Source of the DNA: a phage
Reading direction: 5' to 3' (one strand)
Length of the DNA: 64,000 bases
Sequence record: PZ445515.1
In this document: in pieces, positions 1 through 64,000 of the stretch
Layout: the number at the start of each line of letters is the position of its first letter
Position numbering within the stretch: position 1 is the first letter of the stretch
Translations under genes and position numbers: made by a program
The notes under the pieces: generated by a model
Told to the model about the DNA's origin: nothing
What the model saw: the letters and a program-made list of their open reading frames with translations, nothing else
Databases searched by the model: none

Positions 1-747
1 CAGATTATTTGGTAAATTTACTTTAGAACCTTTAACAAATACCAGACGTGAAGCACCCTCCGCCTTAAACGGATCTACTATACCATCAGTAAATAACGGA
101 TCTGCAAAATAATGGAGCTGTACGGAAGAGTAATAAGCTAAGTCGGCAATATCAAAGCCGTACTTTTGTCTACTACTTTCATTGATAGATGTAAATAAGA
201 ATTTGATTTGACCCTGAGTTACTTTAACATTAGATTCTAGTATTAAGTGCATTCGGATACCTGGTTTTAGCCCAGCCGAAGACGATGCATGAGCGATAAA
301 CCCTGCATCAAGAGGAAACATATCCTCACTAATACTATTTAACATCCTAATAATATGTCGAGCCATGCCAACAAGATCAAACTTGTTACAACCACCTGTA
401 TCTACAATACCATCCACGTCCATTGCAATTATATGACTTGGATTAGATACATTAAAGTTGCCCTTCTTACGTCGCACATTATTTTTAGGTGCAAGACATC
501 GACCTCGTACCGCAACGATATGAGGGTCAGACGTTAAACGTCTCATAAGAGGAAGCATTTCTACTAGGGTTTGAGGATCAACTTCATCAATTACATCAAA
601 CTTGAAGGGCATTGAGGCTGGTTTACCTTCAGGATGCTTTGAGGAAAATCTTTTAGCAAAAAGATAGTCTTCTGCTTTAACTTCTCGCCAATTGCCTGTG
701 GCTAAATCGCGATGAAATCCTGCATGACCTTGTAGGATTGAGAACAC
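1..747 (-). CDS. hypothetical protein (partial; 3' end lies beyond window start)
   Basis: Minus-strand frame open across the whole interval; GTG at 747 preceded by AGGAG 7 nt upstream; no family recognised. Confidence 0.45.
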   Translation of the reverse strand, partial: MFSILQGHAGFHRDLATGNWREVKAEDYLFAKRFSSKHPEGKPASMPFKFDVIDEVDPQTLVEMLPLMRRLTSDPHIVAVRGRCLAPKNNVRRKKGNFNVSNPSHIIAMDVDGIVDTGGCNKFDLVGMARHIIRMLNSISEDMFPLDAGFIAHASSSAGLKPGIRMHLILESNVKVTQGQIKFLFTSINESSRQKYGFDIADLAYYSSVQLHYFADPLFTDGIVDPFKAEGASRLVFVKGSKVNLPNNL

Positions 748-1366
748 AACAATACTCCTGTGTTGGAAATAAAATAAGTTTTCTTTAGGACTATTCAGAA
801 AGAATAGAACAACTGTTACTGTCAATTTCTCAACAAATTAATCGCAAATACTGAAGGGGGGTGGCAACTTCCACTTTCACGCTGCGCTGCTGCTTTGCTA
901 TATCGCACAAATCCTTGAGGATGGCCGCTAAGCCAGATTTGCTCACCTAATGCTTCATATACTAGCTCATACTAGATGCAATATAACTTACAGAATCACG
1001 TCTCGGAGTTTTTCACTCCTCCCATCTCACTTCACAACCACCTCATACTAGGTTGCTTCGAGGCCTTACCAGGGTTCCTATGGGACGCAGATCGCTAAGT
1101 ATTCTATTAACTATTTGTTTAAAAACTAACACGTAACAGTTAAAACAACCCTTAATGGGGCAGCCTAACTGTTCCGTATCGCGGATTGTAAACAAGAAAA
1201 ATTAGCAAAATCAATTTTTACTAATGTCTCTCAATTCAATATAAATATTATATCAAGATTTTGGGCATCCTGCAAGTAAAATTTTCCGGATGGTGCTATC
1301 ATTGGTCTTGAGTACGGATAAAACCGAGCCAAAATGACTCGGTAATCAGAGTTCAGCTAATAAAAA

Positions 1367-1759
1367 TCATTCATCATTTAAGCCTGGAACATAAATCCCA
1401 ACACGGTTTAATTGTTCTTTAGCTTCTTTGAGAATATCTGGAGTGTACTCCCAAATATCATCTTCCACCTGTAAAAGATGGGGCGAACAACCATCATCCG
1501 ACACACGACATATGGCCAAACCACGTGGGTGGAACAAAGAGAAATTTAGGGCAACAATTAAACCCATAGCAGACAACTCATTCCAATCCAACTCCCATTC
1601 CCCCGCGTAGCCGGATAGGAAAACACCAACACAGGGATCATCTATTTGCTGCTCCGGAAAAGTGAAGGAGGCTTGTCTTACCCCCAACCAACGTTGTAGC
1701 AGCTTCTCCGCACGTTTCACCAAACTAGGATCAATCTGACGCCAATATACTTGTTCCAT
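1367..1759 (-). CDS. hypothetical protein, paralog of adjacent 1769-2197 gene
   Basis: 130 aa ORF; shares W-x-ELD-x-MGL-x-ALN-x-LF-x-P and C-terminal IPGL motifs with neighbour. Confidence 0.6.
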   Translation of the reverse strand: MEQVYWRQIDPSLVKRAEKLLQRWLGVRQASFTFPEQQIDDPCVGVFLSGYAGEWELDWNELSAMGLIVALNFSLFHPRGLAICRVSDDGCSPHLLQVEDDIWEYTPDILKEAKEQLNRVGIYVPGLNDE

Positions 1760-1768
1760 TCTGCCTCC

Positions 1769-2197
1769 TTAAGCAGTTAAACCTGGGATCATATACCCGA
1801 AACGTCGAAGTTTCTGAATCCCCTCATTTACTTCTTCCGGTGAGTAAGACCAACCATAACGTTCATTAACCTGAAAACCAGGAGATTCACTAGTTTTATA
1901 GTTAACAACAAGGCGATGCTTAGCAGGCATAAACAGCTTATAATTTAACGCAAAAACTAAGCCCATTTCGTCTAACTCTTTCCAGCCCACAATCTCTTCA
2001 AGACCATCCTCTACCTGCACAATTAAACCAATACAGGGGGCCTCATCAATATCATCTTTAAAAGCAAAGGAGATTTCGTTATTCTCACACCATATTTTCA
2101 AGGAGTTAATAGCCTCATTATACAGGCTAGCCGGTAGAGTACGCCAAAAGTTAACCAAAATTGGGTTAGCTTCTTTAGAGAATACATTATTGAACAT
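1769..2197 (-). CDS. hypothetical protein, paralog of adjacent 1367-1759 gene
   Basis: 142 aa ORF; tandem duplicate of upstream gene by shared motifs. Confidence 0.6.
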   Translation of the reverse strand: MFNNVFSKEANPILVNFWRTLPASLYNEAINSLKIWCENNEISFAFKDDIDEAPCIGLIVQVEDGLEEIVGWKELDEMGLVFALNYKLFMPAKHRLVVNYKTSESPGFQVNERYGWSYSPEEVNEGIQKLRRFGYMIPGLTA

Positions 2198-2199
2198 AT

Positions 2200-2706
2200 T
2201 TACACCTTAAATTGTTGTAGGGCTTTACACATTTCAAGATCTGGACTAAATTCTAGCATATAGCTAACAGCCATTAAATCTTGAAGATTTATTCCAGTTC
2301 TACCGTTGACTATAACCGTTGGATACTGGTACATCATAGCACCAGCGTCATCCAGAACACACCAATGTTTGAGCTTATGCTTTTCAACGAAGCGAAGAAC
2401 AGAATTACCCCTAGATAATCCACCCCCAGTAAAATCCGTTGTACCAAGAAAACGATCGATAAGACCTAATCCGGTCATAATCTGAACGTTCTCCATCTCA
2501 TTCCTGACAGAGAACCATGAGGATACTCCAACAATCATTATCGGAGAAGGACGAATAAAGTCCTGAAAAGCCTTGAGAAGCGGTTTGAAAACCCAATCAC
2601 TTCCAAAGAAAATCTTTTCGTCATCAGGTGCATGATGGTGGGAGATGCTCGAATTGAGCACCCCATCAATATCTAGAAAAATAATTGGAGTATTACTTAT
2701 TTCCAT
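2200..2706 (-). CDS. HAD-superfamily phosphatase-like protein
   Basis: 168 aa; HAD motif I FLDIDGVL near N-terminus and VLDDAG motif IV-like. Confidence 0.5.
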   Translation of the reverse strand: MEISNTPIIFLDIDGVLNSSISHHHAPDDEKIFFGSDWVFKPLLKAFQDFIRPSPIMIVGVSSWFSVRNEMENVQIMTGLGLIDRFLGTTDFTGGGLSRGNSVLRFVEKHKLKHWCVLDDAGAMMYQYPTVIVNGRTGINLQDLMAVSYMLEFSPDLEMCKALQQFKV

Positions 2707-2902
2707 TTTTGTTCCTTTCTAAGAACGTATCATACTCAACCGTATCAACATATATAACACCATAGTCATCGGATTTATAGTCCATCTCCCACAGCTCACA
2801 GCGATAGCACCAACTACCATCCGCCCATACAAATATATCATCGGGGTGTGTATATACAGATTTAACTATGGACATATCTGTTTCCCTTGCTTCTCGACAC
2901 AT
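2693..2902 (-). CDS. hypothetical small protein
   Basis: 69 aa ORF bridging HAD and Sir2 genes with short overlaps. Confidence 0.3.
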   Translation of the reverse strand: MCREARETDMSIVKSVYTHPDDIFVWADGSWCYRCELWEMDYKSDDYGVIYVDTVEYDTFLERNKNGNK

Positions 2903-3698
2903 AAGGTCTACCCTCTAAATGAGCTTCTACACGAGCAATAAAATCAGGGTCACTGAAAGCATCTACCGCACCTTTACTCCAGTAAGGGATACCGCGTTCC
3001 TCCAGCTGGTACATCTCACTACGAGTCATACCTTGATAGCCCGGTTCCGCTGCGAGGGCACTATCATAGTAGTTAACAACCATAAGTTTCGCAGCAGTCA
3101 AACTAAGAACAGGAAATAATTCCCAGTAGAAGTTAATTACTTGGTTAGAGCAACCAACCACAATGATCATATCTTGACTGGTAATACCATCAAAAACATT
3201 ATACATTTCTGCGTATGCAGGAGCATGCTCTCCAAAGAAGATTACATTAGGTTTAACCCATTTATAATCATCTGGATCAATAGAATTGTATCCTACATCA
3301 ATAATCCGTTTATTGCTACTATTGTAGCTATCAGCTACAACAACCTCTTTTAAATATCCGTGAATATGCAGAATGTCACTATGTGGAACGCCAGCACGCT
3401 CAATAAGGTCATCAACGTTGGTAGTCAAGTTTACTATTTGACCTGGATATTGTTTATACCATTCACCAATACGCAAATGCGCAAGATTGGGTTCAACAGT
3501 TTTTAGCTCTTCACGACGCTTGTTGTAAAACATATGGGTTTTATGATAAAAATTACCACGAAAGGCATGAATATTACATACTTCTTCTAGATCATAGTCA
3601 TCCCACAATGCTTTACCACTAGCAGTATCAGTACGGAAGGCTCGTACACCACTTTCAACACTCAAACCTGCACCACTAATAATAATTAATCTACGCAT
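2862..3698 (-). CDS. Sir2-family (sirtuin-like) NAD-binding protein
   Basis: 278 aa; N-terminal GAGLSVESGVRAFR matches sirtuin GAGIS-SGIP-FR motif, later HIHG; no Zn CxxC pairs seen. Confidence 0.6.
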   Translation of the reverse strand: MRRLIIISGAGLSVESGVRAFRTDTASGKALWDDYDLEEVCNIHAFRGNFYHKTHMFYNKRREELKTVEPNLAHLRIGEWYKQYPGQIVNLTTNVDDLIERAGVPHSDILHIHGYLKEVVVADSYNSSNKRIIDVGYNSIDPDDYKWVKPNVIFFGEHAPAYAEMYNVFDGITSQDMIIVVGCSNQVINFYWELFPVLSLTAAKLMVVNYYDSALAAEPGYQGMTRSEMYQLEERGIPYWSKGAVDAFSDPDFIARVEAHLEGRPYVSRSKGNRYVHS

Positions 3699-3912
3699 TT
3701 TTCACCTGTTCTCTGAAGTTTTGCCCAATACTGTCTAATAGCTCAGCTAATTCTTTATTGCCTTTCTCCATTAAGGTATTAGCAATAACTTCTAGCATAG
3801 TAGCGCAGGATTCAACACCATCCTTATAGCCAGTTTCCCAGTGCTGCATTAATGCGTTTTCCAAAGCAGCGTTTAAACCCTTATCTGGTAGCATCGGCTT
3901 CGAGAATGCCAT
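3691..3912 (-). CDS. hypothetical protein
   Basis: 73 aa ORF in operon-like array, start/stop overlap with neighbours. Confidence 0.45.
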   Translation of the reverse strand: MAFSKPMLPDKGLNAALENALMQHWETGYKDGVESCATMLEVIANTLMEKGNKELAELLDSIGQNFREQVKNA

Positions 3913-4105
3913 AAAGTTTCTCCTCTAGTTCCATGATACGATTTTCATAAGAGGCACGCAACTTTTCAATTGCCAGCGCACGCACTGTAACCTCATTAGA
4001 ATTAATAGCTAATTGGGCCAGATCTTCCGTTTCCATACGTCCGTTGTAAATTAAGCGATATTTAAGGTGTTTTACATTCTTAGTCATTATTAAACTCCAC
4101 TGCAA
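3881..4105 (-). CDS. hypothetical protein
   Basis: 74 aa ORF, coiled-coil-like, overlaps neighbours. Confidence 0.45.
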   Translation of the reverse strand: MQWSLIMTKNVKHLKYRLIYNGRMETEDLAQLAINSNEVTVRALAIEKLRASYENRIMELEEKLYGILEADATR

Positions 4106-4460
4106 CTGTTTCTAGGTCTTCGTCAGAAAAACTAGAGTATATATCTTTAAGATACTGTTTAATACTCCAAGTAATATCTTCGTACCCATTGGGGCTACGT
4201 TGGTATACTTTTAACACTCTATTATACACAAATTCAAGATTACATTTTACTTCATCTCTGTCTTCATCAAACAAGCAATATGGATTATAAGGTGATACAT
4301 CTAGATTTGTTCCCACCCAATCGCCAATAATGGTAGGGTATGCAACACCCTCTATATGCGAGTAATCACCTGTGGCAGCAAAGACAGCCTCAGCAATATC
4401 ATCCACACCCAGATGGAAACCACCACAAGTAGATTCAACTATATAGGGCTTTAATTCCAT
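4080..4460 (-). CDS. hypothetical protein
   Basis: 126 aa ORF downstream of nrdD; no radical-SAM CxxxCxxC so not NrdG. Confidence 0.5.
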   Translation of the reverse strand: MELKPYIVESTCGGFHLGVDDIAEAVFAATGDYSHIEGVAYPTIIGDWVGTNLDVSPYNPYCLFDEDRDEVKCNLEFVYNRVLKVYQRSPNGYEDITWSIKQYLKDIYSSFSDEDLETVAVEFNND

Positions 4461-4528
4461 ATCTTTCTCCTCTCAAATTTATAAATCTATTATATATAAA
4501 TTTTTGGCTGAAAGCAAATAAAATAAAA

Positions 4529-4553
4529 GCCAGGTCGACTAGCAACCCGGCTG
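4529..4553 (-). terminator. putative rho-independent terminator after nrdD
   Basis: Imperfect hairpin agccagg/cccggct followed on minus strand by T-run. Confidence 0.35.
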
Positions 4554-4559
4554 ATTAGC

Positions 4560-6434
4560 TTATTTAGCTCGAATATCCTGATGTTTCACCCTGCCCATAA
4601 CCTCATGCTGTTTGCCTGGGTTAAATGGACGAGCACCTGGATTTCCAAGATACCCACAAACTCGACGAGTTACTTCAAGAGTTTCGGGGTCGTGATTACC
4701 ACAGATAGGGCACTTAAACCCGTCTTCGGATGCTATTGTTTCACCTAAGAATCCACATTTACCACAAGAATCTACTGGAGTATTAATACCGAAGTAATGA
4801 ACCTTACTAGCAGCATAATTAATAACCCATTCCAGTGCATCTGGGAATCGTTTCATATCCGGTAGTTCTACATAGGAAATACATCCACCAGAAGCAATAG
4901 GAGTAAAGTTAGATTCATAATCAAATTTCACATTGGGAGCAACTTTACGTTCTACATCAAGGTGGTGCGAGTTAGTGTAGTATCCTTTAGACAGAATATC
5001 TTCATGCTCTGGGAAATATTCACGGTCTAGACGACAAAAACGGTCACATAGGGATTCTGATGGTGTAGCATACAGGCTATAACCTAACTTAGTTTCTTCC
5101 TTCTTCTGATCGACTCTATCCCGCATGTACTGCAATACACGCTGAACAAACTTGATGCAGGTCTCGGACATTGTGTCTACATCTTTGCCAAACATGAACT
5201 GTAGCATTTCATGGCAACCAATATACCCTAGAGATACAGAAGCACGGTTATAGAAATGATCGAATACATATTCATCAGGCTCCAAGCGCAGTCCAAAGGC
5301 TCCTGACATATAGAGGATGGGCGCAGCTTTAGCTTGAATGTATTTTAAGCGATCAACTCTCCACTCCAATGCTTTTAACGCTGTATCCACACGTAGCTCA
5401 AGTAAATCAAAGAATAGGTCAATATTTCCTTCAGCTTCGATAGCAATTCTAGGCAAGTTTACAGAAACAACACCTAAGTTATTACGACCGGCAGTTTCAC
5501 CATCTTCTGTAGCAGCTAAGAATGAACGGCAGCCCATAGAAACTTTATAGTCACCAGTAACTTCCACAACCTTATCATAGCTGATATAATCTGGATACAT
5601 ACGTTCAGCAGTACATTTCATAGCTAACTTCTTGATGTCATAATTAACATCTCCTGGTTTCATGTTAACGCCATCACGAAGTACAAATACCAGTTTCGGG
5701 AAGATAGCTGTACGTTTATTGATACCTAAGCCATCCATGCGTACTTTCAGTATTGCTTTCTGTACTAGACGTGCTTCCCAAGAAGTTCCTAGACCAAAAC
5801 CAAAGGTAATAAATGGACTCTGACCATTAGAGTTGAACATGGTATTGATTTCATATTCTAGACCCTGACAGGCATCATAAACTTCTTTTTCAGTCATCTC
5901 CGTAGCCATTACTGATGCTTTGGCCTCATCTTTAGTCCAACGTTTTGCAAACGCATGATTTTTGTCATAGGATTTACGAACATAAGGAGCTAATACTTCA
6001 TCAAGGCGATCCACGGAAGTACCACCATACTGATGGGAGCTAACCTGTGTGATAATCTGAGCTGTAATAGCTGCCGCAGTAGTGATAGAGTTTGGAGTGC
6101 TAATTTCAGCATTACCAACCTTCATACCATTCTTCAACATATCTTCCAGAGCTACCAGACAACAATTAGTCATGCCTAATGCAGCATAATCAGCATCATG
6201 GAAATGAATATCCCCAATCATATGAGCATTTCGAATCTGAATTGGCATTTCTTCTAGAATCAGATACTTACTCAATTCACCTGCAAGCATATCCCTCTGT
6301 GTAGGGAAACGTTCTGAGGGTTTATTGGCATTATTAAACAGCAGCTCTTCATCTGCTGACCCTTCGATAATCTCTTTGCAGTTTCTAATTAACGCCTGCA
6401 TTTCTTTATACTTTAGTTCTTCATTGCGATTCAT
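4560..6434 (-). CDS. nrdD: anaerobic ribonucleoside-triphosphate reductase (class III)
   Basis: 624 aa; C-terminal glycyl-radical motif RVCGYLG, Cys-rich C-terminus, overall NrdD-like. Confidence 0.9.
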   Translation of the reverse strand: MNRNEELKYKEMQALIRNCKEIIEGSADEELLFNNANKPSERFPTQRDMLAGELSKYLILEEMPIQIRNAHMIGDIHFHDADYAALGMTNCCLVALEDMLKNGMKVGNAEISTPNSITTAAAITAQIITQVSSHQYGGTSVDRLDEVLAPYVRKSYDKNHAFAKRWTKDEAKASVMATEMTEKEVYDACQGLEYEINTMFNSNGQSPFITFGFGLGTSWEARLVQKAILKVRMDGLGINKRTAIFPKLVFVLRDGVNMKPGDVNYDIKKLAMKCTAERMYPDYISYDKVVEVTGDYKVSMGCRSFLAATEDGETAGRNNLGVVSVNLPRIAIEAEGNIDLFFDLLELRVDTALKALEWRVDRLKYIQAKAAPILYMSGAFGLRLEPDEYVFDHFYNRASVSLGYIGCHEMLQFMFGKDVDTMSETCIKFVQRVLQYMRDRVDQKKEETKLGYSLYATPSESLCDRFCRLDREYFPEHEDILSKGYYTNSHHLDVERKVAPNVKFDYESNFTPIASGGCISYVELPDMKRFPDALEWVINYAASKVHYFGINTPVDSCGKCGFLGETIASEDGFKCPICGNHDPETLEVTRRVCGYLGNPGARPFNPGKQHEVMGRVKHQDIRAK

Positions 6435-6684
6435 TATACTCTCCTTCTCTAACTAAGACTACTATTATAACTCATTCGAGGGCGGATGTCAACAATATTT
6501 TACTATAAAGTTCTGTAACATGATCTGAGTCAAAAAATTTTATTTGCCAATCTCTATTAAAAATTGTATAATCACGCACTCGTGCACGCGATATAAAATG
6601 ATTATCTAGTATCACACATCTCACGTTAAAAGCAAGCAAATTTTTTATTTAAATGCAATATCATAGGCTTATTTAAAATTGTAG

Positions 6685-6713
6685 TTGCTTTTTACTGTAT
6701 ATATTGGTATAAT
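6685..6713 (+). promoter_or_regulatory. sigma70-type early promoter
   Basis: TTGCTT -35, 17 bp spacer, TATAAT -10. Confidence 0.55.
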
Positions 6714-6786
6714 ATATTTGTAAGTTGATAAACAAGATCTTTTTGTTGATCCTCTGTTAGCGAAGTACACTATAGGAGTGTTATTT

Positions 6787-7539
6787 ATGGGAAAAGCACG
6801 TCAAAAAAGAGAGAACCGCAATGGTTCAAGAAAGCGTGGCAACAAGTATGAGAATAACGTAATTCAGGCTGATTTTTCTAATGATTACGCTAACCCAGTT
6901 GCTAAATCCCTAGTAGGTAAAAACCGCGAGCAAAAATCATATATCAATATGATCAAGAACAACACAGTGACTGTGGGCATCGGTGAGCCAGGTACTGGTA
7001 AAACCTTTATTCCGTCCGTTCTTGCAGCTCAGGAACTCGTAGACATTCACTCAGATATTGAGCAAGTGATCCTCGTACGTCCTAATGAACCTCTAGGTAA
7101 GTCTCTTGGTATGCTTCCTGGTGATCTAGCAGAAAAGCTAGAGCCTTGGTTGGAGCCAATAGCTGATGGTATGAAATGGGCCATCGGCGATCATGCCTAT
7201 AAGGGATATGTCGAACGTCAGAAAATTAAATTTTTGGCTGTCGAACATGCTCGTGGCAGAACTTTCAACAACTCCTATGTAATTGTCGATGAAGCTCAGA
7301 ATATTTCCGTTGAGGCAATGATTTGTCTTCTAACTCGTGTAGGGCAAGACTGCCGTTTAATTATCTGCGGAGATATAGCTCAGAAAGACATTAAAGGTGA
7401 CTCAGGTCTAGCACTCCTTATGGAAGTCTATGAGAAATACGAAAATGCCCCATTCTCAATGATCGAATTGATTGATAACGTTCGTTCTGTTGAGTCTAAA
7501 GCATTCTATGACATCTTTAAAGACATGGGGAAGGTGTAA
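6787..7539 (+). CDS. phoH: PhoH-like ATPase
   Basis: Walker A GEPGTGKTF and DEAQN Walker B; ATG at 6787 after GGAG. Confidence 0.85.
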   Translation: MGKARQKRENRNGSRKRGNKYENNVIQADFSNDYANPVAKSLVGKNREQKSYINMIKNNTVTVGIGEPGTGKTFIPSVLAAQELVDIHSDIEQVILVRPNEPLGKSLGMLPGDLAEKLEPWLEPIADGMKWAIGDHAYKGYVERQKIKFLAVEHARGRTFNNSYVIVDEAQNISVEAMICLLTRVGQDCRLIICGDIAQKDIKGDSGLALLMEVYEKYENAPFSMIELIDNVRSVESKAFYDIFKDMGKV

Positions 7540-7540
7540 T

Positions 7541-7762
7541 ATGGGAAACGTCGTTCATCTGAGCCGTAAAACTAAAATACATCGTACTTCACTGAGTGCT
7601 GCTAATATGATTACACGTAAGGAAGGGGAAGAAAGTCCTAAGACAACCCTAGCGTGGAAAATTGTAACCTCAAATCCAAATAAACCATTCAATTATAACG
7701 AGTTGAGCACCTCCATAGATATTCTATTAAAAGAAGTAGCTAGAACTAAAGTAATTGAATAA
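7541..7762 (+). CDS. hypothetical protein
   Basis: 73 aa ORF, ATG immediately after phoH stop. Confidence 0.45.
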   Translation: MGNVVHLSRKTKIHRTSLSAANMITRKEGEESPKTTLAWKIVTSNPNKPFNYNELSTSIDILLKEVARTKVIE

Positions 7763-7904
7763 GCTAAAAAGCTAGACTGGTAATATACAGGGCCTGGGTA
7801 TGAAAATACTCGGGCCTTTTCTATCAGAAAATTTTATTTGCCTAATGACCGATAATAAAGTAGAATATTCCTTAAATCCTGATAACTATAAAAAGGAAAG
7901 CCAA

Positions 7905-10235
7905 ATGAGCCATCGCATTGAAAAAGTAATTAAACGTGACGGTACTGTAGAAGACTTTGCTCCTGAAAAAATCAATGGTTGGGCAGAGTATGGTTGCAAA
8001 ACAGTTGATGTAAGCTGGTCAGCCATTACTATGGCTGCTCAAAAAACTCTGCCTAAAGGGGTTGTAGATTCCGACACTCTGATGGATGCATTAATTAAAG
8101 CTGCTGAAAGTCTTATTAAAGATAATCCAGCATACGATGTGCCAGCAAAGGAATTACGTCTTGCGCAAATGCGTAAACGCCTTTATGACTCTTTCGAACC
8201 ACCTTCTTTACGCTTCTTCCATGACCACATGGTTAGCGTAGGTGCATGGGAAGACATGAGTGCATGGATTACCGATGAGCAATTTGAAGCTCTGAATCAG
8301 GTTATCGACCATGATCGTGACCGTCTTTTTACTAGTGGTGGGCTGAAGCAGTTCTTTGATAAGTATTCCCGTCGTAATATAGCCACTGGTGAAATTTATG
8401 AAACCCCGCAATTCGCCTACATGGGTATGGCAATGGCGATGTTATCTCAACCTAACTGGACAATTCTAGATGCAATCGACCTCTACAACGCAATGTCGCT
8501 CCACAAAATCAACGTTCCTACGCCGCCACTGGTTGGTCTGCGCTCTAGTGACCGTGGATTTGCTAGTTGCTGTCTCGTGGATTCCACTGACACGTTGGAT
8601 TCAATCGACACCGCCGAGCACATCGTCTTCAAAATGGTCGCAGCCAGAGCGGGAATCGGGTATCATCTTGAAAGCCGATCAATTGCTGATCCGGTGCGAA
8701 ATGGGGCATTCCCGCATTCCGGAAAACTGCCGTATTATCGACACATTGACCGCTCAGTAAAGGCCAATACTCAGCAAACTCGTGGTGGTTCTGCTACAGT
8801 GTCTTATCCATACTTCGACCCTGAAATCATTCAATTGATGCAGGTTAAGCAACAACGTGCTACAGATGAGAATAAAATCGATAAGATGGATTATTCTCTG
8901 AGCTTTAACAATCTTTTGTTAAAACGTTATCTTAAAAACGAAGATATTACGCTAATGTCATACTTCTATGCTCCAGAAGTTCATGAAGCGTTTTATAGTG
9001 ATGACGAGGCTAAATTTGAAGAAATCTACGTGGCAGCGGAGAAACGTGTGGCATCTCTTACAAAGATCGACCACGAAGGAAAAACAGTTCCTGCAGCTCC
9101 TAAAGTCTCTGCAAAAGAAATCCTAGATACTTGGCTACGTATCCGAATGGAAACAGGACGTATGTATGCTCACCACATTGGGGAATCTAATCGTCACGGT
9201 AACTTCCTTGATCCGATCCGTATGACAAACCTTTGTGTTGAAATTACTCAGCCTACACGCCCGTTCCATCACATTACAGAGCTGTACAAGACAAAAGAGC
9301 AGCTTGATCAAATGAAGCCGGAGGATATTGGTGAAGTATCTCTGTGTAACTTAGGTGGTGTTGTACTTGGACGCATGGAATCTCTGGCTGAGTGGGAAAA
9401 AACTTGCTACATCCTTCTGAAATTCGTTGATACAATTATTGAAATTCAGGATTATCCGTTCCCAACTATGGAATATACGGCTAAGAAACGTCGTAATGTC
9501 GGTATTGGCCTAATGAACGCAGCAGGTGCAATGGCAGCAGAAGGTCTGGCTTACGAAGGTATTGAAGCTCGTAACTGGATCCACCGTGAGGCTGAAAAAC
9601 TGTCTTACTTCCTGCATAAAGCCTCTGTACGCCTGGCTAAGGAACAGGGTGCATGTGAGTGGTTTGATCGTACTAAACCATCTAAAGGAATTCTGGTAAT
9701 CGACACGTACAAGAAAACTGTTGATGAGCTGGTATCCGTAGGTCTAGAAATGGACTGGGAGTCTCTGCGTGCAGATATTCTGAAATATGGTATGCGTAAC
9801 TCTGTTCTGACTGCTCAGATGCCGGGAGAAAGTTCTTCTGTTCTGTTAGGTGTTACTAACTCTATCGAACCACCTCGTAAGATTGTATCTATCAAGGGTA
9901 GTGCAGTAAATAAAGTAATTGCAATTGCTCCAGGTGCAACCGATTGGGAAACGTTAATGAGCTATAAATTGGCTTATGATGTAGATCGTATCGAGTGGAT
10001 CAAATGGGTAGCAACTATGCAGAAATTCTTCAGCCAGTCTGTTAGTACTAATATGTACTACGACTACACCAAGTTTGAGAATGAAATTATTCCTGGCCCA
10101 GTAGTAGTTCGTGATTTCATGACTGCTGTTAAATACGGGTGGAAAACTTGGTATTATGCTAACTTCAACACCGCAAATGGTGGTGGTGCTGGAGAAGAAG
10201 CAGCTGGTTGTGCATCAGGCGGTTGTACTATTTAA
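7905..10235 (+). CDS. nrdA: ribonucleotide reductase class I large subunit
   Basis: 776 aa from ATG 7905; N-terminal ATP-cone (VIKRDGTVEDF), C-terminal CxxGGC tail. Confidence 0.9.
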   Translation: MSHRIEKVIKRDGTVEDFAPEKINGWAEYGCKTVDVSWSAITMAAQKTLPKGVVDSDTLMDALIKAAESLIKDNPAYDVPAKELRLAQMRKRLYDSFEPPSLRFFHDHMVSVGAWEDMSAWITDEQFEALNQVIDHDRDRLFTSGGLKQFFDKYSRRNIATGEIYETPQFAYMGMAMAMLSQPNWTILDAIDLYNAMSLHKINVPTPPLVGLRSSDRGFASCCLVDSTDTLDSIDTAEHIVFKMVAARAGIGYHLESRSIADPVRNGAFPHSGKLPYYRHIDRSVKANTQQTRGGSATVSYPYFDPEIIQLMQVKQQRATDENKIDKMDYSLSFNNLLLKRYLKNEDITLMSYFYAPEVHEAFYSDDEAKFEEIYVAAEKRVASLTKIDHEGKTVPAAPKVSAKEILDTWLRIRMETGRMYAHHIGESNRHGNFLDPIRMTNLCVEITQPTRPFHHITELYKTKEQLDQMKPEDIGEVSLCNLGGVVLGRMESLAEWEKTCYILLKFVDTIIEIQDYPFPTMEYTAKKRRNVGIGLMNAAGAMAAEGLAYEGIEARNWIHREAEKLSYFLHKASVRLAKEQGACEWFDRTKPSKGILVIDTYKKTVDELVSVGLEMDWESLRADILKYGMRNSVLTAQMPGESSSVLLGVTNSIEPPRKIVSIKGSAVNKVIAIAPGATDWETLMSYKLAYDVDRIEWIKWVATMQKFFSQSVSTNMYYDYTKFENEIIPGPVVVRDFMTAVKYGWKTWYYANFNTANGGGAGEEAAGCASGGCTI

Positions 10236-10243
10236 TAAAAACA

Positions 10244-10268
10244 AGGAGATCTTCGGGTCTCCTTTTTC
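10244..10268 (+). terminator. rho-independent terminator
   Basis: Hairpin aggagatc-ttcg-ggtctcct then TTTTTC. Confidence 0.7.
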
Positions 10269-10281
10269 TTTGAAATTTTAC

Positions 10282-10310
10282 TTGCTAATCGCTACCAGAT
10301 TTGCTATAAT
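10282..10310 (+). promoter_or_regulatory. T5-type early promoter
   Basis: TTGCTA -35, 17 bp, TATAAT -10. Confidence 0.6.
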
Positions 10311-10341
10311 ATTCCTGAAATAGTGAGAAAGAGGAAAATCA

Positions 10342-11487
10342 ATGACTACTTTACTAAACCTGAATTGGGATCATACTAACGCCGACCTTTTCCTGGGAGA
10401 TTCTCTCGGTATCGCAGATTATGTACGTGTAGCACATCCAGAACTAGAACGTCTGGCACTTCTGCAGCGCTCTCAATTTTGGACTGAAACTGAAATCAGT
10501 CTGGAAGCAGATAAGAAACAATGGCCTAATCTCCCACGAGAAATTCAGGAAATTACACTCCTGAACTTAGCATGGCAAACTCAAACTGATTCCTTTATCA
10601 GTCGTGCCCCTGAAGCAGCTATTATGCCGCTTGTAAGTCGTCCAGAATTGGAAGGTATGCTCAAACAGTGGAGCTATTTTGAAGACCTGCATAGTCGTGC
10701 TTATAGCAATATTATTCGTAATGTGCTGACTGATCCAGCAGAATTTATTGATTCTGTAACCAAAAACCAAGAAGCATTCGCGCGCATCGCTGATTCTGTT
10801 GAACTATTCGATGAACTGTACCAGTTAGGTCAGTATTTCATCGCAGTACGCGATCATCGTGGCGACAATACATATCCAGAAACTGAGTTCCCTGAAGTTA
10901 AACGTGAAACTCAGGCTAAACTATTAGACGCTTACTTTGCGATCTATGGTCTGGAAGCAATGCAGTTTTACGCATCCTTTGCATGTACCTTTGCATTAGC
11001 AGAGAACGATATTCTGCAAGGTATTGCTAAAAATCTGCAATTAATCGCTAAAGATGAAGCTCTGCACACTCAGATGTCCAAAGCAATCATCCAGATTATG
11101 TTTCAGCAATTTGACAAAGATCTGGTAGATGAAGCAGTGGCTAAAGCACCAGCACAGCTCCTGAAAACTCTGAAAACTGAAATTGAATGGGGTCATTTCA
11201 TTTTCAAAGGTCGTAGTCTGATTGGCTTGAATGCAGAACTTCTAGAAGAATATCTGTATTTTGTGGGACGTAATGCATTTATGCACATCGGTGTAGAATG
11301 GCCTAGTCATTTACCAGTAATCACCAAAAACCCTATTCCGTGGATTATGAACTGGTTGGATACTACTTCTCTACAGCCTGCTCCACAAGAAATCCAGATT
11401 GGTGCAGCCTACCGTGTAGGTCAGGTAACTGAGACCTCTACTGATACTCTGAAAGATCTGGGTAATGAATTTGGAGATTTCTTATGA
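10342..11487 (+). CDS. nrdB: ribonucleotide reductase class I small subunit
   Basis: 381 aa; R2-like diiron motifs incl. EALHTQ; follows nrdA. Confidence 0.9.
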   Translation: MTTLLNLNWDHTNADLFLGDSLGIADYVRVAHPELERLALLQRSQFWTETEISLEADKKQWPNLPREIQEITLLNLAWQTQTDSFISRAPEAAIMPLVSRPELEGMLKQWSYFEDLHSRAYSNIIRNVLTDPAEFIDSVTKNQEAFARIADSVELFDELYQLGQYFIAVRDHRGDNTYPETEFPEVKRETQAKLLDAYFAIYGLEAMQFYASFACTFALAENDILQGIAKNLQLIAKDEALHTQMSKAIIQIMFQQFDKDLVDEAVAKAPAQLLKTLKTEIEWGHFIFKGRSLIGLNAELLEEYLYFVGRNAFMHIGVEWPSHLPVITKNPIPWIMNWLDTTSLQPAPQEIQIGAAYRVGQVTETSTDTLKDLGNEFGDFL

Positions 11488-12017
11488 TTACAGCAATGTA
11501 TGCAGTTGGGCCGAATGGGGAGTTCGGCCTCCGCGGTAAACTTCCATGGGGTTCCTTCAAAGAAGAACTAGATGCTTTCTATTCTCAACTGGACGTGTTG
11601 AATCCAGATAACATCATCATTGGTGCGGGTACTTATTTAGCTCTTCCATACGCCGTTAGAGAACGTATGATTGGAGCTTCTGACCTATTTATTCGTGCTG
11701 ATCGTCCACTGCCAGATGATATTACACATGATATTTACACCCCAATTTCTAAGATTGGGGATGCTTTACCTACATTTCTGAAAGATCAGCAGACAGTAGT
11801 TCTAGGTGGTGCTAACCTTCTTCTAGAAATGTATCAATATGGTCATATTGAAAGTGCTTTTGTATCCACAATCTTTAGTAATCAAAAACTAGAGGCAGAT
11901 GTATATCTGGATAATACGATTCTAGATTACAACTATGAATCTACTCGTTTAGTTTACGCAACTGGCGCAAACAGTGATAACAGCCTGCGATTTGTACAGG
12001 AATTGGTTACTTATTAA
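11484..12017 (+). CDS. frd: dihydrofolate reductase
   Basis: 177 aa; GLRGKLPWG...ALPYA resembles phage/bacterial DHFR; sits between nrdB and thyA. Confidence 0.75.
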
Positions 12018-12871
12018 TGGATCAGTATATAGAAGTTGGAAAACGTATTCTATCAGAAGGTCAGTGGGTAACGAATCCCAGAACAGGGGTTCGTTGCCTC
12101 ACCATTATTGATGCAGATTTTACTTTTAACGTAGGTGCAGGTGAATTCCCACTTATTACTACTCGTAAGGCGTTTGCAAAACAAGCAATAATGGAAATGA
12201 TTGGGTATCTACGTGGGTATGATTCAGCAGCACAATTCCGCGCTATTGGTGTTAACACATGGAATGCTAATGCAAATGAAAACTTAGCTTGGCTAGACAA
12301 TCCATACCGTAAAGGTGAGGATGATATGGGACGAGTCTATGGTGTTCAAGGACGTCAGTGGACTAATTCCGATGGTCTTATGTTTGACCAACTAGCCAAG
12401 ATTTATCATAATCTGAAAAAGGGCATTGATGATCGTGGGGAAATTCTAACCTTCTGGAATCCGGGGGAGTTCTCAAAGGGTTGCTTACGTCCATGTATGC
12501 ATACTCATCAGTTCTCTATTTTGGGAGATACATTATATCTGAACTCTTTCCAGAGATCTAATGACTTCCTGTTAGGCCAAGTATTTAACATGGTTCAGTG
12601 CTATACGCTTCTAGCATTAATGGCACAGATTACAGGCCTTAAACCAGGGATTGCACGCCAGAAGATTATCAATCTTCATATCTATGAGGATCAGTATAAT
12701 GTTTTGATGGAGCATAAGCAATTTGATCGTGAACCCTTTGCACCTCCTACTCTAGAAATCAATCCAAATATCCGAACTCTGGAGGATGTATTGACCTGGG
12801 TAAATAAGGATGATTTTACTGTTCGTGGTTACGAACACCATCCTGCTATTGCATATCCATTCACTGTGTAA
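12017..12871 (+). CDS. thyA: thymidylate synthase
   Basis: 284 aa; catalytic [10 protein letters not shown] (PCH motif) and conserved ThyA core. Confidence 0.9.
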
Positions 12872-12875
12872 TTTA

Positions 12876-12900
12876 AATAGCCCTTCGGGGCTATTATATT
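12876..12900 (+). terminator. rho-independent terminator
   Basis: Hairpin tagccc-ttcg-gggcta followed by T-rich run. Confidence 0.65.
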
Positions 12901-12910
12901 TAAATTTCAT

Positions 12911-12939
12911 TTGCTTATTTAGTGAAATTTAAATATAAT
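12911..12939 (+). promoter_or_regulatory. T5-type early promoter
   Basis: TTGCTT -35, 17 bp, TATAAT -10. Confidence 0.6.
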
Positions 12940-12965
12940 ATATTTTATAGATTGGAGATACACAT

Positions 12966-13169
12966 ATGGGACTCTTTAGAAAGAAAGTTTATTTAACAGA
13001 AAGCCAAGAGCACAAACTTCTTACTCTATCAGAACATTATCATTTACCCTATGACTACTTTGTAGATAGAGCAATAGAGGAACTCTTAGATAGGGAATTA
13101 GCGGCTATAAAACCTAACCCTCCCATCCCACCAAAAACCAGAAGTGTAGCAGAAGGTGAAAAGCCATGA
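12966..13169 (+). CDS. hypothetical protein
   Basis: 67 aa ORF behind promoter. Confidence 0.5.
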   Translation: MGLFRKKVYLTESQEHKLLTLSEHYHLPYDYFVDRAIEELLDRELAAIKPNPPIPPKTRSVAEGEKP

Positions 13170-13447
13170 TTTCAGCCAAAGAAGCCCAAGAACTTGCAGG
13201 ATTAACAGAAGTACCCGCTTTTCTAAAGTTTATAGAAGAAAAGATTGTAGAAGCTGCTAAGTCTGGAAATACAGAAGTAATTATTCGAGATAATCCTTAC
13301 GCTAGGTGGCTATATAATCCTAGAGAAATGCCAGGAGCCGCTAAATCGGTACTAAAAACCTTATCGGATAAGGGGTATCATCTCTCTCAATACTACCGAG
13401 AAGCCGCCTTTGTAGACATGGGTCTTAAAATTAGTTGGGAGGTATAA
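13166..13447 (+). CDS. hypothetical protein
   Basis: 93 aa ORF, ATGA overlap with upstream gene. Confidence 0.5.
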   Translation: MISAKEAQELAGLTEVPAFLKFIEEKIVEAAKSGNTEVIIRDNPYARWLYNPREMPGAAKSVLKTLSDKGYHLSQYYREAAFVDMGLKISWEV

Positions 13448-13923
13448 TGTCGGTTTTCCACATTTACACAGATGGTGCTTGTAAGTCTAATCCAGGTCCA
13501 GGTGCTTGGGGTTTTATTGTCTATGATGATAACGACGATCGTTTAGGTTCTAAATCTGGTTATAATCCTAAAACTACAAATAATGAGATGGAACTCACAG
13601 CTATCGTAGAAGCCCTACGTTGGTCTGTTAAAAAAGATAATAGACCAATTGCTATCTATACTGACTCTGCTTATTGCAAAAATGGCATGGAAAGTTGGAT
13701 GTTTTCTTGGCAAAGGAAAGGCTGGAAGAAAGCAGATGGTGAAGTTCCTCTTAATCTAGAACTTTGGCAGGAAGCATTTAAATTAACACAGCAGTATATC
13801 AACTTTCATAATACTAACCCTACCTTTATTAAGGTTAAAGGACATTCTGGTATTAGTGGTAATGAGGCTGTAGACGCCTTATGTAATACAGTTATTACTG
13901 AAGCTGAAATGGCTGAGATGTGA
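13447..13923 (+). CDS. rnh: ribonuclease H
   Basis: 158 aa from ATG 13447; IYTDGACKSNPGPGAWG and downstream E/D/H/D motifs of RNase HI. Confidence 0.85.
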   Translation: MSVFHIYTDGACKSNPGPGAWGFIVYDDNDDRLGSKSGYNPKTTNNEMELTAIVEALRWSVKKDNRPIAIYTDSAYCKNGMESWMFSWQRKGWKKADGEVPLNLELWQEAFKLTQQYINFHNTNPTFIKVKGHSGISGNEAVDALCNTVITEAEMAEM

Positions 13924-13944
13924 TAAATAAATTAAAAAATTCTC

Positions 13945-13973
13945 TTGCTTAAAGCCCTATAATTTAGTATAAT
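13945..13973 (+). promoter_or_regulatory. T5-type early promoter
   Basis: TTGCTT -35, 17 bp, TATAAT -10. Confidence 0.55.
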
Positions 13974-14000
13974 ATTCGTATTGAAAGTGAGGAGGGCTTT

Positions 14001-14285
14001 ATGCGGATCTATAACTCAAATTCATTAGGATTTAAACCATTGAGAAAACGTGCACAATCACCTCGTCAAATAAGAAAGGCTAATATTGGCGAGCCAGAAA
14101 CACGTCTTCCACCTCCTCCAGAACAACGTTTAGTTTATTTGGACGAAGAATTAGCGGAACGCGAAAGAAAAGCTCAAGAAGAGATTGAGCGTAAGAAAAT
14201 GTGTACTGCTCCAGCCTACTCCAAAGGGGCTTATCAGTATATCTATACAGCCGAGGAGGCTAAAGATGCGGGGCGTAAAAAATGA
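14001..14285 (+). CDS. hypothetical basic protein
   Basis: 94 aa ORF. Confidence 0.5.
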   Translation: MRIYNSNSLGFKPLRKRAQSPRQIRKANIGEPETRLPPPPEQRLVYLDEELAERERKAQEEIERKKMCTAPAYSKGAYQYIYTAEEAKDAGRKK

Positions 14286-14731
14286 AGATTACTGAATTTA
14301 AAGGTACTTATAGTTTCTTATCTAACTTTTATTTATCACCAATTACTTTCGAATATCTAAATGAGATATGGCATGCTGATACTGTAGAACATGCTTTTCA
14401 GGCTATGAAATCCGACCAAAAAGATGATGTAGCTCATGTACTCCGCTCCCTAAATGCAGGAGTTGCTAAACGTAGAGGACGTAAATTAACCCTACGCTCT
14501 GACTGGGATAAAGTAAAAGATGATGTAATGCTAGAGCTTTTACGATTAAAGTTTGCAATTCCTGATTTAAGAGATAAACTGTTAGCAACAGAAAATGCAA
14601 CTTTGATCGAAGGAAATACCTGGGGAGATACATATTGGGGTGTTTGCCGAGGCATCGGGGATAATACTTTAGGAGTCCTTTTGATGCAAGTAAGGTCTGA
14701 AATTAAAAGAAGCTTACAGTTAATAAATTAA
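14282..14731 (+). CDS. NADAR / YbiA-family protein (N-glycosidase-like, possible ADP-ribosyl hydrolase)
   Basis: 149 aa; motifs LSNFY, EHAFQAMK, EGNTWGDTYWG, GDNTLGVLLMQVR match YbiA/NADAR core. Confidence 0.8.
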   Translation: MKITEFKGTYSFLSNFYLSPITFEYLNEIWHADTVEHAFQAMKSDQKDDVAHVLRSLNAGVAKRRGRKLTLRSDWDKVKDDVMLELLRLKFAIPDLRDKLLATENATLIEGNTWGDTYWGVCRGIGDNTLGVLLMQVRSEIKRSLQLIN

Positions 14732-14738
14732 AAATTCA

Positions 14739-14768
14739 TTTGCTAAACGCTTCAAATTCTCGTATAAT
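14739..14768 (+). promoter_or_regulatory. T5-type early promoter
   Basis: TTGCTA -35, 18 bp, TATAAT -10. Confidence 0.6.
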
Positions 14769-14806
14769 ATACTTCATAAATTGATAAACAAAAAGGAAAA
14801 CAAATA

Positions 14807-15322
14807 ATGGCTAAGCAGAAAAACGCAAAAACTCAAGCAGCCCCGGCAGTTAAAACTTTCCCGCAGACCGAGGCTAATCGCAAAGCTCGTCTGGAACGTC
14901 ACCTGCGTAAGCATCCTACCGATGCTCAGGCTGCGCAAGCATTGAATAATCCGGCTCCGATTCGTAAGAAGCCTAAAGCTAAAAATGCCACCCGTAAATC
15001 CTACAAAATGGTTATGTATGTAGAAAATTACGGCCACAAATCTGTCCCAGTATCTTTGAGTTTCAACGCTGGGGCTGAATTGTTCTCTCGTAATGGTATG
15101 TCTATGAAAGACTACGAGAAGGCAGTTAACCAGAAGCGTAAACCAACAGCAGATGTATTGCGCGATACTCGTGGACAGTTTGGTTCTGTTAAGCCAAATA
15201 TCTTTGGCGTAGAGTATAGTAAAGATAATGTTCGCGCTCTGTGTTACGGTGTAGGCATTAAGTTCACTGGTGATTCTGCTCGTAAATCTGCTAAACCAGC
15301 TCGCAAGCGTAAAGCGAAGTAA
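14807..15322 (+). CDS. hypothetical highly basic protein (possible nucleic-acid binding)
   Basis: 171 aa, K/R-rich N- and C-termini. Confidence 0.55.
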   Translation: MAKQKNAKTQAAPAVKTFPQTEANRKARLERHLRKHPTDAQAAQALNNPAPIRKKPKAKNATRKSYKMVMYVENYGHKSVPVSLSFNAGAELFSRNGMSMKDYEKAVNQKRKPTADVLRDTRGQFGSVKPNIFGVEYSKDNVRALCYGVGIKFTGDSARKSAKPARKRKAK

Positions 15323-15387
15323 TAGATAAATAGGGGCAGAAGCCCCTACAATCCACTAATTCTCTAACTAATCAAGGATATTTTTTT

Positions 15388-15603
15388 ATGTTCTCTAAGA
15401 AACCACGTTCTGTTACTGAAATCGTTGCTTCCTTTACCACTATCACTGATGAGCTTCAAGCTCGTATTGAGGCTGATCAAAAAATCGCAGCTGATATTCA
15501 GAAACAGCAGGAAGAACTCGCTTTAAAGTTGGCTGAAACCAACAAGAGTGAAAAATCTGCCCAAACTATTATGGAAAATATCCTTAAACTGCTGGGCAAG
15601 TGA
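15388..15603 (+). CDS. hypothetical protein
   Basis: 71 aa coiled-coil-like ORF. Confidence 0.5.
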   Translation: MFSKKPRSVTEIVASFTTITDELQARIEADQKIAADIQKQQEELALKLAETNKSEKSAQTIMENILKLLGK

Positions 15604-15610
15604 TTTAAAT

Positions 15611-15634
15611 CAGGGGGCGAAAGCCCCTCTTATT
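15611..15634 (+). terminator. rho-independent terminator
   Basis: Hairpin gggggc-gaaa-gcccc then TCTTATTT. Confidence 0.6.
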
Positions 15635-15644
15635 TGGAGAAACT

Positions 15645-15881
15645 ATGCGTAATTTTGTGGCAAAGAATGATTTTAACCGTGCTACCACCCATAAGTCAGC
15701 TAGGGATTATACACGACTTTCTAGTCATGAGGTAATGGATACCTGTTATGAAGAGTTGGAAGGTAGTTGGGATGAATGGCCCGACTTCTCTATGGAAGAG
15801 AACTGGGATGTCAGTGAGGATATGCTCCCTGGTTTTAAAGACCCCAAGAAGTGGGAGTCTATTAAAGAGACAGCTCTTTAA
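15645..15881 (+). CDS. hypothetical acidic protein
   Basis: 78 aa ORF. Confidence 0.5.
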   Translation: MRNFVAKNDFNRATTHKSARDYTRLSSHEVMDTCYEELEGSWDEWPDFSMEENWDVSEDMLPGFKDPKKWESIKETAL

Positions 15882-15909
15882 TAGTTTTCTACACAATAAA
15901 GGATAACTT

Positions 15910-16611
15910 ATGAAAGTAAAACCATTTGGTATGCTAGATATTGAATCTCTGGGAACTCCAGGAGATTGTGGTACTACTCATATCGCAATGCCTTCTTTCG
16001 CTTTTGTGGCTATGCATGGAATTGATAAAGACCCTGATCTAGTATTTGTTACTTTGGATGTACAAGATCAGCTTAATTCTGGTGCTAAAGTTACAGCATC
16101 TACTCTAGCATTCTGGATGGATCAAGCTAAAAATAGCCCGTCTGCTATTCACATTATGGAAGCTATGAAGGAACGTAATCCAAAACTGATTGCCTTCCAA
16201 AATGGTAAACATCATTGCACTAATAAATTTGGCTCAAACTATGCTGCCTTCTCTATGGCTCAAAATATTATGGAGTTGGCTCTAGGCGAAAATGCTTTGT
16301 ATTATGGTAATGGCCCAGAGTTTGATATGACTATCTACTCTGCAAACACATTCCATGCTGGAACCAATGAAGAGGTAGTTCCGTGGAAATTCTGGAATTT
16401 GGGCAATGTTCGATCTCTTCGTAATCTCTGGATGCAAGCTGATTATAGTTACAAAGATCTAGAGGCTGAAGGTATTAGCTGGGCAAAAGCTAAAATGGAG
16501 AAGATGGACACCATTCGTTATGGGATCTATCCGGTTAAGCATGATCCTGCATTTGATGCCTTAGTTGAAAGCTATTGTGTTGCAGCTATGATCGAAAAAA
16601 TGAAAATTTGA
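15910..16611 (+). CDS. putative DEDD-type 3'-5' exonuclease-like protein
   Basis: 233 aa; MLDIESLG (exo I-like) and HDPAFDA (H-x4-D exo III-like); assignment tentative. Confidence 0.35.
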   Translation: MKVKPFGMLDIESLGTPGDCGTTHIAMPSFAFVAMHGIDKDPDLVFVTLDVQDQLNSGAKVTASTLAFWMDQAKNSPSAIHIMEAMKERNPKLIAFQNGKHHCTNKFGSNYAAFSMAQNIMELALGENALYYGNGPEFDMTIYSANTFHAGTNEEVVPWKFWNLGNVRSLRNLWMQADYSYKDLEAEGISWAKAKMEKMDTIRYGIYPVKHDPAFDALVESYCVAAMIEKMKI

Positions 16612-16612
16612 T

Positions 16613-16641
16613 TTGCTTCCGGCTCCAAAATTCTGTATAAT
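16613..16641 (+). promoter_or_regulatory. T5-type early promoter
   Basis: TTGCTT -35, 17 bp, TATAAT -10. Confidence 0.6.
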
Positions 16642-16681
16642 ATATTCATAAATTTGAGAAAACAATAAAAGGAAAACAAAT

Positions 16682-16864
16682 ATGCCAGTATCTAAAAATG
16701 TTCGTAAAAATGGTAAGAAAGCTACTCGTAATCTGGGTATCCGTCGTATGGCTGAACGTCAATCAGGTGTCCAGAAAATCTTTGATCTGCTAAATCGTGC
16801 TAATCCTAAAATTGATAACAGTAACGATACTGTTCTGCGCACTCTGCTGGCAATTGGTCTGTAA
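16682..16864 (+). CDS. hypothetical small basic protein
   Basis: 60 aa ORF. Confidence 0.45.
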   Translation: MPVSKNVRKNGKKATRNLGIRRMAERQSGVQKIFDLLNRANPKIDNSNDTVLRTLLAIGL

Positions 16865-16917
16865 TAGACCAACTTTAAACAAATTCAAATCTCAAACCTC
16901 ATATAAGGAAACAAATA

Positions 16918-17556
16918 ATGACTACTCGTATTTCTAAAACTCGCGCTCTAGCAACTATCAAATCTCTGGAAGCTAAAATCCGTAAAGCTACTGAACAGCA
17001 GCTTCTGATCGCTGTTGGTGAAGGTAAGGATAAAAACCAGGTTGTAGTTGGCGCTGCAATCGAAGTAGCTGATCTGTCTACTCGTATTAAGACTGATTTC
17101 CAGTCTCTGCTGGATATGATGTCTCAGCGTGATCGTATTAAATCTGCTCTGATTAAGAGCAATGCAGAAACAATCGTTGAGATCGGTTCTCGTAAAATGA
17201 CTGTTGCGGAAGCAATTGAAGCTAAGCGTTCTATGGAGCTTAAAGCTCAACTGCTGGCTAACATGCGTAAGCAGTTCCATGCCGCTACGGTTAAGTTTAA
17301 TACGCAGAAAGCACAGTTTGATGCTAAATATGAGCGTTTGCAGGATAGCATGGCTACCCGTGATAAGAAAACTTCCGAAGATGAAGTTAAAATGCAACTC
17401 AACCTGCTGGAACTCAAGAATACTCCATTCTTGATTGATCCGCTGGAACTGGAGAAGTTGATTAAGCAGCATGACGAGGAATACCAGGACTTTGCAACAA
17501 ATGTTGACTTTGTTCTGTCCGAGTCTAACGCCTCTACCTTCATTGAAGTAGAGTAA
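16918..17556 (+). CDS. hypothetical protein
   Basis: 212 aa ORF with RBS; antisense ORFs in same interval judged spurious. Confidence 0.6.
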   Translation: MTTRISKTRALATIKSLEAKIRKATEQQLLIAVGEGKDKNQVVVGAAIEVADLSTRIKTDFQSLLDMMSQRDRIKSALIKSNAETIVEIGSRKMTVAEAIEAKRSMELKAQLLANMRKQFHAATVKFNTQKAQFDAKYERLQDSMATRDKKTSEDEVKMQLNLLELKNTPFLIDPLELEKLIKQHDEEYQDFATNVDFVLSESNASTFIEVE

Positions 17557-17938
17557 TAATTTAAAAGCTAGTAAATCGGTAGACGAAAGCCCAAGCATCT
17601 TACCTCGCAGCAGCGGTTGAAATACGAGGTTAAATAAGACCGCTGACCATACTATAAAGTATAATCTATTGGAGATTATGTTTATTACACCAGCCTTTTA
17701 AGCTGACACGTAAGAACAAAGCGTCGTTGATATTACCGACACAACTTCAAAGATCAACATTTAAGTATGAAAGCTGAAAAGTTTAAAGAACTCAAACTTC
17801 TAAACTTCTAAAGCTAAAAGATGCAAAGTATTCGTTGATGATTCAAACCCTAGATCAAAGGTACATGGCTCATAAGATATGGCCTGTGGCGCCTCTAGGC
17901 TGTTTATCGGTTTACTAGTTTCACAATTTAAAAATGTA

Positions 17939-17968
17939 TTTGCTAATTTACTAAGTTATCTGTATAAT
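17939..17968 (+). promoter_or_regulatory. T5-type early promoter
   Basis: TTGCTA -35, 18 bp, TATAAT -10. Confidence 0.6.
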
Positions 17969-17998
17969 ATATTTTTAAATTGATGAAACGAGGCTATT

Positions 17999-18316
17999 AT
18001 GACTTTTCATATTTTGATTGATGATGTGCGTAATCTTCACGGAATGGACATTATCATTCGAACCCCAGAAGCCGCTGTAGAGTTTCTGAATAAAACTGAT
18101 ACCACCGGCCATTTCGTTTATATGGATAATGACTTGGCTGTAGATGGTATGGAAGGTTATCAAATTCTTCGTTTACTCTTAGAATTTGGGCAGAGACCAA
18201 AGAAAGTGGTACTAGTAACCTCGAACCCAGTAGCTAAGCAAAATATGCGTAATGATTTGCTTGACTTAGGGTATAAAGAAAATCCCAATCGTGTTGAATA
18301 TGATTGGCAGGAGTAA
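17999..18316 (+). CDS. hypothetical protein with receiver (CheY-like) domain resemblance
   Basis: 105 aa; ILIDDV...MDNDL...LVTSNP pattern resembles response-regulator receiver fold; tentative. Confidence 0.3.
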   Translation: MTFHILIDDVRNLHGMDIIIRTPEAAVEFLNKTDTTGHFVYMDNDLAVDGMEGYQILRLLLEFGQRPKKVVLVTSNPVAKQNMRNDLLDLGYKENPNRVEYDWQE

Positions 18317-18321
18317 AAAGA

Positions 18322-18771
18322 ATGAAGGCAGCTTTGCTTTTAGTAGCTGCCCTTACCTTCAGCTTTAGTAGTCAGGCATCGCACGATGCAAAAGAAATAG
18401 ATTGCATTGCTAAAAATATCTATTTCGAAAGTCGTGGTGAGGGCATAAAGGGAATGACGGCGATTGCACATGTTACTAAAAACCGTGTAAACTCCGGTAA
18501 ATTCCCAGATTCCTACTGTAAAGTAGTATATCAGTCTAACCAGTTCTCTTGGGTATCTAAGAGACCAAAAGTTGATAAAACTGATGAGGCTTGGCAAACC
18601 GCTAAGAATTTAGCTAGAGTGATATACTACGTTGATTTACCACAAGATCCTACATATGGAGCACTATACTTCCATAGTGGTAAAGATAAACCTTACTGGA
18701 CAAAGAAGTTTAAGAAAACAACTAAGATTAAGGGACATACATTCTATAAACCTGTTGTCACTAAAACTTAA
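18322..18771 (+). CDS. secreted cell-wall hydrolase (SleB/CwlJ-like)
   Basis: N-terminal signal peptide; IAKNIYFESRGEG...AIAHVTKNR...FP-SYCKVVYQSNQFSW matches hydrolase_2 family. Confidence 0.6.
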   Translation: MKAALLLVAALTFSFSSQASHDAKEIDCIAKNIYFESRGEGIKGMTAIAHVTKNRVNSGKFPDSYCKVVYQSNQFSWVSKRPKVDKTDEAWQTAKNLARVIYYVDLPQDPTYGALYFHSGKDKPYWTKKFKKTTKIKGHTFYKPVVTKT

Positions 18772-18778
18772 AAATTTA

Positions 18779-18808
18779 CTTGCTTAGCTACTTAAATTTC
18801 TGTATAAT
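18779..18808 (+). promoter_or_regulatory. T5-type early promoter
   Basis: TTGCTT -35, 18 bp, TATAAT -10. Confidence 0.6.
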
Positions 18809-18838
18809 ACTTTCATAAATTAATGAGAGGAAGCGAAA

Positions 18839-19010
18839 TATGAAATCAGTTGTAATTATTGGTGTTAACACTCGCGGTATTCGTACTACGAAAACTGTTA
18901 AAACTTCTAACGTTGCTGAAATAACTACGAACCCTAAAAAGTTTGATTTCGCCAAAGTCTCAGCAGTTATGACAGAACAATCTTTTAACCAAGCATTGGG
19001 GATGAAATAA
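18839..19010 (+). CDS. hypothetical small protein
   Basis: 56 aa ORF with RBS GAGAGGAAG; stop overlaps next ATG. Confidence 0.4.
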
Positions 19011-19444
19011 TGGGTGAAAATATTCTAATGACCCTTCGTGGACTACTTAGTCTAGCACGTACTCACGGTGATAAGGAACGGGCACTTAATCTTCAGACCA
19101 TGATTGGTGATCTGCAACGTATTGATAAAGACATTGTTACTCGAACCGAGTTCGTAGCCTATCTGAAAGCTCAGATTAAGGCTCTAGAAAATGCAAAACA
19201 ACGCGCTATTAAAGTTGGTATGGAAGTTCCTACTGATGTAGACTATGAGCAACTGCTTTATTCCATGCTGCAAGAGTATCAGCCAAGTCAACTGACTGAG
19301 GTTCAGATTCGTGAGTATTTTGCAGAACTGGTTAAATTAAACCCAGGTATTACCAAAGCTCTATTAATGAAAACTATTAAGGCAGAATTTCCCGGACGTT
19401 ATGACGGTAAAACAACTGCTTTGATTGCTAGTGAATTTTTCTAA
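19010..19444 (+). CDS. hypothetical protein
   Basis: 144 aa ORF. Confidence 0.55.
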   Translation: MGENILMTLRGLLSLARTHGDKERALNLQTMIGDLQRIDKDIVTRTEFVAYLKAQIKALENAKQRAIKVGMEVPTDVDYEQLLYSMLQEYQPSQLTEVQIREYFAELVKLNPGITKALLMKTIKAEFPGRYDGKTTALIASEFF

Positions 19445-19452
19445 AAATTCAT

Positions 19453-19481
19453 TTGCTAAATGCTTATAAATTCTGTATAAT
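19453..19481 (+). promoter_or_regulatory. T5-type early promoter (no ORF follows)
   Basis: TTGCTA -35, 17 bp, TATAAT -10; followed by about 800 nt without ORF. Confidence 0.6.
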
Positions 19482-19704
19482 ATATTCATAAATTAGGGAA
19501 CAGCGAGCCGATTACGCTGAGTGCAGAATCCCAACCGGAGCGCATTGAATAGAGTCGGTGGGTTAGTTGTAAAACTAGTACACAGGGGGCGGCAATCCCG
19601 GTTAGTGGCTAGAACGTGTAAAATGAGGCGTCTGAAACCTCTCCCCTAAACTCTTCTCTGATTTATAAATAGTGGGGTGTGGAAATCACTTATGTAGTAA
19701 CACT

Positions 19705-19776
19705 GCCGTCCTAGTATAATTGGTATTATCAAGCCGTAACTGGTGGAAGATGTAGGTTCGAATCCTACGGTCGGTA
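19705..19776 (+). ncRNA. tRNA-like element (no encoded CCA, poor D/anticodon arms)
   Basis: T-arm gtagg-TTCGAAT-cctac and 6/7 acceptor pairing, but no 3' CCA unlike all other tRNAs here. Confidence 0.3.
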
Positions 19777-20278
19777 AGAACTGGATAACTGATGCTTTTA
19801 ACATAAAAGCTTCCGAGGTTAGTTGCGCACTGCCTAAACCACGCGGTAGTTGGTTCCAGACTAACCAACCAGTCTGCTGAATAGTTTTATTACGATTTAA
19901 CTATGTCCAGGCTAAAGAAGAACTTTAGAAGGTATTCTAGGATAGTGAAGTTCTTTCTCCATATCGGAGTAGTTTTTCAAGCTATCCACAAAGTGGGAAA
20001 TGCTGACATGAGAGATGTCACTAATGGTGCACAATAGCACAGGTAATTCGCGATAACTCCTGTTGAGTAGCAGCAAAAGGTGGGAAGTCATGACCCCAAG
20101 CCTAACCGAGTCCTCAATATACCGCAGGACATAACCACTAAGTCACCCTGACTTAAACTGGAAAATAATAGACGTTACTGTATTTTGTCTTGAAATACTT
20201 AATGAGTGAGACTTATGACTCTCCCGGTATCGTCTGTATTTTTAAGAGTTTTTACGAGAGTTCTTAAAAATACTTAAA

Positions 20279-20350
20279 CGGGGTGTAGTCTAAGGGAGAG
20301 GCAGGAGTCTTCTAAATTCCTTTATGCAGGTTCGAATCCTGTCACCTCGG
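20279..20350 (+). tRNA. tRNA-Arg (anticodon TCT)
   Basis: Acceptor cggggtg/cacctcg, anticodon loop CTTCTAA, T-loop TTCGAAT, CCA encoded. Confidence 0.8.
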
Positions 20351-20387
20351 CCAATTTTATTAACTGTAACTAAAACAAAGGAAATAT

Positions 20388-21335
20388 ATGTTTGCTACTA
20401 AAAATATGAAAGAACTGACTTCTGAGCAGAAAGTAATTCGTACTATTAAACGTTGGGGTATTGGTGCTGTAGTTGGTTTAGCAGGTTTAATCCTAGCTTT
20501 TAATTCATATACTATTGTTTCTGATGGTACGGTTAAAACCCAAACATTCCTGGGTAAAGTAGACCCTAATCCAGTATTGCCGGGCTTCCATCTTGTAAAC
20601 CCGTTTGCATCTTTCGATACTTTTAGTACAAAAGATATTGCTGTAAAATTAGATAAACTTCAGGTTCCTAGCCAGGATAAGTTTAAATCCACTGTTGACC
20701 TGACTGTTATGTTGCAGTTTGATGGTTCTAAAGCACCGATTAACCGTATTAACGCAGGTACTCAGGATCAGGCACTAGACAAGTATGTAACTGAAAAATT
20801 ACTGTCTACTATTCGTGAGTTTGGTAAGTCTGTACCTAAAGCACAAGATTTATTTGATGCTAAAATTCAGGCTCAATTGCAAACTGCAATTCAACAGGAA
20901 GTTGAAGAGTATGCGCGCCCATATGGTTACACAGTTAAGCAGGTATTCCTTCAGGATATTACCTTGCCGCCAGTAATCATGGAACAGGTACAGAATACCA
21001 AAGTTCGTGAAGAGCAAGTTAATGCTGCGAAAGCTGAACTTGCTCGCGTTGAACAGGAAGCACAGCAAAAAGTTAAACAAGCAGAAGCAGATCGTGAAGC
21101 TCGTAACAACCAAGCTATTGCTAATGAACGTGACGCAGATGCTAAACTGTACGCAGCTAAGAAAGAAGCTGAAGCTAACGCCGCATTGCAACGTACCATT
21201 ACTCCTGAAATGATTCGTTGGAAACAACTGGAAGTTGAAATGATCCGTGCTCAGAAGTATCAAGGTGGTGTACCTCAGACTGTGGTAGGTACTGGCTACG
21301 ATGGTCAAATGATCATGGATATGCGTAACAAGTAA
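20388..21335 (+). CDS. SPFH/band-7 (prohibitin/HflC-like) membrane protein
   Basis: 315 aa; N-terminal TM helix, SPFH-like core, C-terminal A/E/Q-rich coiled coil. Confidence 0.55.
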   Translation: MFATKNMKELTSEQKVIRTIKRWGIGAVVGLAGLILAFNSYTIVSDGTVKTQTFLGKVDPNPVLPGFHLVNPFASFDTFSTKDIAVKLDKLQVPSQDKFKSTVDLTVMLQFDGSKAPINRINAGTQDQALDKYVTEKLLSTIREFGKSVPKAQDLFDAKIQAQLQTAIQQEVEEYARPYGYTVKQVFLQDITLPPVIMEQVQNTKVREEQVNAAKAELARVEQEAQQKVKQAEADREARNNQAIANERDADAKLYAAKKEAEANAALQRTITPEMIRWKQLEVEMIRAQKYQGGVPQTVVGTGYDGQMIMDMRNK

Positions 21336-21358
21336 TAGTTACACGTAATCTTCGAACC

Positions 21359-21394
21359 AAGCCCGCGTTTCCTACGAGAGCGCGGGCTTTTCTG
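21359..21394 (+). terminator. rho-independent terminator
   Basis: Hairpin gcccgcg...cgcgggc followed by TTTTCTG. Confidence 0.7.
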
Positions 21395-21411
21395 TATTTA
21401 AGGCAAAAGAA

Positions 21412-21447
21412 AAAGCCCCTTACCTTTCGGCAGGGGCTTTTGTTTTT
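21412..21447 (+). terminator. bidirectional rho-independent terminator
   Basis: Hairpin agcccct...aggggct flanked by A-run upstream and T-run downstream; between convergent genes. Confidence 0.65.
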
Positions 21448-21654
21448 GGTTTAGAACCATACTCTCGGTGTACAGCAACCACCCATACGGGAGGCCAATC
21501 TTGACTGAAAATCTACTCTAGGGGGCAGGATAAGAGTAGGCTTAAAGGCAAAGGGATTGAACGCCGGTATTTGCGTAAACATTGCTGGAGAGCAACAACG
21601 TGCTACAGGCACTGGGCAGCACGAAACAGATTTTCTGCAACACATATTTCCTCC

Positions 21655-22071
21655 TTAGGAGTTACTACCCCCATTTTGAGCTTTTGCAACTTGGCTTTGG
21701 CAGAAGCTATTAAACTTACCCATAAGTGATACAAGCTGTTTCCCATCCTCTGTCTTTGCGAAGTCTTCGAAAAGGGCTAGTACTGCCTGTCCTTCCGCAG
21801 AAACCTGCGGTTGTTGGGTTTGTTGCTGAACTTGCTGCTGAGGCACCTGTTGCTGCATTTGTTGAGGCATTTGCGACTGCCCGCTCATTTGCTGCATCAT
21901 TTGCATAGGACTCACACTTCCAGGGTTTTGCTGGAGTTGTTGCTGCATCTGTTGCGCTTCTGCTAAACGCTGTTGCAACTGTTGTAAGTAGGGGTTATCC
22001 AGACCCGGAATGGGCTGCTGGGAGCCCATACTTTGATTAAGTCCGTTATTTACAAAACCATATTTACTCAT
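21655..22071 (-). CDS. glutamine-rich low-complexity protein
   Basis: 138 aa; central Q-rich tract QQMQQQLQQ...QQVQQQTQQPQ; opposite strand to neighbours. Confidence 0.5.
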   Translation of the reverse strand: MSKYGFVNNGLNQSMGSQQPIPGLDNPYLQQLQQRLAEAQQMQQQLQQNPGSVSPMQMMQQMSGQSQMPQQMQQQVPQQQVQQQTQQPQVSAEGQAVLALFEDFAKTEDGKQLVSLMGKFNSFCQSQVAKAQNGGSNS

Positions 22072-22092
22072 AATGGGCTCCTCCCCTTAATA

Positions 22093-23082
22093 TTAAGCCG
22101 GCAGTTTAGCCTGCAGACCAGCCAGAGTCTGAGTGATAGCACCAAGACTTAAAGCGATTTGATTAATTACCTGACCGTTAGCACCGCTACCCGCAGCGAT
22201 TGCTTCACGTAGGCGACATGCGTCTAACTCATCCTGGATACGCGCAGTAGTTACACCAGCGATCGCAGTCTGAAGTTCACAGCAACATTCAGCGATCTGA
22301 CGTTCCAGAGAGTTCTGGTTAGCACACATCTGAGCCTGAACAGCGGCAAACTGGTTATTAGTTTGTAAAGTCTGCTGGAAAGCGATCTGTGCAGAATCAA
22401 ACTTATCTTGTGCACGAGCTATCTGGTTAGCTGCGAAAGATTGATCAATCTGGCGAGAAAGATCGAACTGACCCTGAATAACGTTGCGAGTTTCCTGGCA
22501 GATCTGATTAGACAGATTAGCACCTGTACCGTAGATCGTAGTTAGTACAGACTGAGTATCACGGCTCTGGTTTTGGGTTGTCTGGCTAAAACCATTGTTA
22601 ACTGCGCTTAAAACAGCTCCAGTACCCTGGTTAGCCTCTGTACGAGTAGTGTTGATAGCTGCTAGAATACTAGCGGTATCTTGGTTCTGAAGTACTGCAT
22701 CAACTGCGGTACCTTCACCAACTACACCACGTCCACCGAATCCACCGAAACCACCGAATCCGCCGGTTAATAGAGCACCGATTAGGATAGCTCCGAATAG
22801 TCCCATACCTTCACCACCGAAAGCACCTGCGTTTGCTGGGTAACCACCCAGTAGGCCAGGGAAGCCACTAGTGAATACGTTTACTGGTTCTTGCATTTTA
22901 TGTTTTCCATATTTATGACAATGTTCATCATCGTCATCTTCTTCTTCATCATCGTGTTCACGATGTTTTTCTTCGTAGGCTCTGACCTTCTCCCACTTTT
23001 TCTTATCTGATTCCTCGTGACGGTGCAGTTCTGCTGCAACGCTAGCGACGGTCTCAGGACTCTTAGCTACTTCTTCTGTCAT
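22093..23082 (-). CDS. low-complexity protein (acidic tract, Gly-rich repeat, Q/N/T/A-rich domain)
   Basis: Start at internal ATG 23082 with AGGAGG RBS; EEEDDDDEH, GGFGGFGGFGG, then long Q/N/A-rich region. Confidence 0.5.
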   Translation of the reverse strand: MTEEVAKSPETVASVAAELHRHEESDKKKWEKVRAYEEKHREHDDEEEDDDDEHCHKYGKHKMQEPVNVFTSGFPGLLGGYPANAGAFGGEGMGLFGAILIGALLTGGFGGFGGFGGRGVVGEGTAVDAVLQNQDTASILAAINTTRTEANQGTGAVLSAVNNGFSQTTQNQSRDTQSVLTTIYGTGANLSNQICQETRNVIQGQFDLSRQIDQSFAANQIARAQDKFDSAQIAFQQTLQTNNQFAAVQAQMCANQNSLERQIAECCCELQTAIAGVTTARIQDELDACRLREAIAAGSGANGQVINQIALSLGAITQTLAGLQAKLPA

Positions 23083-23289
23083 ATTTTGACACCTCCTAGT
23101 ATATAGAAAATGTGTGTCTCTTTGATCACTCATCCATAACATATACTTTACACTACCCCAGCGAAAATGTCAAGGGGTCTTTAAAAATTGCCCCCGGATT
23201 TTTAGTGGGGTCACAAATTTTGGTCCTCCCCACTTATCTGCTACCCTTAAGTGCCCTATGATTTTCCTCTAAAAAGTTAAAAAATTTGA

Positions 23290-23318
23290 TTGCTTGAATG
23301 CTAAATTCTCTGTATAAT
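23290..23318 (+). promoter_or_regulatory. T5-type early promoter
   Basis: TTGCTT -35, 17 bp, TATAAT -10. Confidence 0.6.
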
Positions 23319-23348
23319 ATATCTATAAATTTGAGAGAGGAACCAAAT

Positions 23349-23867
23349 ATGAATGTTGATGAGCTAACACAGCACCTCTTATCCAGAGGATTTGATACAG
23401 ATAAATATCATTGCTGGTTAAGTCCGGAAGGATGGCTAACAGTCCCGTTGTATGACTTCTCCGGGATGTTGCGAGGCTATCAGACGTATAATCCTTCTGC
23501 TCCAAAAGGTCATGGTAAGTGTCCCTTTGAAGCTAAATATTTTACTTATTCTACTACCCAGTGTGTATGGGGACTAGAAACTCTCAATGGAGATGAAAAA
23601 GTAGTATTGATCGCTGAATCTGTATTTAAGGCAGTTGCGCTACATAACGCTGGTTATCCAGCCCTGGCAATGTTAGGTTCTTCTCCAGGAAAAGCGTTAT
23701 TAAAGCAACTGAAATTATTACCTTTTAAATTGGTAGCTGTCGGAGACAACGATCCTGCGGGTGAAAAATTTGCTAGAAAATTAAACGGCTTTGTTTCTCC
23801 CGTAGATGTGGATGAGATGTCTACCGAAAACTTGAAAAATTTTCTTGCTATGAAGCTAAATTTCTAA
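23349..23867 (+). CDS. hypothetical protein with Toprim-like motif
   Basis: 172 aa from ATG 23349; VVLIAESVFKAV...VGDNDPAGEKFA resembles Toprim fold; tentative. Confidence 0.35.
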   Translation: MNVDELTQHLLSRGFDTDKYHCWLSPEGWLTVPLYDFSGMLRGYQTYNPSAPKGHGKCPFEAKYFTYSTTQCVWGLETLNGDEKVVLIAESVFKAVALHNAGYPALAMLGSSPGKALLKQLKLLPFKLVAVGDNDPAGEKFARKLNGFVSPVDVDEMSTENLKNFLAMKLNF

Positions 23868-23873
23868 TATAAT
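23845..23873 (+). promoter_or_regulatory. T5-type promoter overlapping CDS end, driving tRNA cluster
   Basis: TTGCTA -35, 17 bp, TATAAT -10. Confidence 0.5.
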
Positions 23874-23888
23874 ATATCTTATAAATTC

Positions 23889-23974
23889 GGAAGAATAGCA
23901 TAACGGTATTGCAGCAGATTGCTAATCTGTCGGTTTGAAATATAGCCTTGTGGGTTCGATTCCCACTTCTTCCG
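23889..23974 (+). tRNA. tRNA-Ser (anticodon GCT)
   Basis: Acceptor ggaagaa/ttcttcc, anticodon loop TTGCTAA, long variable arm, T-loop TTCGATT, CCA encoded. Confidence 0.8.
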
Positions 23975-23983
23975 CCAAATTCT

Positions 23984-24058
23984 GGTTCTCAAGCTCATAT
24001 GGTATGAGCACCCGGCTCATAACCGGAAGGTACGTAGGTTCGAATCCTCGGGGAGCCA
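23984..24058 (+). tRNA. tRNA-Met/Ile2 (anticodon CAT)
   Basis: Acceptor ggttctc/gggagcc, D-stem gctc/gagc, anticodon loop CTCATAA, CCA encoded; T-stem imperfect. Confidence 0.7.
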
Positions 24059-24081
24059 CCAACTTAATTAGGGGATTACAA

Positions 24082-24270
24082 GTGGAATTATACATAGTTT
24101 ATGTTGTATTTATTCAAGATAGAGAATACCCGGATGAATATAAAAAAGGATATAGGTTAGCCAGAGCTACCTCTGAGGCCCAAGCTATGGATAAAGTGGC
24201 AGATTATATGATTATGGTAGAAAACGTATACTATATCGACTCCCTTGAAGCCTCAAAAGTAATTGACTAA
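24082..24270 (+). CDS. hypothetical small protein
   Basis: GTG start after AGGGGA; longer ORF-track version would overlap two tRNAs. Confidence 0.35.
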   Translation: MELYIVYVVFIQDREYPDEYKKGYRLARATSEAQAMDKVADYMIMVENVYYIDSLEASKVID

Positions 24271-24279
24271 GGAGACTAT

Positions 24280-24465
24280 ATGTCCAAGTTTCAAGAACTC
24301 AAGCAAGAGCTAGAAGAATGTGCCTGCCCTGAGTGTAGGGGAATTGGTGAAAGTTCTGATGCAGAAGCAGGAGATACTTTTTGCAATATCTGGATTTGTT
24401 CAAATTGCAACGGTACAGGTATTAATCCTAACTGCGGTGTTTCCCTAGATATTGAACGAGGATAA
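24280..24465 (+). CDS. small Cys-rich (zinc-ribbon-like) protein
   Basis: 61 aa; CPEC...CSNC pairs. Confidence 0.5.
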   Translation: MSKFQELKQELEECACPECRGIGESSDAEAGDTFCNIWICSNCNGTGINPNCGVSLDIERG

Positions 24466-24566
24466 TACCTGTGAAACTAAAAGATTATTATATTGGTTGG
24501 TTTGTGGGACTAGTAGTAGGATTTTCACTAGGCTATAATATGTATCAACTAATAAACTGATTACAT

Positions 24567-24640
24567 GGGGGTGTAATCGAATTGGTATAGGTACTGGACT
24601 TAAAATTCAGGTTTTGTGGGTTCGAATCCCACCACCCCTA
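24567..24640 (+). tRNA. tRNA with anticodon TAA (Leu-type anticodon, short variable arm)
   Basis: Acceptor gggggtg/cacccct, anticodon stem ctgga/ttcag loop CTTAAAA, T-loop TTCGAAT, CCA encoded. Confidence 0.65.
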
Positions 24641-24658
24641 CCAACTTAAGGAAATAAG

Positions 24659-24826
24659 ATGTATAGACATCCACCTCCGCCAACACGTCGTTCTAGAGAA
24701 GTTATCCTCATGGAATTGACGAAAAACTTCAAGGCAACTCTTGAAGATAGAGATCTAGGCACAGATGAAGACATTGATTTTATTTGTAGACTATTAAACA
24801 TGAAACTGGAGAAACAACATGGCTAA
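24659..24826 (+). CDS. hypothetical small protein
   Basis: 55 aa ORF right after tRNA; stop overlaps next ATG. Confidence 0.4.
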   Translation: MYRHPPPPTRRSREVILMELTKNFKATLEDRDLGTDEDIDFICRLLNMKLEKQHG

Positions 24827-25025
24827 TCCCGAAATTACCGCACAACGTTTCATGCTTAAAGGCATGATTGCTGAGGCAGGTATGACTCAAGAGGTTGCAG
24901 ACTTTCATAAGCAATTTCTTGATATTATAACCCTAGCTAAAGAGACAGGAGAAAGAGAACACGGAGCAGCAATTATGGCTATATCTCTTATTAGCCTAGA
25001 CTTAGCTGAAGAATCTGGAGTTTAG
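24819..25025 (+). CDS. hypothetical protein
   Basis: 68 aa ORF. Confidence 0.5.
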   Translation: MANPEITAQRFMLKGMIAEAGMTQEVADFHKQFLDIITLAKETGEREHGAAIMAISLISLDLAEESGV

Positions 25026-25055
25026 CTCCTCCAAACAGAATTTTTAAAAATGTAC

Positions 25056-25085
25056 TTGCCTTTTGCTTTAAATTTCTGGTATAAT
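25056..25085 (+). promoter_or_regulatory. T5-type early promoter
   Basis: TTGCCT -35, 18 bp, TATAAT -10. Confidence 0.5.
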
Positions 25086-25115
25086 AGTTATATAAATTGA
25101 TGAAGGAGTTAACGA

Positions 25116-25391
25116 ATGCAAAATCGTGTTATAGCAACTGGTATTGAAAGTGCAATCTGTAAATCCTGGGAAGGCTGGGAAGGTGAGATTGAATGGCTTT
25201 ATTTCTACGATGTAGAACTTCTGCCGGAAGTTAAAGCTAAATGTATTGAAGCTGGCATGGCTCCAGATGCAAAAGCTGATATTGATATTTCAATGTCTGA
25301 ACTTAAAGGTCGTGTAATTACTGTTAGTGATGAGGGCGAAGAAGTTTTCGAACTTCCATTCTCCTTAACTGTCGCTCCTAAGTTCGACTAA
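25116..25391 (+). CDS. hypothetical acidic protein
   Basis: 91 aa ORF. Confidence 0.5.
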   Translation: MQNRVIATGIESAICKSWEGWEGEIEWLYFYDVELLPEVKAKCIEAGMAPDAKADIDISMSELKGRVITVSDEGEEVFELPFSLTVAPKFD

Positions 25392-25427
25392 CTAATACAG
25401 CACTGAGCAAGTTCTTTAAAATTTGAC

Positions 25428-25456
25428 TTGCTCAGTGCCATAAAACTTGATATAAT
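25428..25456 (+). promoter_or_regulatory. T5-type early promoter
   Basis: TTGACT/TTGCTC -35, 17 bp, TATAAT -10. Confidence 0.55.
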
Positions 25457-25519
25457 AGTTATCTAATTTGGAAACATATCTAAAAGTGTTTAAACTAGTA
25501 TTTGAATACTTTTAAATAT

Positions 25520-25607
25520 GTTGGATTAGTATCGTAGAGGTAGCGAAGCAGACTGTAAATCTGCCGACTCGGAAGGGTCTCGGGTGGTTCGACTCCATCA
25601 TCCAACA
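25520..25607 (+). tRNA. tRNA-Tyr (anticodon GTA)
   Basis: Acceptor gttggat/atccaac, anticodon stem gcaga/tctgc loop CTGTAAA, long variable arm, T-loop TTCGACT, CCA encoded. Confidence 0.8.
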
Positions 25608-25617
25608 CCAAATTTAA

Positions 25618-25691
25618 GTCCTGTTAGACAAACTGGTAAAGTCACTACCCTTTCAAGGTAGGATTTGCGGGTTCGATCCCCGCACAGGACG
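25618..25691 (+). tRNA. tRNA-Glu (anticodon TTC)
   Basis: Acceptor gtcctgt/acaggac, anticodon stem ctacc/ggtag loop CTTTCAA, T-loop TTCGATC, CCA encoded. Confidence 0.8.
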
Positions 25692-25699
25692 CCAATTCC

Positions 25700-25776
25700 T
25701 GCATTCCTAGAGTGTTACTGGACAGCATGTCGGTCTCCAAAACCGTACGGTCTAGGTTCGAGTCCTAGTAGGTTTG
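25700..25776 (+). tRNA. tRNA-like, probable tRNA-Trp (anticodon CCA); 5' boundary uncertain
   Basis: Anticodon arm cggtCTCCAAAaccg like E. coli tRNA-Trp, T-arm ctagg-TTCGAGT-cctag, CCA encoded; acceptor pairing not found. Confidence 0.4.
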
Positions 25777-25785
25777 CCAAAATTT

Positions 25786-25857
25786 GCACCTTTAGCTGAG
25801 ATGGATTAGCGCTTGCCTGAAGAGCTTGAGAGGTTCGTTCGATACGAACAGGGTGCA
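25786..25857 (+). tRNA. tRNA (anticodon probably GAA, Phe)
   Basis: Acceptor gcacctt/agggtgc, T-arm gttcg-TTCGATA-cgaac, CCA encoded; anticodon stem imperfect. Confidence 0.6.
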
Positions 25858-26142
25858 CCAAATTGAGGGAGCTGCTGATGCACCCTGAAAACTTCTTTAT
25901 TTACTGCGCGGATAAGTTGCTGAAACGTAGAATTAACAAAGTCTATCATTATCGTGCTAGTCAACAGCCTTATGTATACGCTTTTGACGGTGATCACATT
26001 CCATTAGAACAATTATCCTGTGATTACATGATATTGAAGAACTTTGACGAGACAAAGATCTCAAGCGTTCATAATCGACAGAATCCCTTAACGTGGAAAT
26101 ATAAGAAGAAAAAGAAAGGCATCAAATTTTTAAAAAATGTAG

Positions 26143-26171
26143 TTGCTTAGTTTCCAAAAGTTCTGTATAAT
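26143..26171 (+). promoter_or_regulatory. T5-type early promoter
   Basis: TTGCTT -35, 17 bp, TATAAT -10. Confidence 0.6.
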
Positions 26172-26219
26172 AATTACATAAATTGAACTGGAGAAGCAAC
26201 ATGACAGAACAAGATAAAT

Positions 26220-26292
26220 CGACCGTTGGCTGAATGGCTTAGGCGAAGGATTGCAAATCCTTTTTATGTGAGTTCAAATCTCATGCGGTCGT
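26220..26292 (+). tRNA. tRNA-Cys (anticodon GCA)
   Basis: Acceptor cgaccgt/gcggtcg, anticodon stem aagga/tcctt loop TTGCAAA, T-loop TTCAAAT, CCA encoded. Confidence 0.8.
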
Positions 26293-26297
26293 CCAAT

Positions 26298-26438
26298 TTG
26301 CTGAAAGAGTTGTTAAATCAATTCAGGCACGCGTAGGAACACTGTCTCCGTAATTGAAAGATGAGGCACGGTTTGGAGAGGTATGCCGCTACACGCTACG
26401 GTGCTAACTCCGTCTAGGTGAAAATCCTAGTCAGCAAT
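26298..26438 (+). ncRNA. tRNA-like / stable-RNA candidate (about 140 nt)
   Basis: 7-nt ends ttgctga/tcagcaa complementary, T-arm-like ctagg-TGAAAAT-cctag at 3' side; no CCA; too long for tRNA. Confidence 0.25.
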
Positions 26439-26447
26439 ATAAATTTA

Positions 26448-26527
26448 GGGTCGTTAGCCAAGCGGTTTGGCGGTGGACTGTTAATCCATGTCGAAAGACA
26501 ACGTAGGTTCGAATCCTACACGGCCCG
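26448..26527 (+). tRNA. tRNA with anticodon GTT (Asn-type) and unusually long variable arm
   Basis: Acceptor gggtcgt/acggccc, D-stem gcca/tggc, anticodon stem gtgga/tccat loop CTGTTAA, T-loop TTCGAAT, CCA encoded. Confidence 0.65.
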
Positions 26528-26632
26528 CCAAATTCTGTGTAGAGTTAAGTAAACCGGTAGCCAACCAGCTATCATTGCTGACATCGAATTCAGTCACAGA
26601 TACCATTTTCATTAATAACTGAGGAAACAAGC

Positions 26633-26818
26633 ATGTCCAAGAATGTAATTGCACAGCTAGAAGTTCATCGTGATAGCACTATCAACAATATTGAAGTTGA
26701 GAAGAAATACATCGAAGAACTTAAACATGATATACTAGTAAGTCTCAACCGTCTTAATGTACGAAAAAAGTTTCTTAAAGAACTTAATGCAGCTATTGAA
26801 AAACTCAAAGCTGAGTAA
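26633..26818 (+). CDS. hypothetical small coiled-coil protein
   Basis: 61 aa ORF. Confidence 0.5.
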   Translation: MSKNVIAQLEVHRDSTINNIEVEKKYIEELKHDILVSLNRLNVRKKFLKELNAAIEKLKAE

Positions 26819-26827
26819 ATGAATTAT

Positions 26828-26901
26828 GCGACCGGGGCTGGCTTGGTAATGGTACTCCCCTGTCACGGGAGGGAATGTGGGTTCAAATCCCATCGGTCGC
26901 G
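26828..26901 (+). tRNA. tRNA-Asp (anticodon GTC)
   Basis: Acceptor gcgaccg/cggtcgc, anticodon stem ctccc/gggag loop CTGTCAC, T-loop TTCAAAT, CCA encoded. Confidence 0.8.
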
Positions 26902-26930
26902 CCAAATTAAACTAGTACGAGAAATATGCT

Positions 26931-27278
26931 ATGATTAATGCTAAAGAAGAATTGTTACTTGCCTTAAAGAATATTAATTCTGAAGTTAAGTGTATTAAGA
27001 TAGAATTCGGTTATTATGGGGACAAAGAAGTTTGGGTGTTACCCGTAGGTTATACAGAAAAAGATATTGAAGATTTTCTAAATAATCTAGACTTTAAATA
27101 TGATTCTGGTTTCGGTGGGCAATTGCTTTATGGTAACGTGTGGTTTACTGATGGAACTTGGTTAGAACGTGGTGAATACGACGGTTCTGAATGGTGGGAA
27201 TATAAGGCTACACCAGCAATCCCAGAAGAATGCCGAACAATTAATGGTGAAGTAGATAATACTTTACGGTTAAACTAA
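26931..27278 (+). CDS. hypothetical protein
   Basis: 115 aa ORF. Confidence 0.55.
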   Translation: MINAKEELLLALKNINSEVKCIKIEFGYYGDKEVWVLPVGYTEKDIEDFLNNLDFKYDSGFGGQLLYGNVWFTDGTWLERGEYDGSEWWEYKATPAIPEECRTINGEVDNTLRLN

Positions 27279-27670
27279 TAAAATTTCAGTGCAGAACACG
27301 GAGCTAGCAATTCGGAAGTGCTGACTCATGATAAGCTGCCTATGTACTTGCGAAGCGGTCGTGTCCAAGACTCGGACTCTTGCACTGAAAACAATCAAAC
27401 ATTCTAGCGTGGTTGATGGGGAAACCAGCTTGGCGAGGGCAGAAGCTCGTTCGATTCGAGTGAAAGAATGGTTCTCGTAAGTCCGCACAAGTGATAACAG
27501 GTTCGAGTCCTGTCTAGAATGACACTATAAAGTTTACTTATTATGTAGGTTCCGATAGATCGGCGGGTCTATTCTGGCACTTAAGAGAGGTCTCGCAAAC
27601 TTCTTTGTCAGCCGTGGGGTTGGTAGCCTCCAGGTGGCCTACACAATAAGTAAATTTATTAAAAATTCAT

Positions 27671-27699
27671 TTGCTATTATGCTTAATTCTCTGTATAAT
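27671..27699 (+). promoter_or_regulatory. T5-type early promoter
   Basis: TTGCTA -35, 17 bp, TATAAT -10. Confidence 0.6.
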
Positions 27700-27731
27700 A
27701 TACCTTATAAAGTGTTGAGAAGGAAAGCAAA

Positions 27732-27929
27732 ATGAAAAAAGTTTTACTGCTGTCTGTATTCCTACTTACTGGTTGTTTTAAACTTGACTCAACCATTAAT
27801 AAAGAGTATGAATTTGCTAAAAATTTCTGTGGCGGAGAGAGTAATATAAAGAATTTCTACATATATAGTACAATTCCTAGTACCGTTTATTGTGTAGACG
27901 GACGAATTATTAATATTCCTCCACAATAA
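27732..27929 (+). CDS. small putative lipoprotein
   Basis: 65 aa; signal peptide with lipobox LLTGC. Confidence 0.5.
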   Translation: MKKVLLLSVFLLTGCFKLDSTINKEYEFAKNFCGGESNIKNFYIYSTIPSTVYCVDGRIINIPPQ

Positions 27930-27938
27930 AAGAATTAA

Positions 27939-28011
27939 CAGTGCGTAGCGCAGTTGGTAGCGTGGGAGCCTTGGATGCTTCGGGTCGCAGGTTCGAGTCC
28001 TGCCGCACTGA
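27939..28011 (+). tRNA. tRNA-Pro (anticodon TGG)
   Basis: Standard 73-nt cloverleaf: acceptor cagtgcg/cgcactg, D-stem gcgc/gcgt, anticodon loop CTTGGAT, T-loop TTCGAGT, CCA encoded. Confidence 0.85.
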
Positions 28012-28020
28012 CCAAACAAT

Positions 28021-28095
28021 TGCGGGTTAGATCTCTGGTAGAGATCGCTAGTCTCATAAGCTAGAAAGAGGTAGGTTCGATTCCTGCACCCGCTT
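28021..28095 (+). tRNA. tRNA-Met/Ile2 (anticodon CAT)
   Basis: D-stem gatc/gatc, anticodon stem ctagt/gctag loop CTCATAA, T-loop TTCGATT, CCA encoded. Confidence 0.75.
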
Positions 28096-28118
28096 CCATT
28101 TTAATAGAGGATTTCGAA

Positions 28119-28286
28119 ATGAAAGTATTTCGATTAGTAGTAAGTGACAAACGGTTAGGTAAGAATACATCAAAATCCTTACTCGCTCATTATGGTAAAA
28201 ATTGGGATGAAGTAATGGTAGAGTTTAGTACTAATCACCCTTACTTAAAAGTCCACTCTATTAAAGAAGTGTATAATGGTTACTAA
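28119..28286 (+). CDS. hypothetical small protein
   Basis: 55 aa ORF between two tRNAs. Confidence 0.4.
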   Translation: MKVFRLVVSDKRLGKNTSKSLLAHYGKNWDEVMVEFSTNHPYLKVHSIKEVYNGY

Positions 28287-28287
28287 T

Positions 28288-28363
28288 AGATCGCTAGCTC
28301 AATAGGTTTAGTAGCATCCGACTTTTAATCGGAAGGTTCTGGGTTCGAGTCCCAGGCGATCTA
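28288..28363 (+). tRNA. tRNA-Lys (anticodon TTT)
   Basis: Acceptor agatcgc/gcgatct, anticodon stem tccga/tcgga loop CTTTTAA, T-loop TTCGAGT, CCA encoded. Confidence 0.8.
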
Positions 28364-28384
28364 CCAATTTCAAGAAAAACGCAG

Positions 28385-28413
28385 TTGCTTAATGCTTAAT
28401 TTCTTGTTATAAT
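28385..28413 (+). promoter_or_regulatory. T5-type early promoter (drives non-coding block plus tRNAs)
   Basis: TTGCTT -35, 17 bp, TATAAT -10. Confidence 0.6.
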
Positions 28414-28430
28414 ATTTATATAAATTGATG

Positions 28431-28650
28431 AGGAGAAATCCTCATCATAGTTCACTAAGGTATTAGCTCGACCTAGGACTGGCTGCCAAAAAGCACGATC
28501 CCTACGATTCGGGAGAAGTTCTAGATTAGTCCACTAGATTCAGTGGCAACTGAATAGTGTATCGGGTTTGCGAGATGACGCGGTTCCTTCCGCTCGAAGC
28601 GAAGGTGCTGTAGTTACGCCGAGCTAATAGCCTTAGTAAACTAAATAATT
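28431..28650 (+). ncRNA. candidate structured non-coding RNA
   Basis: No ORF; hairpin gatgagga...tcctcatc at 5' end; 10-nt complementary pair tattagctcg/cgagctaata enclosing about 150 nt. Confidence 0.3.
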
Positions 28651-28651
28651 T

Positions 28652-28727
28652 GGGGAATGGGTCTGCATGGAGTGGACACCTCGCTTGCACCGAGGACATC
28701 AGAACGGTTCGATTCCGTTATTCTCCA
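28652..28727 (+). tRNA. tRNA-Ala (anticodon TGC)
   Basis: Acceptor ggggaat/attctcc, anticodon stem cctcg/cgagg loop CTTGCAC, T-loop TTCGATT, CCA encoded. Confidence 0.8.
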
Positions 28728-28735
28728 CCAAATAC

Positions 28736-28809
28736 GCGTGATTGATGGAATTGGCATACATACCGTCCTTAGAAGTCGGGTTTTGAGGGTTCGAATCCCT
28801 TGTCACGCA
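28736..28809 (+). tRNA. tRNA with anticodon TAG (Leu-type anticodon, short variable arm)
   Basis: Acceptor gcgtgat/gtcacgc, anticodon loop CTTAGAA, T-loop TTCGAAT, CCA encoded. Confidence 0.65.
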
Positions 28810-28924
28810 CCAAATTTGATGGTCAGAGTAAATTAAACCTACTATCTCGGTTGAGCTGTTTTAATGGGTTCGAATCCCAGCGAGGCGTAACTGCCTGGTG
28901 TGATAGAGGCATCATCTTGTTATT

Positions 28925-29012
28925 GGAAGAGCAAATCGAATTGGTGACGAAAACCGCTTGGAAAGTGGCTGACTGGTAAAACGGCTTGAGAGTTCAAATC
29001 TCTCCTCTTCCG
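28925..29012 (+). tRNA. tRNA-Ser (anticodon GGA)
   Basis: Acceptor ggaagag/ctcttcc, anticodon loop TTGGAAA, long variable arm, T-loop TTCAAAT, CCA encoded. Confidence 0.75.
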
Positions 29013-29027
29013 CCAAACAATTTATAT

Positions 29028-29119
29028 GGTAGGTCAATCCAATGGCTGGCGCTGGACTCCGACTTGAAATCGGTTGATCGTAGTGATACGGTGTAAGGGT
29101 TCGATCCCCTTACCTACCT
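29028..29119 (+). tRNA. tRNA-Ser (anticodon TGA)
   Basis: Acceptor ggtaggt/acctacc, anticodon loop CTTGAAA, long variable arm, T-loop TTCGATC, CCA encoded. Confidence 0.75.
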
Positions 29120-29488
29120 CCAAATCCTGAAGTATGCCGGAATCGGTAGACGGGGCTGCCTAAAAGGTTTATAGGGAACATCCACTCCCTGCAACATACC
29201 TCATAAAGCGGCTGAGATAAATGGTCTATCTCGTGAAGGTTCAAGTCCTTCTGCTTCTTGATACACCAATGGCTCAAAGTGTAACGGTGCTATTTGATGC
29301 GCTTAGTAAGACTTCCCCGACATGCGTTCGGGAGTAAGCTGCTAAGACTAGAGTAGAAGAGTTTCTGAGAGCCGCCACAATTGAAAATTCGTACTCGTCT
29401 TGAGCTGCGTGCAATAGGAGATAACTTGATTAGTATTCTAGAACATGCTAATTGAGGAAGGTTTCGCTAACCCTGCGAGTTTTCAATT

Positions 29489-29562
29489 GTGGCTATATCA
29501 TAATTGGTTAATGATCCTGATTGTGAATCAGGCCTATGTGGATTCGAATTCCACTAGCCACC
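29489..29562 (+). tRNA. tRNA-His (anticodon GTG)
   Basis: Acceptor gtggcta/tagccac, anticodon stem cctga/tcagg loop TTGTGAA, T-loop TTCGAAT, CCA encoded. Confidence 0.8.
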
Positions 29563-29590
29563 CCAAATTAACTTAAATAGGAAATAAAAT

Positions 29591-29785
29591 ATGGCTGATT
29601 TCTGCAAACAATGCTCCATTGATATGTGGGGTAAAGATACTGGTGATCTTTCTGGTTTGATTACAGAAGCTGAGGTCAAAGAAGGTTATGGTGCAGTTGT
29701 GATTTGCGAAGGATGCGGCGTTATTCGTGTTGATCATGAAGGCAAACGTTTGGAAGAATCTGAGCCAACAACAATTTTTCCGTAG
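29591..29785 (+). CDS. small Cys-rich (zinc-ribbon-like) protein
   Basis: 64 aa; CKQC...CEGC pairs. Confidence 0.5.
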   Translation: MADFCKQCSIDMWGKDTGDLSGLITEAEVKEGYGAVVICEGCGVIRVDHEGKRLEESEPTTIFP

Positions 29786-29797
29786 AATAAAAATTAT

Positions 29798-29870
29798 TGG
29801 GATGTAGATCAATTGGCAGATCGTCGGCCTCTGACTCCGAAGGTTCCACGTTCGATCCGTGGCATCCCAG
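29798..29870 (+). tRNA. tRNA-Gln (anticodon CTG)
   Basis: Acceptor tgggatg/catccca, anticodon loop CTCTGAC, T-loop TTCGATC, CCA encoded. Confidence 0.8.
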
Positions 29871-29879
29871 CCAAATAAT

Positions 29880-29952
29880 TGGAGAGTAGTGTAACGGTTA
29901 GCACAACGGCCTTTGACTCCGTTAATGGTAGGTTCGATTCCTCCTTCTCCAG
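29880..29952 (+). tRNA. tRNA-Gln (anticodon TTG)
   Basis: Acceptor tggagag/ttctcca, anticodon loop CTTTGAC, T-loop TTCGATT, CCA encoded. Confidence 0.8.
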
Positions 29953-29962
29953 CCAAACAATA

Positions 29963-30036
29963 AGCGGTTAAGCACACGGGTTGTGCCGCAGGCCTTCCAA
30001 GCCTCGCTGAGTAGGGTTCGATTCCCTCTAGCCGCT
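29963..30036 (+). tRNA. tRNA-Gly (anticodon TCC)
   Basis: Acceptor agcggtt/tagccgc, anticodon loop CTTCCAA, T-loop TTCGATT, CCA encoded. Confidence 0.8.
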
Positions 30037-30055
30037 CCAACTTTAAGGAAACATT

Positions 30056-30307
30056 ATGCACGTTTTTGAGTTTCGTAATAAAAGTACCGAAAAACGAGTT
30101 ATTGTTATTGGAGAAACATACCGAGCATACGAACAAACTGACGGCTCTGTTATCCTGAATGATGAGAAAGGAGGTTTTAGCTTTTATCCAGAAGAACCTT
30201 ATGAAGAGTTTCGAAAACAATTTAACCTAGACTGGAGAAAGCATTTAAACACTGTTGCTTCATCTGTAGTATTGCCAACTACCAGTACTGTACTCTCTAA
30301 TGGCTGA
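30056..30307 (+). CDS. hypothetical protein
   Basis: 83 aa ORF. Confidence 0.5.
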   Translation: MHVFEFRNKSTEKRVIVIGETYRAYEQTDGSVILNDEKGGFSFYPEEPYEEFRKQFNLDWRKHLNTVASSVVLPTTSTVLSNG

Positions 30308-30464
30308 TAACCTAAAAGTCAAGATCGATAAACAAAAGAAACGTGTAGAAGTAGAGATTGGTGAAGAACGTGTAGCCTTCACCTTTGAATTTCTACAACA
30401 AATGGCAATGGCGGTTATGACTGATAAGTCTCCTGTTATTGAAAAAGAAATCCCGTTGAAATAA
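30300..30464 (+). CDS. hypothetical small protein
   Basis: 54 aa ORF, ATG overlaps upstream stop. Confidence 0.4.
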   Translation: MADNLKVKIDKQKKRVEVEIGEERVAFTFEFLQQMAMAVMTDKSPVIEKEIPLK

Positions 30465-30472
30465 CGGGTTCT

Positions 30473-30556
30473 GCTGGGTTGGCAGAATGGTTGAATGCAC
30501 CTGATTTGTAATCAGGAGGAGTAATCCCGTTACAGGTTCGAATCCTGTGCCCAGCA
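30473..30556 (+). tRNA. tRNA with anticodon TGT (Thr-type) and 15-nt variable arm
   Basis: Acceptor gctgggt/gcccagc, anticodon stem cctga/tcagg loop TTTGTAA, T-loop TTCGAAT, CCA encoded. Confidence 0.7.
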
Positions 30557-30573
30557 CCAACTTAAGGACTATT

Positions 30574-30741
30574 ATGTTTAAATTATTAGTAGTTATCTGG
30601 TATAGTCAATCAAATAGAGCGAATACCTCCCACGTTATAGACTTTAATACTAAAAATGAAGCTGAAAAAGCATATTCTAATTTAATAGAACGTAATAAAG
30701 AATCTCGTAGTATAGTTTATGAAGTGACTAAACTTTATTAA
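30574..30741 (+). CDS. hypothetical small membrane protein
   Basis: 55 aa from ATG 30574; hydrophobic N-terminus. Confidence 0.45.
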   Translation: MFKLLVVIWYSQSNRANTSHVIDFNTKNEAEKAYSNLIERNKESRSIVYEVTKLY

Positions 30742-30748
30742 AAATTCA

Positions 30749-30778
30749 TTTGCTTTCTCTCTTATTTATTGTTATAAT
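30749..30778 (+). promoter_or_regulatory. T5-type early promoter
   Basis: TTGCTT -35, 18 bp, TATAAT -10. Confidence 0.6.
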
Positions 30779-30808
30779 ATTTATATAAATTAATGAGAGG
30801 GAAGCCAA

Positions 30809-31102
30809 ATGAAACGTTATCTTTCTGTTGTGTTCCAAACTGGTGGTCAACGCTATACCTATGAATTTCCTGGCTCTTGGAAGATCAAAGAAGGTGATCA
30901 AGTAGTAGTGTTAACACCGCGTGAGGGTTTTAAGGTAGTAACGGTTAAGCAAGTATTTCCAAAAGAGCATGAACCAGCTAAAGGCATTCGCTATAAGATG
31001 ATTCATGGTGTAGTTCGTCAAGTACCACGAGCGGAAGTCGAAATCAAAGTAGATAAAGATGGTAAACTTAAATATACCTCTTGCTTAGACGAGTTGCTAT
31101 AA
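30809..31102 (+). CDS. hypothetical protein
   Basis: 97 aa ORF. Confidence 0.55.
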   Translation: MKRYLSVVFQTGGQRYTYEFPGSWKIKEGDQVVVLTPREGFKVVTVKQVFPKEHEPAKGIRYKMIHGVVRQVPRAEVEIKVDKDGKLKYTSCLDELL

Positions 31103-31308
31103 TGAGGATTACTTTTACAGAAAAGATCATGAGTAATGGTGTTATGATCATTACCGCATGGGATGGTAATCAGTGGTGTAGTGTTTCAGGTATTAAGCCT
31201 GAAGAACAAACACTAGAAAATATCTCAAAGATTAAGCGAAGAATGGCAGAACGTGCACGACTTCCAGGTGCACCTAGAAATGGCAAACGTTCTGCTGCAA
31301 AATGTTAA
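31081..31308 (+). CDS. hypothetical protein (start 31081 or in-frame ATG 31102)
   Basis: 75 aa ORF overlapping upstream gene end. Confidence 0.45.
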   Translation: MLRRVAIMRITFTEKIMSNGVMIITAWDGNQWCSVSGIKPEEQTLENISKIKRRMAERARLPGAPRNGKRSAAKC

Positions 31309-31309
31309 T

Positions 31310-31383
31310 GCTTCGGTAGCTTAGCGATCTAAAGCACTCGGCTGATAACCGAGAGATCGGGGGTTTAAATCCCTCCCGGAGTA
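31310..31383 (+). tRNA. tRNA-Ile (anticodon GAT)
   Basis: Acceptor gcttcgg/ccggagt, anticodon stem ctcgg/ccgag loop CTGATAA, atypical T-loop TTTAAAT, CCA encoded. Confidence 0.75.
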
Positions 31384-31400
31384 CCAAATTAAGGTTATGT

Positions 31401-31559
31401 ATGGAAGATATTGATAAACTTGCAAAAATATTTGCTGAACTTTCTGATATAGAAGTCTCAGAGAACTCTAGAATAGATATGTTTATTGACCAATATAGAG
31501 AAGGACTTATCAGTAAGAAAGATCTTCTAGATCTAACCTATAAAGAATTAACTAGTTAG
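31401..31559 (+). CDS. hypothetical small protein
   Basis: 52 aa ORF; TAG stop overlaps 5' end of next tRNA. Confidence 0.4.
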   Translation: MEDIDKLAKIFAELSDIEVSENSRIDMFIDQYREGLISKKDLLDLTYKELTS

Positions 31560-31626
31560 TTGGCAGAGTGGTTATGCACCTCCTTCATACGGAGCGACTA
31601 CAGTGGTTCAAATCCACTACTAACTA
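31554..31626 (+). tRNA. tRNA-Met (anticodon CAT)
   Basis: Acceptor agttagt/actaact, anticodon loop TTCATAC, T-loop TTCAAAT, CCA encoded. Confidence 0.75.
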
Positions 31627-31666
31627 CCATTAAAAGAGCTAGAGATAGCTAACTTTAGGAGCAGCT

Positions 31667-31861
31667 ATGTTAACAATTAAAATAATGTCAGCCAAGAATG
31701 GGGAACAGATTCATACAGGCAAAAGTGTAAGCTTTAATCCTAGAAATAAAAGATTGGCTATAGTTGGAGTAGACCAAGCCATCTTTTTAAAAGAAGATGA
31801 AGTAGCATATGTCATGAACCAAACTGGTAAGACAGTTTCCGTATACTATGGAAAAGTATAA
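31667..31861 (+). CDS. hypothetical protein
   Basis: 64 aa ORF. Confidence 0.5.
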   Translation: MLTIKIMSAKNGEQIHTGKSVSFNPRNKRLAIVGVDQAIFLKEDEVAYVMNQTGKTVSVYYGKV

Positions 31862-31903
31862 AGAATAAATAGCTGAGCCAAATTCTAACATCGGGGAGAT
31901 CTA

Positions 31904-32272
31904 ATGAAAGCATATCAAAATCTTAAATCTGGCGTAATTAACCTTGTTCATGAAAATCAGATTATTCAGCTATACTCCGACAACGGTGAACTTAAACAGA
32001 AAGTTCTAGTTGAAGATCTAGAAGGTATCACACCACAATTCGATCCCGAAGCCTTCCGTGAAGTCAAAGTGGAAGTCGCCCCTCAAATCGAAGGTGGTCA
32101 GCACCTAAATGTCAATGTGTTAAGCTGTGATCAGCTTTTGGATGCGCAGAAACATCCTGAAAAATATCCTCAGTTGACCATCCGTGTCTCTGGTTACGCT
32201 GTTCGATTTAACGCACTGACTCGTGAACAACAGAACGACGTTATTAGTCGTACATTTACTCAGGCGATGTAA
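31904..32272 (+). CDS. grcA: autonomous glycyl radical cofactor (GrcA/YfiD-like)
   Basis: 122 aa; [10 protein letters not shown]...[23 protein letters not shown] matches YfiD/PFL C-terminal glycyl-radical domain. Confidence 0.8.
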
Positions 32273-32353
32273 TGGGGTTTGGGTACGATTTCTCCGAACT
32301 ACGTGAGGTAGTCGAGCAAACTCCGTTTATCTCCCAAGTTTTAGGAGAAATGT

Positions 32354-32668
32354 GTGGATCGAGCATTAAGACGCCATCACCGGCAACGTGTGAAGAACAA
32401 CCGCAAGAAGTATTGGACAGTCTTTCCACATGAAGAAAGCCCTAAGCGGTTAGGTATTATCACTACTACTCCTTGCATCTGTTCTTGTTGGATGTGCGGG
32501 AACCCTCGCAAATATTATAAGAATAGTAAAGCAGGCATGAAAATTTCGGAGATTAGGAAAATGGAAGCAATGATTATGGGCATCTCAAATGATGAATTTG
32601 ATGGCTTTGTAGGATTCGGAGAAGGAATCAGCTCAGGCTATTCCGAAGATGAACGCCCCGATCTGTAA
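32354..32668 (+). CDS. hypothetical Cys-rich protein
   Basis: 104 aa, GTG start after AGGAG; CICSCWMC cluster. Confidence 0.45.
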   Translation: MDRALRRHHRQRVKNNRKKYWTVFPHEESPKRLGIITTTPCICSCWMCGNPRKYYKNSKAGMKISEIRKMEAMIMGISNDEFDGFVGFGEGISSGYSEDERPDL

Positions 32669-32677
32669 TTAATAACA

Positions 32678-32713
32678 AACCCCAGCTATTGAATAAGTAG
32701 TCTGGGGTTTTTC
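32678..32713 (+). terminator. rho-independent terminator
   Basis: Hairpin aaccccag...ctggggtt followed by TTTCTG. Confidence 0.65.
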
Positions 32714-32789
32714 TGTATAAAGGTACATAATATATGTATAATAAAATTCATCCACATTAGGTTAATTTAAAAGACTTAATGGAGGTAAT

Positions 32790-33137
32790 ATGAGCCGTAC
32801 TTATCGTAAACAATCTGGTGATCAGTGGTGGAAGTCTAAAGAACACTTCTCTCAAGAATATTCTTTCTTCAAAGAAAATGGCTACTGGATTCGTGTTATT
32901 TATGCCAAATCCTGGGACGACATCAAAAAAGAAATGAAGGAAGCAACCATTCGTAATGAGAAAAAGGATGGTTATAACTGGAATTCCATTAGTAAGAATG
33001 TTAAGTGGCACTCTAATAAAATGGTTCGTCAAGGGAATCGTCAAGAACTTCACCGCGTGATGAAAGATCCAGAAAATTACGACTATAATCGCGATCATGA
33101 CATGCGTAAGCGTGGGTTATGGTGGTGCTATGACTAA
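32790..33137 (+). CDS. hypothetical protein
   Basis: 115 aa ORF with RBS GGAGG. Confidence 0.55.
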   Translation: MSRTYRKQSGDQWWKSKEHFSQEYSFFKENGYWIRVIYAKSWDDIKKEMKEATIRNEKKDGYNWNSISKNVKWHSNKMVRQGNRQELHRVMKDPENYDYNRDHDMRKRGLWWCYD

Positions 33138-33154
33138 ATTCTGAAATAATTCAT

Positions 33155-33183
33155 TTGCTAAACCTCTCTTTTCTTGCTATAAT
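33155..33183 (+). promoter_or_regulatory. T5-type early promoter
   Basis: TTGCTA -35, 17 bp, TATAAT -10. Confidence 0.6.
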
Positions 33184-33213
33184 ATGTTTATAAATTGATG
33201 AGAGAGGTTTGAA

Positions 33214-33495
33214 ATGAAAACTCGTCTAGACTGTGCTGTTCATGTTCTTGAGCATGATGTTGCTGGAACCTGTATGTCTTACCACGAAGCAGGTCGTTTA
33301 ATTAAAGAACGTGTGGCAGATGTGTGCGGATTGAAGATTACTGCTGAGGAAGCTGATGATCTTTTAGGTCAAGCACTGGAGAAAACCGAAATGTTCCTCT
33401 GCGATTCTTGTTCTTGGTGGTGTGAAGCTCACGAACGTTCTTTCAATGATTATGATGTATGTCGTGATTGTAGTGGGGAGGATGAAGATGAATAA
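33214..33495 (+). CDS. hypothetical Cys-rich acidic protein
   Basis: 93 aa; CDSCSWWC...CRDC; acidic C-terminus EDEDE. Confidence 0.5.
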   Translation: MKTRLDCAVHVLEHDVAGTCMSYHEAGRLIKERVADVCGLKITAEEADDLLGQALEKTEMFLCDSCSWWCEAHERSFNDYDVCRDCSGEDEDE

Positions 33496-33787
33496 GTTTA
33501 TTATTGCACTGATGATCTCCGCAGTTAGTTTCGGTTCTCTGGCGTCTACCAAAGTTTCTATGAAAAATGGTAATGTTAAAGTCCAACAGAACGGCATTAT
33601 TACCGAGTATGGTAAAGTTCGTGATGTTAAGGAACGTAATGGTAAAGTAGAAATCTATACTAATAAAAACTTCTCTACTCCAGCCATTACTATTAGCAAA
33701 CGCGGTGAAATAACCACCCAACGTACTAATAGCTCCAGTTCTTTTACTTGTCGTTATGATTGCGACTTTGAAGGTGAAGATGAATAA
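33488..33787 (+). CDS. hypothetical secreted protein
   Basis: 99 aa from ATG 33488; N-terminal signal-peptide-like segment; C-terminus EGEDE. Confidence 0.5.
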   Translation: MNKFIIALMISAVSFGSLASTKVSMKNGNVKVQQNGIITEYGKVRDVKERNGKVEIYTNKNFSTPAITISKRGEITTQRTNSSSSFTCRYDCDFEGEDE

Positions 33788-34175
33788 TTTAGACCCTAGA
33801 ATTAAATTTGCAATTACAGAAATCCAAGATCAAATTGATGAGGATTTCACTGTTTGGTCAAGGTCTGGTAATGGAGAATATTGCCAGCTTTATAGTATGA
33901 AAATGGGTATCTCAATTGAGCTTAATATCAACCCTGAAGGTAGAGTAGAAGCCCAACCCATGTTCAGTGTTCCAGGCTTCTCTGGATTTGTTGCAGGCAT
34001 AAAATTGTGTCTACCAAATAACCATCTTCATCGAGTTATTTGTCAGCTAGAGACTATTAAGCATTTCTTGCCAGAAGATAACATTAATGACTACTACCAC
34101 GAAGTTGTAGCAGCTCATATGATGAAAGAATCTAAACGTCGGAGAGAAGAACGTGAAAAGACTAAACATCAATAG
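33780..34175 (+). CDS. hypothetical protein
   Basis: 131 aa from ATG 33780. Confidence 0.5.
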   Translation: MNNLDPRIKFAITEIQDQIDEDFTVWSRSGNGEYCQLYSMKMGISIELNINPEGRVEAQPMFSVPGFSGFVAGIKLCLPNNHLHRVICQLETIKHFLPEDNINDYYHEVVAAHMMKESKRRREEREKTKHQ

Positions 34176-34449
34176 CACAGTGCAGATTCCAGCAACTAAG
34201 GATGTTTTAACATTCCTACGGAGTGAAAACGCTCAGTTTTGGCATGATCATGTTGTAAAGAACGGTAGTACTCCAGATGTAGTTGCCTTTGCTAAAAAAC
34301 GTATCGAAGAATATAAAGATCCAGAGATTAAAGATGGGATGATTACTATGCAATTGTGGGTAGCCATGAATACGTTTGGACCTACTATGAGTCTAGGAGT
34401 TACTCCACTGTTTACTAATATTCTAATTAATGAAAAGGATCTGAAATGA
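34153..34449 (+). CDS. hypothetical protein
   Basis: 98 aa ORF. Confidence 0.5.
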   Translation: MKRLNINSTVQIPATKDVLTFLRSENAQFWHDHVVKNGSTPDVVAFAKKRIEEYKDPEIKDGMITMQLWVAMNTFGPTMSLGVTPLFTNILINEKDLK

Positions 34450-34730
34450 TTATCTCTCCATTTGCCCTTTGGTTCGTCATTGGATCTATAGTAGCTATTT
34501 ACAGCTTGGTTGATGATCTGTATATTTCTAAGAATAAAGATGTAATATTATACGTTATACATAAAACTCGACCGTTAGATCTGCCTCCTCTTGATGATAA
34601 AACATTACTCAGATGTGCTAGATCTATGATATTTATTGTGGATATTCTTCTAGGCCCAACATCTGTGTTTTTCTTTTATAGAAAGACTCGTAATATGAAA
34701 AAATTTAAAGCTGAAATGCAGAATACCTAA
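34446..34730 (+). CDS. hypothetical membrane protein
   Basis: 94 aa, two hydrophobic segments. Confidence 0.5.
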   Translation: MIISPFALWFVIGSIVAIYSLVDDLYISKNKDVILYVIHKTRPLDLPPLDDKTLLRCARSMIFIVDILLGPTSVFFFYRKTRNMKKFKAEMQNT

Positions 34731-34840
34731 AGAACTCGCGTAGGACCGAGTTGCGTCACCTGCAACTGTTACGGATAAGGGAGTCGTGCCCCTTAGTGCG
34801 GTAAGTGGTGAGGTGGCTGCTAGCCATAACTGGAGATAAT

Positions 34841-35185
34841 ATGACTATATTACTAATTCTTGTTACAACTTGGTTTTTAATCGGTGCTGGATATGCGATA
34901 GCTATTATTAGACATTTGGATGAACATTCTGCTGAATGGTTTGTTAAGTATCTACGTATTGATGATCAAGAACAGAAGTTTAAAGATGAAAAGCAGAAAA
35001 AAGCAGTAAATAATATGACAGCCAAAGAATGCTTGTTCTACATGCGTATTGTAGGGTTCTTTGGACTATTAGTTGCTGGCCCAATTGGTTCTACCATTGC
35101 TCCATATAAAGAAACAGTTGCCGACATCAAATTGTGGAGAAACGCAGGGGTACTACGCAAAGCTAGAGAAACTAATATTACATAA
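34841..35185 (+). CDS. hypothetical membrane protein
   Basis: 114 aa from ATG 34841 after GGAGA; TM segments. Confidence 0.5.
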   Translation: MTILLILVTTWFLIGAGYAIAIIRHLDEHSAEWFVKYLRIDDQEQKFKDEKQKKAVNNMTAKECLFYMRIVGFFGLLVAGPIGSTIAPYKETVADIKLWRNAGVLRKARETNIT

Positions 35186-35228
35186 GATTGATACTAAATC
35201 AACTTACTAGCAAAAGCAAATAATGACA

Positions 35229-35265
35229 AAGCCCAGCCTGCACTTTTGCGACTGGGCTATTTTTA
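35229..35265 (+). terminator. rho-independent terminator
   Basis: Hairpin agcccag...ctgggct followed by ATTTTTAT. Confidence 0.6.
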
Positions 35266-35278
35266 TAATAAAATTTTA

Positions 35279-35307
35279 GTTGCTTAGATGCCCAAACTTT
35301 TGTATAA
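35279..35307 (+). promoter_or_regulatory. T5-type early promoter
   Basis: TTGCTT -35, 17 bp, TATAAT -10. Confidence 0.6.
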
Positions 35308-35339
35308 TATGTTTATAGATTGAGGCAAGAGGATTAAAT

Positions 35340-36038
35340 ATGAGGATTATTTCTAAGTTCGCCGATGTGTATGACTTGCAGAACAGTTTGTTCGACCCAG
35401 ATCGTGTTTGGGAACGTAAAACTGAAGAGTTGCTGGTCAAAGTAACCGATGATGCAGAAAAGAACATTGTGCATACTCGCCAGGTATTTCGTGATGGTTC
35501 GCTATCTTTCCGTGGTGATTTCGAATATTTTGTAAACCCACTATTTGTTGCAGGTGAAGTTTACTGGTTACACGAGCTGTACTGCTGGCATCCAGCATTT
35601 AGCTTCAAAACGTTCAACCTCGACACTATGTTCGATAAAATGGAAGAGATGGGATTGCATGCTCGCTCTTATTTAATGGATAAGAGTCGCGGAGATGTTC
35701 GTGAAACAATGCGTGATTTGCTCGCGGAAGCAAAACCTAAAGCAGAACGTATCTTATCCGAACTGCGTGTACCGATTGCATATGTGAAAGGTATTAAAAA
35801 GAACGATAACGATGATGTTCGTAACTTCGTGATTCAGACTAACATTCGTTTCCATCAATCAGGTATTCCGTGGCAGGAAATTGAAAGTAACTTATACCGT
35901 TTACACCAAGTTCTCGAACAGTATATCTTTGGAGTACTAGGAACTGGTGAGCCTGATATGATTAAAGTATCAGATAAAGACAGGTTAGCAGCGCATGGAT
36001 TTGATACAAAAACTTCTTTCAGGAATATGGCACGGTAA
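35340..36038 (+). CDS. hypothetical protein
   Basis: 232 aa ORF. Confidence 0.6.
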   Translation: MRIISKFADVYDLQNSLFDPDRVWERKTEELLVKVTDDAEKNIVHTRQVFRDGSLSFRGDFEYFVNPLFVAGEVYWLHELYCWHPAFSFKTFNLDTMFDKMEEMGLHARSYLMDKSRGDVRETMRDLLAEAKPKAERILSELRVPIAYVKGIKKNDNDDVRNFVIQTNIRFHQSGIPWQEIESNLYRLHQVLEQYIFGVLGTGEPDMIKVSDKDRLAAHGFDTKTSFRNMAR

Positions 36039-36444
36039 GTGGTATATCCTGGGAGCAGGTCTAGCGATAGGCATCGGATTCGGTGCTTATCACTTAGTAG
36101 ATAAAGTGGAGACTTTAGCGGGAGATCTTGCAGTAGCTACTAAAAAGATCTCTTCTCTAGAGACTTCCCTTAATAAGGTGAAAGCTGAAAGTGAACTTCG
36201 TGAGACTAGAATGAATCAGTATTTCACGATGAATAATATTTCTCAAGCAGATCTAGACAAAAAGATTAAGCAGCTAGATAAAGCTCTTAGTCGTCAAGAT
36301 GTTATCGCTGCAAAACCTGGATTGGTAACATTGATTGCTAAAAAGCAGAATAAAGAGTTCGAGGAAAGATTAGCGTGTTTAACTGGAAACTTGGAGTACT
36401 GCTCGCAGCCACAATCACAATCACAGGCTGTGCAGAAGAAATAA
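35995..36444 (+). CDS. putative i-spanin-like protein (N-terminal TM plus coiled coil)
   Basis: 149 aa; single N-terminal TM helix, periplasmic coiled-coil region; next gene is an overlapping lipoprotein. Confidence 0.4.
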   Translation: MDLIQKLLSGIWHGKWYILGAGLAIGIGFGAYHLVDKVETLAGDLAVATKKISSLETSLNKVKAESELRETRMNQYFTMNNISQADLDKKIKQLDKALSRQDVIAAKPGLVTLIAKKQNKEFEERLACLTGNLEYCSQPQSQSQAVQKK

Positions 36445-36728
36445 AACCAGAGCCATCTCATGAGTTAAAGCAAGCTCATGTAGACTGGCCTAAAGGACTT
36501 CAACCTTGTAGCTTTGACTTTAAGTTTGAAAAGAAATTAGCTACAAATGGAGAAGATGGCGTAGTAGTTGTTATACCATACAAAGATTGGAATGCAAAAG
36601 CAAAATGTGAGGAAGCAGTTTACTCTTACATTTCACGACTGACTGGTATGGTCTGCTTCTATCGTCAAGATTTACAAGAAAAACGTTGCTTAGTTTACTA
36701 TCCACCAATTAACAATAGGAAAGATTAA
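36375..36728 (+). CDS. putative o-spanin-like outer-membrane lipoprotein
   Basis: 117 aa, GTG start; signal peptide with lipobox ITGC; 5' end overlaps upstream gene in another frame. Confidence 0.4.
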   Translation: MFNWKLGVLLAATITITGCAEEIKPEPSHELKQAHVDWPKGLQPCSFDFKFEKKLATNGEDGVVVVIPYKDWNAKAKCEEAVYSYISRLTGMVCFYRQDLQEKRCLVYYPPINNRKD

Positions 36729-37480
36729 TGTCAGTATTAGTCGGTTTACATGGTGAAGCTGGTTCGGGAAAAGATACCGTTGCAAAATTAATTATCGATT
36801 GGTGTAATGACACGTATCCAACGTGTTTATCTCGTCGTTATAGTTTTGCTAAGCCCGTTTATGAACTTGCATCCGTAATCCTCGGTGTAACTCCAGAGTT
36901 TCTAGGAGAGCGCAGGGGAAAAGAGATTGACCAATGGTTTACGGTCACACAATCTCAGTTGGAACGAGCCAGGGATGTGTGGTTTAAGTACGGTATCGAT
37001 AAGTTTGAAGACTTCTCGTACGTTTGGCCTATTTTTGAGGAAAAATATCTTAATCCTCAACAACTTATATCAGAGAATAAAGAAGACGGTCTTTATAGCT
37101 TATTTATTTCTCCGAGAAAAATGTTACAGCTCGTAGGGACAGAGCTAGGAAGGCAGCTGGTGCATGAACGCATTTGGCTCATAATTCTGGAGCAATCCAT
37201 CGCTAAAGACGACCCAGATGTCGCCGTAATAACAGATGTTAGATTCCCCAATGAAGGAGAGTTACTCAGAGAAACAAACCATTTAGATATGGATTCTTTG
37301 ATAGTAAATGTAGTACCCGCTGAGCAGAAGTTCACTATTAAATCAGATCATCCATCTGAAAGTGGTATTCCTGCAAAATATATTACTCACGAATTAGTTA
37401 ATAAATTCGATGGTATCAATAACCTTAAACTAGAAGTTTATAACTTCTGTGACTTAGAGCTAGAACCACTAGTTGGATAA
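36728..37480 (+). CDS. dnk: deoxynucleoside monophosphate kinase
   Basis: 250 aa; P-loop GEAGSGKDT; size and position as in T5-like phages. Confidence 0.7.
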   Translation: MSVLVGLHGEAGSGKDTVAKLIIDWCNDTYPTCLSRRYSFAKPVYELASVILGVTPEFLGERRGKEIDQWFTVTQSQLERARDVWFKYGIDKFEDFSYVWPIFEEKYLNPQQLISENKEDGLYSLFISPRKMLQLVGTELGRQLVHERIWLIILEQSIAKDDPDVAVITDVRFPNEGELLRETNHLDMDSLIVNVVPAEQKFTIKSDHPSESGIPAKYITHELVNKFDGINNLKLEVYNFCDLELEPLVG

Positions 37481-37492
37481 TCAAGGATCACT

Positions 37493-38092
37493 ATGACTAA
37501 TAAAAAAGAAGAAAAGACTAACCTGTTTCACTCCATTCGCCAATCTAATGAGTATACCTTTTTCTTTGATGAAGAATTAGGCCCGCCGGATGAATACCGT
37601 GATTTATCAATGGTACTTATGCAAGCAAATGAGGACGACGAAATTAATCTGATGATTAATGGCCCTGGTGGTTATGTTGATACTGCTGCACAGTTATCTA
37701 ACTTAATTGCTAATTGCCGTGGAACAGTTATAGGACATCTGGTTGGTCCTAGTGCTTCTGCTTACTGCACAATTTTCCTATCCTGTCATGGGTGGGTAGT
37801 ACATCCACATGCTACGCTAATGGGACACACGTTCTCTGGCGGATTCTGTGAGAAGGGTCAAGAAATCAAGAAAGCCTATGAATCTTACAACAAGTTCGTA
37901 GAAGATATGATGCTAGATGTCTACTATCCGTTTTTCTCAATAGACGAAATCGATGAGATGGTAAAAGACAACAAAAATATCTATCTAGATAGCAAAGAAA
38001 TCCATAAGCGTATTGAAATCTTGGCAAAATATCGATCTGAGCAGTATAATAAAGCCCAGTTACCTCAATCAGAGGAGCATAAAGAAGAGTAA
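37493..38092 (+). CDS. ClpP-like serine protease
   Basis: 199 aa; INGPGGYV, GPSASA (Ser) and VVHPH (His) resemble ClpP catalytic motifs. Confidence 0.6.
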   Translation: MTNKKEEKTNLFHSIRQSNEYTFFFDEELGPPDEYRDLSMVLMQANEDDEINLMINGPGGYVDTAAQLSNLIANCRGTVIGHLVGPSASAYCTIFLSCHGWVVHPHATLMGHTFSGGFCEKGQEIKKAYESYNKFVEDMMLDVYYPFFSIDEIDEMVKDNKNIYLDSKEIHKRIEILAKYRSEQYNKAQLPQSEEHKEE

Positions 38093-38100
38093 GTAGTTTT

Positions 38101-38133
38101 AAGCCAGGGTTTAACGACCCTGGCTTTTCTTTT
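38101..38133 (+). terminator. rho-independent terminator
   Basis: Hairpin aagccagggt...accctggctt followed by TTCTTTTAT. Confidence 0.7.
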
Positions 38134-38196
38134 ATCTAAAATTCTTCTTGACAACGACAAAATTTTGTGCTCCAAAGAAAATCTTTAAAAACACAT

Positions 38197-38224
38197 TGTA
38201 ATTTTCCTCCAAAATTAGTATAAT
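38197..38224 (+). promoter_or_regulatory. sigma70-type promoter upstream of lysis genes
   Basis: TTGTAA -35, 17 bp, TATAAT -10; also TTGACA at 38148. Confidence 0.4.
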
Positions 38225-38248
38225 GGTACTGGTTAGAGGAGGTTACAA

Positions 38249-38905
38249 TTGGAAAAGTTCTTACAATTATTAACGGTACTGCTCCAAGAAGCGAAAGATC
38301 CAGCATCGCTTCTTAAACGTCTGCTAACTATCTTAGTTGCTGTCATTATTTTCTTATTTGTTAGTAATACTAGCGAGGTGATGTCATTCTTAAAGACTTT
38401 CTCCACGTCTGCGGTTCTACAGGATGTTCAAACTCAAAGGATAGATAACTTTCCTAATGTAGCTAGAGAAAAGAGCATGGTACTCTTTTCTCAAACGGGT
38501 GCGGATGCTGTTTTTGTAGTCAAGTATAAACCCGATGCCATTAATGATTATTCTAACATTATTGCATGGGAAAGCAATGCGCAATTAGATAGGGCTGACT
38601 TGGCCGATAAAGCAGTAAATAAAACGTCTGAGCTATACAGACGTCACTTAGAGGGCTTTAACTACGCATCGGATTTAAGTGTAAGAGTAAATAAATATAC
38701 GGGGTTAAATATACCTGCGTTTAAGAACGTTACTTTTAATTACATATACACTTGTCCATATTTCAATCTAAACAATATCTATGCTGGATATATTGGTATT
38801 GCTTGGAAAGATAATCCTGTAGATGCAGCCGATTCTGAGAAATTTAAGGAATATTTAACAAAGCTCTGTTCCCCACAACAGAGATCTTTAGGTAGATCAA
38901 TATGA
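38249..38905 (+). CDS. holin (T4 T-type, single TM with large periplasmic domain)
   Basis: 218 aa; one N-terminal TM helix; immediately upstream of endolysin with 4-nt overlap; TTG start after GAGGAGG. Confidence 0.7.
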   Translation: MEKFLQLLTVLLQEAKDPASLLKRLLTILVAVIIFLFVSNTSEVMSFLKTFSTSAVLQDVQTQRIDNFPNVAREKSMVLFSQTGADAVFVVKYKPDAINDYSNIIAWESNAQLDRADLADKAVNKTSELYRRHLEGFNYASDLSVRVNKYTGLNIPAFKNVTFNYIYTCPYFNLNNIYAGYIGIAWKDNPVDAADSEKFKEYLTKLCSPQQRSLGRSI

Positions 38906-39315
38906 GTTTTAAATTTGGTAAAAATAGCGAAAAACAATTAGCTACCGTTAAGCCAGAGCTACAAAAAGTAGCTCGTAGAGCTTTAGAATTATCTCCATAT
39001 GATTTCACGATCGTACAGGGTATTCGTACAGTAGCACAAAGTGCCCAGAATATTGCTAATGGTACTTCATTTTTAAAAGATCCTAGTAAAAGCAAGCATA
39101 TTACTGGGGATGCCCTTGATTTTGCTCCATACATTAATGGCAAAATTGATTGGAATGATTTAGAAGCATTTTGGGCAGTTAAAAAGGCTTTTGAACAAGC
39201 GGGTAAAGAACTAGGCATTAAACTTCGTTTTGGTGCTGATTGGAATGCTTCGGGAGATTATCACGACGAAATAAAACGTGGTACCTATGATGGCGGTCAT
39301 GTCGAACTAGTTTAA
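38902..39315 (+). CDS. endolysin, L-alanyl-D-glutamate peptidase (M15 family)
   Basis: 137 aa; SKHITGDALD matches S-x-H-x-x-G-x-A-x-D zinc-binding motif; size as T5 endolysin. Confidence 0.85.
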   Translation: MSFKFGKNSEKQLATVKPELQKVARRALELSPYDFTIVQGIRTVAQSAQNIANGTSFLKDPSKSKHITGDALDFAPYINGKIDWNDLEAFWAVKKAFEQAGKELGIKLRFGADWNASGDYHDEIKRGTYDGGHVELV

Positions 39316-39326
39316 TTAATAACTGA

Positions 39327-39349
39327 GGCGGGAATATTCCCGCCTTTTT
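39327..39349 (+). terminator. rho-independent terminator
   Basis: Hairpin ggcggga-atat-tcccgcc followed by TTTTTA. Confidence 0.75.
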
Positions 39350-39392
39350 AGGCAAAGGGGGCTTTAATAATTTTTGAAGATAGGAGAAAGCC

Positions 39393-39809
39393 ATGTTTGC
39401 AGAACTATTCACTATGATGCTGCTAGGTATCTGGAAAATAAGTCTAGTAGTATTCGTTTTAATGATAGTCTTTACTATCATTGCATTAACTACCCGAAAT
39501 AGCTTATTAATAAAGGTTATTCACGGACTAGAGTATATAATTATGGGTTCATTCGGCGTTTGTAAATGCAATTGCCATAGAGATACGAAATATTGTTGGT
39601 TATGGATGGAACTAGAGAATCCTATATCCATAGCTTTGGCTGTTTCATTCGGTATGATTCTTATGGCCCTTACTCTAGCATTAATACCTTTGATGTTAGC
39701 TGGGGGAGTTACAGCGTATTTCACCCTTTTCTCCCCGATACTTATGTACTCAATTTACCCAATAACTATGTATCTAGTTAGGAAAAAATTTATACATGCA
39801 GTAGATTAA
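39393..39809 (+). CDS. hypothetical membrane protein
   Basis: 138 aa, several hydrophobic segments. Confidence 0.5.
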   Translation: MFAELFTMMLLGIWKISLVVFVLMIVFTIIALTTRNSLLIKVIHGLEYIIMGSFGVCKCNCHRDTKYCWLWMELENPISIALAVSFGMILMALTLALIPLMLAGGVTAYFTLFSPILMYSIYPITMYLVRKKFIHAVD

Positions 39810-39822
39810 GATAAAAAAGTAG

Positions 39823-39851
39823 TTGACTTTTAGCCCTAGTTATTATATAAT
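39823..39851 (+). promoter_or_regulatory. T5-type early promoter
   Basis: TTGACT -35, 17 bp, TATAAT -10. Confidence 0.6.
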
Positions 39852-39884
39852 ATATACATAAATTAGTTAAGAGAGGTATATATT

Positions 39885-40316
39885 ATGTCTGATCGTTTCT
39901 ATACTCAAATGGCGGAACATTTTCGTATACCACATTACGAGCTAAACATTGTACTCCGTGATCATGACTCTCCTGAGTACAAAAAGCTCGAAAAGAAAGC
40001 GGAAAAATCTATTGATACAAAGGTAGGTGCATCTATGTCTAAGGGCAAAAAGTTAACTCGTCTTGATCTTAATAAAATTTTAACTGAACTTTTGGGTACT
40101 GATATTGAAGGTGCTAAATTACCGCTTCTTGTACTAGAGACTATGATTAAAAAGGTCAAAAATAAAGAATATAAGAAGGTAGAAGTCCCGGAAGGCAGAT
40201 TAAAAGCTCCTTATCAGGAAGCATTAACCGAGTGTTTGGGTGTAAATCTTGATCTGAGCACCGCAACCGTAAAAACTATGAAAAACTTCTTAGAGGCCAT
40301 TAATAACTATGAGTAA
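39885..40316 (+). CDS. hypothetical protein
   Basis: 143 aa ORF. Confidence 0.55.
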   Translation: MSDRFYTQMAEHFRIPHYELNIVLRDHDSPEYKKLEKKAEKSIDTKVGASMSKGKKLTRLDLNKILTELLGTDIEGAKLPLLVLETMIKKVKNKEYKKVEVPEGRLKAPYQEALTECLGVNLDLSTATVKTMKNFLEAINNYE

Positions 40317-40599
40317 ATTAGTATACCTATTAAAAGGTTCCACTTGCAATCCTTGCAAAATGTTTGAGCCAGTATTTGATAAAGTAGTCAATGACTATAA
40401 TTTGGAAATCCATAAAGAGACTGATAATACAGAATTAATGCAGAAATTTGGTGTGCGCCAAGTTCCTGTAGTAGTTCTGGCAGATCGCTTACCTAATGGT
40501 CGAGTAGAAGCTAACCATATTTTGATTGGACGTCAGCTTCGTAAAGAAACTATGCACGAAGCTATTAAAAATTTCCTGGATGATAATCCAGAGGACTAA
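40309..40599 (+). CDS. thioredoxin/glutaredoxin-like redoxin
   Basis: 96 aa; CNPC active-site motif near N-terminus. Confidence 0.6.
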   Translation: MSKLVYLLKGSTCNPCKMFEPVFDKVVNDYNLEIHKETDNTELMQKFGVRQVPVVVLADRLPNGRVEANHILIGRQLRKETMHEAIKNFLDDNPED

Positions 40600-40605
40600 T
40601 AAACA

Positions 40606-40636
40606 AAGCCTGATCTTAGCAGATCAGGCTTTTATT
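40606..40636 (+). terminator. rho-independent terminator
   Basis: Hairpin agcctgatct-tagc-agatcaggct followed by TTTATTTT. Confidence 0.75.
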
Positions 40637-40640
40637 TTAC

Positions 40641-40668
40641 TTGCTTTTTGCTAAAATTTTGGTATAAT
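40641..40668 (+). promoter_or_regulatory. T5-type early promoter
   Basis: TTGCTT -35, 16 bp, TATAAT -10. Confidence 0.55.
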
Positions 40669-40779
40669 ACTTATATAAATTGATAAGAGAGCCATTAATA
40701 TGCTTACGCCACCTATCTTTGCAGGGATTTTAGCCATATTAATGGACATCTTTGCCACTCAAGAAATAGGAGTATTACG

Positions 40780-41157
40780 ATGAACTATGCATATCTAATT
40801 ATTAATAACAATGTAGTTTGTGGTACTCGCGCCGTTGAGATGGGTATTACAGAAGAAAAGTATAAGTCACTTCCAGAAAAGGAACAACAATATTATGTTG
40901 AAGAAGCTGCTTGGGAATATGCTGATGTTTATCCCGAACAGCGTGAAGATCGCGTTACTATTGTTGTCTCTTTGGGGCTGGTTGGCTGTGATACCGAAGT
41001 TGATACAGACCTAGAGACTTTAGAAGAGTGGGGAGAATTAGACATTTCAGCTAAAAACTCTTTAATCCGTGAGGCTTTTTGGGAAGCAGTTGACTGCCAT
41101 GTTGTCTTTGAGCCTAACGATGAGGAAGCTGAGAAGCATACTAACCACTGGAGATAA
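40780..41157 (+). CDS. hypothetical acidic protein
   Basis: 125 aa ORF. Confidence 0.5.
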   Translation: MNYAYLIINNNVVCGTRAVEMGITEEKYKSLPEKEQQYYVEEAAWEYADVYPEQREDRVTIVVSLGLVGCDTEVDTDLETLEEWGELDISAKNSLIREAFWEAVDCHVVFEPNDEEAEKHTNHWR

Positions 41158-41408
41158 TTAAATGTTAGCGGAACAAGCAAAACGTTTAGCTAGGATAAAT
41201 AGAGCTGCAATTCTTAAGAGCAGAAAGAAACCATATAAGTATGTTAAAAAGAGAATAGTTTCTTCTGTGGAGATTGGGGTTCTTTTGTACAGTTTAATCG
41301 TGATGAAATTAGTTATGAAGCTATAAAAGCCCTCTATAAAGAGGGTTATACTCTCCAACTATCTAATGAGTATGGCACAACTATTTTAACTGTTATTTGG
41401 GAATAATT

Positions 41409-42272
41409 ATGAAAAAAGAATTTAATGTACATAAAACTCTAGTAGTGCCAGATGATGCCAACTTGTTTTTCGTTGGTGATATTCATGGATGCAATGATTT
41501 GCTGGAAGATGCGTTGAAATTAGCTGGGTATAATAGCAAGAAAGATTGCTTAGTATGTGTTGGTGACTTAATTGACCGAGGCACACAAAACCTACAAGTT
41601 TTAGCCAAATTCCTGTATAATCCACATTTTATCAGTGTCCGTGGTAATCACGACCAATTTATGATTGCAGGAGATTGGGCTAATTGGATGTATAACGGTG
41701 GTATATGGGCTATGGAAGAGCTGGATGCAGACACCATTAAAAATATCGCCGAAGATATGGCTGAAAAAATGCCAGTATTCCTAACTGTTAGGCATCGTGG
41801 TAAGAAGTATGGTGTTGTTCATGGTGGTGTACCTTTTACGTACAAAGAATGTGGTAATGAAGTAGAAACCCCAGTATGGGATAATCTTATTGCACAAGTA
41901 GAAGCAGCTAAGGAAGACCCACATGACCATCCTGGATACCATATTGAACCATATTTATGGGATCGAGATGTAATCCAAGAAATAGGCTTCTACTTGTCCA
42001 AAAATGGTGAGGAACACCCGTATTTCCAGCGTTATTCAGGATTTAAAGAAAAATATATGGTAGAAGTGCCAGAAGTTAAAGGGGTAGATTTCGTGTTTCA
42101 TGGGCATACTGGAGTACCTTACCCACTTCTTTATAAAAACCGTGTTTACCTTGATACTGGCGGTGTTTTCAACGGGCAGTTGACGGTTGCGCAAGTTAAT
42201 GATGAAACGGGCAAAATCACCACATTTACTACACTCCGGGAAGATAGCTGTGGTGTACAGAGGATTCTTTAA
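41409..42272 (+). CDS. Ser/Thr protein phosphatase (calcineurin-like metallophosphatase)
   Basis: GDIHG, GDLIDRG, GNHD metallophosphatase motifs; ATG 41409. Confidence 0.75.
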   Translation: MKKEFNVHKTLVVPDDANLFFVGDIHGCNDLLEDALKLAGYNSKKDCLVCVGDLIDRGTQNLQVLAKFLYNPHFISVRGNHDQFMIAGDWANWMYNGGIWAMEELDADTIKNIAEDMAEKMPVFLTVRHRGKKYGVVHGGVPFTYKECGNEVETPVWDNLIAQVEAAKEDPHDHPGYHIEPYLWDRDVIQEIGFYLSKNGEEHPYFQRYSGFKEKYMVEVPEVKGVDFVFHGHTGVPYPLLYKNRVYLDTGGVFNGQLTVAQVNDETGKITTFTTLREDSCGVQRIL

Positions 42273-42571
42273 TGAATGATAGAATGAAAGAAGTACGAGA
42301 AGAATTACGAGCAATGCGTATTGATGCCCTTCGTTGGAGGGCATTAGTTAATGCTTTCGTCAAAGGAGATACGGGGGTAATATATTCTGGGATAGCAGTC
42401 AATTTTTGTTTTAATTCTCCTACTGAAATAGAGGTAGAAACAAGGCTTACTACCTATCTTAATGAGGTAGACCTTAAGGAAGGAGAGACTTCCGAGGAGT
42501 TTAAAACCAAAGTGTTAACCTCTTGGGTTGATAGTTTAATACAGAATAAGGAAAAGAGTAATGAAAGTTAA
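42272..42571 (+). CDS. hypothetical protein
   Basis: 99 aa ORF. Confidence 0.5.
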   Translation: MNDRMKEVREELRAMRIDALRWRALVNAFVKGDTGVIYSGIAVNFCFNSPTEIEVETRLTTYLNEVDLKEGETSEEFKTKVLTSWVDSLIQNKEKSNES

Positions 42572-43151
42572 ATTCTGGTCAGACTTGCACCTAGACCACC
42601 CTGGAGCGTTACGTTTCCGTCCGTGGTTTAAGAACATGAAAGAGCACGATGAGTATATTCTAGATACTTTGTCCAAGCATATTGGTAAACGAACAAAACT
42701 TATTTTGCTAGGAGATATTGCAGTAGGTCGTGAAGGTCTAGCTAAATTAAAGTCGGTTATCCACAATGTTCCTAATCAACTGATTATGGGTAATCATGAT
42801 GCAGAACGTCAGGGACTGAGCATTAGGGACTTGGCGGAAGTTTATGACGATATTCAGGCTCTAGGTAAACAGACTGGAGGTGGCAAAAAGTTTTGGCTAT
42901 CTCACTGCCCTTTGCACCCTAATGAACTTCGTGGCAAACTAAATATTCACGGACACGTACATACTACTTCTCTACGTGATCCACGTTATATCAATGTCTC
43001 ATTTGAAATGAGTAAAACTCCAATTCCACTAGAAGATATTGTGTCTGGTAAGTTTACTAGTTACGATAGAGTAGTTAATTGTACTACCGGCGAGGTATTA
43101 CAAATAGGGGAAGACGTAGCTGCTGTATTGCGTGGTGATATAAATGTCTGA
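42561..43151 (+). CDS. metallophosphoesterase (calcineurin-like)
   Basis: 196 aa; SDLHLD, GDIAVG, GNHD, GHVH motifs. Confidence 0.7.
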   Translation: MKVKFWSDLHLDHPGALRFRPWFKNMKEHDEYILDTLSKHIGKRTKLILLGDIAVGREGLAKLKSVIHNVPNQLIMGNHDAERQGLSIRDLAEVYDDIQALGKQTGGGKKFWLSHCPLHPNELRGKLNIHGHVHTTSLRDPRYINVSFEMSKTPIPLEDIVSGKFTSYDRVVNCTTGEVLQIGEDVAAVLRGDINV

Positions 43152-43258
43152 GTATATAGCTGAGGCTATTATTAAACGAATTATACAAGCGATAGCAATA
43201 CTTATAATCATTTGTATTGCTATTGGTACAGGATTAGGCATTTTAATTAAAAGTTTTA

Positions 43259-43288
43259 TTTGCTAAAATGCCTAAGTTTCTGTATAAT
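43259..43288 (+). promoter_or_regulatory. T5-type early promoter
   Basis: TTGCTA -35, 18 bp, TATAAT -10. Confidence 0.6.
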
Positions 43289-43318
43289 TACTTTATAAAT
43301 TGATGAGAAGGAATCAAA

Positions 43319-43750
43319 ATGAACAAAGTTGATAAAGCTCTAGTTTTCGCAGCAGCAGATAAGTTTGAACAAGTTAAGGCAACTTTCCGAACCTTGTTCC
43401 AGTCTTACGTTCAAGATAAGTCTAATCCTATCTCTGAACGTTTGATGGTCTGGGAATGCCGTGCTTGCAATGCCCTATTAATTGCGGATTATCGTAGCGA
43501 TATAGATAAAGATCTGTGCGAAATTCTTATCGCTGAGGAAGCAGAACGTTATCAGTTAATCTCTTTCCAAGATTTGGCGGAGCATATCATCCCTGATGAT
43601 CTTTGGGACAAATACTACGGTGATCCTGAAGATGAAGGAATGACTCCAGAAGCATGTATTGAGCTGATCTGCAAAGATCATCCTGAAATTGCAGAGAAAT
43701 TTGAAAAGGTTTTTGCTTCTGAGTTCTCCGGCGTTGTTAACGATTGGTAA
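43319..43750 (+). CDS. hypothetical protein
   Basis: 143 aa ORF. Confidence 0.55.
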   Translation: MNKVDKALVFAAADKFEQVKATFRTLFQSYVQDKSNPISERLMVWECRACNALLIADYRSDIDKDLCEILIAEEAERYQLISFQDLAEHIIPDDLWDKYYGDPEDEGMTPEACIELICKDHPEIAEKFEKVFASEFSGVVNDW

Positions 43751-43767
43751 GTAATTAAAAAATTCAG

Positions 43768-43796
43768 TTGCTTTAAGCCTTAAAATTCTGTATAAT
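43768..43796 (+). promoter_or_regulatory. T5-type early promoter
   Basis: TTGCTT -35, 17 bp, TATAAT -10. Confidence 0.6.
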
Positions 43797-43828
43797 AAGT
43801 TCATAAATTAATGAGAGAGGAAATTCTA

Positions 43829-44080
43829 ATGGAAAACATGACTAAAAATGAAATGGCTAACGTTCTGGCAATTCTCCTCGACATGCAGGGTTTTGAGGGT
43901 CAGCTCATGAAGATGTCTATTCCGGCAATGAAAAAGATGTATGATTCTCTGAATAAGAATGCTATGGCGTTCAACCTCGCAAAACAGGAAGCACGTTTTG
44001 CGAAAGAGCATCAGGCAACTGCCGAACGTCGTGCAGCATCTTTTGAGCGTGAAGTTAAGCAACTGAAAGGTAAGAAATAA
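43829..44080 (+). CDS. hypothetical protein
   Basis: 83 aa from ATG 43829 after GAGAGAGG. Confidence 0.5.
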   Translation: MENMTKNEMANVLAILLDMQGFEGQLMKMSIPAMKKMYDSLNKNAMAFNLAKQEARFAKEHQATAERRAASFEREVKQLKGKK

Positions 44081-44505
44081 TGACTAATGGCCAATTTTTC
44101 TATACTATAGCAGTTAACTCGCTGCTTTCTTTAGCAATATCGATTGGTGTTACCGACTATATACTTAATCAACGTGACGAAGTGAAGGAAGTTGTAATAG
44201 AGGAACATATCAGTCCAGAAATTAAAGCTAGGGCAGAAAGCAATAAGTTACTATCAAAACATAAAATAATGCTTGCAGAAGCAGACCTTGTGCTCAGGCA
44301 AATAAAACTAGATGAAGCCTTATCTAAAGATTCTGGGGTTGAAGTAGTAGATGCCTACAAAATGGAAGATTCAATTGAGGCCAAACTTCAAATTGAAGAG
44401 GGTAAGAGATTTTGTAGAGCAGTTAACGGATCTTTAGTCAAGATTAAATTCTACGAAACTGTAAGCCCCTACATTAAATGTAGTAATGGAGTAACGGACA
44501 AATGA
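44080..44505 (+). CDS. hypothetical membrane-anchored protein
   Basis: 141 aa, N-terminal TM. Confidence 0.5.
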   Translation: MTNGQFFYTIAVNSLLSLAISIGVTDYILNQRDEVKEVVIEEHISPEIKARAESNKLLSKHKIMLAEADLVLRQIKLDEALSKDSGVEVVDAYKMEDSIEAKLQIEEGKRFCRAVNGSLVKIKFYETVSPYIKCSNGVTDK

Positions 44506-44783
44506 TTATAGAAATTCTTATTGGACTGCTAGTGCTTATGACACTAGCAGCGATTGGTGGGGTTATTGGTATTGTAAGCATACGAAAAAATATGGAGAGT
44601 ATGCGTATTACTAATAGTGGACTCCACTGTCGCTTAATAGAACAAGAACAAGATATTGAGCTAACGCAAAGACGCTCAGATATTCTAAAAGAAAAACTAA
44701 ACAATATTGAAGCAATAGCTGGGAATACAAAACTACCTAATAAAGTAATGCGTGCACAGATAATTACGGAGATTAAAAAATGA
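44502..44783 (+). CDS. hypothetical membrane protein
   Basis: 93 aa, N-terminal TM. Confidence 0.5.
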   Translation: MIIEILIGLLVLMTLAAIGGVIGIVSIRKNMESMRITNSGLHCRLIEQEQDIELTQRRSDILKEKLNNIEAIAGNTKLPNKVMRAQIITEIKK

Positions 44784-45025
44784 TGATGTTTATTCTCGCA
44801 TTTTATTTAGTTGTGGTTGGTGTACTAGTTACTAAGTACCATACATGGACACCAAAGAATGTAGCTAAGGTAGCATTATTTGTTATTCCAGTACCTTTTA
44901 TTATCTTTTCTATGTTACTGGTAATGCTAATCGGTAAAGTAACAAAAACCGATGTTAAACGTATTGCTGATGAATTGCAACAGTCTTGTGATATGGTAGA
45001 GGATATTATTAAAGATGAAGCTTAA
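44780..45025 (+). CDS. hypothetical membrane protein
   Basis: 81 aa, two TM segments. Confidence 0.5.
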   Translation: MMMFILAFYLVVVGVLVTKYHTWTPKNVAKVALFVIPVPFIIFSMLLVMLIGKVTKTDVKRIADELQQSCDMVEDIIKDEA

Positions 45026-45341
45026 TTTTAATGAATTAAATACCTTACATGAGATATTACAGTTTGTGAATAATAATATTAGTATTCCAGATGATACATT
45101 GGAAGTTCTCATGATAATTGAGAAAAAGGTAGGAATTGAGATTGAGGACTCTTGGAAACCACTTTCTGTATTAACACCACTTAATATGAAAGTGATAGTT
45201 AAAAATATTGATACTGGTGAAGAGTGTGAAATGATTCGTAAAGAACTAGCTGATAGTTATTCACCAAAGTCTGTAGTAATGTATCATGATGACACACCTA
45301 AGATCCTACAGACAGCTAATTACGTATGGCGTCTCCCATGA
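45015..45341 (+). CDS. hypothetical protein
   Basis: 108 aa ORF. Confidence 0.5.
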   Translation: MKLNFNELNTLHEILQFVNNNISIPDDTLEVLMIIEKKVGIEIEDSWKPLSVLTPLNMKVIVKNIDTGEECEMIRKELADSYSPKSVVMYHDDTPKILQTANYVWRLP

Positions 45342-45440
45342 TTGATTTAGTACCAATTACTGCGGGGCTACTAGCACTATTAGTGCTCGCAGTTTTTATT
45401 ATTGTGGAGCAGGCCAAAGTAATAAGGAGACTTAAAAACA

Positions 45441-45641
45441 ATGATAAAACGTCTTGTTTATCAGGCACCAAAGATTGTAACTGAGTATTTTGTATTACTG
45501 CCTCAGATTGTATTTCTAACAGCATTATTTAATATACTTTTTCGACATCTAGGAATAACGGAAAATATCTTCTACACTTCTAAACTACTTCCTTTTATGT
45601 ACGAAGGCATCATCGTGGCAATTAACGGAGTTCGTAAATGA
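45441..45641 (+). CDS. hypothetical membrane protein
   Basis: 66 aa ORF. Confidence 0.45.
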   Translation: MIKRLVYQAPKIVTEYFVLLPQIVFLTALFNILFRHLGITENIFYTSKLLPFMYEGIIVAINGVRK

Positions 45642-46099
45642 CAGCACTACAACAACTACAGAATTACTGGTTTGATAACCAATTTAACGATCTCTTTATC
45701 CAGTTATTTGTCGAAACGAACGGACGTTTCAACTACCGATTCTTTAATAAGTTTCACGAAACAAAATTCTCCCATACAGAAATTAATGCAGCTATCCAAG
45801 ATTTAACTGGTTCTAAAGTAATTCAATATCGTGAAGTAGATTTTACACCAGATTGTTTTGGGTTTGAATTGTTTAAGAAAGCGTATAAATTTGGTAAGTT
45901 TGAGGATGCTCGTCAATGGGTTCATGATTTCTGGTATAATACCGATATTGTTCCTAGTCGTGTACTGATTCTTAACTGGATTGCTAAACAACATCCACCT
46001 AAAGCTCAATCGGCTTTCTTACCAACTGACACAGGAAACCTCTACCATGACAGAAAAGAAAAATCCATTGCTGGAGCAGATGAAGGAATGGGAGAGTAA
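45638..46099 (+). CDS. hypothetical protein
   Basis: 153 aa ORF. Confidence 0.55.
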   Translation: MTALQQLQNYWFDNQFNDLFIQLFVETNGRFNYRFFNKFHETKFSHTEINAAIQDLTGSKVIQYREVDFTPDCFGFELFKKAYKFGKFEDARQWVHDFWYNTDIVPSRVLILNWIAKQHPPKAQSAFLPTDTGNLYHDRKEKSIAGADEGMGE

Positions 46100-46418
46100 T
46101 ATTGAATCTGGTCTAGTAGACGGAGAAGATATTGTTAACTCTATGTTGGAAGTAACAATAGATAATATTAACCCTATTTTGGCCAGTGAAACCTCAGATC
46201 TTATAGGACTTTCTAGTACTTTCGATTCTTTAGCTAAATTAGCTTTAGATAATGAAGAGATAACCAAAGAAGATCTCGCCTCAGCTATGAATATGGCTAT
46301 TAACGCTTACATTGGCAAACGTACCGATGAACTGGACAAACAAATCAAAAAGCGTGATATAACGTTAAATCTTATGGAAACGGCCACTATTTTAAGAAGT
46401 GGTAAACAACTCCACTAA
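46047..46418 (+). CDS. hypothetical protein
   Basis: 123 aa from ATG 46047; overlaps upstream gene end. Confidence 0.45.
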   Translation: MTEKKNPLLEQMKEWESNIESGLVDGEDIVNSMLEVTIDNINPILASETSDLIGLSSTFDSLAKLALDNEEITKEDLASAMNMAINAYIGKRTDELDKQIKKRDITLNLMETATILRSGKQLH

Positions 46419-46423
46419 TTCTA

Positions 46424-46456
46424 GAGGCCAGGACTTAATTGTTCTGGCCTTTTGTG
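46424..46456 (+). terminator. rho-independent terminator
   Basis: Hairpin aggccagga...tctggcct followed by TTTGTGTTT. Confidence 0.65.
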
Positions 46457-46472
46457 TTTCAAGGAACTTAGT

Positions 46473-46670
46473 ATGAAAACATTAGATAACTACCTAAAGG
46501 CTAGATATAGCCCTACGGAAGATCAATCTGCTGTAACCTGTGAAATAAGCAAAAATAAAACAGTACGATTAGCTCAAAAAGGTGGAGGAACATCCCCCAA
46601 TATTATTTGGCTATCCGAAGAACAAGCAAAAGACTTATACTGCAAACTAAATAAGTTATTTAATAAGTAA
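46473..46670 (+). CDS. hypothetical protein
   Basis: 65 aa from ATG 46473. Confidence 0.45.
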   Translation: MKTLDNYLKARYSPTEDQSAVTCEISKNKTVRLAQKGGGTSPNIIWLSEEQAKDLYCKLNKLFNK

Positions 46671-46671
46671 C

Positions 46672-47118
46672 ATGCGTGATAAAATAAATGAATTATTAAT
46701 CGAGGAAGCTAACAACTTCCCAATAAATAGGTTTATCAAATCGGATGGGTCTATTAATAGAACCAAGATTAAGCAGCTACATCCCGACTTTCAACAAGAA
46801 GCACTAAATATTATATTTATCAAGAAAGCTGTTGCAGTTCATGGAGCTTTCTTTGGATATGAGCATGTAAATTATAAAACAATGCAACAGCAAGTCGAGA
46901 TCTATTGTCCAGATCATGATGGTTATTACTGGCAAACTGCTAGATCTCATTTAGAAGGGCATGGTTGTCGACTGTGCGCACACAAGGTTGTGCAGCGTGT
47001 CACGGATTATGGAACTTATACCGTACCAGCATGTTATCATAAATTTGTAATTGACGATAATCATATAGTTTGGTATAATAAGTTTTCAAAGTTAAGAATG
47101 GAGATAAATAGTGAGTAG
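46672..47118 (+). CDS. hypothetical protein with Cys/His metal-binding cluster
   Basis: 148 aa; CPDHDG...HGCRLCAH cluster; HNH-like possibility not established. Confidence 0.4.
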   Translation: MRDKINELLIEEANNFPINRFIKSDGSINRTKIKQLHPDFQQEALNIIFIKKAVAVHGAFFGYEHVNYKTMQQQVEIYCPDHDGYYWQTARSHLEGHGCRLCAHKVVQRVTDYGTYTVPACYHKFVIDDNHIVWYNKFSKLRMEINSE

Positions 47119-47401
47119 CTATATTATATGGTCAAATCCATTAGCAGCACTTAGTAACAAACTATTTAAAACAACATGGGGCTATAATGAAATAGAATTA
47201 AGCAGCCGCCCCATACCAAATACATGCTCTCTAGTCCCAGATCTGTATAAAGTAGTAATAAATAACGTAGAATATTTGGTTGACGAATTTGACAGAAGGT
47301 ATATACTAGAGTGCATTTATGATAACAATACATCAATGAATGAATTGATAGATCATGCCCAAATGTGTGATAAAAGCTGGATGTTAGTATGGAAATCATA
47401 G
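47111..47401 (+). CDS. hypothetical protein
   Basis: 96 aa ORF, GTG start. Confidence 0.4.
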   Translation: MSSYIIWSNPLAALSNKLFKTTWGYNEIELSSRPIPNTCSLVPDLYKVVINNVEYLVDEFDRRYILECIYDNNTSMNELIDHAQMCDKSWMLVWKS

Positions 47402-47622
47402 CAATTATTTTAGTAGTTATGTTATTCATCGTAGTACTTGTATCTTTTGCTATTATGCGTAGAGCCAGAGAATTAGCAGAAGATGTAGTAAAATTACGTG
47501 GTGAGGTAGCGGGGCTCAAACTACAACGTGAAGCTCTCAAGCTATTCGTAGCTCAAGGTAGTGTAGAGCATACAGCAGAAGACTTCATCGTATATCTTAA
47601 ACGTTACATGGGAATCAAATAA
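47389..47622 (+). CDS. hypothetical membrane protein
   Basis: 77 aa, N-terminal TM. Confidence 0.5.
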   Translation: MEIIAIILVVMLFIVVLVSFAIMRRARELAEDVVKLRGEVAGLKLQREALKLFVAQGSVEHTAEDFIVYLKRYMGIK

Positions 47623-47807
47623 TGGAAACTCTTTTTCTTTTAATGCTCGTAGGTTCTCTGTTACTAATACTAGCACTTCTACTAATCTGCAACATTCTTA
47701 ACAACAAGAATCTAGAGTTAAAGTGTGAGAACCAAATCCTTAACCGTGAACTTAAACAATATAATCTAGCAGCCCATAAACTGTTAGACAAACTGGAGAA
47801 TAAATAA
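47622..47807 (+). CDS. hypothetical membrane protein
   Basis: 61 aa, N-terminal TM. Confidence 0.45.
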   Translation: METLFLLMLVGSLLLILALLLICNILNNKNLELKCENQILNRELKQYNLAAHKLLDKLENK

Positions 47808-48421
47808 TGTTTACACAACAGCCTATTCAAGTAGTACCAGACCATGAACTGAACACATGGGATTACAGCTTTAAAGATTTAACTGCTACTGTACAATTCA
47901 AATCTATGAAGCTAACATTTGCACACACCGACCTTAAAGCCTGTAAAGATCTTGAGAGTAAGCTCGAAGATGCTCGTAAGATTTTTGGCACGGCTCGCAT
48001 CCCGGCTGATAACCTGATTAATGCACTAATAGACGCTGGTTATAAACTCGTGAAGACTGAGGTGAACCGTCCTAGTGCTCCAGTAACTATTCGAGATTCA
48101 TGGCCGTCCGGACCAATCGCAATGCTGAATAACTCCGATAAAAGATTAATGTCGGATATGCACAATATTCCTTGTGGGGGTGTGGTAAGTAGTACGCAGT
48201 CATATAAGTTTGTGGAAGATTACGGCCCATCTGTACAGCTAAAACATACTCAAGAAGCTTTTGAATCTGATATGCGAAGCGTAGCACCTGCGGATGCTGG
48301 AGTTTCTAGGAGTTCTGTTTGTACTATTCATTTTAATAATCCTGGTAAACATGGAAGTTTAGAGGATGCTATTATGGAGGCGTTGGGAGCTGCTATTAAT
48401 GAAGATAAGAGAGGTAGCTAA
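47807..48421 (+). CDS. hypothetical protein
   Basis: 204 aa ORF. Confidence 0.55.
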   Translation: MFTQQPIQVVPDHELNTWDYSFKDLTATVQFKSMKLTFAHTDLKACKDLESKLEDARKIFGTARIPADNLINALIDAGYKLVKTEVNRPSAPVTIRDSWPSGPIAMLNNSDKRLMSDMHNIPCGGVVSSTQSYKFVEDYGPSVQLKHTQEAFESDMRSVAPADAGVSRSSVCTIHFNNPGKHGSLEDAIMEALGAAINEDKRGS

Positions 48422-48498
48422 TCCTCTAATACATGAGCCTCTACGGAGGCTCTAAAATAAAAAGAAGGTCATCCAGACCTTAAAAATGGGAGATAATA

Positions 48499-49383
48499 AT
48501 GTATAACTTTAAAGATAAACTAAGACAAAACGCTGGTAAAACAAAACCTAAGGAAAATAATAGTGTTCCTGATGCTAAAGTACTTCCATTTCCTGAACTA
48601 ACCCAGGAAGAAAAAGATAAACTAGCATTTATGTTCGATGCACTTATAGGATTAAGTGGACGACTGTACTCCACCCTTAGTATTAATGAGAAACGTCTAG
48701 TAGAGATGTTTTGTAAACGTTACCAAGTTACTTCAAAAGGCAACGCCCATAAAGAAGGTGAAAAAGCATTCACAGTCTTAAAAATCAGTGCATATGCACA
48801 TCGTTTCTTAGTTTATGGGTTACAGATGGAATACTTCACCATTCCACCATTTAAGTCATTTCACATCTTTGAAGATGAACGAATGAATATTGATGATCTC
48901 TATGGAGATACATACAAGTACTCAGGAAGTCCATTCCATGATGCATTAAGAAGCTATCCTACTAGTTATTTACCAGTTAGGGCATCACAGGGTAAAGCTA
49001 GCATCTTTGCGGTATACTCAGGATCTAAAGCATCGGATCTAGAAACTTATATATTTAAAGAGCGTAAATCTGTGCTTCCAGATGAAGCATTATATAATAA
49101 TCCATTGCTTCCAGAAAAAGAACCCGAGAAAATTGATGTAACCCCACCAACCCCATCTGATTCTCAATATTTAATCTACGAAAAACAAGTTAAGCTATCT
49201 CTAGAGATTGGTTTAGTCACACCGCTTGCTGCAGCATTCATCAATAGATACCTAGAAATTCCTAACGAGTTCCACACACGTTATAATACGAACATTCAGA
49301 TAACAGATGAACTAATTGCACTAGCAAAAGATACACCTACTGACACTGAGGCGTACCAAAAAGCATACCAAGAGTTACTGTAA
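48499..49383 (+). CDS. hypothetical protein
   Basis: 294 aa ORF; last early-region gene before repeat block. Confidence 0.6.
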   Translation: MYNFKDKLRQNAGKTKPKENNSVPDAKVLPFPELTQEEKDKLAFMFDALIGLSGRLYSTLSINEKRLVEMFCKRYQVTSKGNAHKEGEKAFTVLKISAYAHRFLVYGLQMEYFTIPPFKSFHIFEDERMNIDDLYGDTYKYSGSPFHDALRSYPTSYLPVRASQGKASIFAVYSGSKASDLETYIFKERKSVLPDEALYNNPLLPEKEPEKIDVTPPTPSDSQYLIYEKQVKLSLEIGLVTPLAAAFINRYLEIPNEFHTRYNTNIQITDELIALAKDTPTDTEAYQKAYQELL

Positions 49384-49919
49384 GATCCTGCATGTCTCGG
49401 TGCACAATACCTGTACCGAGACTCAAATACAAACTCTCGTTGACAGATAGCTAAATGTATGTTATCATAACTCTATGAGTTAATAGAATTAACCATTTAG
49501 AGTTGCCACACAGAAGGTGTGGTGGTTCAGTAATTTAAAATTACTAACTTGTAGCGGAGGATACGGAGCGACAGGACAAGTTAATAAGTAATTTAATATA
49601 AATTGCTAGAAACATCACGAGACCTTCTGGCGGGGGCAAAGCTCTATATGAGAACCCTGGGGGATCTTATATTTAAAATAAAAGTAAAACTTTTGACCAC
49701 ATAATTTACATTCAAGATGATACACCTGTTGCCGCTCATCTGCTAGGATGGCACAACACTTTCCTAGAAACTCCAGAGTTCTCACGAAATACTCACTCTT
49801 TCTAGGGCGGTTCTCCTAAGTTTCTAGGAACATATACTAGGCGGTTTAATACAGGGCGGTTATGGGGAGGGCGGTTATTTCTAGGAGACATTTTTTGAAA
49901 ACACATTTCCAGAAATTAC

Positions 49920-50520
49920 TGTCGGATTTGCACATTGTGTTTCTAGAAATTTATGGTCGGATTTGCACAATTGCCTAAGTTTTTAGGAACATATAATCTC
50001 TTGAAAATGGCAGCATTATTTCGGGCCGAAGGCCCATGATTGCCTGAGTTTTTAGAGCCACAGAAACTTTCACTTGTCAAGCTATTTTGCCCCATTTAGC
50101 TAATAAGATTTTACTTTATCTGCACTAATCTCAAATTAACCCAAATCTTCTCAACTCTTCCCCAAAATCCCCGCAAATCAGGTGCTACGCACCAAACATG
50201 CGCCCCTCTCGCAGTTCCCTCAAATTTTTCTCGATCTCTCAACTTCTCCCCAAACTCTTACAATCACACACTCTCCAATCGAAGTCACAAAAATCTTGTC
50301 GGATTCGCACAAATAAACCCATGTCGGATTTGCATATATTCTAGTTAATTCCACAGGATTGATGCGCAGCATCGGATTGCTGGAGTTTTTAGGAAAATTC
50401 ATTGTCGGATCCGCACATTATAAAAATTTTTCGGGTCGGATTTGCACACTACCAAAAATTGTCGGATTCGCACATACACGCCCACGCGTAATCCATGGGG
50501 GCAAATGTCGGATTTGCACA
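49920..50520. repeat. array of 8 direct copies of 15-bp motif TGTCGGATTTGCACA (injection-stop-signal-like repeats)
   Basis: Copies at 49920, 49955, 50297, 50322, 50403, 50434, 50460, 50506 with 1-2 substitutions; no ORF. Confidence 0.8.
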
Positions 50521-50559
50521 AAAGCGCAGGGCAATTGCCCTGCTTGCCTGAATACGAAT

Positions 50560-50750
50560 GATAATGAGAATCATTCTCATTTAAAAAGCGGAATGTGAAT
50601 GATAATAATTCGCATTTAAGAATGGAAGTGAGAATTATTCAGGAAGTGAAACGATTCTCATTTAAAAAGTGGAATGATTATTAGTTAGATAGTGAAATGC
50701 GAATGATACTGATTCGTATTTAAGAATGGAAGTGAGAAACACTATTATTT
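50560..50750. repeat. tandem approx. 90-bp repeat pair with palindromic cores
   Basis: Units alternate gagaatcattctcatttaaaaagYggaatg and gaatgata...ttcgYatttaagaatggaagtgagaa; extra copy near 51059. Confidence 0.7.
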
Positions 50751-50753
50751 AAG

Positions 50754-50846
50754 TTATCCACAGACTTATCAACAGCACGATTTGACTTGACAAAATCCTA
50801 GCCATTTTGAGGCGTTATCAACAGACTTATCAACAGCTTATCCTAC
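50754..50846. promoter_or_regulatory. DnaA-box cluster I
   Basis: Perfect TTATCCACA at 50754 plus TTATCAACA x3 and TTATCCTAC within 90 bp. Confidence 0.6.
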
Positions 50847-51414
50847 TGTATAAATATACAGTATTCCTATGCAGTGAATAATTCTAATATACAGCTAAAA
50901 CGCTCTCAAACGCATTCTAACGCGTTTAATTTTGTTGGGGATACTAAAACACGGGTAAAATTGGAGGAGGCTTAGAAATTAGTTAGCGAGCTAACGATCA
51001 CACAAGGCGACACGTAACACCCTAATCATTAGCAGGCTAACCATCGCGGGCGCGGTTAAATGAGAATCATTCTCATTTGAAAATTGGGGGCACTCCCTGA
51101 TAGTTGCGCCCCGTGATTATTAGTCTGGTAGTCGATGCGTGATTTTTTCCTCCTCCCCGTAGGAATCCACCAAATACTGATAATAACCATCGTGATCATA
51201 AATCACTTTATCATATTCGCCACGCTCGACCGCTTGCCGATTCTCCGGCGTATCTGGCACGTAAAAACATCAACCATTGTACTGATCTTGGTTACAACTA
51301 TTTTATTACTCATAATAACTCCCTAGTAAATATATTTTTGCCAATAGTGGCGAATGTTATCGCCACCAGCGGAATCATTAGCGGCCTTACTATTACCAAC
51401 GAAAATATATAATC

Positions 51415-51774
51415 TCATTGCGCCACCTTTCGAAACGCTGTTTCAATACTATCCGCAGTGGATTGAATATATGCGCCTTTCATTATCAGGCGCTCGGTAC
51501 ATACCTTGCGGAAAATATTAATAAAATCATCTTCATTTTCTGCAATTAATGCTTCACCCATAACCTGAACGTCACAAGATGCAAAGGTCAAAAATTGAAA
51601 CGCTAGTTCACGGGCAACGACCGCATTAATTTTATAATGTGCCTTGCCCTCATAAATATTAATAACGCCCTTATAAGCTGGGGAAAGCTGATTTAAATAG
51701 TTTGCTAATAATGCTGGGCGGCAATTAGCAACAAAACGATTGCCTTCATAAATTATCATTTGCATAGCTCCCAA
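51415..51774 (-). CDS. hypothetical pre-early-region protein
   Basis: 119 aa ORF, last gene of leftward operon. Confidence 0.55.
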   Translation of the reverse strand: MGAMQMIIYEGNRFVANCRPALLANYLNQLSPAYKGVINIYEGKAHYKINAVVARELAFQFLTFASCDVQVMGEALIAENEDDFINIFRKVCTERLIMKGAYIQSTADSIETAFRKVAQ

Positions 51775-51878
51775 ATAGTTCCGCCGATGATCATTAGCTG
51801 ACTAATAATTATCAGAATAAAACCAATTGAAGGCAGGACGCCCCAAAAACGAAAAGCCGTTTTAATTTGCTGAATCAT
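51759..51878 (-). CDS. hypothetical small membrane peptide
   Basis: 39 aa hydrophobic ORF overlapping neighbours. Confidence 0.3.
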
Positions 51879-52005
51879 TTGTTAGCCTCCCGATTAGATA
51901 GCCAGATAAAAGCATAAAGATCCCCAATGAAATGGGGTCATTTTTAAATAAGGTGGCGATAAAACCGCCAGCCATTGCAAGGATAATAACAATAACGCTT
52001 TTCAT
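51862..52005 (-). CDS. hypothetical small membrane peptide
   Basis: 47 aa hydrophobic ORF. Confidence 0.3.
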   Translation of the reverse strand: MKSVIVIILAMAGGFIATLFKNDPISLGIFMLLSGYLIGRLTNDSAN

Positions 52006-52214
52006 AGTACCCCACGAAACGCAGCGTAAAAGGTGGCAAAGTGTTTAACTGTTTCAGCTATCACGTTGCCGCGCTTATCAAATTTTTTCTCGGTAACACG
52101 AAAGGCATTTTTGTTACGTGCTACATATTCGATTTTACAATCTTCCCGCTCGAACGTGTTAACATCCACCAGCTTAAAGCCTTTCGAACGTGCAAGGGAA
52201 ACGTTGCGGATCAT
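52002..52214 (-). CDS. hypothetical protein
   Basis: 70 aa ORF with AGGAGA RBS. Confidence 0.5.
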   Translation of the reverse strand: MIRNVSLARSKGFKLVDVNTFEREDCKIEYVARNKNAFRVTEKKFDKRGNVIAETVKHFATFYAAFRGVL

Positions 52215-52216
52215 TT

Positions 52217-52366
52217 TTATTCTCCTTTACTAGTCATGCAGCCCAGCAGATAAGAAAACGCAGCAATGCCAGCGCCAATAATAACGGCGTGAACGCCAAA
52301 AGCTATTGCAAACAACGATAAAATAGCGCCCAAGATACCCGCCAGAATAGCTCGAAAAATAACCAT
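52217..52366 (-). CDS. hypothetical small membrane peptide
   Basis: 49 aa hydrophobic ORF with AGGAGA RBS. Confidence 0.35.
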   Translation of the reverse strand: MVIFRAILAGILGAILSLFAIAFGVHAVIIGAGIAAFSYLLGCMTSKGE

Positions 52367-52413
52367 TTTTTATTCTCCTAGTCAGTGGGGGATATAATAT
52401 CCCCCGTTACTAA

Positions 52414-52644
52414 TTACATTAAAACAATTTTTGCAGCTTGTTTTTTAGTACAGTGTTCCGCTTTCAGCGTGTCCAGCAAAAAGCCCGCCGTTTGCTGATC
52501 GATTTTATCGGCGTTGTATAGTTCTTGGATGGTGTTATAAGTTTTAGCAATGCCGAACTCCTGCACCATTTCATGAATAATGGCGCGGTTAGATACCCAG
52601 CCTTGAGCGGTGAACAGATGAGTAGCAGAAGAGTAAGCAACCAT
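52414..52644 (-). CDS. hypothetical protein
   Basis: 76 aa ORF. Confidence 0.5.
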   Translation of the reverse strand: MVAYSSATHLFTAQGWVSNRAIIHEMVQEFGIAKTYNTIQELYNADKIDQQTAGFLLDTLKAEHCTKKQAAKIVLM

Positions 52645-52747
52645 TTTAAGCCTCCAAATTTTTGGGAAATTTTTAATCCACCGTTTTGGTGTAAAGGCAT
52701 TATAACAAAAAAGCCACCATAAAAGGCGACCTTTACAAAACTTTACA

Positions 52748-53242
52748 TTAAACTACTTGTAAGGACTCAACATTGAAACATCGTTTCAATTCGTCATGCA
52801 AAACAGCGTATTCCTCCCATCGGGTATTATCAGGAATATAAACAAGCTGTTTTAATCGATTTGCGTATATTACCGCTTTGTTACCAACTATCTCGACGCC
52901 GCCATATTTAATAATTAATTTCATGACGGAATTAATAGGATCGCCGCCGTTTACATATGTGCCGGATTTACTTAGCTGATAATGATAAAGGCTTGCGTAT
53001 ACGTTTTCATTTTCATACCATTCGCCAGTATCCTCGTCTTCATAGCCATCGCTACCAAAACGAGAAGCATTATCAATAGCCATTTCATGAGCGAAAGCGT
53101 CCAGATCCGTACCAGCAGGAACAAAATATTCCTCGGTGTTCCCTTCCCCGCAATAGCCAGTATGGCAATCGACTAAAATGATCATATCGTGTTTAGCCGT
53201 GCTTACTTCCCCTAGCGAGAAGCCGTATTTTTCATCAGCCAT
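52748..53242 (-). CDS. hypothetical protein
   Basis: 164 aa ORF with RBS. Confidence 0.55.
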   Translation of the reverse strand: MADEKYGFSLGEVSTAKHDMIILVDCHTGYCGEGNTEEYFVPAGTDLDAFAHEMAIDNASRFGSDGYEDEDTGEWYENENVYASLYHYQLSKSGTYVNGGDPINSVMKLIIKYGGVEIVGNKAVIYANRLKQLVYIPDNTRWEEYAVLHDELKRCFNVESLQVV

Positions 53243-53307
53243 TAGTTAGCCTCCTATTAATTAACAAGGGAATAGTAAAGCGGGGTAACAATCCCCGCTA
53301 AATATTA

Positions 53308-54318
53308 TTACTCGCTTTCGGTGTTAGTGGTAAAAGTAGAAATATCGATACCTTTTACCATTTCATCAATCATTTCAGCGATGTTAAAACTTTGCACCAT
53401 TTCTAACATTGCCGCTTCCATAGCCGCCCCTGCTACCGCTTTCGCTTTCTGGTTAGTCGGTGCGTACTGGTCAACCGCTACACTCAGCAGGTTAGCAATC
53501 ACTACTCGACCAATAGGCGTATCGATATAACCTTTGATCATGAACGGTGCTTTTTTAGCCGCTACTTTCGTGATTTGAGTTAATGCAATCTTACCCGCTT
53601 CCAGTTTTGCAGCGTTTACAGCAGCGGATTTATTAGCGGCAACGATGTTAGCAATCTTGGTCATGGTATTTTTTCCTTTGTTTTCAGTAGTTTGAGTATT
53701 AACGTTTTGAGTGTTAGAATTTACAGCATGGTTTTCTACGCTGTCAATAATCTGATCTTCATCTTTCCAGAAAGAAAAACCAGCGCTTTCTATATCCCCA
53801 TCATAAATATATGGGTATAGCTCCCGTGGTAACAAAAAATTACCATCGCCATCAAAAGCCATTATAGCGGTATATTGAGATCCGTCGTTATCCGGCTTAT
53901 GCCATCCAGCAGGTAAATACTTCCAGATAACATCTAAAAATCCCTCAATGCTAGAAAGTCCATTTATCAGATCAAGCCCAATAAGCTCGAAACCATTTAT
54001 ATTAAATGATTGACGGCCTGAATTGCTATGATACGCAACAATATTATTGCCCTGCGCAATAATAAAATCGGCATCCGGCCCCGCTCCCCTGCCTGTAAAG
54101 ATATGGCAATCCCGATTATATAAAACAAGCGTTGCCCCTTGTTTATATAACGGCAAAAAACCATCCATATCATAAGCGTCATAATCATCAAAAAAGTTTT
54201 GATGAATAGTTTCAGCCTTGTTAATAAAATGTTTAATGCTGGTTGACTTGCTACCATCCAGCAGGTTGCGCAATGCACCTTTTAAAACGGTGGCATTATC
54301 AGGTTTATACAGCCTCAT
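53308..54318 (-). CDS. hypothetical protein
   Basis: 336 aa from ATG 54318 preceded by GAGGGAGG; first gene of leftward operon. Confidence 0.55.
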   Translation of the reverse strand: MRLYKPDNATVLKGALRNLLDGSKSTSIKHFINKAETIHQNFFDDYDAYDMDGFLPLYKQGATLVLYNRDCHIFTGRGAGPDADFIIAQGNNIVAYHSNSGRQSFNINGFELIGLDLINGLSSIEGFLDVIWKYLPAGWHKPDNDGSQYTAIMAFDGDGNFLLPRELYPYIYDGDIESAGFSFWKDEDQIIDSVENHAVNSNTQNVNTQTTENKGKNTMTKIANIVAANKSAAVNAAKLEAGKIALTQITKVAAKKAPFMIKGYIDTPIGRVVIANLLSVAVDQYAPTNQKAKAVAGAAMEAAMLEMVQSFNIAEMIDEMVKGIDISTFTTNTESE

Positions 54319-54600
54319 TTGTTCGGCCTCCCTCGTTAATCGGTGAGTGAATGATATAGATATTTGTTCACTAGGGGCAAGAAAAAAGAAAATGTTTTTT
54401 ATTCCTTGCCTAGCGCCTAGTTTTATGCTAACCGCGCAGCGGTGCAATAAAGAGCAAAACACGGCGAAGCCACCAGGGCGACGGGTGAAGGCTTTACTTT
54501 AATATTACCCCACCGCATTTAGTTCGTTAGAAAGCGTTTTAGGCCGCTTGAAATTGATTGCAGTTGTTAACACTACCTTTTTACCCTGTATATTTATACA

Positions 54601-55020
54601 GTAGGATAACCTGTGGATAAGTCTGTGTAAAAGTCCTTATATCGCCGCCTATCGTGTCAAATTATTTTGTGCTGTGGAAAACATTGTGGATAACTTAAAT
54701 GATAGTGGTTCTCACTTAGACCGATGATTTCTTATAGTTATTATTTCTCATTAATTTATATGTATATTATATATCATGAAATAGTTAGTTAGCTAATGAG
54801 ATTTTCCGTGATTAATAGTCTGCTAATAATTTAAGCCGTTACAATCCACCAGCATGATTATCATCCTAGCAATTATTAGCCTGCTATCTTTCTGATGCAT
54901 ACTAACAAATAAAAGTCAATTAATTTATTTTATAAAATAAGTAGTTATCCACTGGAAAATAAAAGTCAAGTGGATAACTAGGAAAATTTCATTTTTGCTT
55001 TTGGGGATAAGTTATCAACA
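54601..55020. promoter_or_regulatory. DnaA-box cluster II in divergent intergenic region
   Basis: TGTGGATAA at 54612 and 54685, TTATCCAC 54945, GTGGATAAC 54970, TTATCAACA 55012; very AT-rich. Confidence 0.55.
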
Positions 55021-55423
55021 AGGCTAGAATGCGTCTAAAACGCCCTAGAACGCGATGAAGTTTTTAGCCATCCCATCATAAGGGGGCACGCCGTTTATCG
55101 CTGCCACGAGCTTTTTAGATTTTGTCAAGTAGGGCAAAGCAAATATAAATGAAAAAATTACTTGCCTATTTGCTTTATTTTGTGGTATTCGCGCGCCCGT
55201 TTCTTTTAATTTTAGGCCGTCGCCGCACGCCATTCGGTGGATCATGTCTTTACGTTTCTTTACAAAAATAAGGTTGCGCCATTTTTGGTATTTGCTATTA
55301 TTTATCTCGTAGGGCGGCAATGACGAACTACACGGCGGGAAGTTTACCGCCACGCTCTTTAAAAATTGGGTATATCTTAAAGCCTATCGGCGGTAAACTT
55401 ATCTATTATAAGGAATCGACGAT

Positions 55424-55627
55424 ATGAAACAAACTTTATTGATCACTGGTAAACCTAGCAAGGCACTGGATAGCGAAACTAAAAAATTGTTGACAGTAGC
55501 GCAAAGATCGGTAAAATACCGATTCACGCAGTACAAGAAAGGCCGCCAGCAAGGTTTAGAAATGATCTGGCGAAACATTATGATTGACTTGAAAGAAAAT
55601 CATAAAAAACTGCAAAAAATTGTTTGA
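55424..55627 (+). CDS. hypothetical protein
   Basis: 67 aa ORF. Confidence 0.45.
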   Translation: MKQTLLITGKPSKALDSETKKLLTVAQRSVKYRFTQYKKGRQQGLEMIWRNIMIDLKENHKKLQKIV

Positions 55628-55853
55628 CAACCTAGCCGATAGGTTTTAAGATGTACCCAGTTCGATAAGAGCGATAACTTGATAAAATTTGACGGTCGGT
55701 GCTTACCATAATGCGCCCCGCCCCCTAACGGGATATAGCGGCCTACATGGAGTTCTTTAAATTGATTAAACTGGCGAGCGGATTGTTACTTATTACCTGC
55801 TACCTTCTAGCAGGTAATGCGGAACAATCCCCTAAATAACTGGAGTTTATATT

Positions 55854-56105
55854 ATGCAAAACGTTATTACCGCGCCTAAAATTGGTCAATCCGTCTTTAT
55901 TCCTTTCGTTACTAAAACGGATGAATTAACCGGAAAAGCCGAACGTATTAAAGGTGCGGCGCTTATGCCGTTCGATACAATCGACGCGGTATATGCTGAA
56001 AATGAACGCAGTAACAACGGCAAGCCGATTTATAACGTTCGCGTTAAATCCGGCGACGCTGTAAAAGTTATCCAGCGTAACGAAAAATGGGAAGCGGTGG
56101 CATAA
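55854..56105 (+). CDS. hypothetical protein
   Basis: 83 aa ORF with RBS. Confidence 0.5.
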   Translation: MQNVITAPKIGQSVFIPFVTKTDELTGKAERIKGAALMPFDTIDAVYAENERSNNGKPIYNVRVKSGDAVKVIQRNEKWEAVA

Positions 56106-56377
56106 AAATAACCTTCTTTAACTGGTATAAGCACCGCCACAGGTGAACATATCAAGCTACCGTGGCAATTGTGAGCGGCAAATAAAGCGGCTTAAATAGC
56201 GGCTAATATATTCTAAATAGAATAGCTTTAAAGTGTTAACCGAATATACTTGAACTTGCGCGGCGGGTAGTTATTTCTAGAATAACTGAACTCAAGACAA
56301 TATTAGTTGAAAGTATATTCTGATTAACATTTAGTTAATCATTAAATCCCTTAAATTAAACAAATAGGAGTTACATC

Positions 56378-56785
56378 ATGACTAACGCAAAAACCGCAAA
56401 ATTCGCATGGAATGAAGAAAACACTCAGAAAGCTGTTACCATGTACCAGCAGTTAATCAACGAAAACGGTTTAGATTTTGCAAATAGCGACGGCCTGAAA
56501 GAGATTGCAAAAGCAGTAGGCGCGGCCTCCCCCGTATCCGTTCGGTCAAAATTGACCAGTGCAAAAGCCTATCAAAAAAGCGATAAGCCGCGTAAAGTTG
56601 GCGGCGGTAGCTCTGTGCGTAAAGCTCACTATGTGCGAGTAATTGCAAAACACGCTATCGATTCCGGTATTATCAAAGACGCCGATGATCTGGCAAGCCT
56701 TGAAAGTGCTAAACTGGAAACGCTGGACGCGGTGGCGCAACTGTTAGGCGTTGCCGATGAAGTAAAACAAGCCGCAGGCGAATAA
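56378..56785 (+). CDS. hypothetical protein
   Basis: 135 aa ORF with RBS AGGAG. Confidence 0.55.
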   Translation: MTNAKTAKFAWNEENTQKAVTMYQQLINENGLDFANSDGLKEIAKAVGAASPVSVRSKLTSAKAYQKSDKPRKVGGGSSVRKAHYVRVIAKHAIDSGIIKDADDLASLESAKLETLDAVAQLLGVADEVKQAAGE

Positions 56786-56875
56786 TAGTTATACCTTGCC
56801 CCCTCACTAGAAGGGGGCAATAATATAACTGTTTAGCGATAGTTATTTTCTTCCCTTAAATCAGGAGTTTTAAAA

Positions 56876-57073
56876 ATGGTTTTCTTTCCTACTGAATCTT
56901 TAATTCTAGGCTTATTTATTATGGCGGCCTCGTTATTGTTCGCTTATTTTCAAAATGATTTAGATTCGTATTATTTTAAACGTAAATCTAAATTAGCAAA
57001 GCGTTTAGGTCTGATTTGTTTTATTGCCGCCGTTGCTTGTGGTGTTAGTTCTAGCCTAGTGCCTTTAAATTAA
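56876..57073 (+). CDS. hypothetical small membrane protein
   Basis: 65 aa, two TM segments. Confidence 0.45.
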   Translation: MVFFPTESLILGLFIMAASLLFAYFQNDLDSYYFKRKSKLAKRLGLICFIAAVACGVSSSLVPLN

Positions 57074-57163
57074 TGTTGCAAATTATAACGCCTATTATTC
57101 AAGGCGTTATATTTGGCAATATTGCCATTATTAATCTAATCCCTTTAATGGAGTTTTATTACT

Positions 57164-58834
57164 ATGATTATTTCCGCAGAAAAACAAACCGTTATCCTGA
57201 AAATGGCCGCTGACTTTAATTTCTATGGTAAACGTCTGCGCGCTACTAAACTGGAAGTCTGCGACGATATATCAAAAGCGGTCTACGATACAACGAAACA
57301 TTCAACCGCTATCTGCGACTGGCTGGAAGCAAATAAACCAGTTAAACCAAAAGCGGCAAAAGTAGCAAAAGCCATTAAAAACGATGAGCGCCCCGAAGCG
57401 GCGGGGATTGTTTCTAGTACCGTGGAACAGTGGGAAGTAAAACAAGGTAAACGCTTTATTATTACGTCGATTCAGAATAATACTTTCCCGCATAAAAACT
57501 TTTTAGCATCACTGGAGCAATTTGCTAAATATATCGGTGCTGATTTGCTTGTTTCTAAGTATATTTATAATAAAAACGGATTCCAAAATGGAGAAGGTGC
57601 GGATGGAATCAAATATGATTCCGCTTTTGATAAATATATTTGCAGCAAAAACGTGTTTTTAAATAACCGCCGTTTTGCTTTCATGGCTGAAATTAATGTT
57701 TTGCCAACCGCAGATTATCCGCTTTCAGGATTCGCAGAAACTGCAACCGCGCTCAATATTGAGGGGCTTGCGATTGGTCACGCTAAAATTACCGCTGAAA
57801 GTGTGCCAGCTTTAAAAGGTGAAGTAGTGCGCCGCATGTATTCAACCGGAACGGCAACCCTCAAAAACTACATTCAGCAGAAAGCAGGACAAAAAGCGGA
57901 AGCACTGCATAACTTCGGCGCGCTGATTGTTGAGTTCGACGAGGACGGGGAATTTTTTGTACGCCAGCTTGAAACAATGGACGAAAGCGGGGTGTTTTAT
58001 GATCTGAACGTTTGCGCTACTCCTGCCGGATGCTATGAAACATCGGGGCATGTTTTAGGCTTGCAATATGGCGATATTCATGCGGAAAAATTAGATGAGG
58101 AGTGCGCCGCCGCATCTTGGGGGCATGGCGATACTTATGGGCTTGTGGATATTCTTAAACCAAAATATCAGTTTGTACATGACGTGCATGATTTTACATC
58201 CCGCAACCATCATAACCGCGCATCCGGTGTATTCCTAGCAAAACAGTACGCCGCAGGACGTGATAAAGTTCTGGATGATCTTATCGACACGGGGCGCGTG
58301 CTGGAATCAATGGAACGCGATTTTAGTCAAACGATTATCGTAGAATCTAACCATGATCTAGCGTTATCCCGTTGGCTTGATGATCGTAATGCTAACATCA
58401 AGGACGATCCCGCGAACGCGGAACTATATCACCGCCTGAATGCTGCAATTTACGCGGCAATCGGTGAACACGACGAAACGTTCAACGTGCTAGATTATGC
58501 CTTGCGTAACGTCGCAGGTTGCGAGTTTAACGCCATTTTCCTGACCACTGACCAATCTTTCAAGATTGCAGGCATTGAATGCGGCGTACACGGTCACAAC
58601 GGCATTAACGGGAGCCGTGGCAATCCTAAACAATTTAAGAAATTGGGCAAGTTAAACACGGGGCATACGCATACCGCCAGTATTTACGGCGGCGTATACA
58701 CCGCTGGCGTAGCGGGTAGTCTGGATATGGGTTACAACGTTGGCGCGTCAAGCTGGACGCAAACGCATTTAATTACCTATGCAAACGGCCAGCGCACTTT
58801 GATTGACTTTAAGAATGGTAAATTCTTTGCGTAA
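57164..58834 (+). CDS. A1: pre-early protein A1-like (metallophosphatase-fold, host takeover)
   Basis: 556 aa, same length as T5 A1; GDIH, GHGD, SNHD, GHTH metallophosphatase-like motifs; followed by A2- and dmp-like genes. Confidence 0.7.
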   Translation: MIISAEKQTVILKMAADFNFYGKRLRATKLEVCDDISKAVYDTTKHSTAICDWLEANKPVKPKAAKVAKAIKNDERPEAAGIVSSTVEQWEVKQGKRFIITSIQNNTFPHKNFLASLEQFAKYIGADLLVSKYIYNKNGFQNGEGADGIKYDSAFDKYICSKNVFLNNRRFAFMAEINVLPTADYPLSGFAETATALNIEGLAIGHAKITAESVPALKGEVVRRMYSTGTATLKNYIQQKAGQKAEALHNFGALIVEFDEDGEFFVRQLETMDESGVFYDLNVCATPAGCYETSGHVLGLQYGDIHAEKLDEECAAASWGHGDTYGLVDILKPKYQFVHDVHDFTSRNHHNRASGVFLAKQYAAGRDKVLDDLIDTGRVLESMERDFSQTIIVESNHDLALSRWLDDRNANIKDDPANAELYHRLNAAIYAAIGEHDETFNVLDYALRNVAGCEFNAIFLTTDQSFKIAGIECGVHGHNGINGSRGNPKQFKKLGKLNTGHTHTASIYGGVYTAGVAGSLDMGYNVGASSWTQTHLITYANGQRTLIDFKNGKFFA

Positions 58835-58888
58835 TTAAATTATTCCCCTAGCGGCTTGAAATATAGCCGCCATTACAGGAGTCAAAAA

Positions 58889-59146
58889 ATGAAAGTTACA
58901 TTACCCAAAACATTGGACGAAAAAGCATTCATTTCACCGGATGAAATGGAATCCGATAAAGTTTACAGCTTCGGGCCTATCCTAGCCGCCAAAACTAATA
59001 CGGATGGCATTATTTCCATCGATTATCGTGATAATGATGTTGTTCCTTTTGATGACGATGGCGCTTTTTATGAGTGGCTAAGCGATAATAATTTACCCGT
59101 AAACGGTGAATTAACGCCGTACCAGATGCAAATTATTATCAAATAA
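58889..59146 (+). CDS. hypothetical protein
   Basis: 85 aa from ATG 58889 after ACAGGAG. Confidence 0.5.
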   Translation: MKVTLPKTLDEKAFISPDEMESDKVYSFGPILAAKTNTDGIISIDYRDNDVVPFDDDGAFYEWLSDNNLPVNGELTPYQMQIIIK

Positions 59147-59185
59147 ATTAAACCCCCTTATTAAACTAATTGGAGTTTTATAAAT

Positions 59186-59578
59186 ATGAAAAAGCAAAAT
59201 ATTCCATTCGATCGCGCTCAATCCTCAATTGTTCTGGTTTATTCTAATGGCGAACGTTACCACGTCGAGGCGGGGCACGTTATTGATGAATTGTTAGATT
59301 TCAATGACGCCTTGCAGGTTACAACATTTGCATATATGCAGGGCAAACTAACCAGCCATATTAAAGCAAAAGGCGTTTATGTTGACACGATGAAACAAGA
59401 AACAATCATTATTGACGCGGTAAAATCTGGTCTAGCCTTTGCAGTTGTCGCGCCTTGCCCCGCTTGCCTTGATGATCAATTGATCAGTGCAAAAGTATAT
59501 ACTTGTGCGGGGATTCGTTCCAGCGTATCAGGTGAAGATGTTAGTTTTATCGCTGATGCGTTGGCTTATGGTCTTTAA
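59186..59578 (+). CDS. A2: pre-early protein A2-like
   Basis: 130 aa ORF immediately downstream of A1-like gene, as in T5. Confidence 0.5.
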   Translation: MKKQNIPFDRAQSSIVLVYSNGERYHVEAGHVIDELLDFNDALQVTTFAYMQGKLTSHIKAKGVYVDTMKQETIIIDAVKSGLAFAVVAPCPACLDDQLISAKVYTCAGIRSSVSGEDVSFIADALAYGL

Positions 59579-59657
59579 TAGTTGATTTATTATTACCCGC
59601 TTATAAATAGCGGGTAATGCTGAATTAATCTAATCCCTTAAATGGAGAACGTAACAA

Positions 59658-60392
59658 ATGAATAAAGCTATTATGAATATTTCCCGCAGCTTCCCGCATA
59701 TTTCCCGCGTCATGATTTGGGATTTAGACGGCACTATCGTTAATTCTTTCCATCGTGTAGCGCCTTGCTTTGATAATGAGGGCAATTTAGATTTAAATAA
59801 GTATAAGAATGAAGCGTGTAAACATCATTTAATAATGCAGGATACTTTATTACCATTGGTTGAATACATGCGCCAGTGCATGAATGACGCAAATACTTTA
59901 AACATTATTTGCACCGCTCGACTAATGAGCAAGTCGGACTATTATTATTTGCGCAAACAAGGCTTGCGCGGTCGTGGTAATAGTAATATCCGCGTGTTTT
60001 CCCGTGATACACTGCATAAATATTTTGAGGCTGATAAAGTTAGCGAAATATACCACAGCAAGGACGCAGTATATAAATCTTATTATTTTGAATTATTTAA
60101 ACAACTATATCCGAACGCTGATTTTACAATGATTGATGATCATAAAGGCGTGCTATCGGCGGCGGCATCATACGGATTTAAAACGCTGGACGCGCAAGCC
60201 GTTAACGATATTCTATCAATCGGCGTGGCATTAATAGGTGAAACCTTTATTGATGAATCCCTCGATGATGATAATGATTATCAATTCCTAGCTGACCGTT
60301 TGAAATTATGTTGGGAAGGTATGACCGAGGAAGAACGCGCAGAATATAGTTGCAGCCCGCAACAATATATTGAGAAATTAAAAGTTGCGTAA
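59658..60392 (+). CDS. dmp: 5'-deoxyribonucleotidase (HAD family)
   Basis: 244 aa; HAD motif I IWDLDGT and later DD motif; position next to A1/A2. Confidence 0.65.
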   Translation: MNKAIMNISRSFPHISRVMIWDLDGTIVNSFHRVAPCFDNEGNLDLNKYKNEACKHHLIMQDTLLPLVEYMRQCMNDANTLNIICTARLMSKSDYYYLRKQGLRGRGNSNIRVFSRDTLHKYFEADKVSEIYHSKDAVYKSYYFELFKQLYPNADFTMIDDHKGVLSAAASYGFKTLDAQAVNDILSIGVALIGETFIDESLDDDNDYQFLADRLKLCWEGMTEEERAEYSCSPQQYIEKLKVA

Positions 60393-60409
60393 TAATTAAA
60401 GTTAAAATA

Positions 60410-60446
60410 GTTTCATCCTGCAATTAAAATGGTTGCAGGATGAAAC
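60410..60446. terminator. bidirectional hairpin terminator
   Basis: 14-bp stem gtttcatcctgcaa/ttgcaggatgaaac between convergent dmp and minus-strand operon; T-run on minus side. Confidence 0.6.
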
Positions 60447-60556
60447 AGTTACCCTGCTAATAGTAACGGGGGTGGCGGTTAGCAGACTAAGTATTCTCCC
60501 CCAACCCACTGGACACACCTCCATGTGTAATCTTATGAAATTTGGCAAAAGTCAAA

Positions 60557-60802
60557 TTAGCGCATAGAATGGTCATCAAACCTGTGTTCTGGTCTGAACT
60601 CACGGAATCTCTTCCGCGACGCCCGAGATCCGTCCGACCACTCCCGCTCAAACTCCGCACGTTTCTCGTCAAACTTCCGCTCCCTTTCCGCAATCTCCCG
60701 CGATACTTCCGCAATATATTTACGATGCTTGTTGATTGCCGCAGTTGTCCCGAAAACTCCCGCAAGTATCCCGATAATAAAAGCAATTACAATACTAAAC
60801 AT
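60557..60802 (-). CDS. hypothetical membrane-anchored protein
   Basis: 81 aa, N-terminal TM then charged tail. Confidence 0.5.
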   Translation of the reverse strand: MFSIVIAFIIGILAGVFGTTAAINKHRKYIAEVSREIAERERKFDEKRAEFEREWSDGSRASRKRFREFRPEHRFDDHSMR

Positions 60803-60989
60803 CTAATTCCCTCTCAATTTGCAGAATACGGGTGCTATCACAACGTTGCAGTAGTACTAACTTTTCTAGAATAACTTGTTGTTGTTTCACCTGAGCTTCT
60901 AGAGTTTTTAGGCGGAGATACACGATACGAGAGACAATGAGGATTACCCAGACTAATATTACTATTAGTGTAATTCCCACTTCCATCAT
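60795..60989 (-). CDS. hypothetical membrane protein
   Basis: 64 aa, N-terminal TM. Confidence 0.45.
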   Translation of the reverse strand: MMEVGITLIVILVWVILIVSRIVYLRLKTLEAQVKQQQVILEKLVLLQRCDSTRILQIERELDV

Positions 60990-61093
60990 TTACGTTTCTC
61001 CGATAGTAAGGTTTCGATTCTAGCTAAGTGATTATCTAAAATACATTGTCCAATAATCACAATCCCCAGTAATGCAATAATTACCCATTCCAT
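60986..61093 (-). CDS. hypothetical small membrane peptide
   Basis: 35 aa hydrophobic ORF, ATGA-type overlaps both sides. Confidence 0.3.
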   Translation of the reverse strand: MEWVIIALLGIVIIGQCILDNHLARIETLLSEKRK

Positions 61094-61221
61094 TAAATCC
61101 ACCCCGCCATAGCTGCTAACCAAAAACCTACGAAAATAAAGAATAAGATAGTTCCGAATCCAAAACTATTTATCCAGCTATCATATACCTCTCCACGTCT
61201 GGTCTTTCTTTTATTTGACAT
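61093..61221 (-). CDS. hypothetical small membrane peptide
   Basis: 42 aa ORF, basic N-terminus then TM. Confidence 0.3.
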   Translation of the reverse strand: MSNKRKTRRGEVYDSWINSFGFGTILFFIFVGFWLAAMAGWI

Positions 61222-61398
61222 ATCTTTCTTGCTCCAATAAATATGATATTTTAAATTATTTTATAATTTGTGCATAACCAACCATGCTTGTGACTTCCTA
61301 GAAGGACTTCTACTTTTCTTACATAGTGGTTTCTGCCAATATACCATCCAAAAAATAAAAAATTTAGTTTACTTGGATGTCTTTTTGCTTTATACTAA

Positions 61399-61665
61399 TT
61401 ACAGGTAGTTAGATTGCTCTAGTTTAAATTTACAATCACCATATTTAAGGTCAAACTGACTGAGATCCCACCATCCAAACTTAGTACGGAGCTGTACTAC
61501 TGGGAAGCGATCTCCCTTAATACGAACTTTTTGAACCTTGAGGCCGTAATGTTCTTCTCCCGCACCACCAAAAGATTTTACAAATCCAGTACAAAATGGT
61601 TTGGGAGCAGGTGCACAACCAGATAACATAACTGCGGCAACTAGTGCAATCACAAACTTTTTCAT
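61399..61665 (-). CDS. llp: Llp-like lipoprotein (receptor-blocking superinfection-exclusion candidate)
   Basis: 88 aa; signal peptide with lipobox LSGC; divergently adjacent to pb5-like gene as in T5 llp/oad. Confidence 0.6.
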   Translation of the reverse strand: MKKFVIALVAAVMLSGCAPAPKPFCTGFVKSFGGAGEEHYGLKVQKVRIKGDRFPVVQLRTKFGWWDLSQFDLKYGDCKFKLEQSNYL

Positions 61666-61750
61666 ATTTATCTCTCCATTTCTAATTTATGAGTATATTA
61701 TAGCAAAATAGAGAGATGAAAGCAAATACATTTTTATAATAGGAGATTAT

Positions 61751-63508
61751 ATGGGTTTTTTCGCTGGAAAATATAGCGATGGTAAGACCGTACTATCTTT
61801 AAATACTGAATCTGGTGGTGACATTAACCGTCACTATAGTCCAAATAATAATAGTATTTTTCATAGTGATATGCCATTTGTCCTAGTTGATGGTACCTAT
61901 GAGGCGGGACTAGGTAATGCTGGCAACGGCTTTTTTGTATGTCAAATGCCCGCTGACATAATAAATATTAAATCTAATGATCCTGGTAGAGTTATACTAA
62001 CTGCTATTGAGATAAATGGTACTCACAGAGCTTTTCTTAATGGTACTCAGAGTAAGGTAGGTCAAACTATAGTTGCTACTCAGGCAGATCCTTTTAGATC
62101 TTTTGCTAGCGTTTCCCAGACTAGTGGATTTGCATTTGGTAATAGCCTGGCATCCGGGACTTATAATTATAACCCATCTATAGGACATGAAGAATCTATC
62201 TCTAGAAATGGTACTGGTGGAACTACCCTACATAGTACTTATCATGGTATAGTTAGGCCAGGTGCAGGAGCTCCAGTAGGTATTACTGTTGCAGAGGCCT
62301 TTGCACAGTTAGGATTCCCTACTAATAGTAGTACAGTACCTATAGATGGTAATAACCAATATTACTGGGACCCGGGATGGATGTCTCCTTTAGGGTCAGC
62401 ACACAGAGGGCACGATTGGTTTTATGTTTGTAACTCTAACATACGTGGGTATGGTGGGGTAAGACAAGGTCTTCCTGGTAGTGTAAATACTATGTACCAC
62501 GATGGGGGTAACAGATTTGTTTGCAGGGGTTCTACAACTAATTTAGCTAACCAATCTGGTAACGCTACAATATTACAGGATTGGTATAACATAACTCCTA
62601 CTAAAGTTATTTGGTACGTTTTGAATTTAAGATACTCAAATGGTGGTATGAGTATCTCTGGTAATCCTTTTACGGGTTCAGATATTCTTATATCTCCTTC
62701 TAATTTCATAATTAAAGGGGTTAGTCTTCCCAATACGGGTTATAAGTTTATTAATCAGAACGCTTTCGGTAACTTAGGTTATAGACCAGATATGGAATAC
62801 ATTGGAAATAACGCAGCATACACTGGGGCCTTTGGGGATACCACTGCAAGATGTGAACTTGTAGGTTCTAGTAATGGGAGTTTATGGTCTCCTGTGGACT
62901 ACGGAGGGGCTAAGTCTCAAATTAGTATTTACAAATTCGGAGCTGGTAAGCAATGGTACGTAAACTCTAATGATAATACTATCGGTAATGAACACGGGGT
63001 TGTTTGGGGGCCTTCAGCAGTTCCACTACGACTTTTTAGCGGAAATGTTGGTAGTTCTTACATGGGGGATGATATTACTCCCAGCTATCCAGGAACTGGA
63101 GATAGATACGTTGGTTTATCAACTATTGGGCTAGGTATACCGAGTGGCAATGCTACAGTAATTCTTACCACTGAAGTTATATCAGGTAACCTTAACTGTG
63201 CAGGTGTTCCTGCTAATACATGGAATAACGGTGTGTTTCAAGTGCAAGGAAGAAGAGCATATAGTTATAGTAATGGAGACGCGATATTCCACCAGATTTT
63301 AACATTACCAGTAGGGTATTTAGTACCTTTTCATACTACATCTGCTTTTAGATACACACCTAACAATGCCCTAAGTAGAAATAGTTTTATATATACTGCT
63401 AAAAATCTAGGAAATGGAAATGTAGAGTTAGGGGTAGTTATGCACGTAAGTTTAGGTAGCGCAGTTTTCCTACCTAGACTAAGAGTAACAGTTCAACGCC
63501 TTACCTAA
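61751..63508 (+). CDS. oad: receptor-binding tail protein pb5-like
   Basis: 585 aa, G/N/S/T-rich; AGGAG RBS; paired with llp-like lipoprotein gene. Confidence 0.55.
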
Positions 63509-63518
63509 AGGAGGAAAT

Positions 63519-64000
63519 ATGGCAAATGATGTATTAGTACCAGATCTTATGTCCCCTGAAGGGATGGATGTAATTGAAGCTTATTTACAGTGTGGGAGTG
63601 ATGTGCCTTCTGCCGCACGTAGTCTTGGAATGTCAGAAACTGCTTTTCGAGATATTATGAATCGTAGTGAAGTTAAGAATTACTTGAACGATATTTTTAT
63701 GGAGAGTGGATTCCGTAACAGAGATCGTTTGTTTGGTGTTCTAGATGAAGTTATTAAACGTAAGCTGGAGGAACTGGAAGAAACTGGCATGGGTTCTGAC
63801 CAGGATATTATGGATATTCTCTGGAAAGCACATAAAATGAAAATGGAAGAAATGAAAATGATGGTAGAACTGGAAAAAGTAAAGGCAGCAGCCCGTACTC
63901 CCGCTAACCAGACCAATATCCAGAATAACATTATTGCTGGAGCTGGGGATCAAAACTACATGGACTTAATTACTTCCCTGGCTACTGGAGGTAAGAAGTA
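63519..64000 (+). CDS. HTH DNA-binding protein, possible terminase small subunit (partial, runs off window)
   Basis: N-terminal HTH-like segment [16 protein letters not shown]; RBS AGGAGG; no stop in window. Confidence 0.35.

What the first reader, a model, noticed from the sequence alone, without database searches (positions are those of the whole stretch)
1367..3698. Sir2-like protein, HAD phosphatase and a tandem paralog pair clustered downstream of nrdD
The Sir2-family protein has the GAGxS...G..FR NAD-binding signature but no Zn-ribbon cysteines. It lies beside a HAD-type phosphatase and two paralogous 130-142 aa proteins sharing ELD-x-MGL-x-ALN and IPGL motifs. SIR2 domains can be deacylases, ADP-ribosyltransferases or NADases. 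A phage-borne version next to a phosphatase could be an NAD-linked host-modification or counter-defence module rather than nucleotide metabolism.
Basis: partly seen in the sequence, partly recalled or inferred. Interest (0 to 1): 0.5.

Follow-up and report, generated by a model that had tools for sequence, protein, structure and literature searches.

The report
Phage T5 zinc-less sirtuin gene block
This stretch of phage T5 holds an already-annotated CobB-like sirtuin that has lost its zinc-binding cysteines, a small phosphatase and two copies of an uncharacterised phage domain; they sit side by side but do not behave as one conserved module, so the finding is real but largely ordinary.

Summary
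The window is phage T5. The Sir2 protein is a classical sirtuin. Its best sequence and fold matches are E. coli CobB and SIRT5, and every catalytic and NAD-binding motif is invariant, including the CobB/SIRT5 Y-x-x-R motif. It has no zinc-ribbon cysteines. It does not resemble defence-type SIR2 NADases or SirTM. The family occurs in at least 1000 phage records and is nearly absent from cellular genomes. Its zinc-less state and the T5 homolog were already noted in print in 2016.

The four genes are not a portable module. DUF7415 pairs and the HAD accompany Sir2 only in T5-like phages. Some T5-like phages lack the HAD. Two natural deletions remove Sir2, orf69 and the HAD N-terminus but keep both DUF7415 genes.

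Elsewhere the sirtuin's recurrent neighbours are NAMPT, Nudix, cREC and PhoH. That supports real NAD turnover and gives partial support to an "NAD-linked" reading. No result bears on counter-defence. The most likely function is NAD-dependent lysine deacylation of host or phage proteins, which is untested. DUF7415 has no known fold or function.

The parts
2862..3698 (-). Sir2-family protein (278 aa). It is a class III (CobB/SIRT5-like) sirtuin core without Zn-ribbon cysteines. Key residues: G9-A10-G11, F21-R22, Y58/R61 (Y-x-x-R), N94/D96, H113-G114, and the FFGE loop at 154-157.
   Evidence: Pfam PF02146 at E=1.2e-24. Best PDB sequence hit is CobB 1s5p at E=1.4e-17. AF2 model has pLDDT 89.8. 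All of the Foldseek top 50 are classical sirtuins, with CobB first. Invariant residues are listed. There is no conserved Cys cluster.
2693..2902 (-). orf69, a small conserved protein. Its probable true start is M10 at 2875, giving 60 aa. It carries a VW(A/P)DG(S/T)WCY motif. It overlaps the Sir2 stop and the HAD start.
   Evidence: phrog_5116 at E=9e-30 over residues 15-69. Homologs lie directly downstream of Sir2 in Sir2 clades 0, 3, 7 and 11. In Epseptimavirus it diverges together with Sir2, at 57-60% versus 52% identity, while the flanking genes are 90-98% identical.
2200..2706 (-). Stand-alone, probably cap-less HAD phosphatase (168 aa) of the 'Swiss-army-knife' HAD family. Motif I is DIDGVLN (D12, D14), motif II is S62-S63, motif IV is D119-D120, and R99 and R105 are conserved.
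   Evidence: Pfam PF18143 at E=4e-20. The motifs are invariant in T5, Epseptimavirus, Proteus PM2 and Aeromonas phiAS5 homologs. No PDB sequence relative was found. The family is described in PMC7824862.
1769..2197 (-). DUF7415 protein, 142 aa (T5.106). This is the divergent paralog. Its C-terminal DUF7415 domain (about residues 68-125) has lost the family's HPxGLA...R core and reads MPAKHRL...N.
1367..1759 (-). DUF7415 protein, 130 aa (T5.107). This is the near-canonical paralog. Its C-terminal domain (about residues 56-117) keeps DWNELS..GL..N...HPxGLA..R..G.S...D.WEY.
   Evidence: Pfam PF24187 at E=5e-31. The single-domain HMM hits at E=1.6e-21. It is paralogous to the 142-aa protein at E=7e-21. 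Each paralog has its own 1:1 ortholog in Eos and Roth49.
3691..4460 (-). Three small overlapping ORFs between nrdD and Sir2: orf126 at 4080-4460, orf74 at 3881-4105 and orf73 at 3691-3912. They belong to the same tightly packed run and have no known function.
   Evidence: ORF list. PHROG families 11748, 5236 and 5827, all of unknown function. Their presence varies among T5-like phages.
4560..6434 (-). nrdD, the anaerobic ribonucleotide reductase, which is the upstream landmark. A perfect sigma-70 consensus promoter lies at 6492-6464 and a terminator-like hairpin at 4552-4528, both on the minus strand.
   Evidence: Annotation. Promoter and terminator scan. The scan's totals did not exceed the shuffled expectation.

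Best explanation
The region is a tightly packed piece of the T5 early nucleotide-metabolism and replication gene region. It is best read as three separate things that happen to be neighbours.

(1) A sirtuin with its small downstream partner ORF. The sirtuin belongs to a phage-restricted branch of CobB/SIRT5-like (class III) sirtuins. The CxxC...CxxC zinc ligands were lost, but the beta-hairpin of the small domain was kept. It most likely works as a normal sirtuin. An acyl-lysine on a host or phage protein attacks C1' of NAD+. Nicotinamide leaves, H113 activates the ribose 2'-OH, and the products are deacylated lysine and 2'-O-acyl-ADP-ribose. The retained Y58-x-x-R61 suggests it accepts acidic acyl groups (succinyl or malonyl) as well as acetyl. 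What is shown: the fold, the motifs and their conservation. What is inferred: the activity, the substrate class and the targets.

(2) A stand-alone, cap-less HAD phosphatase with an intact DxD active site. It is an old but dispensable resident of the block. Its substrate is unknown. Candidates are an RNA or DNA 3'-phosphate end, a nucleotide, or a phosphorylated ADP-ribose product.

(3) Two anciently duplicated DUF7415 proteins. One keeps the family's conserved polar core and one has lost it. They probably act together, possibly as a heterodimer, in a replication- or nucleotide-linked role that does not depend on Sir2.
For: Sirtuin identity.
- PDB sequence and fold searches give CobB, Sir2-Af1 and SIRT5 first.
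- NCBIfam hits are all CobB-type deacylase models, below their cut-offs.
- Across 61 diverse homologs these residues are invariant: G9/A10/G11, F21/R22, F57/Y58/R61/R62, T93/N94/D96, H113/G114, K149/P150, F154/F155/E157.
- CobB Y92/R95 are published desuccinylase determinants (PMC6636992). The alignment places T5 FYNKRR on CobB FYNARR.
- The small domain is predicted with confidence despite having no Cys (pLDDT 89-96 for residues 111-150).

Zn loss is derived.
- Phage Sir2 clades 4, 12, 13 and 24 keep CxxC...CxxC around the same D(I/V)GY hairpin.

Real NAD turnover.
- NAMPT lies within 3.5 kb in 7 of 25 Sir2 clades, and again in the one close MAG locus.
- Nudix plus cREC lie directly downstream in 121Q-like phages and are fused in L131.

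Not one module.
- DUF7415 and the HAD are near Sir2 only in T5-like clades.
- Eos and Roth49 lack the HAD.
- Deletions in DT57C and SHSML-45 remove Sir2, orf69 and the HAD N-terminus but keep both DUF7415 genes at 95-96% identity.

DUF7415 context.
- Single-domain relatives lie immediately after the gpA replication gene in 33 of 80 loci, which carry P2-family genes.
- Others are fused to dATP/dGTP pyrophosphohydrolase, thymidylate kinase or an Rv2179c-like exonuclease.
- In T5 the pair abuts the D1 replication protein gene.
Against: - No biochemical or genetic data on T5 Sir2 were found.
- Zinc is usually regarded as structurally required in sirtuins, so activity without it is an assumption.
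- Sirtuins with the full deacylase motif set can also ADP-ribosylate, and sequence cannot exclude that.
- The recurrence of a phosphoesterase next to Sir2 is a pattern that the 'independent neighbours' reading leaves to coincidence. The phosphoesterase is the HAD in T5, cREC in rV5-like phages, and Nudix-cREC in jumbo phages.
- In L164, a distant T5-like phage, the order Sir2-small ORF-HAD is preserved with the HAD at only 44% identity. So the adjacency is old.
- 121Q-like Sir2 proteins lack the first Arg of Y-x-x-R.
- The 25 clades are not 25 independent lineages.
Confidence: 0.55

Rival explanations
1. NAD-linked two-step module, a refined version of the first reader's idea. Sir2 consumes NAD+ to make an ADP-ribose derivative on a protein, a nucleic acid or a small molecule. 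The adjacent HAD phosphatase processes the phosphorylated product. The pair serves host takeover or counter-defence.
For: - A phosphoesterase sits next to this sirtuin family in three contexts: the HAD in T5-like phages, cREC in rV5/Mydovirus-like phages, and Nudix plus cREC in 121Q-like phages.
- Sir2-small ORF-HAD order is kept in a distant T5-like phage with the HAD at only 44% identity.
- Both natural deletions take out Sir2 and the HAD catalytic end together.
- PMC7824862 links cRec to NAD+/ADPr-processing enzymes.
Against: - The HAD is absent from Eos and Roth49, which keep Sir2.
- HAD homologs in T4-like phages lie beside td or dCTPase with no Sir2 nearby.
- Sir2 has the full deacylase signature, and SirTM-type or defence-type features are absent.
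- The deletions are contiguous, so joint loss is expected by position alone.
- No evidence of a link to any defence system was found.
Confidence: 0.2
2. RNA-repair-associated sirtuin. The phage Sir2 family acts in nucleic-acid end healing, using NAD+ on a damaged RNA end in a way analogous to Tpt1 chemistry. SAK-HAD, cREC and Metallophos enzymes would clean the phosphate ends.
For: - In rV5-like and Mydovirus phages, Sir2 is embedded between RNA ligase, cREC and PNK on one side and ATP DNA ligase on the other, with a Metallophos nearby.
- PMC7824862 predicts that SAK-type HADs remove 3'-phosphates in RNA repair.
- T5 itself encodes a cREC (17999-18316) in its tRNA region and a homolog of the same Metallophos (42540-43148).
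Against: - No RNA ligase or PNK was detected in the window with the rV5-type models.
- T5's cREC is 14 kb away on the other strand.
- The association with RNA ligase is seen in essentially one syntenic lineage.
- The sirtuin keeps the peptide-binding FGE loop and the acyl-lysine Y-x-x-R.
- No sirtuin that acts on RNA is known to me.
Confidence: 0.1
3. NAD-consuming enzyme (NADase) or decaying passenger gene with no specific protein target.
For: - Two natural deletions show that Sir2 is dispensable for propagation.
- Sir2 alleles are swapped among T5-like phages. Identity is 52% where the flanks are 98% and 90%.
- According to PMC5107563, the KVP40 homolog was originally described as having an NAD+ hydrolysis role.
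Against: - Forty-five invariant columns, including every catalytic residue, are conserved across homologs down to 54% identity. The genes are intact in hundreds of genomes. That argues for strong purifying selection.
- There is no similarity to known NADase SIR2 effectors.
- Adjacency to NAMPT argues for recycling rather than depletion.
Confidence: 0.07

Closest known systems
E. coli CobB and human SIRT5 (class III sirtuins, NAD-dependent lysine deacetylase/desuccinylase)
   Same: - Best sequence and fold matches.
- Same Rossmann core and same motifs: GAGxSxxSG, FR, (T/Q)N(V/I)D, HG, FGE.
- Same FYNxRR with the Y-x-x-R desuccinylase determinants.
   Different: - Only about 24% identity.
- All four zinc-ligand cysteines are absent.
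- About 50 extra C-terminal residues (TM-score 0.70 on the query versus 0.85 on CobB).
- Scores fall far below the NCBIfam CobB cut-offs.
- The family is phage-restricted.
Sir2/CobB of Vibrio phages KVP40, phiSt2 and phiGrn1 (Skliros et al. 2016, PMC5107563)
   Same: - Same phage sirtuin family (35% identity).
- The paper already reports the missing zinc ligand, the conserved catalytic His, the link to NAMPT-based NAD+ salvage, and that T5 carries a homolog.
   Different: - The T5 genome context differs: nrdD-Sir2-orf69-HAD-DUF7415.
- No NAMPT was found in the window.
- That work was also in silico plus transcript profiling, so the function is untested in both.
SirTM (class M, macrodomain-linked ADP-ribosylating sirtuins)
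   Same: Sirtuin fold, and microbial or conflict-related setting.
   Different: - SirTM replaces HG by QG, keeps a zinc domain and is operon-linked to a macrodomain, GcvH-L and LplA2.
- T5 has an invariant HG, no zinc ligands and no macrodomain neighbour.
Defence-associated SIR2 NADases (ThsA, DSR1/2, SIR2-HerA, SIR2-pAgo)
   Same: SIR2 superfamily, and no zinc ribbon.
   Different: - No PADLOC model matches.
- None appears among the top 50 structural matches.
- T5 Sir2 keeps the peptide-binding FGE loop and Y-x-x-R.
- It has no fused or adjacent sensor or partner domain.
'Swiss-army-knife' HAD family (PF18143), by analogy with the HAD phosphatase domain of T4 Pnkp
   Same: - Full-length Pfam match.
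- Intact DxD motif and motifs II to IV.
- Stand-alone, as described for phage members.
   Different: - No kinase or RNA ligase partner was detected in the window.
- Distant homologs sit in nucleotide-metabolism neighbourhoods.
- The substrate is untested.
DUF7415 (PF24187) single-domain phage proteins
   Same: The C-terminal halves of both T5 proteins match the roughly 55-aa consensus DWNELSelGLixRINxEILHPLGLAxxRdpetGxSxGxLvxDDGxWEY.
   Different: - The T5 proteins carry an extra N-terminal half that is specific to T5-like phages.
- They come as an ancient tandem pair.
- One copy has lost the conserved His/Arg core.
- No function, literature or solved structure exists for the family.

Membership tests
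Classical sirtuins, class III (CobB/SIRT5) | Rossmann NAD-binding motifs GAGxSxxxG and FR | tested here: met
   G9-A10-G11-L-S13..S16-G17 and F21-R22 are invariant in 61 homologs. Pfam SIR2 matches at E=1.2e-24.
Classical sirtuins, class III (CobB/SIRT5) | Catalytic His in the HG motif, and Asn/Asp of the (T/Q)N(I/V)D motif | tested here: met
   H113-G114, N94 and D96 are invariant. They align to the CobB equivalents.
Classical sirtuins, class III (CobB/SIRT5) | Four-cysteine zinc ribbon in the small domain | tested here: not met
   There is no Cys in residues 115-148 and no conserved Cys cluster in 120 homologs. Related phage clades 4, 12, 13 and 24 still have CxxC...CxxC.
Classical sirtuins, class III (CobB/SIRT5) | Y-x-x-R acyl-pocket pair, the determinants of desuccinylase/demalonylase activity | tested here: met
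   Y58 and R61 in FYNKRR are invariant in A3 and align to CobB FYNARR. Their role is taken from PMC6636992. The first Arg is missing in 121Q-like members.
Classical sirtuins, class III (CobB/SIRT5) | Overall fold match to solved deacylase sirtuins | tested here: met
   Foldseek gives CobB 1s5p at E=1.8e-17 with TM 0.85 on the target. All of the top 50 are classical sirtuins. The model has pLDDT 89.8.
Classical sirtuins, class III (CobB/SIRT5) | NAD-dependent lysine deacylase activity | not testable with these tools
   This needs an enzyme assay. No published assay of a phage member was found.
SirTM (class M ADP-ribosylating sirtuins) | HG replaced by QG | tested here: not met
   HG is invariant. 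The definition comes from PMC4518038.
SirTM (class M ADP-ribosylating sirtuins) | Operon linkage or fusion to a macrodomain (plus GcvH-L and LplA2) | tested here: not met
   None of the eight minus-strand ORFs downstream of nrdD in the window has a macrodomain hit in Pfam. No macrodomain appeared among the recurrent neighbour clusters that were annotated.
Defence-type SIR2 NADases (ThsA, DSR, SIR2-HerA) | Match to curated defence-system SIR2 models, or fold closest to them | tested here: not met
   No PADLOC hit at E<=0.01. None appears among the top 50 PDB structural matches.
Defence-type SIR2 NADases (ThsA, DSR, SIR2-HerA) | Fused or adjacent sensor or partner (SLOG, HerA, pAgo, large C-terminal domain) | tested here: not met
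   The protein is a single-domain 278-aa protein. Its neighbours are orf73, orf69 and the HAD.
HAD superfamily phosphatases, HAD_SAK_2 (PF18143) | Motif I DxD nucleophile/acid pair, motif II Ser/Thr, motif III Lys/Arg, motif IV acidic pair | tested here: met
   D12, D14, S62/S63, R99/R105 and D119/D120 are invariant across T5, Epseptimavirus, PM2 and phiAS5 homologs. The Pfam match covers positions 1-138 of 139 at E=4e-20.
HAD superfamily phosphatases, HAD_SAK_2 (PF18143) | Genomic association with RNA-repair enzymes (ligase, kinase), as in the family's description | tested here: not met
   No Rnl or PNK was detected in the window with the rV5-type HMMs. In phiAS5 an RNA ligase lies three genes away, so overall this is weak.
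DUF7415 (PF24187) | Match to the conserved roughly 55-aa domain | tested here: met
   Pfam matches at E=5e-31 and 3e-35. An independent HMM built from 57 distant single-domain proteins hits residues 56-117 (E=1.6e-21) and 68-125 (E=1.4e-9).
DUF7415 (PF24187) | Internal tandem duplication of the domain within each T5 protein, suggested by Pfam's '2 stretches' | tested here: not met
   hhalign of the N-terminal half against the C-terminal half gives a probability of 5%. The independent HMM hits only the C-terminal halves.

The most novel reading that the evidence does not exclude
The phage-restricted, zinc-less sirtuin family is not a protein deacylase. It would be the NAD+-using step of a small pathway whose second step is a lineage-specific phosphoesterase: the SAK-HAD in T5-like phages, cREC in rV5-like phages, and Nudix-cREC in Rak2-like jumbo phages. 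Such a pathway could modify or repair a nucleic-acid end, or make or destroy an ADP-ribose-derived molecule during infection. The small orf69 protein would be a specificity partner. Separately, the DUF7415 pair (one intact copy and one degenerate copy) would be a new fold that acts on replication or nucleotide enzymes.
Probability: 0.12. Interest if true: 0.7.

Novelty: already known. Interest (0 to 1): 0.3.

Why it matters
Sirtuin genes occur in at least a thousand sequenced virulent phages, including the classic model T5. The literature searched here holds no assay of any of them. NAD+ is now recognised as a central battleground between phages and bacterial immunity (NARP1-3, Thoeris, DSR, Sir2-HerA). 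A phage enzyme that deliberately spends NAD+, and that often sits next to NAMPT, is therefore worth a direct test.

A sirtuin that folds and works without zinc would also interest enzymologists.

For this specific finding the practical value is mainly corrective.
- The four genes should not be treated as one module.
- The 'Sir2' label that Pharokka/PHROGs gives to the HAD gene is an artefact.
- DT57C and SHSML-45 are ready-made natural Sir2/HAD deletion strains for experiments.

Tried and rejected
- PADLOC defence models gave no hit for any of the five proteins.
- PDB sequence searches for the HAD, with a single sequence and with a 4-sequence profile, gave nothing meaningful.
- Pfam's '2 stretches' suggested an internal repeat in the DUF7415 proteins. 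hhalign and an independent HMM did not confirm it.
- I first thought the HAD was a recent insertion, because it is 90% identical between genera where Sir2 is only 52%. I rejected this. The flanking genes are also 98% identical, and a distant T5-like phage has the HAD at 44% identity in the same position. Sir2 plus orf69 is the replaced allele.
- Single-protein locus searches with the 121Q and KVP40 Sir2 proteins returned almost only the same phages. The alignment A4 was too diverse to use for a locus scan.
- The Burroughs & Aravind 2016 RNA-repair paper is not held.
- NARP3 (PnuC plus NadR) is not annotated in positions 1-42000 of the T5_ev212 record, nor in the stretch of a related Tequintavirus that corresponds roughly to window 6-23 kb. 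I dropped it as tangential.
- Labels such as 'exonuclease', 'tail tube' and 'tail assembly' on DUF7415 proteins in GenBank records have no support from any profile.


Full report
IDENTITY OF THE WINDOW AND CHECK OF THE OBSERVATION

Positions 1000-7000 of the window are 100% identical to Escherichia phage T5_ev212, and 203 phage records cover at least 80% of that stretch. The ORF list confirms a minus-strand run of genes:
- nrdD, 4560-6434
- three small ORFs, 4460-3691
- Sir2, 3698-2862
- a 69-codon ORF, 2902-2693
- a HAD protein, 2706-2200
- two proteins of 142 aa (2197-1769) and 130 aa (1759-1367)

From 4460 to 1367 the genes overlap or are at most 9 nt apart.

Pfam assigns SIR2 (E=1.2e-24), HAD_SAK_2 (E=4e-20, full length) and DUF7415 (E=5e-31 and 3e-35). 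The two DUF7415 proteins align at 32% identity with E=7e-21. The Sir2 protein has only two cysteines, and neither lies in the small-domain segment.

WHAT THE SIR2 PROTEIN IS

Sequence search of the PDB puts E. coli CobB first (E=1.4e-17), followed by Sir2-Af1/Af2 and SIRT5. NCBIfam hits are all CobB-type deacylase models, well below their equivalog cut-offs. No PADLOC defence model matches.

An AlphaFold2 model built from 61 homologs is confident (pLDDT 89.8, pTM 0.87). The cysteine-free small domain is also confident (blocks 111-150 at 89-96). Foldseek against the PDB returns only classical sirtuins in the top 50, again with CobB first (E=1.8e-17, TM 0.85 on CobB).

These residues are invariant across homologs down to 54% identity:
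- G9/A10/G11, S13, S16/G17
- F21/R22
- F57/Y58/R61/R62
- T93/N94/D96
- H113/G114
- K149/P150
- F154/F155/E157

The FYNKRR segment aligns with CobB FYNARR. CobB Tyr92 and Arg95 are published desuccinylase determinants (PMC6636992). SirTM enzymes are defined by HG replaced with QG and by macrodomain linkage (PMC4518038), and T5 meets neither. By every testable criterion except the zinc ribbon, the protein is a class III deacylase-type sirtuin.

HOW NEW IS THAT

Not very. Skliros et al. 2016 (PMC5107563) modelled the Sir2/CobB of Vibrio phages on CobB. They reported that the zinc ligand is missing there and in KVP40. They noted the conserved catalytic His, discussed the NAMPT-sirtuin relationship and listed T5 among phages with a homolog. 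They proposed deacetylation of host acetyl-CoA synthetase. No biochemical study of any phage sirtuin turned up.

THE FAMILY AND ITS CONTEXTS

tblastn finds the protein in 1000 phage records, a round number that may be a cap. They include T5-like phages, rV5-like Vequintavirinae, Mydovirus, phi92-like phages, KVP40-like phages and Rak2/121Q-like jumbo phages. In 185,579 cellular species genomes only six loci match the family patterns. The one close Zn-less hit lies on a 43-kb MAG contig.

I collected 87 Sir2 loci and grouped them into 25 clades at 65% identity. Four clades (4, 12, 13, 24) retain CxxC...CxxC around a conserved D(I/V)GY hairpin. The T5-type clades keep the hairpin but have no cysteines there. 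Zinc loss is therefore derived within a phage sirtuin family.

Neighbour clustering within 3.5 kb, with Pfam confirmation, gives these counts:
- PhoH, 8 clades
- NAMPT, 7 clades, plus the MAG locus
- cREC, partly fused to or preceded by a Nudt16-like Nudix, 6 clades
- a calcineurin-like phosphoesterase, 6 clades
- NrdD, 5 clades
- ATP DNA ligase, 5 clades
- RNA ligase and a P-loop kinase, 4 clades each
- DUF7415, 4 clades
- the HAD, 3 clades

The last two are found only in T5-like phages. These clades are not independent lineages. The cREC association amounts to two lineages, rV5/Mydovirus-like and Rak2-like. The NAMPT association covers the Rak2-like group plus several unrelated contigs.

The recurring presence of the nicotinamide-recycling enzyme and of ADP-ribose or phosphoester hydrolases is what one expects around an enzyme that really turns over NAD+.

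IS SIR2-HAD-DUF7415 A MODULE?

Evidence against:
- Outside Demerecviridae, no HAD, DUF7415 or orf69 homolog lies within 5 kb of Sir2 in the five loci examined. The exception is orf69 in clade 11.
- The T5-like phages Eos and Roth49 have Sir2-orf69-DUF7415x2 with no HAD.
- DT57C carries a 90-aa in-frame remnant that fuses Sir2 residues 171 to about 213 to HAD residues 128-168. SHSML-45 has lost everything from orf73 residue 25 to HAD residue 63. Both keep the DUF7415 genes at 95-96% identity.
- Distant HAD homologs in T4-like phages lie next to thymidylate synthase (phiAS5) or near the dCTPase (PM2), with no Sir2 or DUF7415 nearby.

Evidence for some Sir2-HAD link:
- L164 is a 122-kb T5-like contig with NrdD at 73% and PhoH at 66% identity. 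It preserves Sir2-small ORF-HAD-...-DUF7415 with the HAD at 44% identity, so the adjacency is old.
- A phosphoesterase of some kind sits next to Sir2 in three contexts.

I therefore rate a functional Sir2-HAD coupling as possible (about 0.2) but not the leading reading. The DUF7415 pair is independent of Sir2.

MOSAICISM

Between T5 and Epseptimavirus the identities are as follows:
- PhoH 97-98%
- NrdD 98% in three of four loci (60% in L185, the alternative allele)
- HAD 90-91%
- DUF7415 75-76% and 64-72%
- Sir2 51-52%
- orf69 57-60%

So the Sir2 plus orf69 pair has been replaced by a divergent allele. T5's Sir2 is closer to Mydovirus Sir2 (59-61%) than to the Sir2 of its sister genus. NrdD also exists as two alleles (about 100% and about 61%) within Tequintavirus, so allele swapping is general in this region. 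It is not a special signature of Sir2.

THE HAD

All four HAD motifs are intact and invariant. I infer that the protein has no cap, from about 45 residues between motifs I and II; this was not tested. In the HAD superfamily that feature usually goes with macromolecular substrates, which I state from general knowledge. PMC7824862 describes stand-alone 'Swiss-army-knife' HADs of phages as predicted 3'-phosphatases in RNA end healing.

THE DUF7415 PAIR

An exhaustive profile search found 196 relatives at E<=0.001. Most match only the C-terminal half of the T5 proteins. Aligning 57 short relatives gives a strongly conserved domain of about 55 aa.

The 130-aa T5 protein keeps the consensus core, including HPxGLA...R. 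The 142-aa protein has lost it. Each paralog has its own ortholog in Eos and Roth49, so the duplication is old.

Context of relatives:
- Some are fused to dATP/dGTP pyrophosphohydrolase, thymidylate kinase or an Rv2179c-like exonuclease.
- In 33 of 80 viral loci the single-domain gene lies immediately after the gpA replication initiator. These loci also carry P2-family genes.
- In T5 the pair abuts the D1 replication protein gene.

No paper mentions DUF7415. A replication- or nucleotide-linked accessory role is the best guess, and it is weakly supported.

VERDICT

It overreaches on modularity and counter-defence, and it picks the less likely activities. The central feature is an annotated T5 gene whose zinc-less nature is already in the literature, so novelty is low. 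The untested biochemistry of phage sirtuins and the unknown DUF7415 fold keep a modest residual interest.

Noticed in passing
window 2200-2706 (-); L006:3980-4252 (DT57C); L038 (SHSML-45): Many GenBank records annotated with Pharokka/PHROGs label the HAD gene 'Sir2 NAD-dependent deacetylase'. The label traces to PHROG 18062 (92 aa). That family matches HAD residues 77-168 and only weakly matches Sir2. It appears to be built from deletion remnants such as the DT57C Sir2::HAD fusion ('sir2 defective') and the SHSML-45 truncated HAD. This is an annotation artefact that is propagating through databases.
   Followed up: yes
window 2693-2902 (-): A small conserved ORF (orf69, probable start at 2875) with a VW(A/P)DG(S/T)WCY motif overlaps both the Sir2 stop and the HAD start. 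Homologs directly follow Sir2 in T5-like clades and in one non-T5-like clade (L176/L177). It co-diverges with Sir2 in Epseptimavirus. It may be a sirtuin partner.
   Followed up: partly
window 17999-18316 (+): T5 encodes a 105-aa cREC ('cyclic-phosphate processing receiver') domain protein (PF20274, E=4e-15). It lies in the tRNA-rich region next to a SleB-like cell-wall hydrolase. In rV5-like and 121Q-like phages, cREC genes sit directly beside the Sir2 gene.
   Followed up: partly
window 42540-43148 (+): A calcineurin-like phosphoesterase here is homologous (HMM E=9e-22) to the Metallophos gene that lies in the RNA ligase/PNK/cREC/Sir2 block of rV5-like and Mydovirus phages.
   Followed up: no
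L131:5783-6688; L007:5714-6595: In Rak2/121Q-like jumbo phages, Sir2 is followed by a Nudt16-like Nudix hydrolase and a cREC protein. In L131 the two are fused into one 301-aa protein. PhoH lies two genes further on, and NAMPT lies upstream in L131 and L127.
   Followed up: partly
window 4560-6434 (-) and T5-like loci L139, L141, L144, L146, L147, L150, L185: NrdD exists as two very different alleles (about 100% and about 61% identity to T5) among otherwise near-identical Tequintavirus genomes, which shows strong mosaicism in this region.
   Followed up: no
window 6464-6492 (-), 6544-6572 (+), 4528-4552 (-): A perfect sigma-70 consensus (TTGACA-17-TATAAT) lies upstream of nrdD. A near-perfect divergent consensus lies upstream of phoH. 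A 10-bp-stem terminator-like hairpin lies right after the nrdD stop codon and ahead of the small-ORF/Sir2 run.
   Followed up: no
L040-L119 (viral contigs): Single-domain DUF7415 genes are common in 30-40 kb phage contigs that carry P2-family genes. In 33 of 80 loci they sit immediately downstream of the gpA replication gene. Other relatives are fused to dATP/dGTP pyrophosphohydrolase, thymidylate kinase or an Rv2179c-like 3'-5' exonuclease.
   Followed up: partly
window 1367-2197 (-): DUF7415 proteins carry unsupported names in public records, including 'Phage exonuclease (ACLAME 70)', 'tail tube protein' and 'tail assembly protein'. The exonuclease label may derive from exonuclease-DUF7415 fusion proteins.
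   Followed up: partly

Follow-up and report, generated by a model that had tools for sequence, protein, structure and literature searches.

The early promoters of bacteriophage T5 were reportedly described by Gentz and Bujard in 1985, and they are annotated in the T5 record AY543070. For one of them, PN25, Kammerer et al. in 1986 and Hsu and co-workers are said to have established that the initial transcribed sequence determines promoter escape. T5 early promoters comprise an UP element, a -35, a -10 and an ATATT discriminator, validated by primer extension (PMC7472727). In the T5-like phage AKFV33, which has 32 such promoters per genome, the consensus consists of AAAAATT near -43, a TTGCTw -35, a spacing of 17-18 bp, a TATAATA -10 and TAAATT at +1 (Niu et al. 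2012, PMC3326045). When another sequence takes the place of the native transcribed sequence of N25 (N25anti), the escape half-life rises from 3.0 to 44.5 min (PMC12464699). Since Hsu and Han describe N25 as "escape rate-limited" with its own transcribed sequence still in place, that sequence is not simply optimal.

The window analysed here, 64,000 nucleotides of phage DNA (PZ445515.1), is bacteriophage T5 sequence and is 100% identical to Escherichia phage isolate T5_ev212. The module repeated in it, 75 bp long, is the set of T5's annotated very strong early promoters with their short ribosome-binding leaders. In BLAST searches against AY543070, all but five modules match annotated 75-bp "promoter" features at 91-100% identity, among them P-H207 (100%), P-D/E33, P15a/b/c, P14a/b, P13a/b, P11 and P16-17. 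The first-pass annotation had likened the modules to the strong T5 early promoters; they prove to be those very promoters, and PN25, which lies just beyond the window edge, belongs to the same family, scoring 52 bits with a position-weight matrix (PWM) derived from the window. A PN25 query aligns to T5 63048-63117 at 100%, within the annotated "promoter P-N 25" (63043-63117). The T5 early promoters (P-H207, P-N25, P-N26, P-K28a, P15a and others) share with the window their elements, genomic positions, consensus and orientation relative to the early genes; relative to reference T5, the isolate T5_ev212 carries point substitutions within spacers and discriminators, along with gene-cassette indels from one module to the next, and no other substantial difference. 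Because the promoter family is well known and already annotated, the finding is correct but ordinary. The AKFV33 consensus is the same as well, including TAAATT at +1 (PMC3326045); that paper treats the +1 motif as AT-richness only, leaves the transcript-start element and the Shine-Dalgarno (SD) sequence unseparated, and contains neither a measurement of constraint nor cross-genus conservation, both of which are given here.

The pattern TTGCTW-N16-19-TATAAT has 22 exact matches in the window, where chance predicts 0.24, and none of 100 shuffles reached 22. At least 22 modules had been claimed for positions 6685-43796; the window does hold 22, but 20 of these lie in that range, all on the plus strand, and two lie outside it on the minus strand (4517-4489 and 61725-61697). 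A PWM built from the exact sites, spanning 45 bp to the end of the -10 hexamer and 14 bp beyond, found 27 sites above 8 bits (best of 20 Markov shuffles, 7.2 bits), which brings the family to ~28 members. Members added by the PWM have imperfect hexamers, with -10 ends at 25085, 25456, 39851 and 1247 (minus strand); two further additions are weak (-10 ends at 7866 and 47079). Generic sigma-70 scoring showed no enrichment (45 vs 47; 47 vs 62), so the signal is that of a specific module. The PWM is also class-specific: P-N25, P-N26, P-K28a, P31A and the promoter of ligA reach 36-56 bits, and P-H22, P-G25, P-J5 and P-K28b, which carry TTGACA/TTGATA and have no ATAAATT, stay at 16 bits or below. 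The modules and related candidates are as follows.

1217..1291, minus strand: early promoter module on the opposite early arm, which is rightward in T5; TTGCAG -35, PWM 34.7 bits; on comparison by eye, its sequence agrees with T5 promoter 58999-59073.
4459..4533, minus strand: opposite-arm early promoter module abutting the nrdD terminator; AY543070 55708-55782; PN25-like (TTGCTTTCAG..., AGATTT ATAAATTTGAGAGGAG).
6669..6743, plus strand: early promoter module upstream of phoH; 100% identical to AY543070 promoter 53638-53712; transcript start diverged (GTAAGTTGA), leader long (67 nt).
7822..7896, plus strand: weak candidate, TTGCCT-17-TAGAAT, lying within nrdA at its annotated 5' end; PWM 16.1 bits; similar weak site in Eps7 and a Klebsiella phage, no matching promoter annotation found in T5.
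10266..10340, plus strand: early promoter module upstream of nrdB, transcript start diverged; AY543070 50061-50135; preceded by terminator hairpin 10243-10264.
12895..12969, plus strand: early promoter module after thy, with a hairpin before it; transcript start ATAGATTGG.
13929..14003, plus strand: early promoter module after rnh, start ATTGAAAGT; AY543070 46337-46411.
14724..14798, plus strand: P-H207; 100% over 66 nt to AY543070 feature "promoter P-H 207".
16597..16671, plus strand: early promoter module, ATAAATT start, ATG at +35; AY543070 44393-44467.
17924..17998, plus strand: early promoter module; AY543070 43067-43141.
18764..18838, plus strand: P-D/E33; AY543070 feature "promoter P-D/E 33".
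19437..19511, plus strand: P16-17, annotated T5 promoter driving a non-coding stretch (T5 "RNAX") and tRNAs; ATAAATT kept, SD/ATG absent from the usual position.
23274..23348, plus strand: P15a; leader ATAAATTTGAGAGAGG, the nearest to PN25 in the window.
23829..23903, plus strand: P15b; ATAAATT kept, tRNA-Ser starting at +9 of the predicted transcript.
25041..25115, plus strand: P15c, TTGCCT -35, 18-bp spacer; found by PWM, T5 promoter match.
25412..25486, plus strand: P14a, TTGCTC -35, driving the tRNA-Tyr/Glu/Trp/Phe cluster, without SD/ATG; found by PWM, T5 promoter match.
26127..26201, plus strand: P14b, followed by a 10-codon mini-ORF and tRNA-Cys; exact match, T5 promoter match.
27655..27729, plus strand: P13a; exact match, T5 promoter match.
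28369..28443, plus strand: P13b, driving a structured stable RNA (T5 "RNA2H"); T5 promoter match; SD-like GAGGAG sequestered within a 5' hairpin.
30734..30808, plus strand: P11; exact match, T5 promoter match.
33139..33213, plus strand: early promoter module with full consensus leader ATAAATTGATGAGAGAGG; AY543070 26722-26796.
35264..35338, plus strand: early promoter module; AY543070 24443-24517.
39807..39881, plus strand: early promoter module, TTGACT -35; 100% identical to AY543070 19368-19442.
40624..40698, plus strand: early promoter module, 16-bp spacer, directly abutting terminator hairpin 40605-40632; AY543070 18550-18624.
43244..43318, plus strand: early promoter module, exact match; its hexamer probably corresponds to T5 "promoter P-F 30", assigned by our coordinate conversion only and not by direct alignment.
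43752..43826, plus strand: early promoter module with the top score (64 bits); 100% identical to AY543070 16245-16319.
47035..47109, plus strand: weak member, TTGACG -35, without ATAAATT start; PWM 12.3 bits, AY543070 promoter 13212-13286.
54736..54810, minus strand: candidate related promoter of the pre-early region; TAGCTA -35, TATAAT, ATACAT, ATAAATTAATGAG; below the PWM threshold.
61667..61741, minus strand: early-class module beside the receptor-binding protein gene; PWM 56.8 bits.

The geometry of these modules is tight. The spacer, proposed at the outset as 17-18 bp, measures 17 bp at 21 of the 22 exact sites and 16 bp at the remaining one (40641). Predicted transcript starts were placed by the PN25 register, in which -12 to +2 reads TATAATAGATTCAT; relative to them, 19 of the 23 ORF starts called downstream fall at +20 to +28 and 16 of 23 at +25 ± 2, with 4-10 nt, mostly 6-8 nt, between the end of the SD core and the start codon. 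Calling the sites intergenic was roughly right, but the A-rich upstream tract often overlaps the closing codons of the gene before it, and part of the 23845-23873 module falls within the 3' end of ORF 23349-23867.

The leader is conserved independently of how the sites were selected, since TATAAT-N5-7-ATAAATT alone occurs 18 times against 0.07 expected; members without an ATAAATT start are those at 6713, 10310, 13973 and 47079. Column information content is 0.75-1.1 bits over ATAAATT and ~0.1 bits in the flanking columns. Between orthologues, the mismatch rate at +1 to +9 (ATAAATTGA) is 2.8%, compared with 0.3% in the -10 hexamer, 2.1% in the -35 hexamer, 10.3% in the spacer, 9.6% in the discriminator and 5-7% in the flanks. 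The same architecture is present in Epseptimavirus, Sugarlandvirus, Shenzhenvirus and one Vibrio phage, even with site selection confined to the sequence as far as the -10, and it persists in Klebsiella, Aeromonas and Vibrio relatives. The leaders are thus not random sequence behind a conserved -35 and -10; they are conserved in paralogues, in orthologues and across genera.

RNA-driving promoters separate this leader into two parts. Perfect ATAAATT without SD/ATG at +25 is found in the modules driving tRNA-Ser, RNAX and RNA2H, and the fourth of the RNA-driving set, ahead of tRNA-Tyr, reads CTAATTT (5/7 of ATAAATT); the GAGAGG/ATG part is kept only ahead of ORFs. Since ATAAATT survives in these promoters while SD/ATG is lost, ATAAATT functions in transcription and the purine block in translation. 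The first-pass annotation had the leader co-selected for promoter escape and translation initiation; this is supported, but for two adjacent elements and not for one single element. Over +1 to +20 the modules are 74% purine and 3.5% C, against 61% purine and 12.4% C in the corresponding region ahead of 41 internal genes that lack a promoter.

The modules are very probably sigma-70-dependent T5 early promoters with fixed-geometry 5' leaders, whose transcribed start aids polymerase escape. One block of ~75 bp would initiate transcription of an early gene cassette as well as its translation. The A-tract (AAAAATTCAT) immediately upstream of the -35 would be an UP element contacted by the alpha subunits of RNA polymerase. 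Next to it stand the -35 itself, TTGCTW and thus non-consensus, a spacer of 17 bp, a perfect TATAAT and an AT-rich discriminator of 6-7 nt (ATATTC). The transcript would begin at the A of ATAAATT(G/A)A and continue into a purine-rich, nearly C-free stretch with the SD core GAGG/GGAG and the start codon mostly near +25. Very tight polymerase binding would give the promoter its strength and make leaving it rate-limiting; the conserved A/T-then-purine transcribed sequence would then permit efficient escape, and the SD part would bring ribosomes to an unstructured leader. Selection of the initial transcribed region for escape agrees with the N25 experiments (3.0 vs 44.5 min; PMC12464699). The PN25 leader (ATAAATTTGAGAGAGGAG) is one instance of the module leader and shares its purine-rich, C-free composition; N25 has no C before +30, and the median first C of the window modules is 19.5 (0-based), about +20. 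While family membership, conservation and class specificity are observed directly, escape has been measured only for PN25 and its engineered variants, and from PN25 we infer the same role in the other ~27 modules.

A generic need for purine-rich, C-poor sequence alone leaves the cross-genus retention of the exact ATAAATT unexplained. The discriminator and transcript start might form a class-specific regulatory element that marks early promoters for temporal control, a rather unlikely alternative that asks for more than escape tuning and can coexist with it. A polymerase modified by a phage protein (e.g. gpT5.026), or a phage DNA-binding protein, would switch the promoters on after second-step DNA transfer and shut them off once late genes start. 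The ATAAATT start and ATATTC discriminator occur in early promoters of both arms and are absent from annotated pre-early and late promoters, and genera that retain the exact heptamer have A1 proteins sharing ~34% identity. Klimuk et al. found ATATT common to early promoters and gpT5.026 to weaken polymerase binding to the -5/+2 non-template segment, its loss raising early and lowering late transcripts. However, the discriminator is among the fastest-changing parts of the module between orthologues, so that the regulatory role proposed for it (Klimuk 2020) comes without strong site-by-site constraint (9.6% change) despite the paralogue consensus. An ATAAATT-start site also exists in the pre-early region, so early-class specificity is not absolute, and no factor binding +1 to +9 is known.

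The whole leader, ATAAATT included, could also be conserved for the mRNA and not for the polymerase, either giving ribosomes (S1) an A/U-rich place to land or determining 5'-end stability upstream of the SD. A/U-rich enhancers upstream of the SD are established in E. coli, and the leader is a short A/U-rich segment, free of structure, that leads into a purine block, with the start codon at a near-fixed distance. We consider this unlikely for the leader as a whole: ATAAATT is kept at 3 of the 4 ORF-less modules, one with a tRNA from +9, the SD-like part of P13b is paired in a hairpin, and translation of the internal genes in these operons does without this sequence. A 5'-end stability role may nevertheless be compatible with the data.

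It is very unlikely that +2 to +7 is a -10-like hexamer re-read by sigma-70 after initiation, causing, as at lambda pR', a promoter-proximal pause near +17 that would help to retain sigma or load a phage factor. The hexamer, TAAATT in T5 and TAGAAT in part of the Vibrio phage modules, retains in T5 T1, A2, A4 and T6 of TATAAT and lies one base downstream of the lambda element (AACGAT at +1 to +6, pause at +16; PMC4005639), and the best-conserved transcribed positions in the Vibrio phage, +3 (A) and +7 (T), are the analogues of the two key -10 bases. Within T5, however, +3 and +7 do not stand out by information content; CAAAAT, lacking T1, is found in four Vibrio modules, and a resemblance to the -10 is expected of any AT-rich conserved heptamer. 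No report of such a pause was found in the literature on the heavily studied N25, and at P15b, where a tRNA begins at +9, a regulatory pause complex of any obvious use would have no space. T5 is not known to have such a pause, a Q-like factor or a Q-binding element; the likeness may be AT-richness alone, and we do not claim membership.

That the modules are recombination substrates shuffling early cassettes between phages, or are homogenised by gene conversion, is extremely unlikely and for T5 largely refuted: indel edges against five relatives do exceed a uniform null in how often they come within 25 bp of a module (20/97 vs 8.4, p = 2e-4), and the Vibrio phage has several near-identical leaders, but against the appropriate null of gene boundaries the enrichment vanishes (12/22 junctions hit with a module vs 44/76 without; Fisher p = 0.81), similarity at +1 to +9 is 0.53 within the genome vs 0.51 between genera, and no pair of 32-nt T5 leaders exceeds 78% identity, so neither a hotspot nor recent copying is supported. 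Arbiol et al. in 2010 reportedly described promoter-stem-loop (PeSL) mobile regulatory cassettes in T4-type phages, in which, as in T5, multiple conserved early promoter copies flank small early gene cassettes; the T5 modules differ in that breakpoints are no commoner at them than at ordinary gene boundaries, and recent copying is not evident. Downstream of the minus-strand module at 61667..61741 is a small ORF whose start resembles a signal peptide; we regard it as a putative llp.

In the 64-kb window, the pattern TTGCT(A/T)-N16-19-TATAAT has 22 exact occurrences, where dinucleotide-preserving shuffles predict 0.24, so the repeated promoter pattern described in the first-pass annotation is real. 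Twenty of these sites lie on the + strand within the range 6685-43796 that it had assigned to them, and two lie outside that range on the − strand (4517-4489 and 61725-61697); the spacer, described there as 17-18 bp, is 17 bp in 21 of the 22 exact sites and 16 bp in the remaining one. The + strand modules all precede + strand early-region ORFs or tRNAs, and the − strand modules precede − strand early genes.

We measured per-column information with the sites anchored at the -10 hexamer, the two hexamers being the selection criterion. Conserved columns reach far past both selecting hexamers, while flank columns stay at ~0.1 bit, the small-sample background. They include an A-tract (AAAAATTCAT) directly upstream of -35, a UP-like A/T-rich region near -43 (AAAAATT; 0.66-1.34 bits, mostly at least 0.75, over AAAAaTttA upstream of -35), a spacer that is itself patterned (gCT...AAATTCTG), a six-base A-T-rich discriminator with the paralogue consensus A-t-a-t-t-y (ATATT type), and ATAAATT(G/A)A followed by the purine block. 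TATAAT-N5-7-ATAAATT by itself occurs 18 times in the window against 0.07 expected, and a perfect ATAAATT is present in 17 of 28 modules. A weight matrix built from the window sites returned 27 sites above 8 bits, where the top score in 20 Markov shuffles was 7.2, and added the following members.

Members gained with the weight matrix (end of the -10 hexamer)
25085, 25456, 39851 and 1247 (− strand): imperfect hexamers
7866 and 47079: weak members

A generic sigma-70 consensus scan was not enriched over shuffles (45 vs 47; 47 vs 62) and is therefore useless as a finder of this family; the signal is the specific module and not promoter-likeness. G+C-rich terminator hairpins directly adjoin several modules (10243-10264, 40605-40632, ~12884-12903 and ~4537-4560), so that the terminator T-run merges with the upstream A/T tract of the promoter. 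In AY543070, the reference T5 record, annotated terminators and promoters likewise overlap at the equivalent sites.

The window is bacteriophage T5: the parts tested are 100% identical to Escherichia phage T5_ev212, and identity to many Tequintavirus genomes is 91-99%. Besides the leftward early region, which includes the tRNA cluster, it spans the pre-early region (A1, dmp), the beginning of the rightward early arm and the junction with the receptor-binding protein gene. Identity to LR597659.1 stops at that record's first base (window 60691). Past this point the window carries a small signal-peptide ORF and, at 61751-63508, the receptor-binding protein gene, and it thus crosses the ends of a collapsed genome record (one terminal repeat, circularly permuted assembly). 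Over the equivalent region AY543070 annotates ~30 75-bp "promoter" features, many of them named, and BLAST of these features against the window matched 23 of the 29 listed module parts at 91-100% identity.

Modules matched to AY543070 promoter features (end of the -10 hexamer)
14768: P-H207, 100% identity to the feature
18808: P-D/E33, BLAST match
19481: P16-17, BLAST match
23318, 23873 and 25085: P15a, P15b and P15c, BLAST matches
25456 and 26171: P14a and P14b, BLAST matches
27699 and 28413: P13a and P13b, BLAST matches
30778: P11, BLAST match
43288: P-F30, matched by coordinate conversion only, without direct alignment
All other mapped modules: unnamed annotated T5 promoters, BLAST matches

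These matches bear out the assignment to the T5 early promoters: the modules are a known, annotated family with ribosome-binding leaders. The comparison with the classic early promoter PN25 holds as well, since PN25 scores 52 bits with the window-derived matrix and belongs to the same family. Our PN25 query matched T5 63048-63117 at 100%, within the annotated "promoter P-N 25"; this part of the rightward early arm lies a few kb past the left edge of the window. PN25 itself is absent from the window, which holds only two relatives with 3 mismatches each.

T5 early promoters have been studied since the 1980s and are the basis of widely used expression vectors. Gentz and Bujard reportedly described homologies of T5 promoters outside the hexamers in 1985. 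For the T5-like phage AKFV33, Niu et al. (2012; PMC3326045) listed 32 promoters whose consensus has TTGCTw and TATAATA spaced by 17-18 bp, together with AAAAATT near -43 and TAAATT at +1. Klimuk et al. (2020; PMC7472727) described a UP element, -35, -10 and ATATT discriminator common to T5 early promoters, several of which, including P15A and Ppol, were validated by primer extension. For T5 itself, the literature (Gentz and Bujard 1985, as cited in PMC7472727, and the primer extension on P15A and Ppol) supports transcription by E. coli sigma-70 holoenzyme that starts 7 nt after the -10 and has early kinetics. The module finding is therefore correct and already known, and its discovery value is small, given that the promoters are annotated in the T5 reference and that the +1 motif is already part of a published consensus. 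The incremental content lies in the orthologue footprint, the separation of transcript start from Shine-Dalgarno (SD) block, the contrast between promoter classes and the conservation across genera.

For the orthologue footprint we took 24 modules and the corresponding regions from T5, three Kenya isolates, Eps7 and, where alignable, a Klebsiella Sugarlandvirus, giving 102 non-redundant orthologue sequences.

Mismatch between orthologues by module segment (102 orthologue sequences)
-10 hexamer: 0.3%
-35 hexamer: 2.1%
+1..+9: 2.8% (0-1% at +1..+3)
Flanks: 5-7%
SD zone: 6.3%
Discriminator: 9.6%, weak constraint
Spacer: 10.3%

By these rates the transcript start is constrained about as much as the -35: purifying selection acts on its first nine bases with about the strength seen at the -35 hexamer. 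The four-base A-tract changes by only 1-3% between orthologues. Discriminator and spacer have a paralogue consensus yet drift freely at individual sites. The leader is thus not random, as the first-pass annotation had proposed: it is conserved among paralogues, among orthologues (with the 2.8% at +1..+9) and in every genus compared.

The transcript start was placed by the PN25 register (-12..+2 = TATAATAGATTCAT), which puts the predicted start at the A of ATAAATT. The interval from +20 to +28 holds 19 of the 23 called ORF starts, and the SD core mostly ends 6-8 nt ahead of the start codon. Four modules drive RNAs and precede no protein.

RNA-driving modules
P15b: drives tRNA-Ser, starting at +9
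P14a: drives tRNA-Tyr at +58
P16-17: followed by T5 "RNAX"
P13b: followed by T5 "RNA2H"

A perfect ATAAATT is present in three of these modules and CTAATTT in the fourth; none has an SD and ATG at the usual place, and in P13b an SD-like GAGGAG is paired within the 5' hairpin. Because the RNA-driving modules keep the ATAAATT-type start without SD and ATG, the leader consists of two adjacent elements: +1..+9 is transcriptional and the purine SD block is translational. The tRNA and stable-RNA promoters amount to a natural dissection, in which the +1..+9 element serves transcription and not translation. The leader consensus TT(G/A)ATGAGAGG also holds an ATG at ~+9 without an SD of its own (18817, 30787, 33192, 43297, 43805 and others). 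This ATG, which is probably incidental, opens mini-ORFs of 4-12 codons or, at 43811, shares the reading frame of the real gene; ORF finding takes it as the start there, giving 43811 instead of 43829.

The first 20 transcribed bases of the modules are 74% purine and 3.5% C, against 61% purine and 12.4% C at the matching positions ahead of 41 internal genes that lack a promoter. In this purine-rich, C-poor start the leaders resemble PN25, whose transcript is C-free before +30 (PMC12464699). On a PCR-fragment template, exchanging the purine-rich transcribed sequence of PN25 for an "anti" version raised the half-life of escape from 3.0 to 44.5 min; productive synthesis fell about ten-fold (PMC12464699). 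Composition and the "anti" results together support the earlier suggestion that the initial transcribed region serves promoter escape, with PN25 alone as the experimental basis.

Among annotated early promoters of the other arm (P-N25, P-N26, P-K28a, P31A and ligA), the window-derived matrix scored 36-56 bits and an ATAAATT-type start was common to all. P-H22 (pre-early), P-G25 and P-J5 (late) and P-K28b scored at most 16 bits, with TTGACA or TTGATA and without an ATAAATT-type start. One site in the pre-early region (54810-54736, − strand) reads TATAAT-ATACAT-ATAAATT with a TAGCTA -35, so the specificity of the conserved module features for the early class is strong, not absolute. The same architecture recurs in the early regions of more distant relatives, with 24 matches in Eps7, 20 in Klebsiella phage DevonBitter, 8 in Aeromonas phage AhSzq-1 and 21 in Vibrio phage 70E37-2, and the coding strand holds nearly all of them. 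In the Aeromonas and Vibrio phages, the A1 protein has only ~34% identity to that of the window. Even when sites were picked by the part up to the -10 alone, discriminator and +1..+9 were conserved in every genus, the latter as ATAAATTGA in T5, Eps7, Klebsiella and Aeromonas phages and as AtAaAaTgA in the Vibrio phage. Conservation of the first nine bases thus extends to relatives infecting Klebsiella, Aeromonas and Vibrio.

Several other readings bear on these patterns. A class-specific regulatory role of discriminator and transcript start is compatible with sigma-70 early promoters that carry escape and translation leaders, and Klimuk et al. (PMC7472727) proposed such a role for the discriminator. 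Klimuk et al. (2020; PMC7472727) regard the way T5 switches temporal classes with host sigma-70 polymerase only as an open question; an obvious and cheaply testable candidate cis-element for this switch is the class-specific block of discriminator and transcript start. A stronger version would make ATAAATTGA, the first nine bases of the transcript, a dedicated, class-specific early-promoter cis-element of the Demerecviridae. It would be read by sigma-70 as a post-initiation pause signal or by a polymerase that a phage factor has modified, and would help to set the early temporal programme beyond generic escape. The -35-like constraint on +1..+9, its occurrence in four genera and its absence from annotated late and pre-early T5 promoters all point that way, and we nevertheless consider this version improbable.

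A sigma-dependent pause at a -10-like hexamer, as at lambda pR', has a low probability too. In 14 of 27 modules, +2..+7 reads TAAATT, with 4 of 6 matches to the -10, and the Vibrio phage has TAGAAT or CAAAAT; this pattern is compatible with a pause signal but indistinguishable from plain AT-rich conservation. The lambda signal is AACGAT at +1..+6 with a pause at +16, and the literature searched holds no report of such a pause on N25.

Recent duplication or gene conversion of the modules (concerted evolution) is rejected for T5, where paralogues are no more alike than cross-genus modules: identity over +1..+9 is 0.53 within T5 and 0.51 between genera, the top pairwise leader identity in T5 is 0.78, and segment-wise comparison of within-genome with between-genus identity found no within-genome excess in T5 or the Klebsiella phage. 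The few near-identical leaders of the Vibrio phage favour copying. There, the variant TATAAT-ACTTGT-ATAGAATGAAGAAACGGAGA recurs near-verbatim in at least 6 modules (~9 with ATAAACT variants), for example at scan offsets 17994, 22745, 23612, 30475, 36874 and 38912 (the -10 hexamer ends ~45 bp beyond each), which suggests local duplication or a lineage-specific optimum.

That modules are recombination hotspots like the T4 PeSL promoter cassettes is rejected, because the excess of indel edges at modules (20 of 97 vs 8.4 under a uniform null, from 56 unique indel events in chained BLAST alignments of the window with T5, three Kenya isolates and Eps7) disappears against a gene-boundary null (12 of 22 junctions struck with a module vs 44 of 76 without; Fisher p = 0.81).

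Individual loci gave further observations. Downstream of P13b lies a ~230-nt RNA without an ORF (28420-28651, +), whose T5 equivalent is annotated "RNA2H, stable RNA with unknown functions". It folds at -87.7 kcal/mol (z = -6.45 vs shuffles) with a closing stem of ~22 bp, and eight base pairs are retained through double changes in the Eps7 copy; no homologue was found at the Klebsiella, Aeromonas or Vibrio phage loci. P16-17 precedes ~800 nt without a convincing ORF (19488-20278, +), corresponding to the 719-nt "RNAX, stable RNA with unknown functions" of T5. Directly 3' of the orthologous promoter, Eps7 and the Klebsiella Sugarlandvirus conserve the 5' end of this stretch (AGCGAGCCGATTACGCTGA). 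An Rfam search of the tRNA region returned no family beyond tRNAs for the two promoter-driven non-coding stretches: no match for 28420-28651 and, for 19488-20278, a sole weak tRNA (19705-19776, 35.5 bits) without an ARAGORN call. Weak tRNA-Sec-like Rfam matches at 29028-29118 and 29963-30036 (+; 37.6 and 31.1 bits, where the gathering score is 47) in the tRNA cluster likewise have no ARAGORN call; for the equivalent region the T5 record has tRNA-Ser/Gly genes along with tRNA-like "stable RNAs".

P14b leads, with a good SD and ATG, into a 10-codon mini-ORF (MTEQDKSTVG*, 26202-26234, +) that overlaps the 5' part of tRNA-Cys (26220-26295), where reference T5 has the 43-codon ORF T5.070 instead. 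Within the tRNA cluster, a 61-aa ORF (24280-24465, +) is labelled "Phage antitermination protein Q" by a matching record, which looks like automatic annotation. A weak module-like site (7838-7905, +; TTGCCT-17-TAGAAT, then AAAGGAAAG and an ATG near 7905) falls within the annotated 5' end of nrdA (CDS 7800-10235), and Eps7 and the Klebsiella phage have a similar weak site. Translation of nrdA may actually start at the internal ATG, giving a protein of 776 aa instead of 811 aa.

What the first reader, a model, noticed from the sequence alone, without database searches (positions are those of the whole stretch)
14282..14731. Phage-encoded NADAR/YbiA-family protein: candidate ADP-ribosylation counter-defence
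The 149-aa product carries the YbiA/NADAR core motifs (LSNFY, EHAFQAMK, EGNTWGDTYWG, GDNTLGVLLMQVR). NADAR enzymes are established ADP-ribose-processing hydrolases, some of which reverse guanine ADP-ribosylation by DarT-type toxins. In a lytic phage early region, next to rnh and nucleotide-metabolism genes, the simplest hypothesis is an anti-DarTG function or removal of ADP-ribose adducts from phage DNA.
Basis: partly seen in the sequence, partly recalled or inferred. Interest (0 to 1): 0.65.

Follow-up and report, generated by a model that had tools for sequence, protein, structure and literature searches.

The report
Known phage anti-DarTG1 NADAR enzyme (AdfN)

Summary
The ORF at 14282-14731 (+) is real. 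It passes the Pfam NADAR cut-off (78.8 bits against 35.1). It folds with pLDDT 97.3 into a NADAR fold (TM 0.82 to YbiA, 0.75 to ADP-ribose-bound Phytophthora NADAR). It keeps all catalytic and ligand residues (E36, K43, E110, D116, W119).

The window is a T5-like phage, 100% identical to T5_ev212. The protein is 148/149 identical to bas32_0066 of phage IrisVonRoten (Bas32). That protein is AdfN-Bas32 of Johannesman et al., Nat Commun 2025. Expressed from a plasmid, it neutralises DarT1 toxicity and restores RB69, T5 and Bas25 to full titre on DarTG1 hosts. It does not counter DarTG2.

The gene is accessory. It is present in 96 of 427 T5-like phage records and absent from T5 itself, which is DarTG1-sensitive.

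So the anti-DarT hypothesis is supported, specifically against DarTG1, but it is already published. "YbiA-family" is only loosely right, because the protein falls below NCBIfam's YbiA-equivalog cut-off.

Still untested for this allele: a knockout in the native phage, catalytic mutants, in-vitro substrate range.

The parts
14282..14731 (+). adfN-type gene: stand-alone NADAR domain protein of 149 aa (an allele of AdfN-Bas32)
   Evidence: ORF. Pfam NADAR 78.8 bits against 35.1. 148/149 identical to bas32_0066. AF2 pLDDT 97.3. Foldseek hits YbiA 2b3w at TM 0.82 and 8bau at TM 0.75. Catalytic E36, K43, E110, D116 and W119 are invariant in 33 homologues.
14001..14285 (+). Upstream 94-aa ORF (homologue of T5.090, phrog_4593, function unknown). 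Its TGA stop overlaps the NADAR ATG (ATGA at 14282-14285), so the two are probably translationally coupled. Its last ~15 codons differ from T5.090 because the indel boundary lies inside them.
   Evidence: The gene is present in T5, which lacks NADAR, so it is a neighbour rather than a NADAR-specific partner.
13945..13973 (+). Likely promoter of the two-gene unit: TTGCTT, 17 nt, TATAAT. It is conserved with the promoter annotated upstream of T5.090 in NC_005859.
   Evidence: Sequence. Alignment to T5 and Bas32. T5 regulatory feature 46337-46411. Function is inferred from the T5 annotation and was not tested here. The consensus scan did not list it, because the -35 hexamer matches only 3 of 6.
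14240..14733 (.). Presence/absence segment relative to phage T5. About 495 bp here replaces about 50 bp in T5. It comprises the variant 3' end of the upstream ORF plus the whole NADAR gene.
   Evidence: Three-way alignment of window, T5 and Bas32. NADAR-negative relatives stop matching at query position 805, which is window 14239. The locus span is bimodal, 1888 bp against about 1435 bp.
14740..14768 (+). Downstream promoter (TTGCTA, 17 nt, TATAAT), identical to T5 promoter P-H207. It drives the next gene (DUF7022, 14807-15322) and marks the 3' limit of the NADAR unit.
   Evidence: Scan hit matching 10 of 12. Identical in T5 and Bas32. T5 annotation 'promoter P-H 207'.

Best explanation
The gene encodes an orphan, antitoxin-like NADAR ADP-ribosylglycohydrolase, an allele of AdfN-Bas32. 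It is transcribed with the early replication and nucleotide-metabolism genes. When the phage infects a host carrying the DarTG1 toxin-antitoxin defence, the freed DarT1 toxin ADP-ribosylates guanines in DNA and blocks phage replication. The phage enzyme binds the ADP-ribose through K43, R67, W75, D116 and W119. It cleaves the ribose-guanine N-glycosidic bond using E36 and E110, which restores unmodified DNA so replication can proceed. It does not act on thymine-ADP-ribose made by DarT2. Shown elsewhere for a 99.3%-identical protein: DarT1 neutralisation, phage rescue and lack of DarTG2 activity. Shown here: identity, family, fold, catalytic residues and accessory distribution. Inferred: that rescue is catalytic for this allele, that the gene is expressed early, and that it is needed in its native phage.
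For: 148/149 identity to AdfN-Bas32, and the differing position 9 is hypervariable. Published experiments on AdfN-Bas32: it neutralises DarT1 in uninfected cells, restores RB69, T5 and Bas25 to full titre on DarTG1, and has no effect on DarTG2 (PMC11825919; preprint). Pfam NADAR is well above threshold. The AF2 model has pLDDT 97.3 and pTM 0.90. Its best structural matches are YbiA and the ADP-ribose-bound Phytophthora NADAR. Residues equivalent to P. nicotianae E43, K50, E125, D130 and W133, which Schuller et al. 2023 define as catalytic or ligand-binding, are E36, K43, E110, D116 and W119 here. They are invariant in 33 homologues of 48-60% identity. T5 lacks the gene and is reported DarTG1-sensitive, and AdfN-Bas32 in trans rescues it. 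There are 10 synonymous and 1 non-synonymous differences from the Bas32 allele. No ART or DarT-like gene is adjacent, so it is an orphan.
Against: As far as the text shows, no knockout in Bas32 or any T5-like phage has been reported. No in-vitro assay or catalytic mutant of AdfN-Bas32 has been reported either, so catalysis and native necessity are inferred. E. coli YbiA, the nearest solved structure, hydrolyses G-ADPr in vitro but does not protect against DarT1 in vivo. Family membership alone would therefore not have predicted protection. The case rests on the near-identity to the tested protein.
Confidence: 0.9

Rival explanations
1. It is a broader nucleic-acid de-ADP-ribosylase. DarT1-made G-ADPr on DNA would be only one substrate. 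The protein would also remove ADP-ribose from cytosine and/or from RNA, and so protect against ADP-ribosylating defences or toxins other than DarTG1.
For: Position 110 is Glu, as in the YbiA and classical NADAR classes. It is not His as in T4 AdfN, nor the shifted Asp of DarG1-type NADARs. In vitro, classical NADAR and YbiA-class enzymes removed C-ADPr from DNA and RNA, whereas DarG1s and T4 NADAR did not (PMC12945103). Structurally the model is close to YbiA and 8bau and far from the DarT1-linked 8bat, at TM 0.52. Unlike AdfN-T4, AdfN-Bas32 works on unmodified DNA and in uninfected cells.
Against: No data exist for this protein on C-ADPr or RNA substrates. No cytosine-directed anti-phage ART is known in enterobacteria, and the 2026 paper lists the physiological role of C-ADPr as unknown. 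This idea extends the main explanation rather than replacing it.
Confidence: 0.3
2. It neutralises DarT1 by binding and blocking the toxin as a stoichiometric antitoxin mimic, not by reversing the DNA modification.
For: Phage anti-DarT factors that act by direct interaction exist, for example AdfB of ICP1 and AdfA. No catalytic mutant of AdfN-Bas32 is reported.
Against: Every catalytic and ADP-ribose-binding residue is invariant across distant homologues. That would not be expected for a mere binder of one E. coli toxin. The closest homologues occur in very diverse bacteria, archaea and phages, which argues against co-evolution with a specific DarT1 surface. For T4 AdfN, enzymatic activity was stated to be required.
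Confidence: 0.05
3. It is a YbiA-type housekeeping N-glycosidase that destroys reactive riboflavin-pathway intermediates. It would be an auxiliary metabolic gene sitting among the phage's nucleotide-metabolism genes.
For: YbiA is the best PDB hit by sequence (E=3e-15) and by structure (TM 0.82). TIGR02464, 'riboflavin biosynthesis intermediates N-glycosidase', hits at E=2.9e-18. Many GenBank records label the gene YbiA or GTP cyclohydrolase II.
Against: The TIGR02464 score of 66.6 is below its equivalog cut-off of 73.7. The published phylogeny places AdfN-Bas32 outside the YbiA clade. E. coli YbiA does not protect against DarT1 in vivo, whereas AdfN-Bas32 does. There are no riboflavin genes in the neighbourhood. 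The gene is dispensable and patchy, present in 22% of relatives, as expected for counter-defence.
Confidence: 0.03

Closest known systems
AdfN-Bas32 (NADAR of Escherichia phages IrisVonRoten/Bas32 and HildyBeyeler/Bas33; Johannesman, Awasthi, Carlson & LeRoux, Nat Commun 2025;16:1598)
   Same: 148 of 149 residues. Same length. Same locus and flanking genes (rnh, T5.090-like, NADAR, DUF7022). Same genus, Tequintavirus.
   Different: One substitution (T9 here, A9 in Bas32) at a hypervariable position, plus ten synonymous changes. Different phage isolate.
AdfN-T4 (gp30.3 of phage T4), the founding anti-DarT factor NADAR
   Same: Stand-alone NADAR of about 150 aa in a lytic coliphage. Shares E36, K43 and D116 equivalents. 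Counters DarTG1 and not DarTG2.
   Different: Only 23% identical. T4 has His where this protein has Glu110, and Leu where this has Trp119. AdfN-T4 works only in the T-even context with hydroxymethylated DNA and cannot neutralise DarT1 in uninfected cells, whereas the Bas32 type can. The two were acquired independently.
E. coli YbiA (PDB 2B3W), riboflavin-intermediate N-glycosidase / NADAR
   Same: Nearest solved structure (TM 0.82, 37-42% identity). Same Glu/Lys/Glu/Asp/Trp active-site set.
   Different: Below the NCBIfam YbiA-equivalog cut-off. YbiA is a chromosomal gene in a LexA-controlled operon and does not rescue cells from DarT1.
DarG1, the DarT1-associated NADAR antitoxin (E. coli C7; G. 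lovleyi, PDB 8BAT)
   Same: Same superfamily and the same reaction, guanine-ADPr hydrolysis. AdfN-Bas32 can stand in for the antitoxin against DarT1.
   Different: No adjacent DarT gene. No N-terminal extension. It uses the canonical Glu rather than the shifted Asp (D171) of DarG1. Structural similarity is weak, at TM 0.52 and E=1.4.

Membership tests
NADAR superfamily (Pfam PF08719 / DUF1768) | Profile match above the curated gathering score over the full domain | tested here: met
   78.8 bits against 35.1, E=7.2e-22, profile positions 9-163 of 163.
NADAR superfamily (Pfam PF08719 / DUF1768) | NADAR fold | tested here: met
   AF2 pLDDT 97.3, pTM 0.90. The only significant PDB matches are YbiA 2b3w (TM 0.82, E=5e-9) and P. 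nicotianae NADAR with ADP-ribose, 8bau (TM 0.75, E=5e-6).
NADAR superfamily (Pfam PF08719 / DUF1768) | Catalytic and ADP-ribose-binding residues (P. nicotianae E43, K50, E125, D130, W133; Schuller 2023) | tested here: met
   E36, K43, E110, D116 and W119 align to them and are invariant in 33 homologues. Residue roles are from PMC11543638.
AdfN (phage orphan NADAR that counters DarTG1) | Phage-encoded stand-alone NADAR with no cognate ART toxin next to it | tested here: met
   The window is 100% identical to a Tequintavirus genome. Neighbours are a T5.090-like ORF and DUF7022, and no ART domain is present.
AdfN (phage orphan NADAR that counters DarTG1) | Neutralises DarT1 and restores phage growth on DarTG1 hosts | not testable with these tools
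   Shown experimentally for the 99.3%-identical AdfN-Bas32 (identity). Not measured for this exact allele or in its native phage.
AdfN (phage orphan NADAR that counters DarTG1) | Guanine-ADPr DNA glycohydrolase activity required for function | not testable with these tools
   Demonstrated for AdfN-T4. Only inferred for AdfN-Bas32, for which no in-vitro assay or mutant is reported.
YbiA equivalog (NCBIfam TIGR02464, riboflavin biosynthesis intermediates N-glycosidase) | Score at or above the curated equivalog cut-off | tested here: not met
   66.6 bits against a cut-off of 73.7. The published tree also places it outside the YbiA clade.
T4-type 'phage NADAR' class | Histidine replacing the conserved catalytic glutamate | tested here: not met
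   Glu110 here. gp30.3 has His at the aligned column, and the two share 23% identity.
DarG1-type antitoxin NADAR | Operon with DarT1, N-terminal extension, Asp (C7 D171) supplying the catalytic carboxylate | tested here: not met
   No DarT neighbour. The domain starts at residue 9 of a 149-aa protein. It has the canonical Glu110. TM is only 0.52 to 8bat.

The most novel reading that the evidence does not exclude
The Bas32-type AdfN keeps the YbiA/classical-NADAR glutamate and an active site close to 8bau and YbiA. It may therefore be a generalist that also removes ADP-ribose from cytosine and from RNA. That would give T5-like phages protection against ADP-ribosylating defences beyond DarTG1. 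Divergent NADARs have been inserted independently on either side of the same small gene in Demerecviridae (this window and UTK0009), which would then reflect recurrent selection for such a generalist eraser.
Probability: 0.25. Interest if true: 0.45.

Novelty: already known. Interest (0 to 1): 0.15.

Why it matters
The result confirms that a first-pass reader can correctly infer a counter-defence function from motifs and context alone. Biologically it adds little. The protein is essentially the published AdfN-Bas32, and the gene is already labelled NADAR, YbiA or even 'antitoxin-like enzyme' in GenBank records. There are three modest practical gains. First, the analysis gives a clean definition of the roughly 495-bp presence/absence segment. 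It also shows that the gene is in about 22% of sequenced T5-like phages, which predicts which therapeutic or typing phages of this group will plate on DarTG1-positive E. coli and Salmonella. Second, many database labels for this gene are wrong ('GTP cyclohydrolase II', 'swarming motility protein'). Third, the native-phage knockout, catalytic mutants and substrate range of this AdfN type remain untested.

Tried and rejected
(1) Guessing BASEL accession numbers for Bas32 (MZ501082, MZ501083) returned Vequintavirus genomes Bas55 and Bas53. Bas32 was then found by name (IrisVonRoten) through the literature and a megablast listing.

(2) I checked whether the rnh-DUF7022 interval is a multi-cargo anti-defence hot-spot. 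Sampling 60 of 442 records showed only two states in Tequintavirus, NADAR present or absent. In a few Salmonella phages an HNH endonuclease lies nearby. So I dropped the hot-spot idea.

(3) PADLOC and NCBIfam defence models gave only weak sub-threshold NADAR-domain hits: PDC-M42C at 28 bits, and DS32_2 at 44.8 bits against a cut-off of 240. There is no support for a defence-system role.

(4) An Rfam gathering scan of the whole window found only tRNAs and nothing in or near the gene. The antisense ORFs inside the gene (73 and 55 aa) have no support and I treat them as chance.

(5) On the published 'archaeal-like' origin: a scan of GTDB species representatives found the closest cellular relatives, at no more than 53% identity, in many bacterial phyla. 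A few archaea appear at 41-45%. No specific donor lineage can be named.

(6) The HIDEN-SEQ preprint was checked for T5-like adfN data. It covers only T4 adfN and adfM.

(7) The HMMER alignment to 8bau was locally shifted around E36. I re-aligned with MAFFT to obtain the correct E36/K43 register.

Full report
OBSERVATION. The opposite strand in the same frame is full of stop codons. The four quoted motifs are all present: LSNFY at 13-17, EHAFQAMK at 36-43, EGNTWGDTYWG at 110-120 and GDNTLGVLLMQVR at 126-138. The stated context is also right. RNase H (13447-13923), thymidylate synthase, DHFR and ribonucleotide reductase subunits lie just upstream on the same strand.

WHAT THE WINDOW IS. The 3 kb around the gene is 100% identical to Escherichia phage T5_ev212 (LR597659, Tequintavirus, Demerecviridae) and 97-99.9% identical to many T5-like coliphages and Salmonella phages. 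The window covers the early region and the tRNA cluster of such a phage.

FAMILY, FOLD, ACTIVE SITE. Pfam NADAR (PF08719) matches at 78.8 bits against a gathering score of 35.1, over essentially the whole profile. PHROG 1017 matches at E=1e-44.

An AlphaFold2 model built on 33 homologues of 48-60% identity has mean pLDDT 97.3 and pTM 0.90. Against the PDB, only two matches are significant. They are E. coli YbiA (2B3W, TM 0.82) and the Phytophthora nicotianae NADAR bound to ADP-ribose (8BAU, TM 0.75). The DarT1-linked Geobacter NADAR (8BAT) is much further away (TM 0.52, E=1.4).

Schuller et al. 2023 define E43, K50, E125, D130 and W133 of the Phytophthora enzyme, plus R79, W89 and R93, as catalytic or ADP-ribose-binding. 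In a MAFFT alignment these correspond to E36, K43, E110, D116, W119, R67, W75 and K79 here. E36, K43, E110, D116 and W119 are invariant in all 33 homologues.

Position 110 is the class-defining residue. It is Glu here, as in YbiA and classical NADARs. T4 gp30.3 (AdfN-T4) has His at that position.

IDENTITY WITH A CHARACTERISED PROTEIN. Johannesman et al. (bioRxiv 2024; Nat Commun 2025;16:1598) report that the T5 relatives Bas32 and Bas33 encode identical NADARs, which they name AdfN-Bas32. Bas32 is phage IrisVonRoten, GenBank MZ501075. Its gene bas32_0066 sits in the same position, rnh, small ORF, NADAR, DUF7022, and its product is 148/149 identical to the window's protein.

The only difference is T9 here versus A9 in Bas32. 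That position takes nine different residues across 33 homologues. At the DNA level the two alleles differ by ten synonymous changes and one non-synonymous change, which indicates purifying selection.

The published experiments on AdfN-Bas32 show three things. Expression neutralises DarT1 toxicity in uninfected E. coli. Ectopic expression restores RB69, T5 and Bas25 to full titre on a DarTG1 host. It does not help T5 against DarTG2, which modifies thymine.

I found no report of a knockout in Bas32, an in-vitro assay, or catalytic mutants for this AdfN type. The enzymatic mechanism for this allele therefore rests on the conserved active site and on the work with AdfN-T4 and other NADARs.

ANATOMY OF THE LOCUS. 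Phage T5 itself (NC_005859) lacks the gene. There T5.090 is followed directly by promoter P-H207 and T5.089 (DUF7022).

A three-way alignment shows that T5 and the window are collinear up to about window 14239. They diverge over the last ~15 codons of the T5.090 homologue and re-join at about 14734, just before the P-H207-type promoter (14740-14768). So about 495 bp here replaces about 50 bp in T5.

The NADAR start codon overlaps the stop of the upstream ORF (ATGA, 14282-14285). The nearest upstream promoter is TTGCTT-17-TATAAT at 13945-13973. It is conserved with a promoter annotated in T5. The gene is therefore most likely the second cistron of a short early operon, but this is an inference.

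T5's lack of the gene fits its reported sensitivity to DarTG1 and its rescue by AdfN-Bas32 in trans.

DISTRIBUTION. The gene, at 90% nucleotide identity or more, is in 96 phage records (49 Salmonella, 38 Escherichia). The adjacent DUF7022 gene is in 427 records, which gives about 22%. Sampling 60 of 442 records that match the rnh-DUF7022 interval shows only two states, about 1888 bp with NADAR and about 1435 bp without.

Salmonella phage UTK0009 carries a NADAR only 60% identical, inserted on the other side of the T5.090-like ORF: rnh, NADAR, T5.090-like, DUF7022. Its T5.090-like protein has the T5-type C-terminus. This suggests a second, independent acquisition in the family.

More distant homologues of 30-50% identity occur in about 370 other phage records from Streptomyces, Vibrio, Stenotrophomonas, Bacillus and other hosts. 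The nearest cellular relatives, at no more than 53% identity, are spread across many bacterial phyla with a few archaea. No donor lineage can be named.

RIVALS.

(a) YbiA-like riboflavin N-glycosidase. YbiA is the nearest solved structure. However, the NCBIfam equivalog model scores 66.6 against a cut-off of 73.7. YbiA does not protect against DarT1 in vivo, whereas AdfN-Bas32 does. The gene is also patchy and sits in a phage. I consider this unlikely (0.03).

(b) Toxin binder rather than enzyme. AdfB of ICP1 provides a precedent. Against it, the catalytic residues are invariant across very distant homologues. Unlikely (0.05).

(c) Broader eraser. YbiA and classical NADAR classes remove cytidine-ADPr from DNA and RNA in vitro, whereas DarG1s and T4 NADAR do not. 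This protein has the Glu-type active site and is structurally close to those classes. This is possible as an extension of the main function (about 0.25-0.3) but untested.

COMPARISON AND NOVELTY. The feature is a member of the NADAR superfamily, with profile, fold and residues all tested and met. It is, for practical purposes, the published AdfN-Bas32. It is not a YbiA equivalog, not a T4-type His NADAR and not a DarG1-type antitoxin; the defining features of each were tested and not met.

Its interpretation is supported, with the refinement that the target is DarTG1 (guanine) and not DarTG2. One GenBank record already annotates the gene as 'antitoxin-like enzyme' (PV844355.1).

VERDICT. Already known, low interest (0.15). 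The only open points are the native-phage knockout, catalytic mutants and the substrate range of this AdfN type.

Noticed in passing
L007 4001-4450 (Salmonella phage vB_SenS_UTK0009, OQ359889) compared with window 14001-14731: A second NADAR allele, only 60% identical, sits in another Demerecviridae phage on the opposite side of the same small T5.090-like gene: rnh, NADAR, T5.090-like there, and rnh, T5.090-like, NADAR here. This suggests two independent acquisitions within a few hundred bases.
   Followed up: partly
window 1370-3698 (- strand): A Sir2-family protein (2865-3698, PF02146, 87.7 bits), a HAD_SAK_2 'Swiss Army Knife RNA repair' HAD domain protein (2203-2706) and two tandem DUF7415 proteins (1370-1759, 1772-2197). 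These are homologues of T5.102-T5.107. They are NAD-linked or repair-type genes of unknown role in the same early region as the NADAR.
   Followed up: no
window 12966-13447 and 15388-15603: Three small ORFs are absent from the T5 reference genome. Two (67 aa phrog_17630, 93 aa phrog_5321) lie between thy and rnh. The third (71 aa) lies between DUF7022 and the T5.088 homologue. The 71-aa ORF is present in Bas32 and UTK0009, and it is labelled 'tail length tape-measure protein' in several records, which is implausible for a 71-aa early-region product.
   Followed up: partly
window 10235-10342: T5 carries an HNH homing endonuclease (hegH, T5.095) between nrdA and nrdB. Here the two genes are separated by only 107 bp, so that endonuclease is absent.
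   Followed up: no
window 19705-31629: tRNA cluster. ARAGORN finds 21 and Rfam 22, and the union is 23. Rfam alone finds 19705-19776 and 23984-24058. ARAGORN alone finds tRNA-Ala at 28652-28730.
   Followed up: no
window 14282-14731 and 15910-16611 (public records LR597659, ON185585, NC_028840 and others): Database names for the NADAR gene are inconsistent and mostly misleading: 'GTP cyclohydrolase II', 'swarming motility protein YbiA', 'DUF1768'. The Rv2179c-like 3'-5' exonuclease at 15910-16611 is labelled 'metallopeptidase' in several records.
   Followed up: partly
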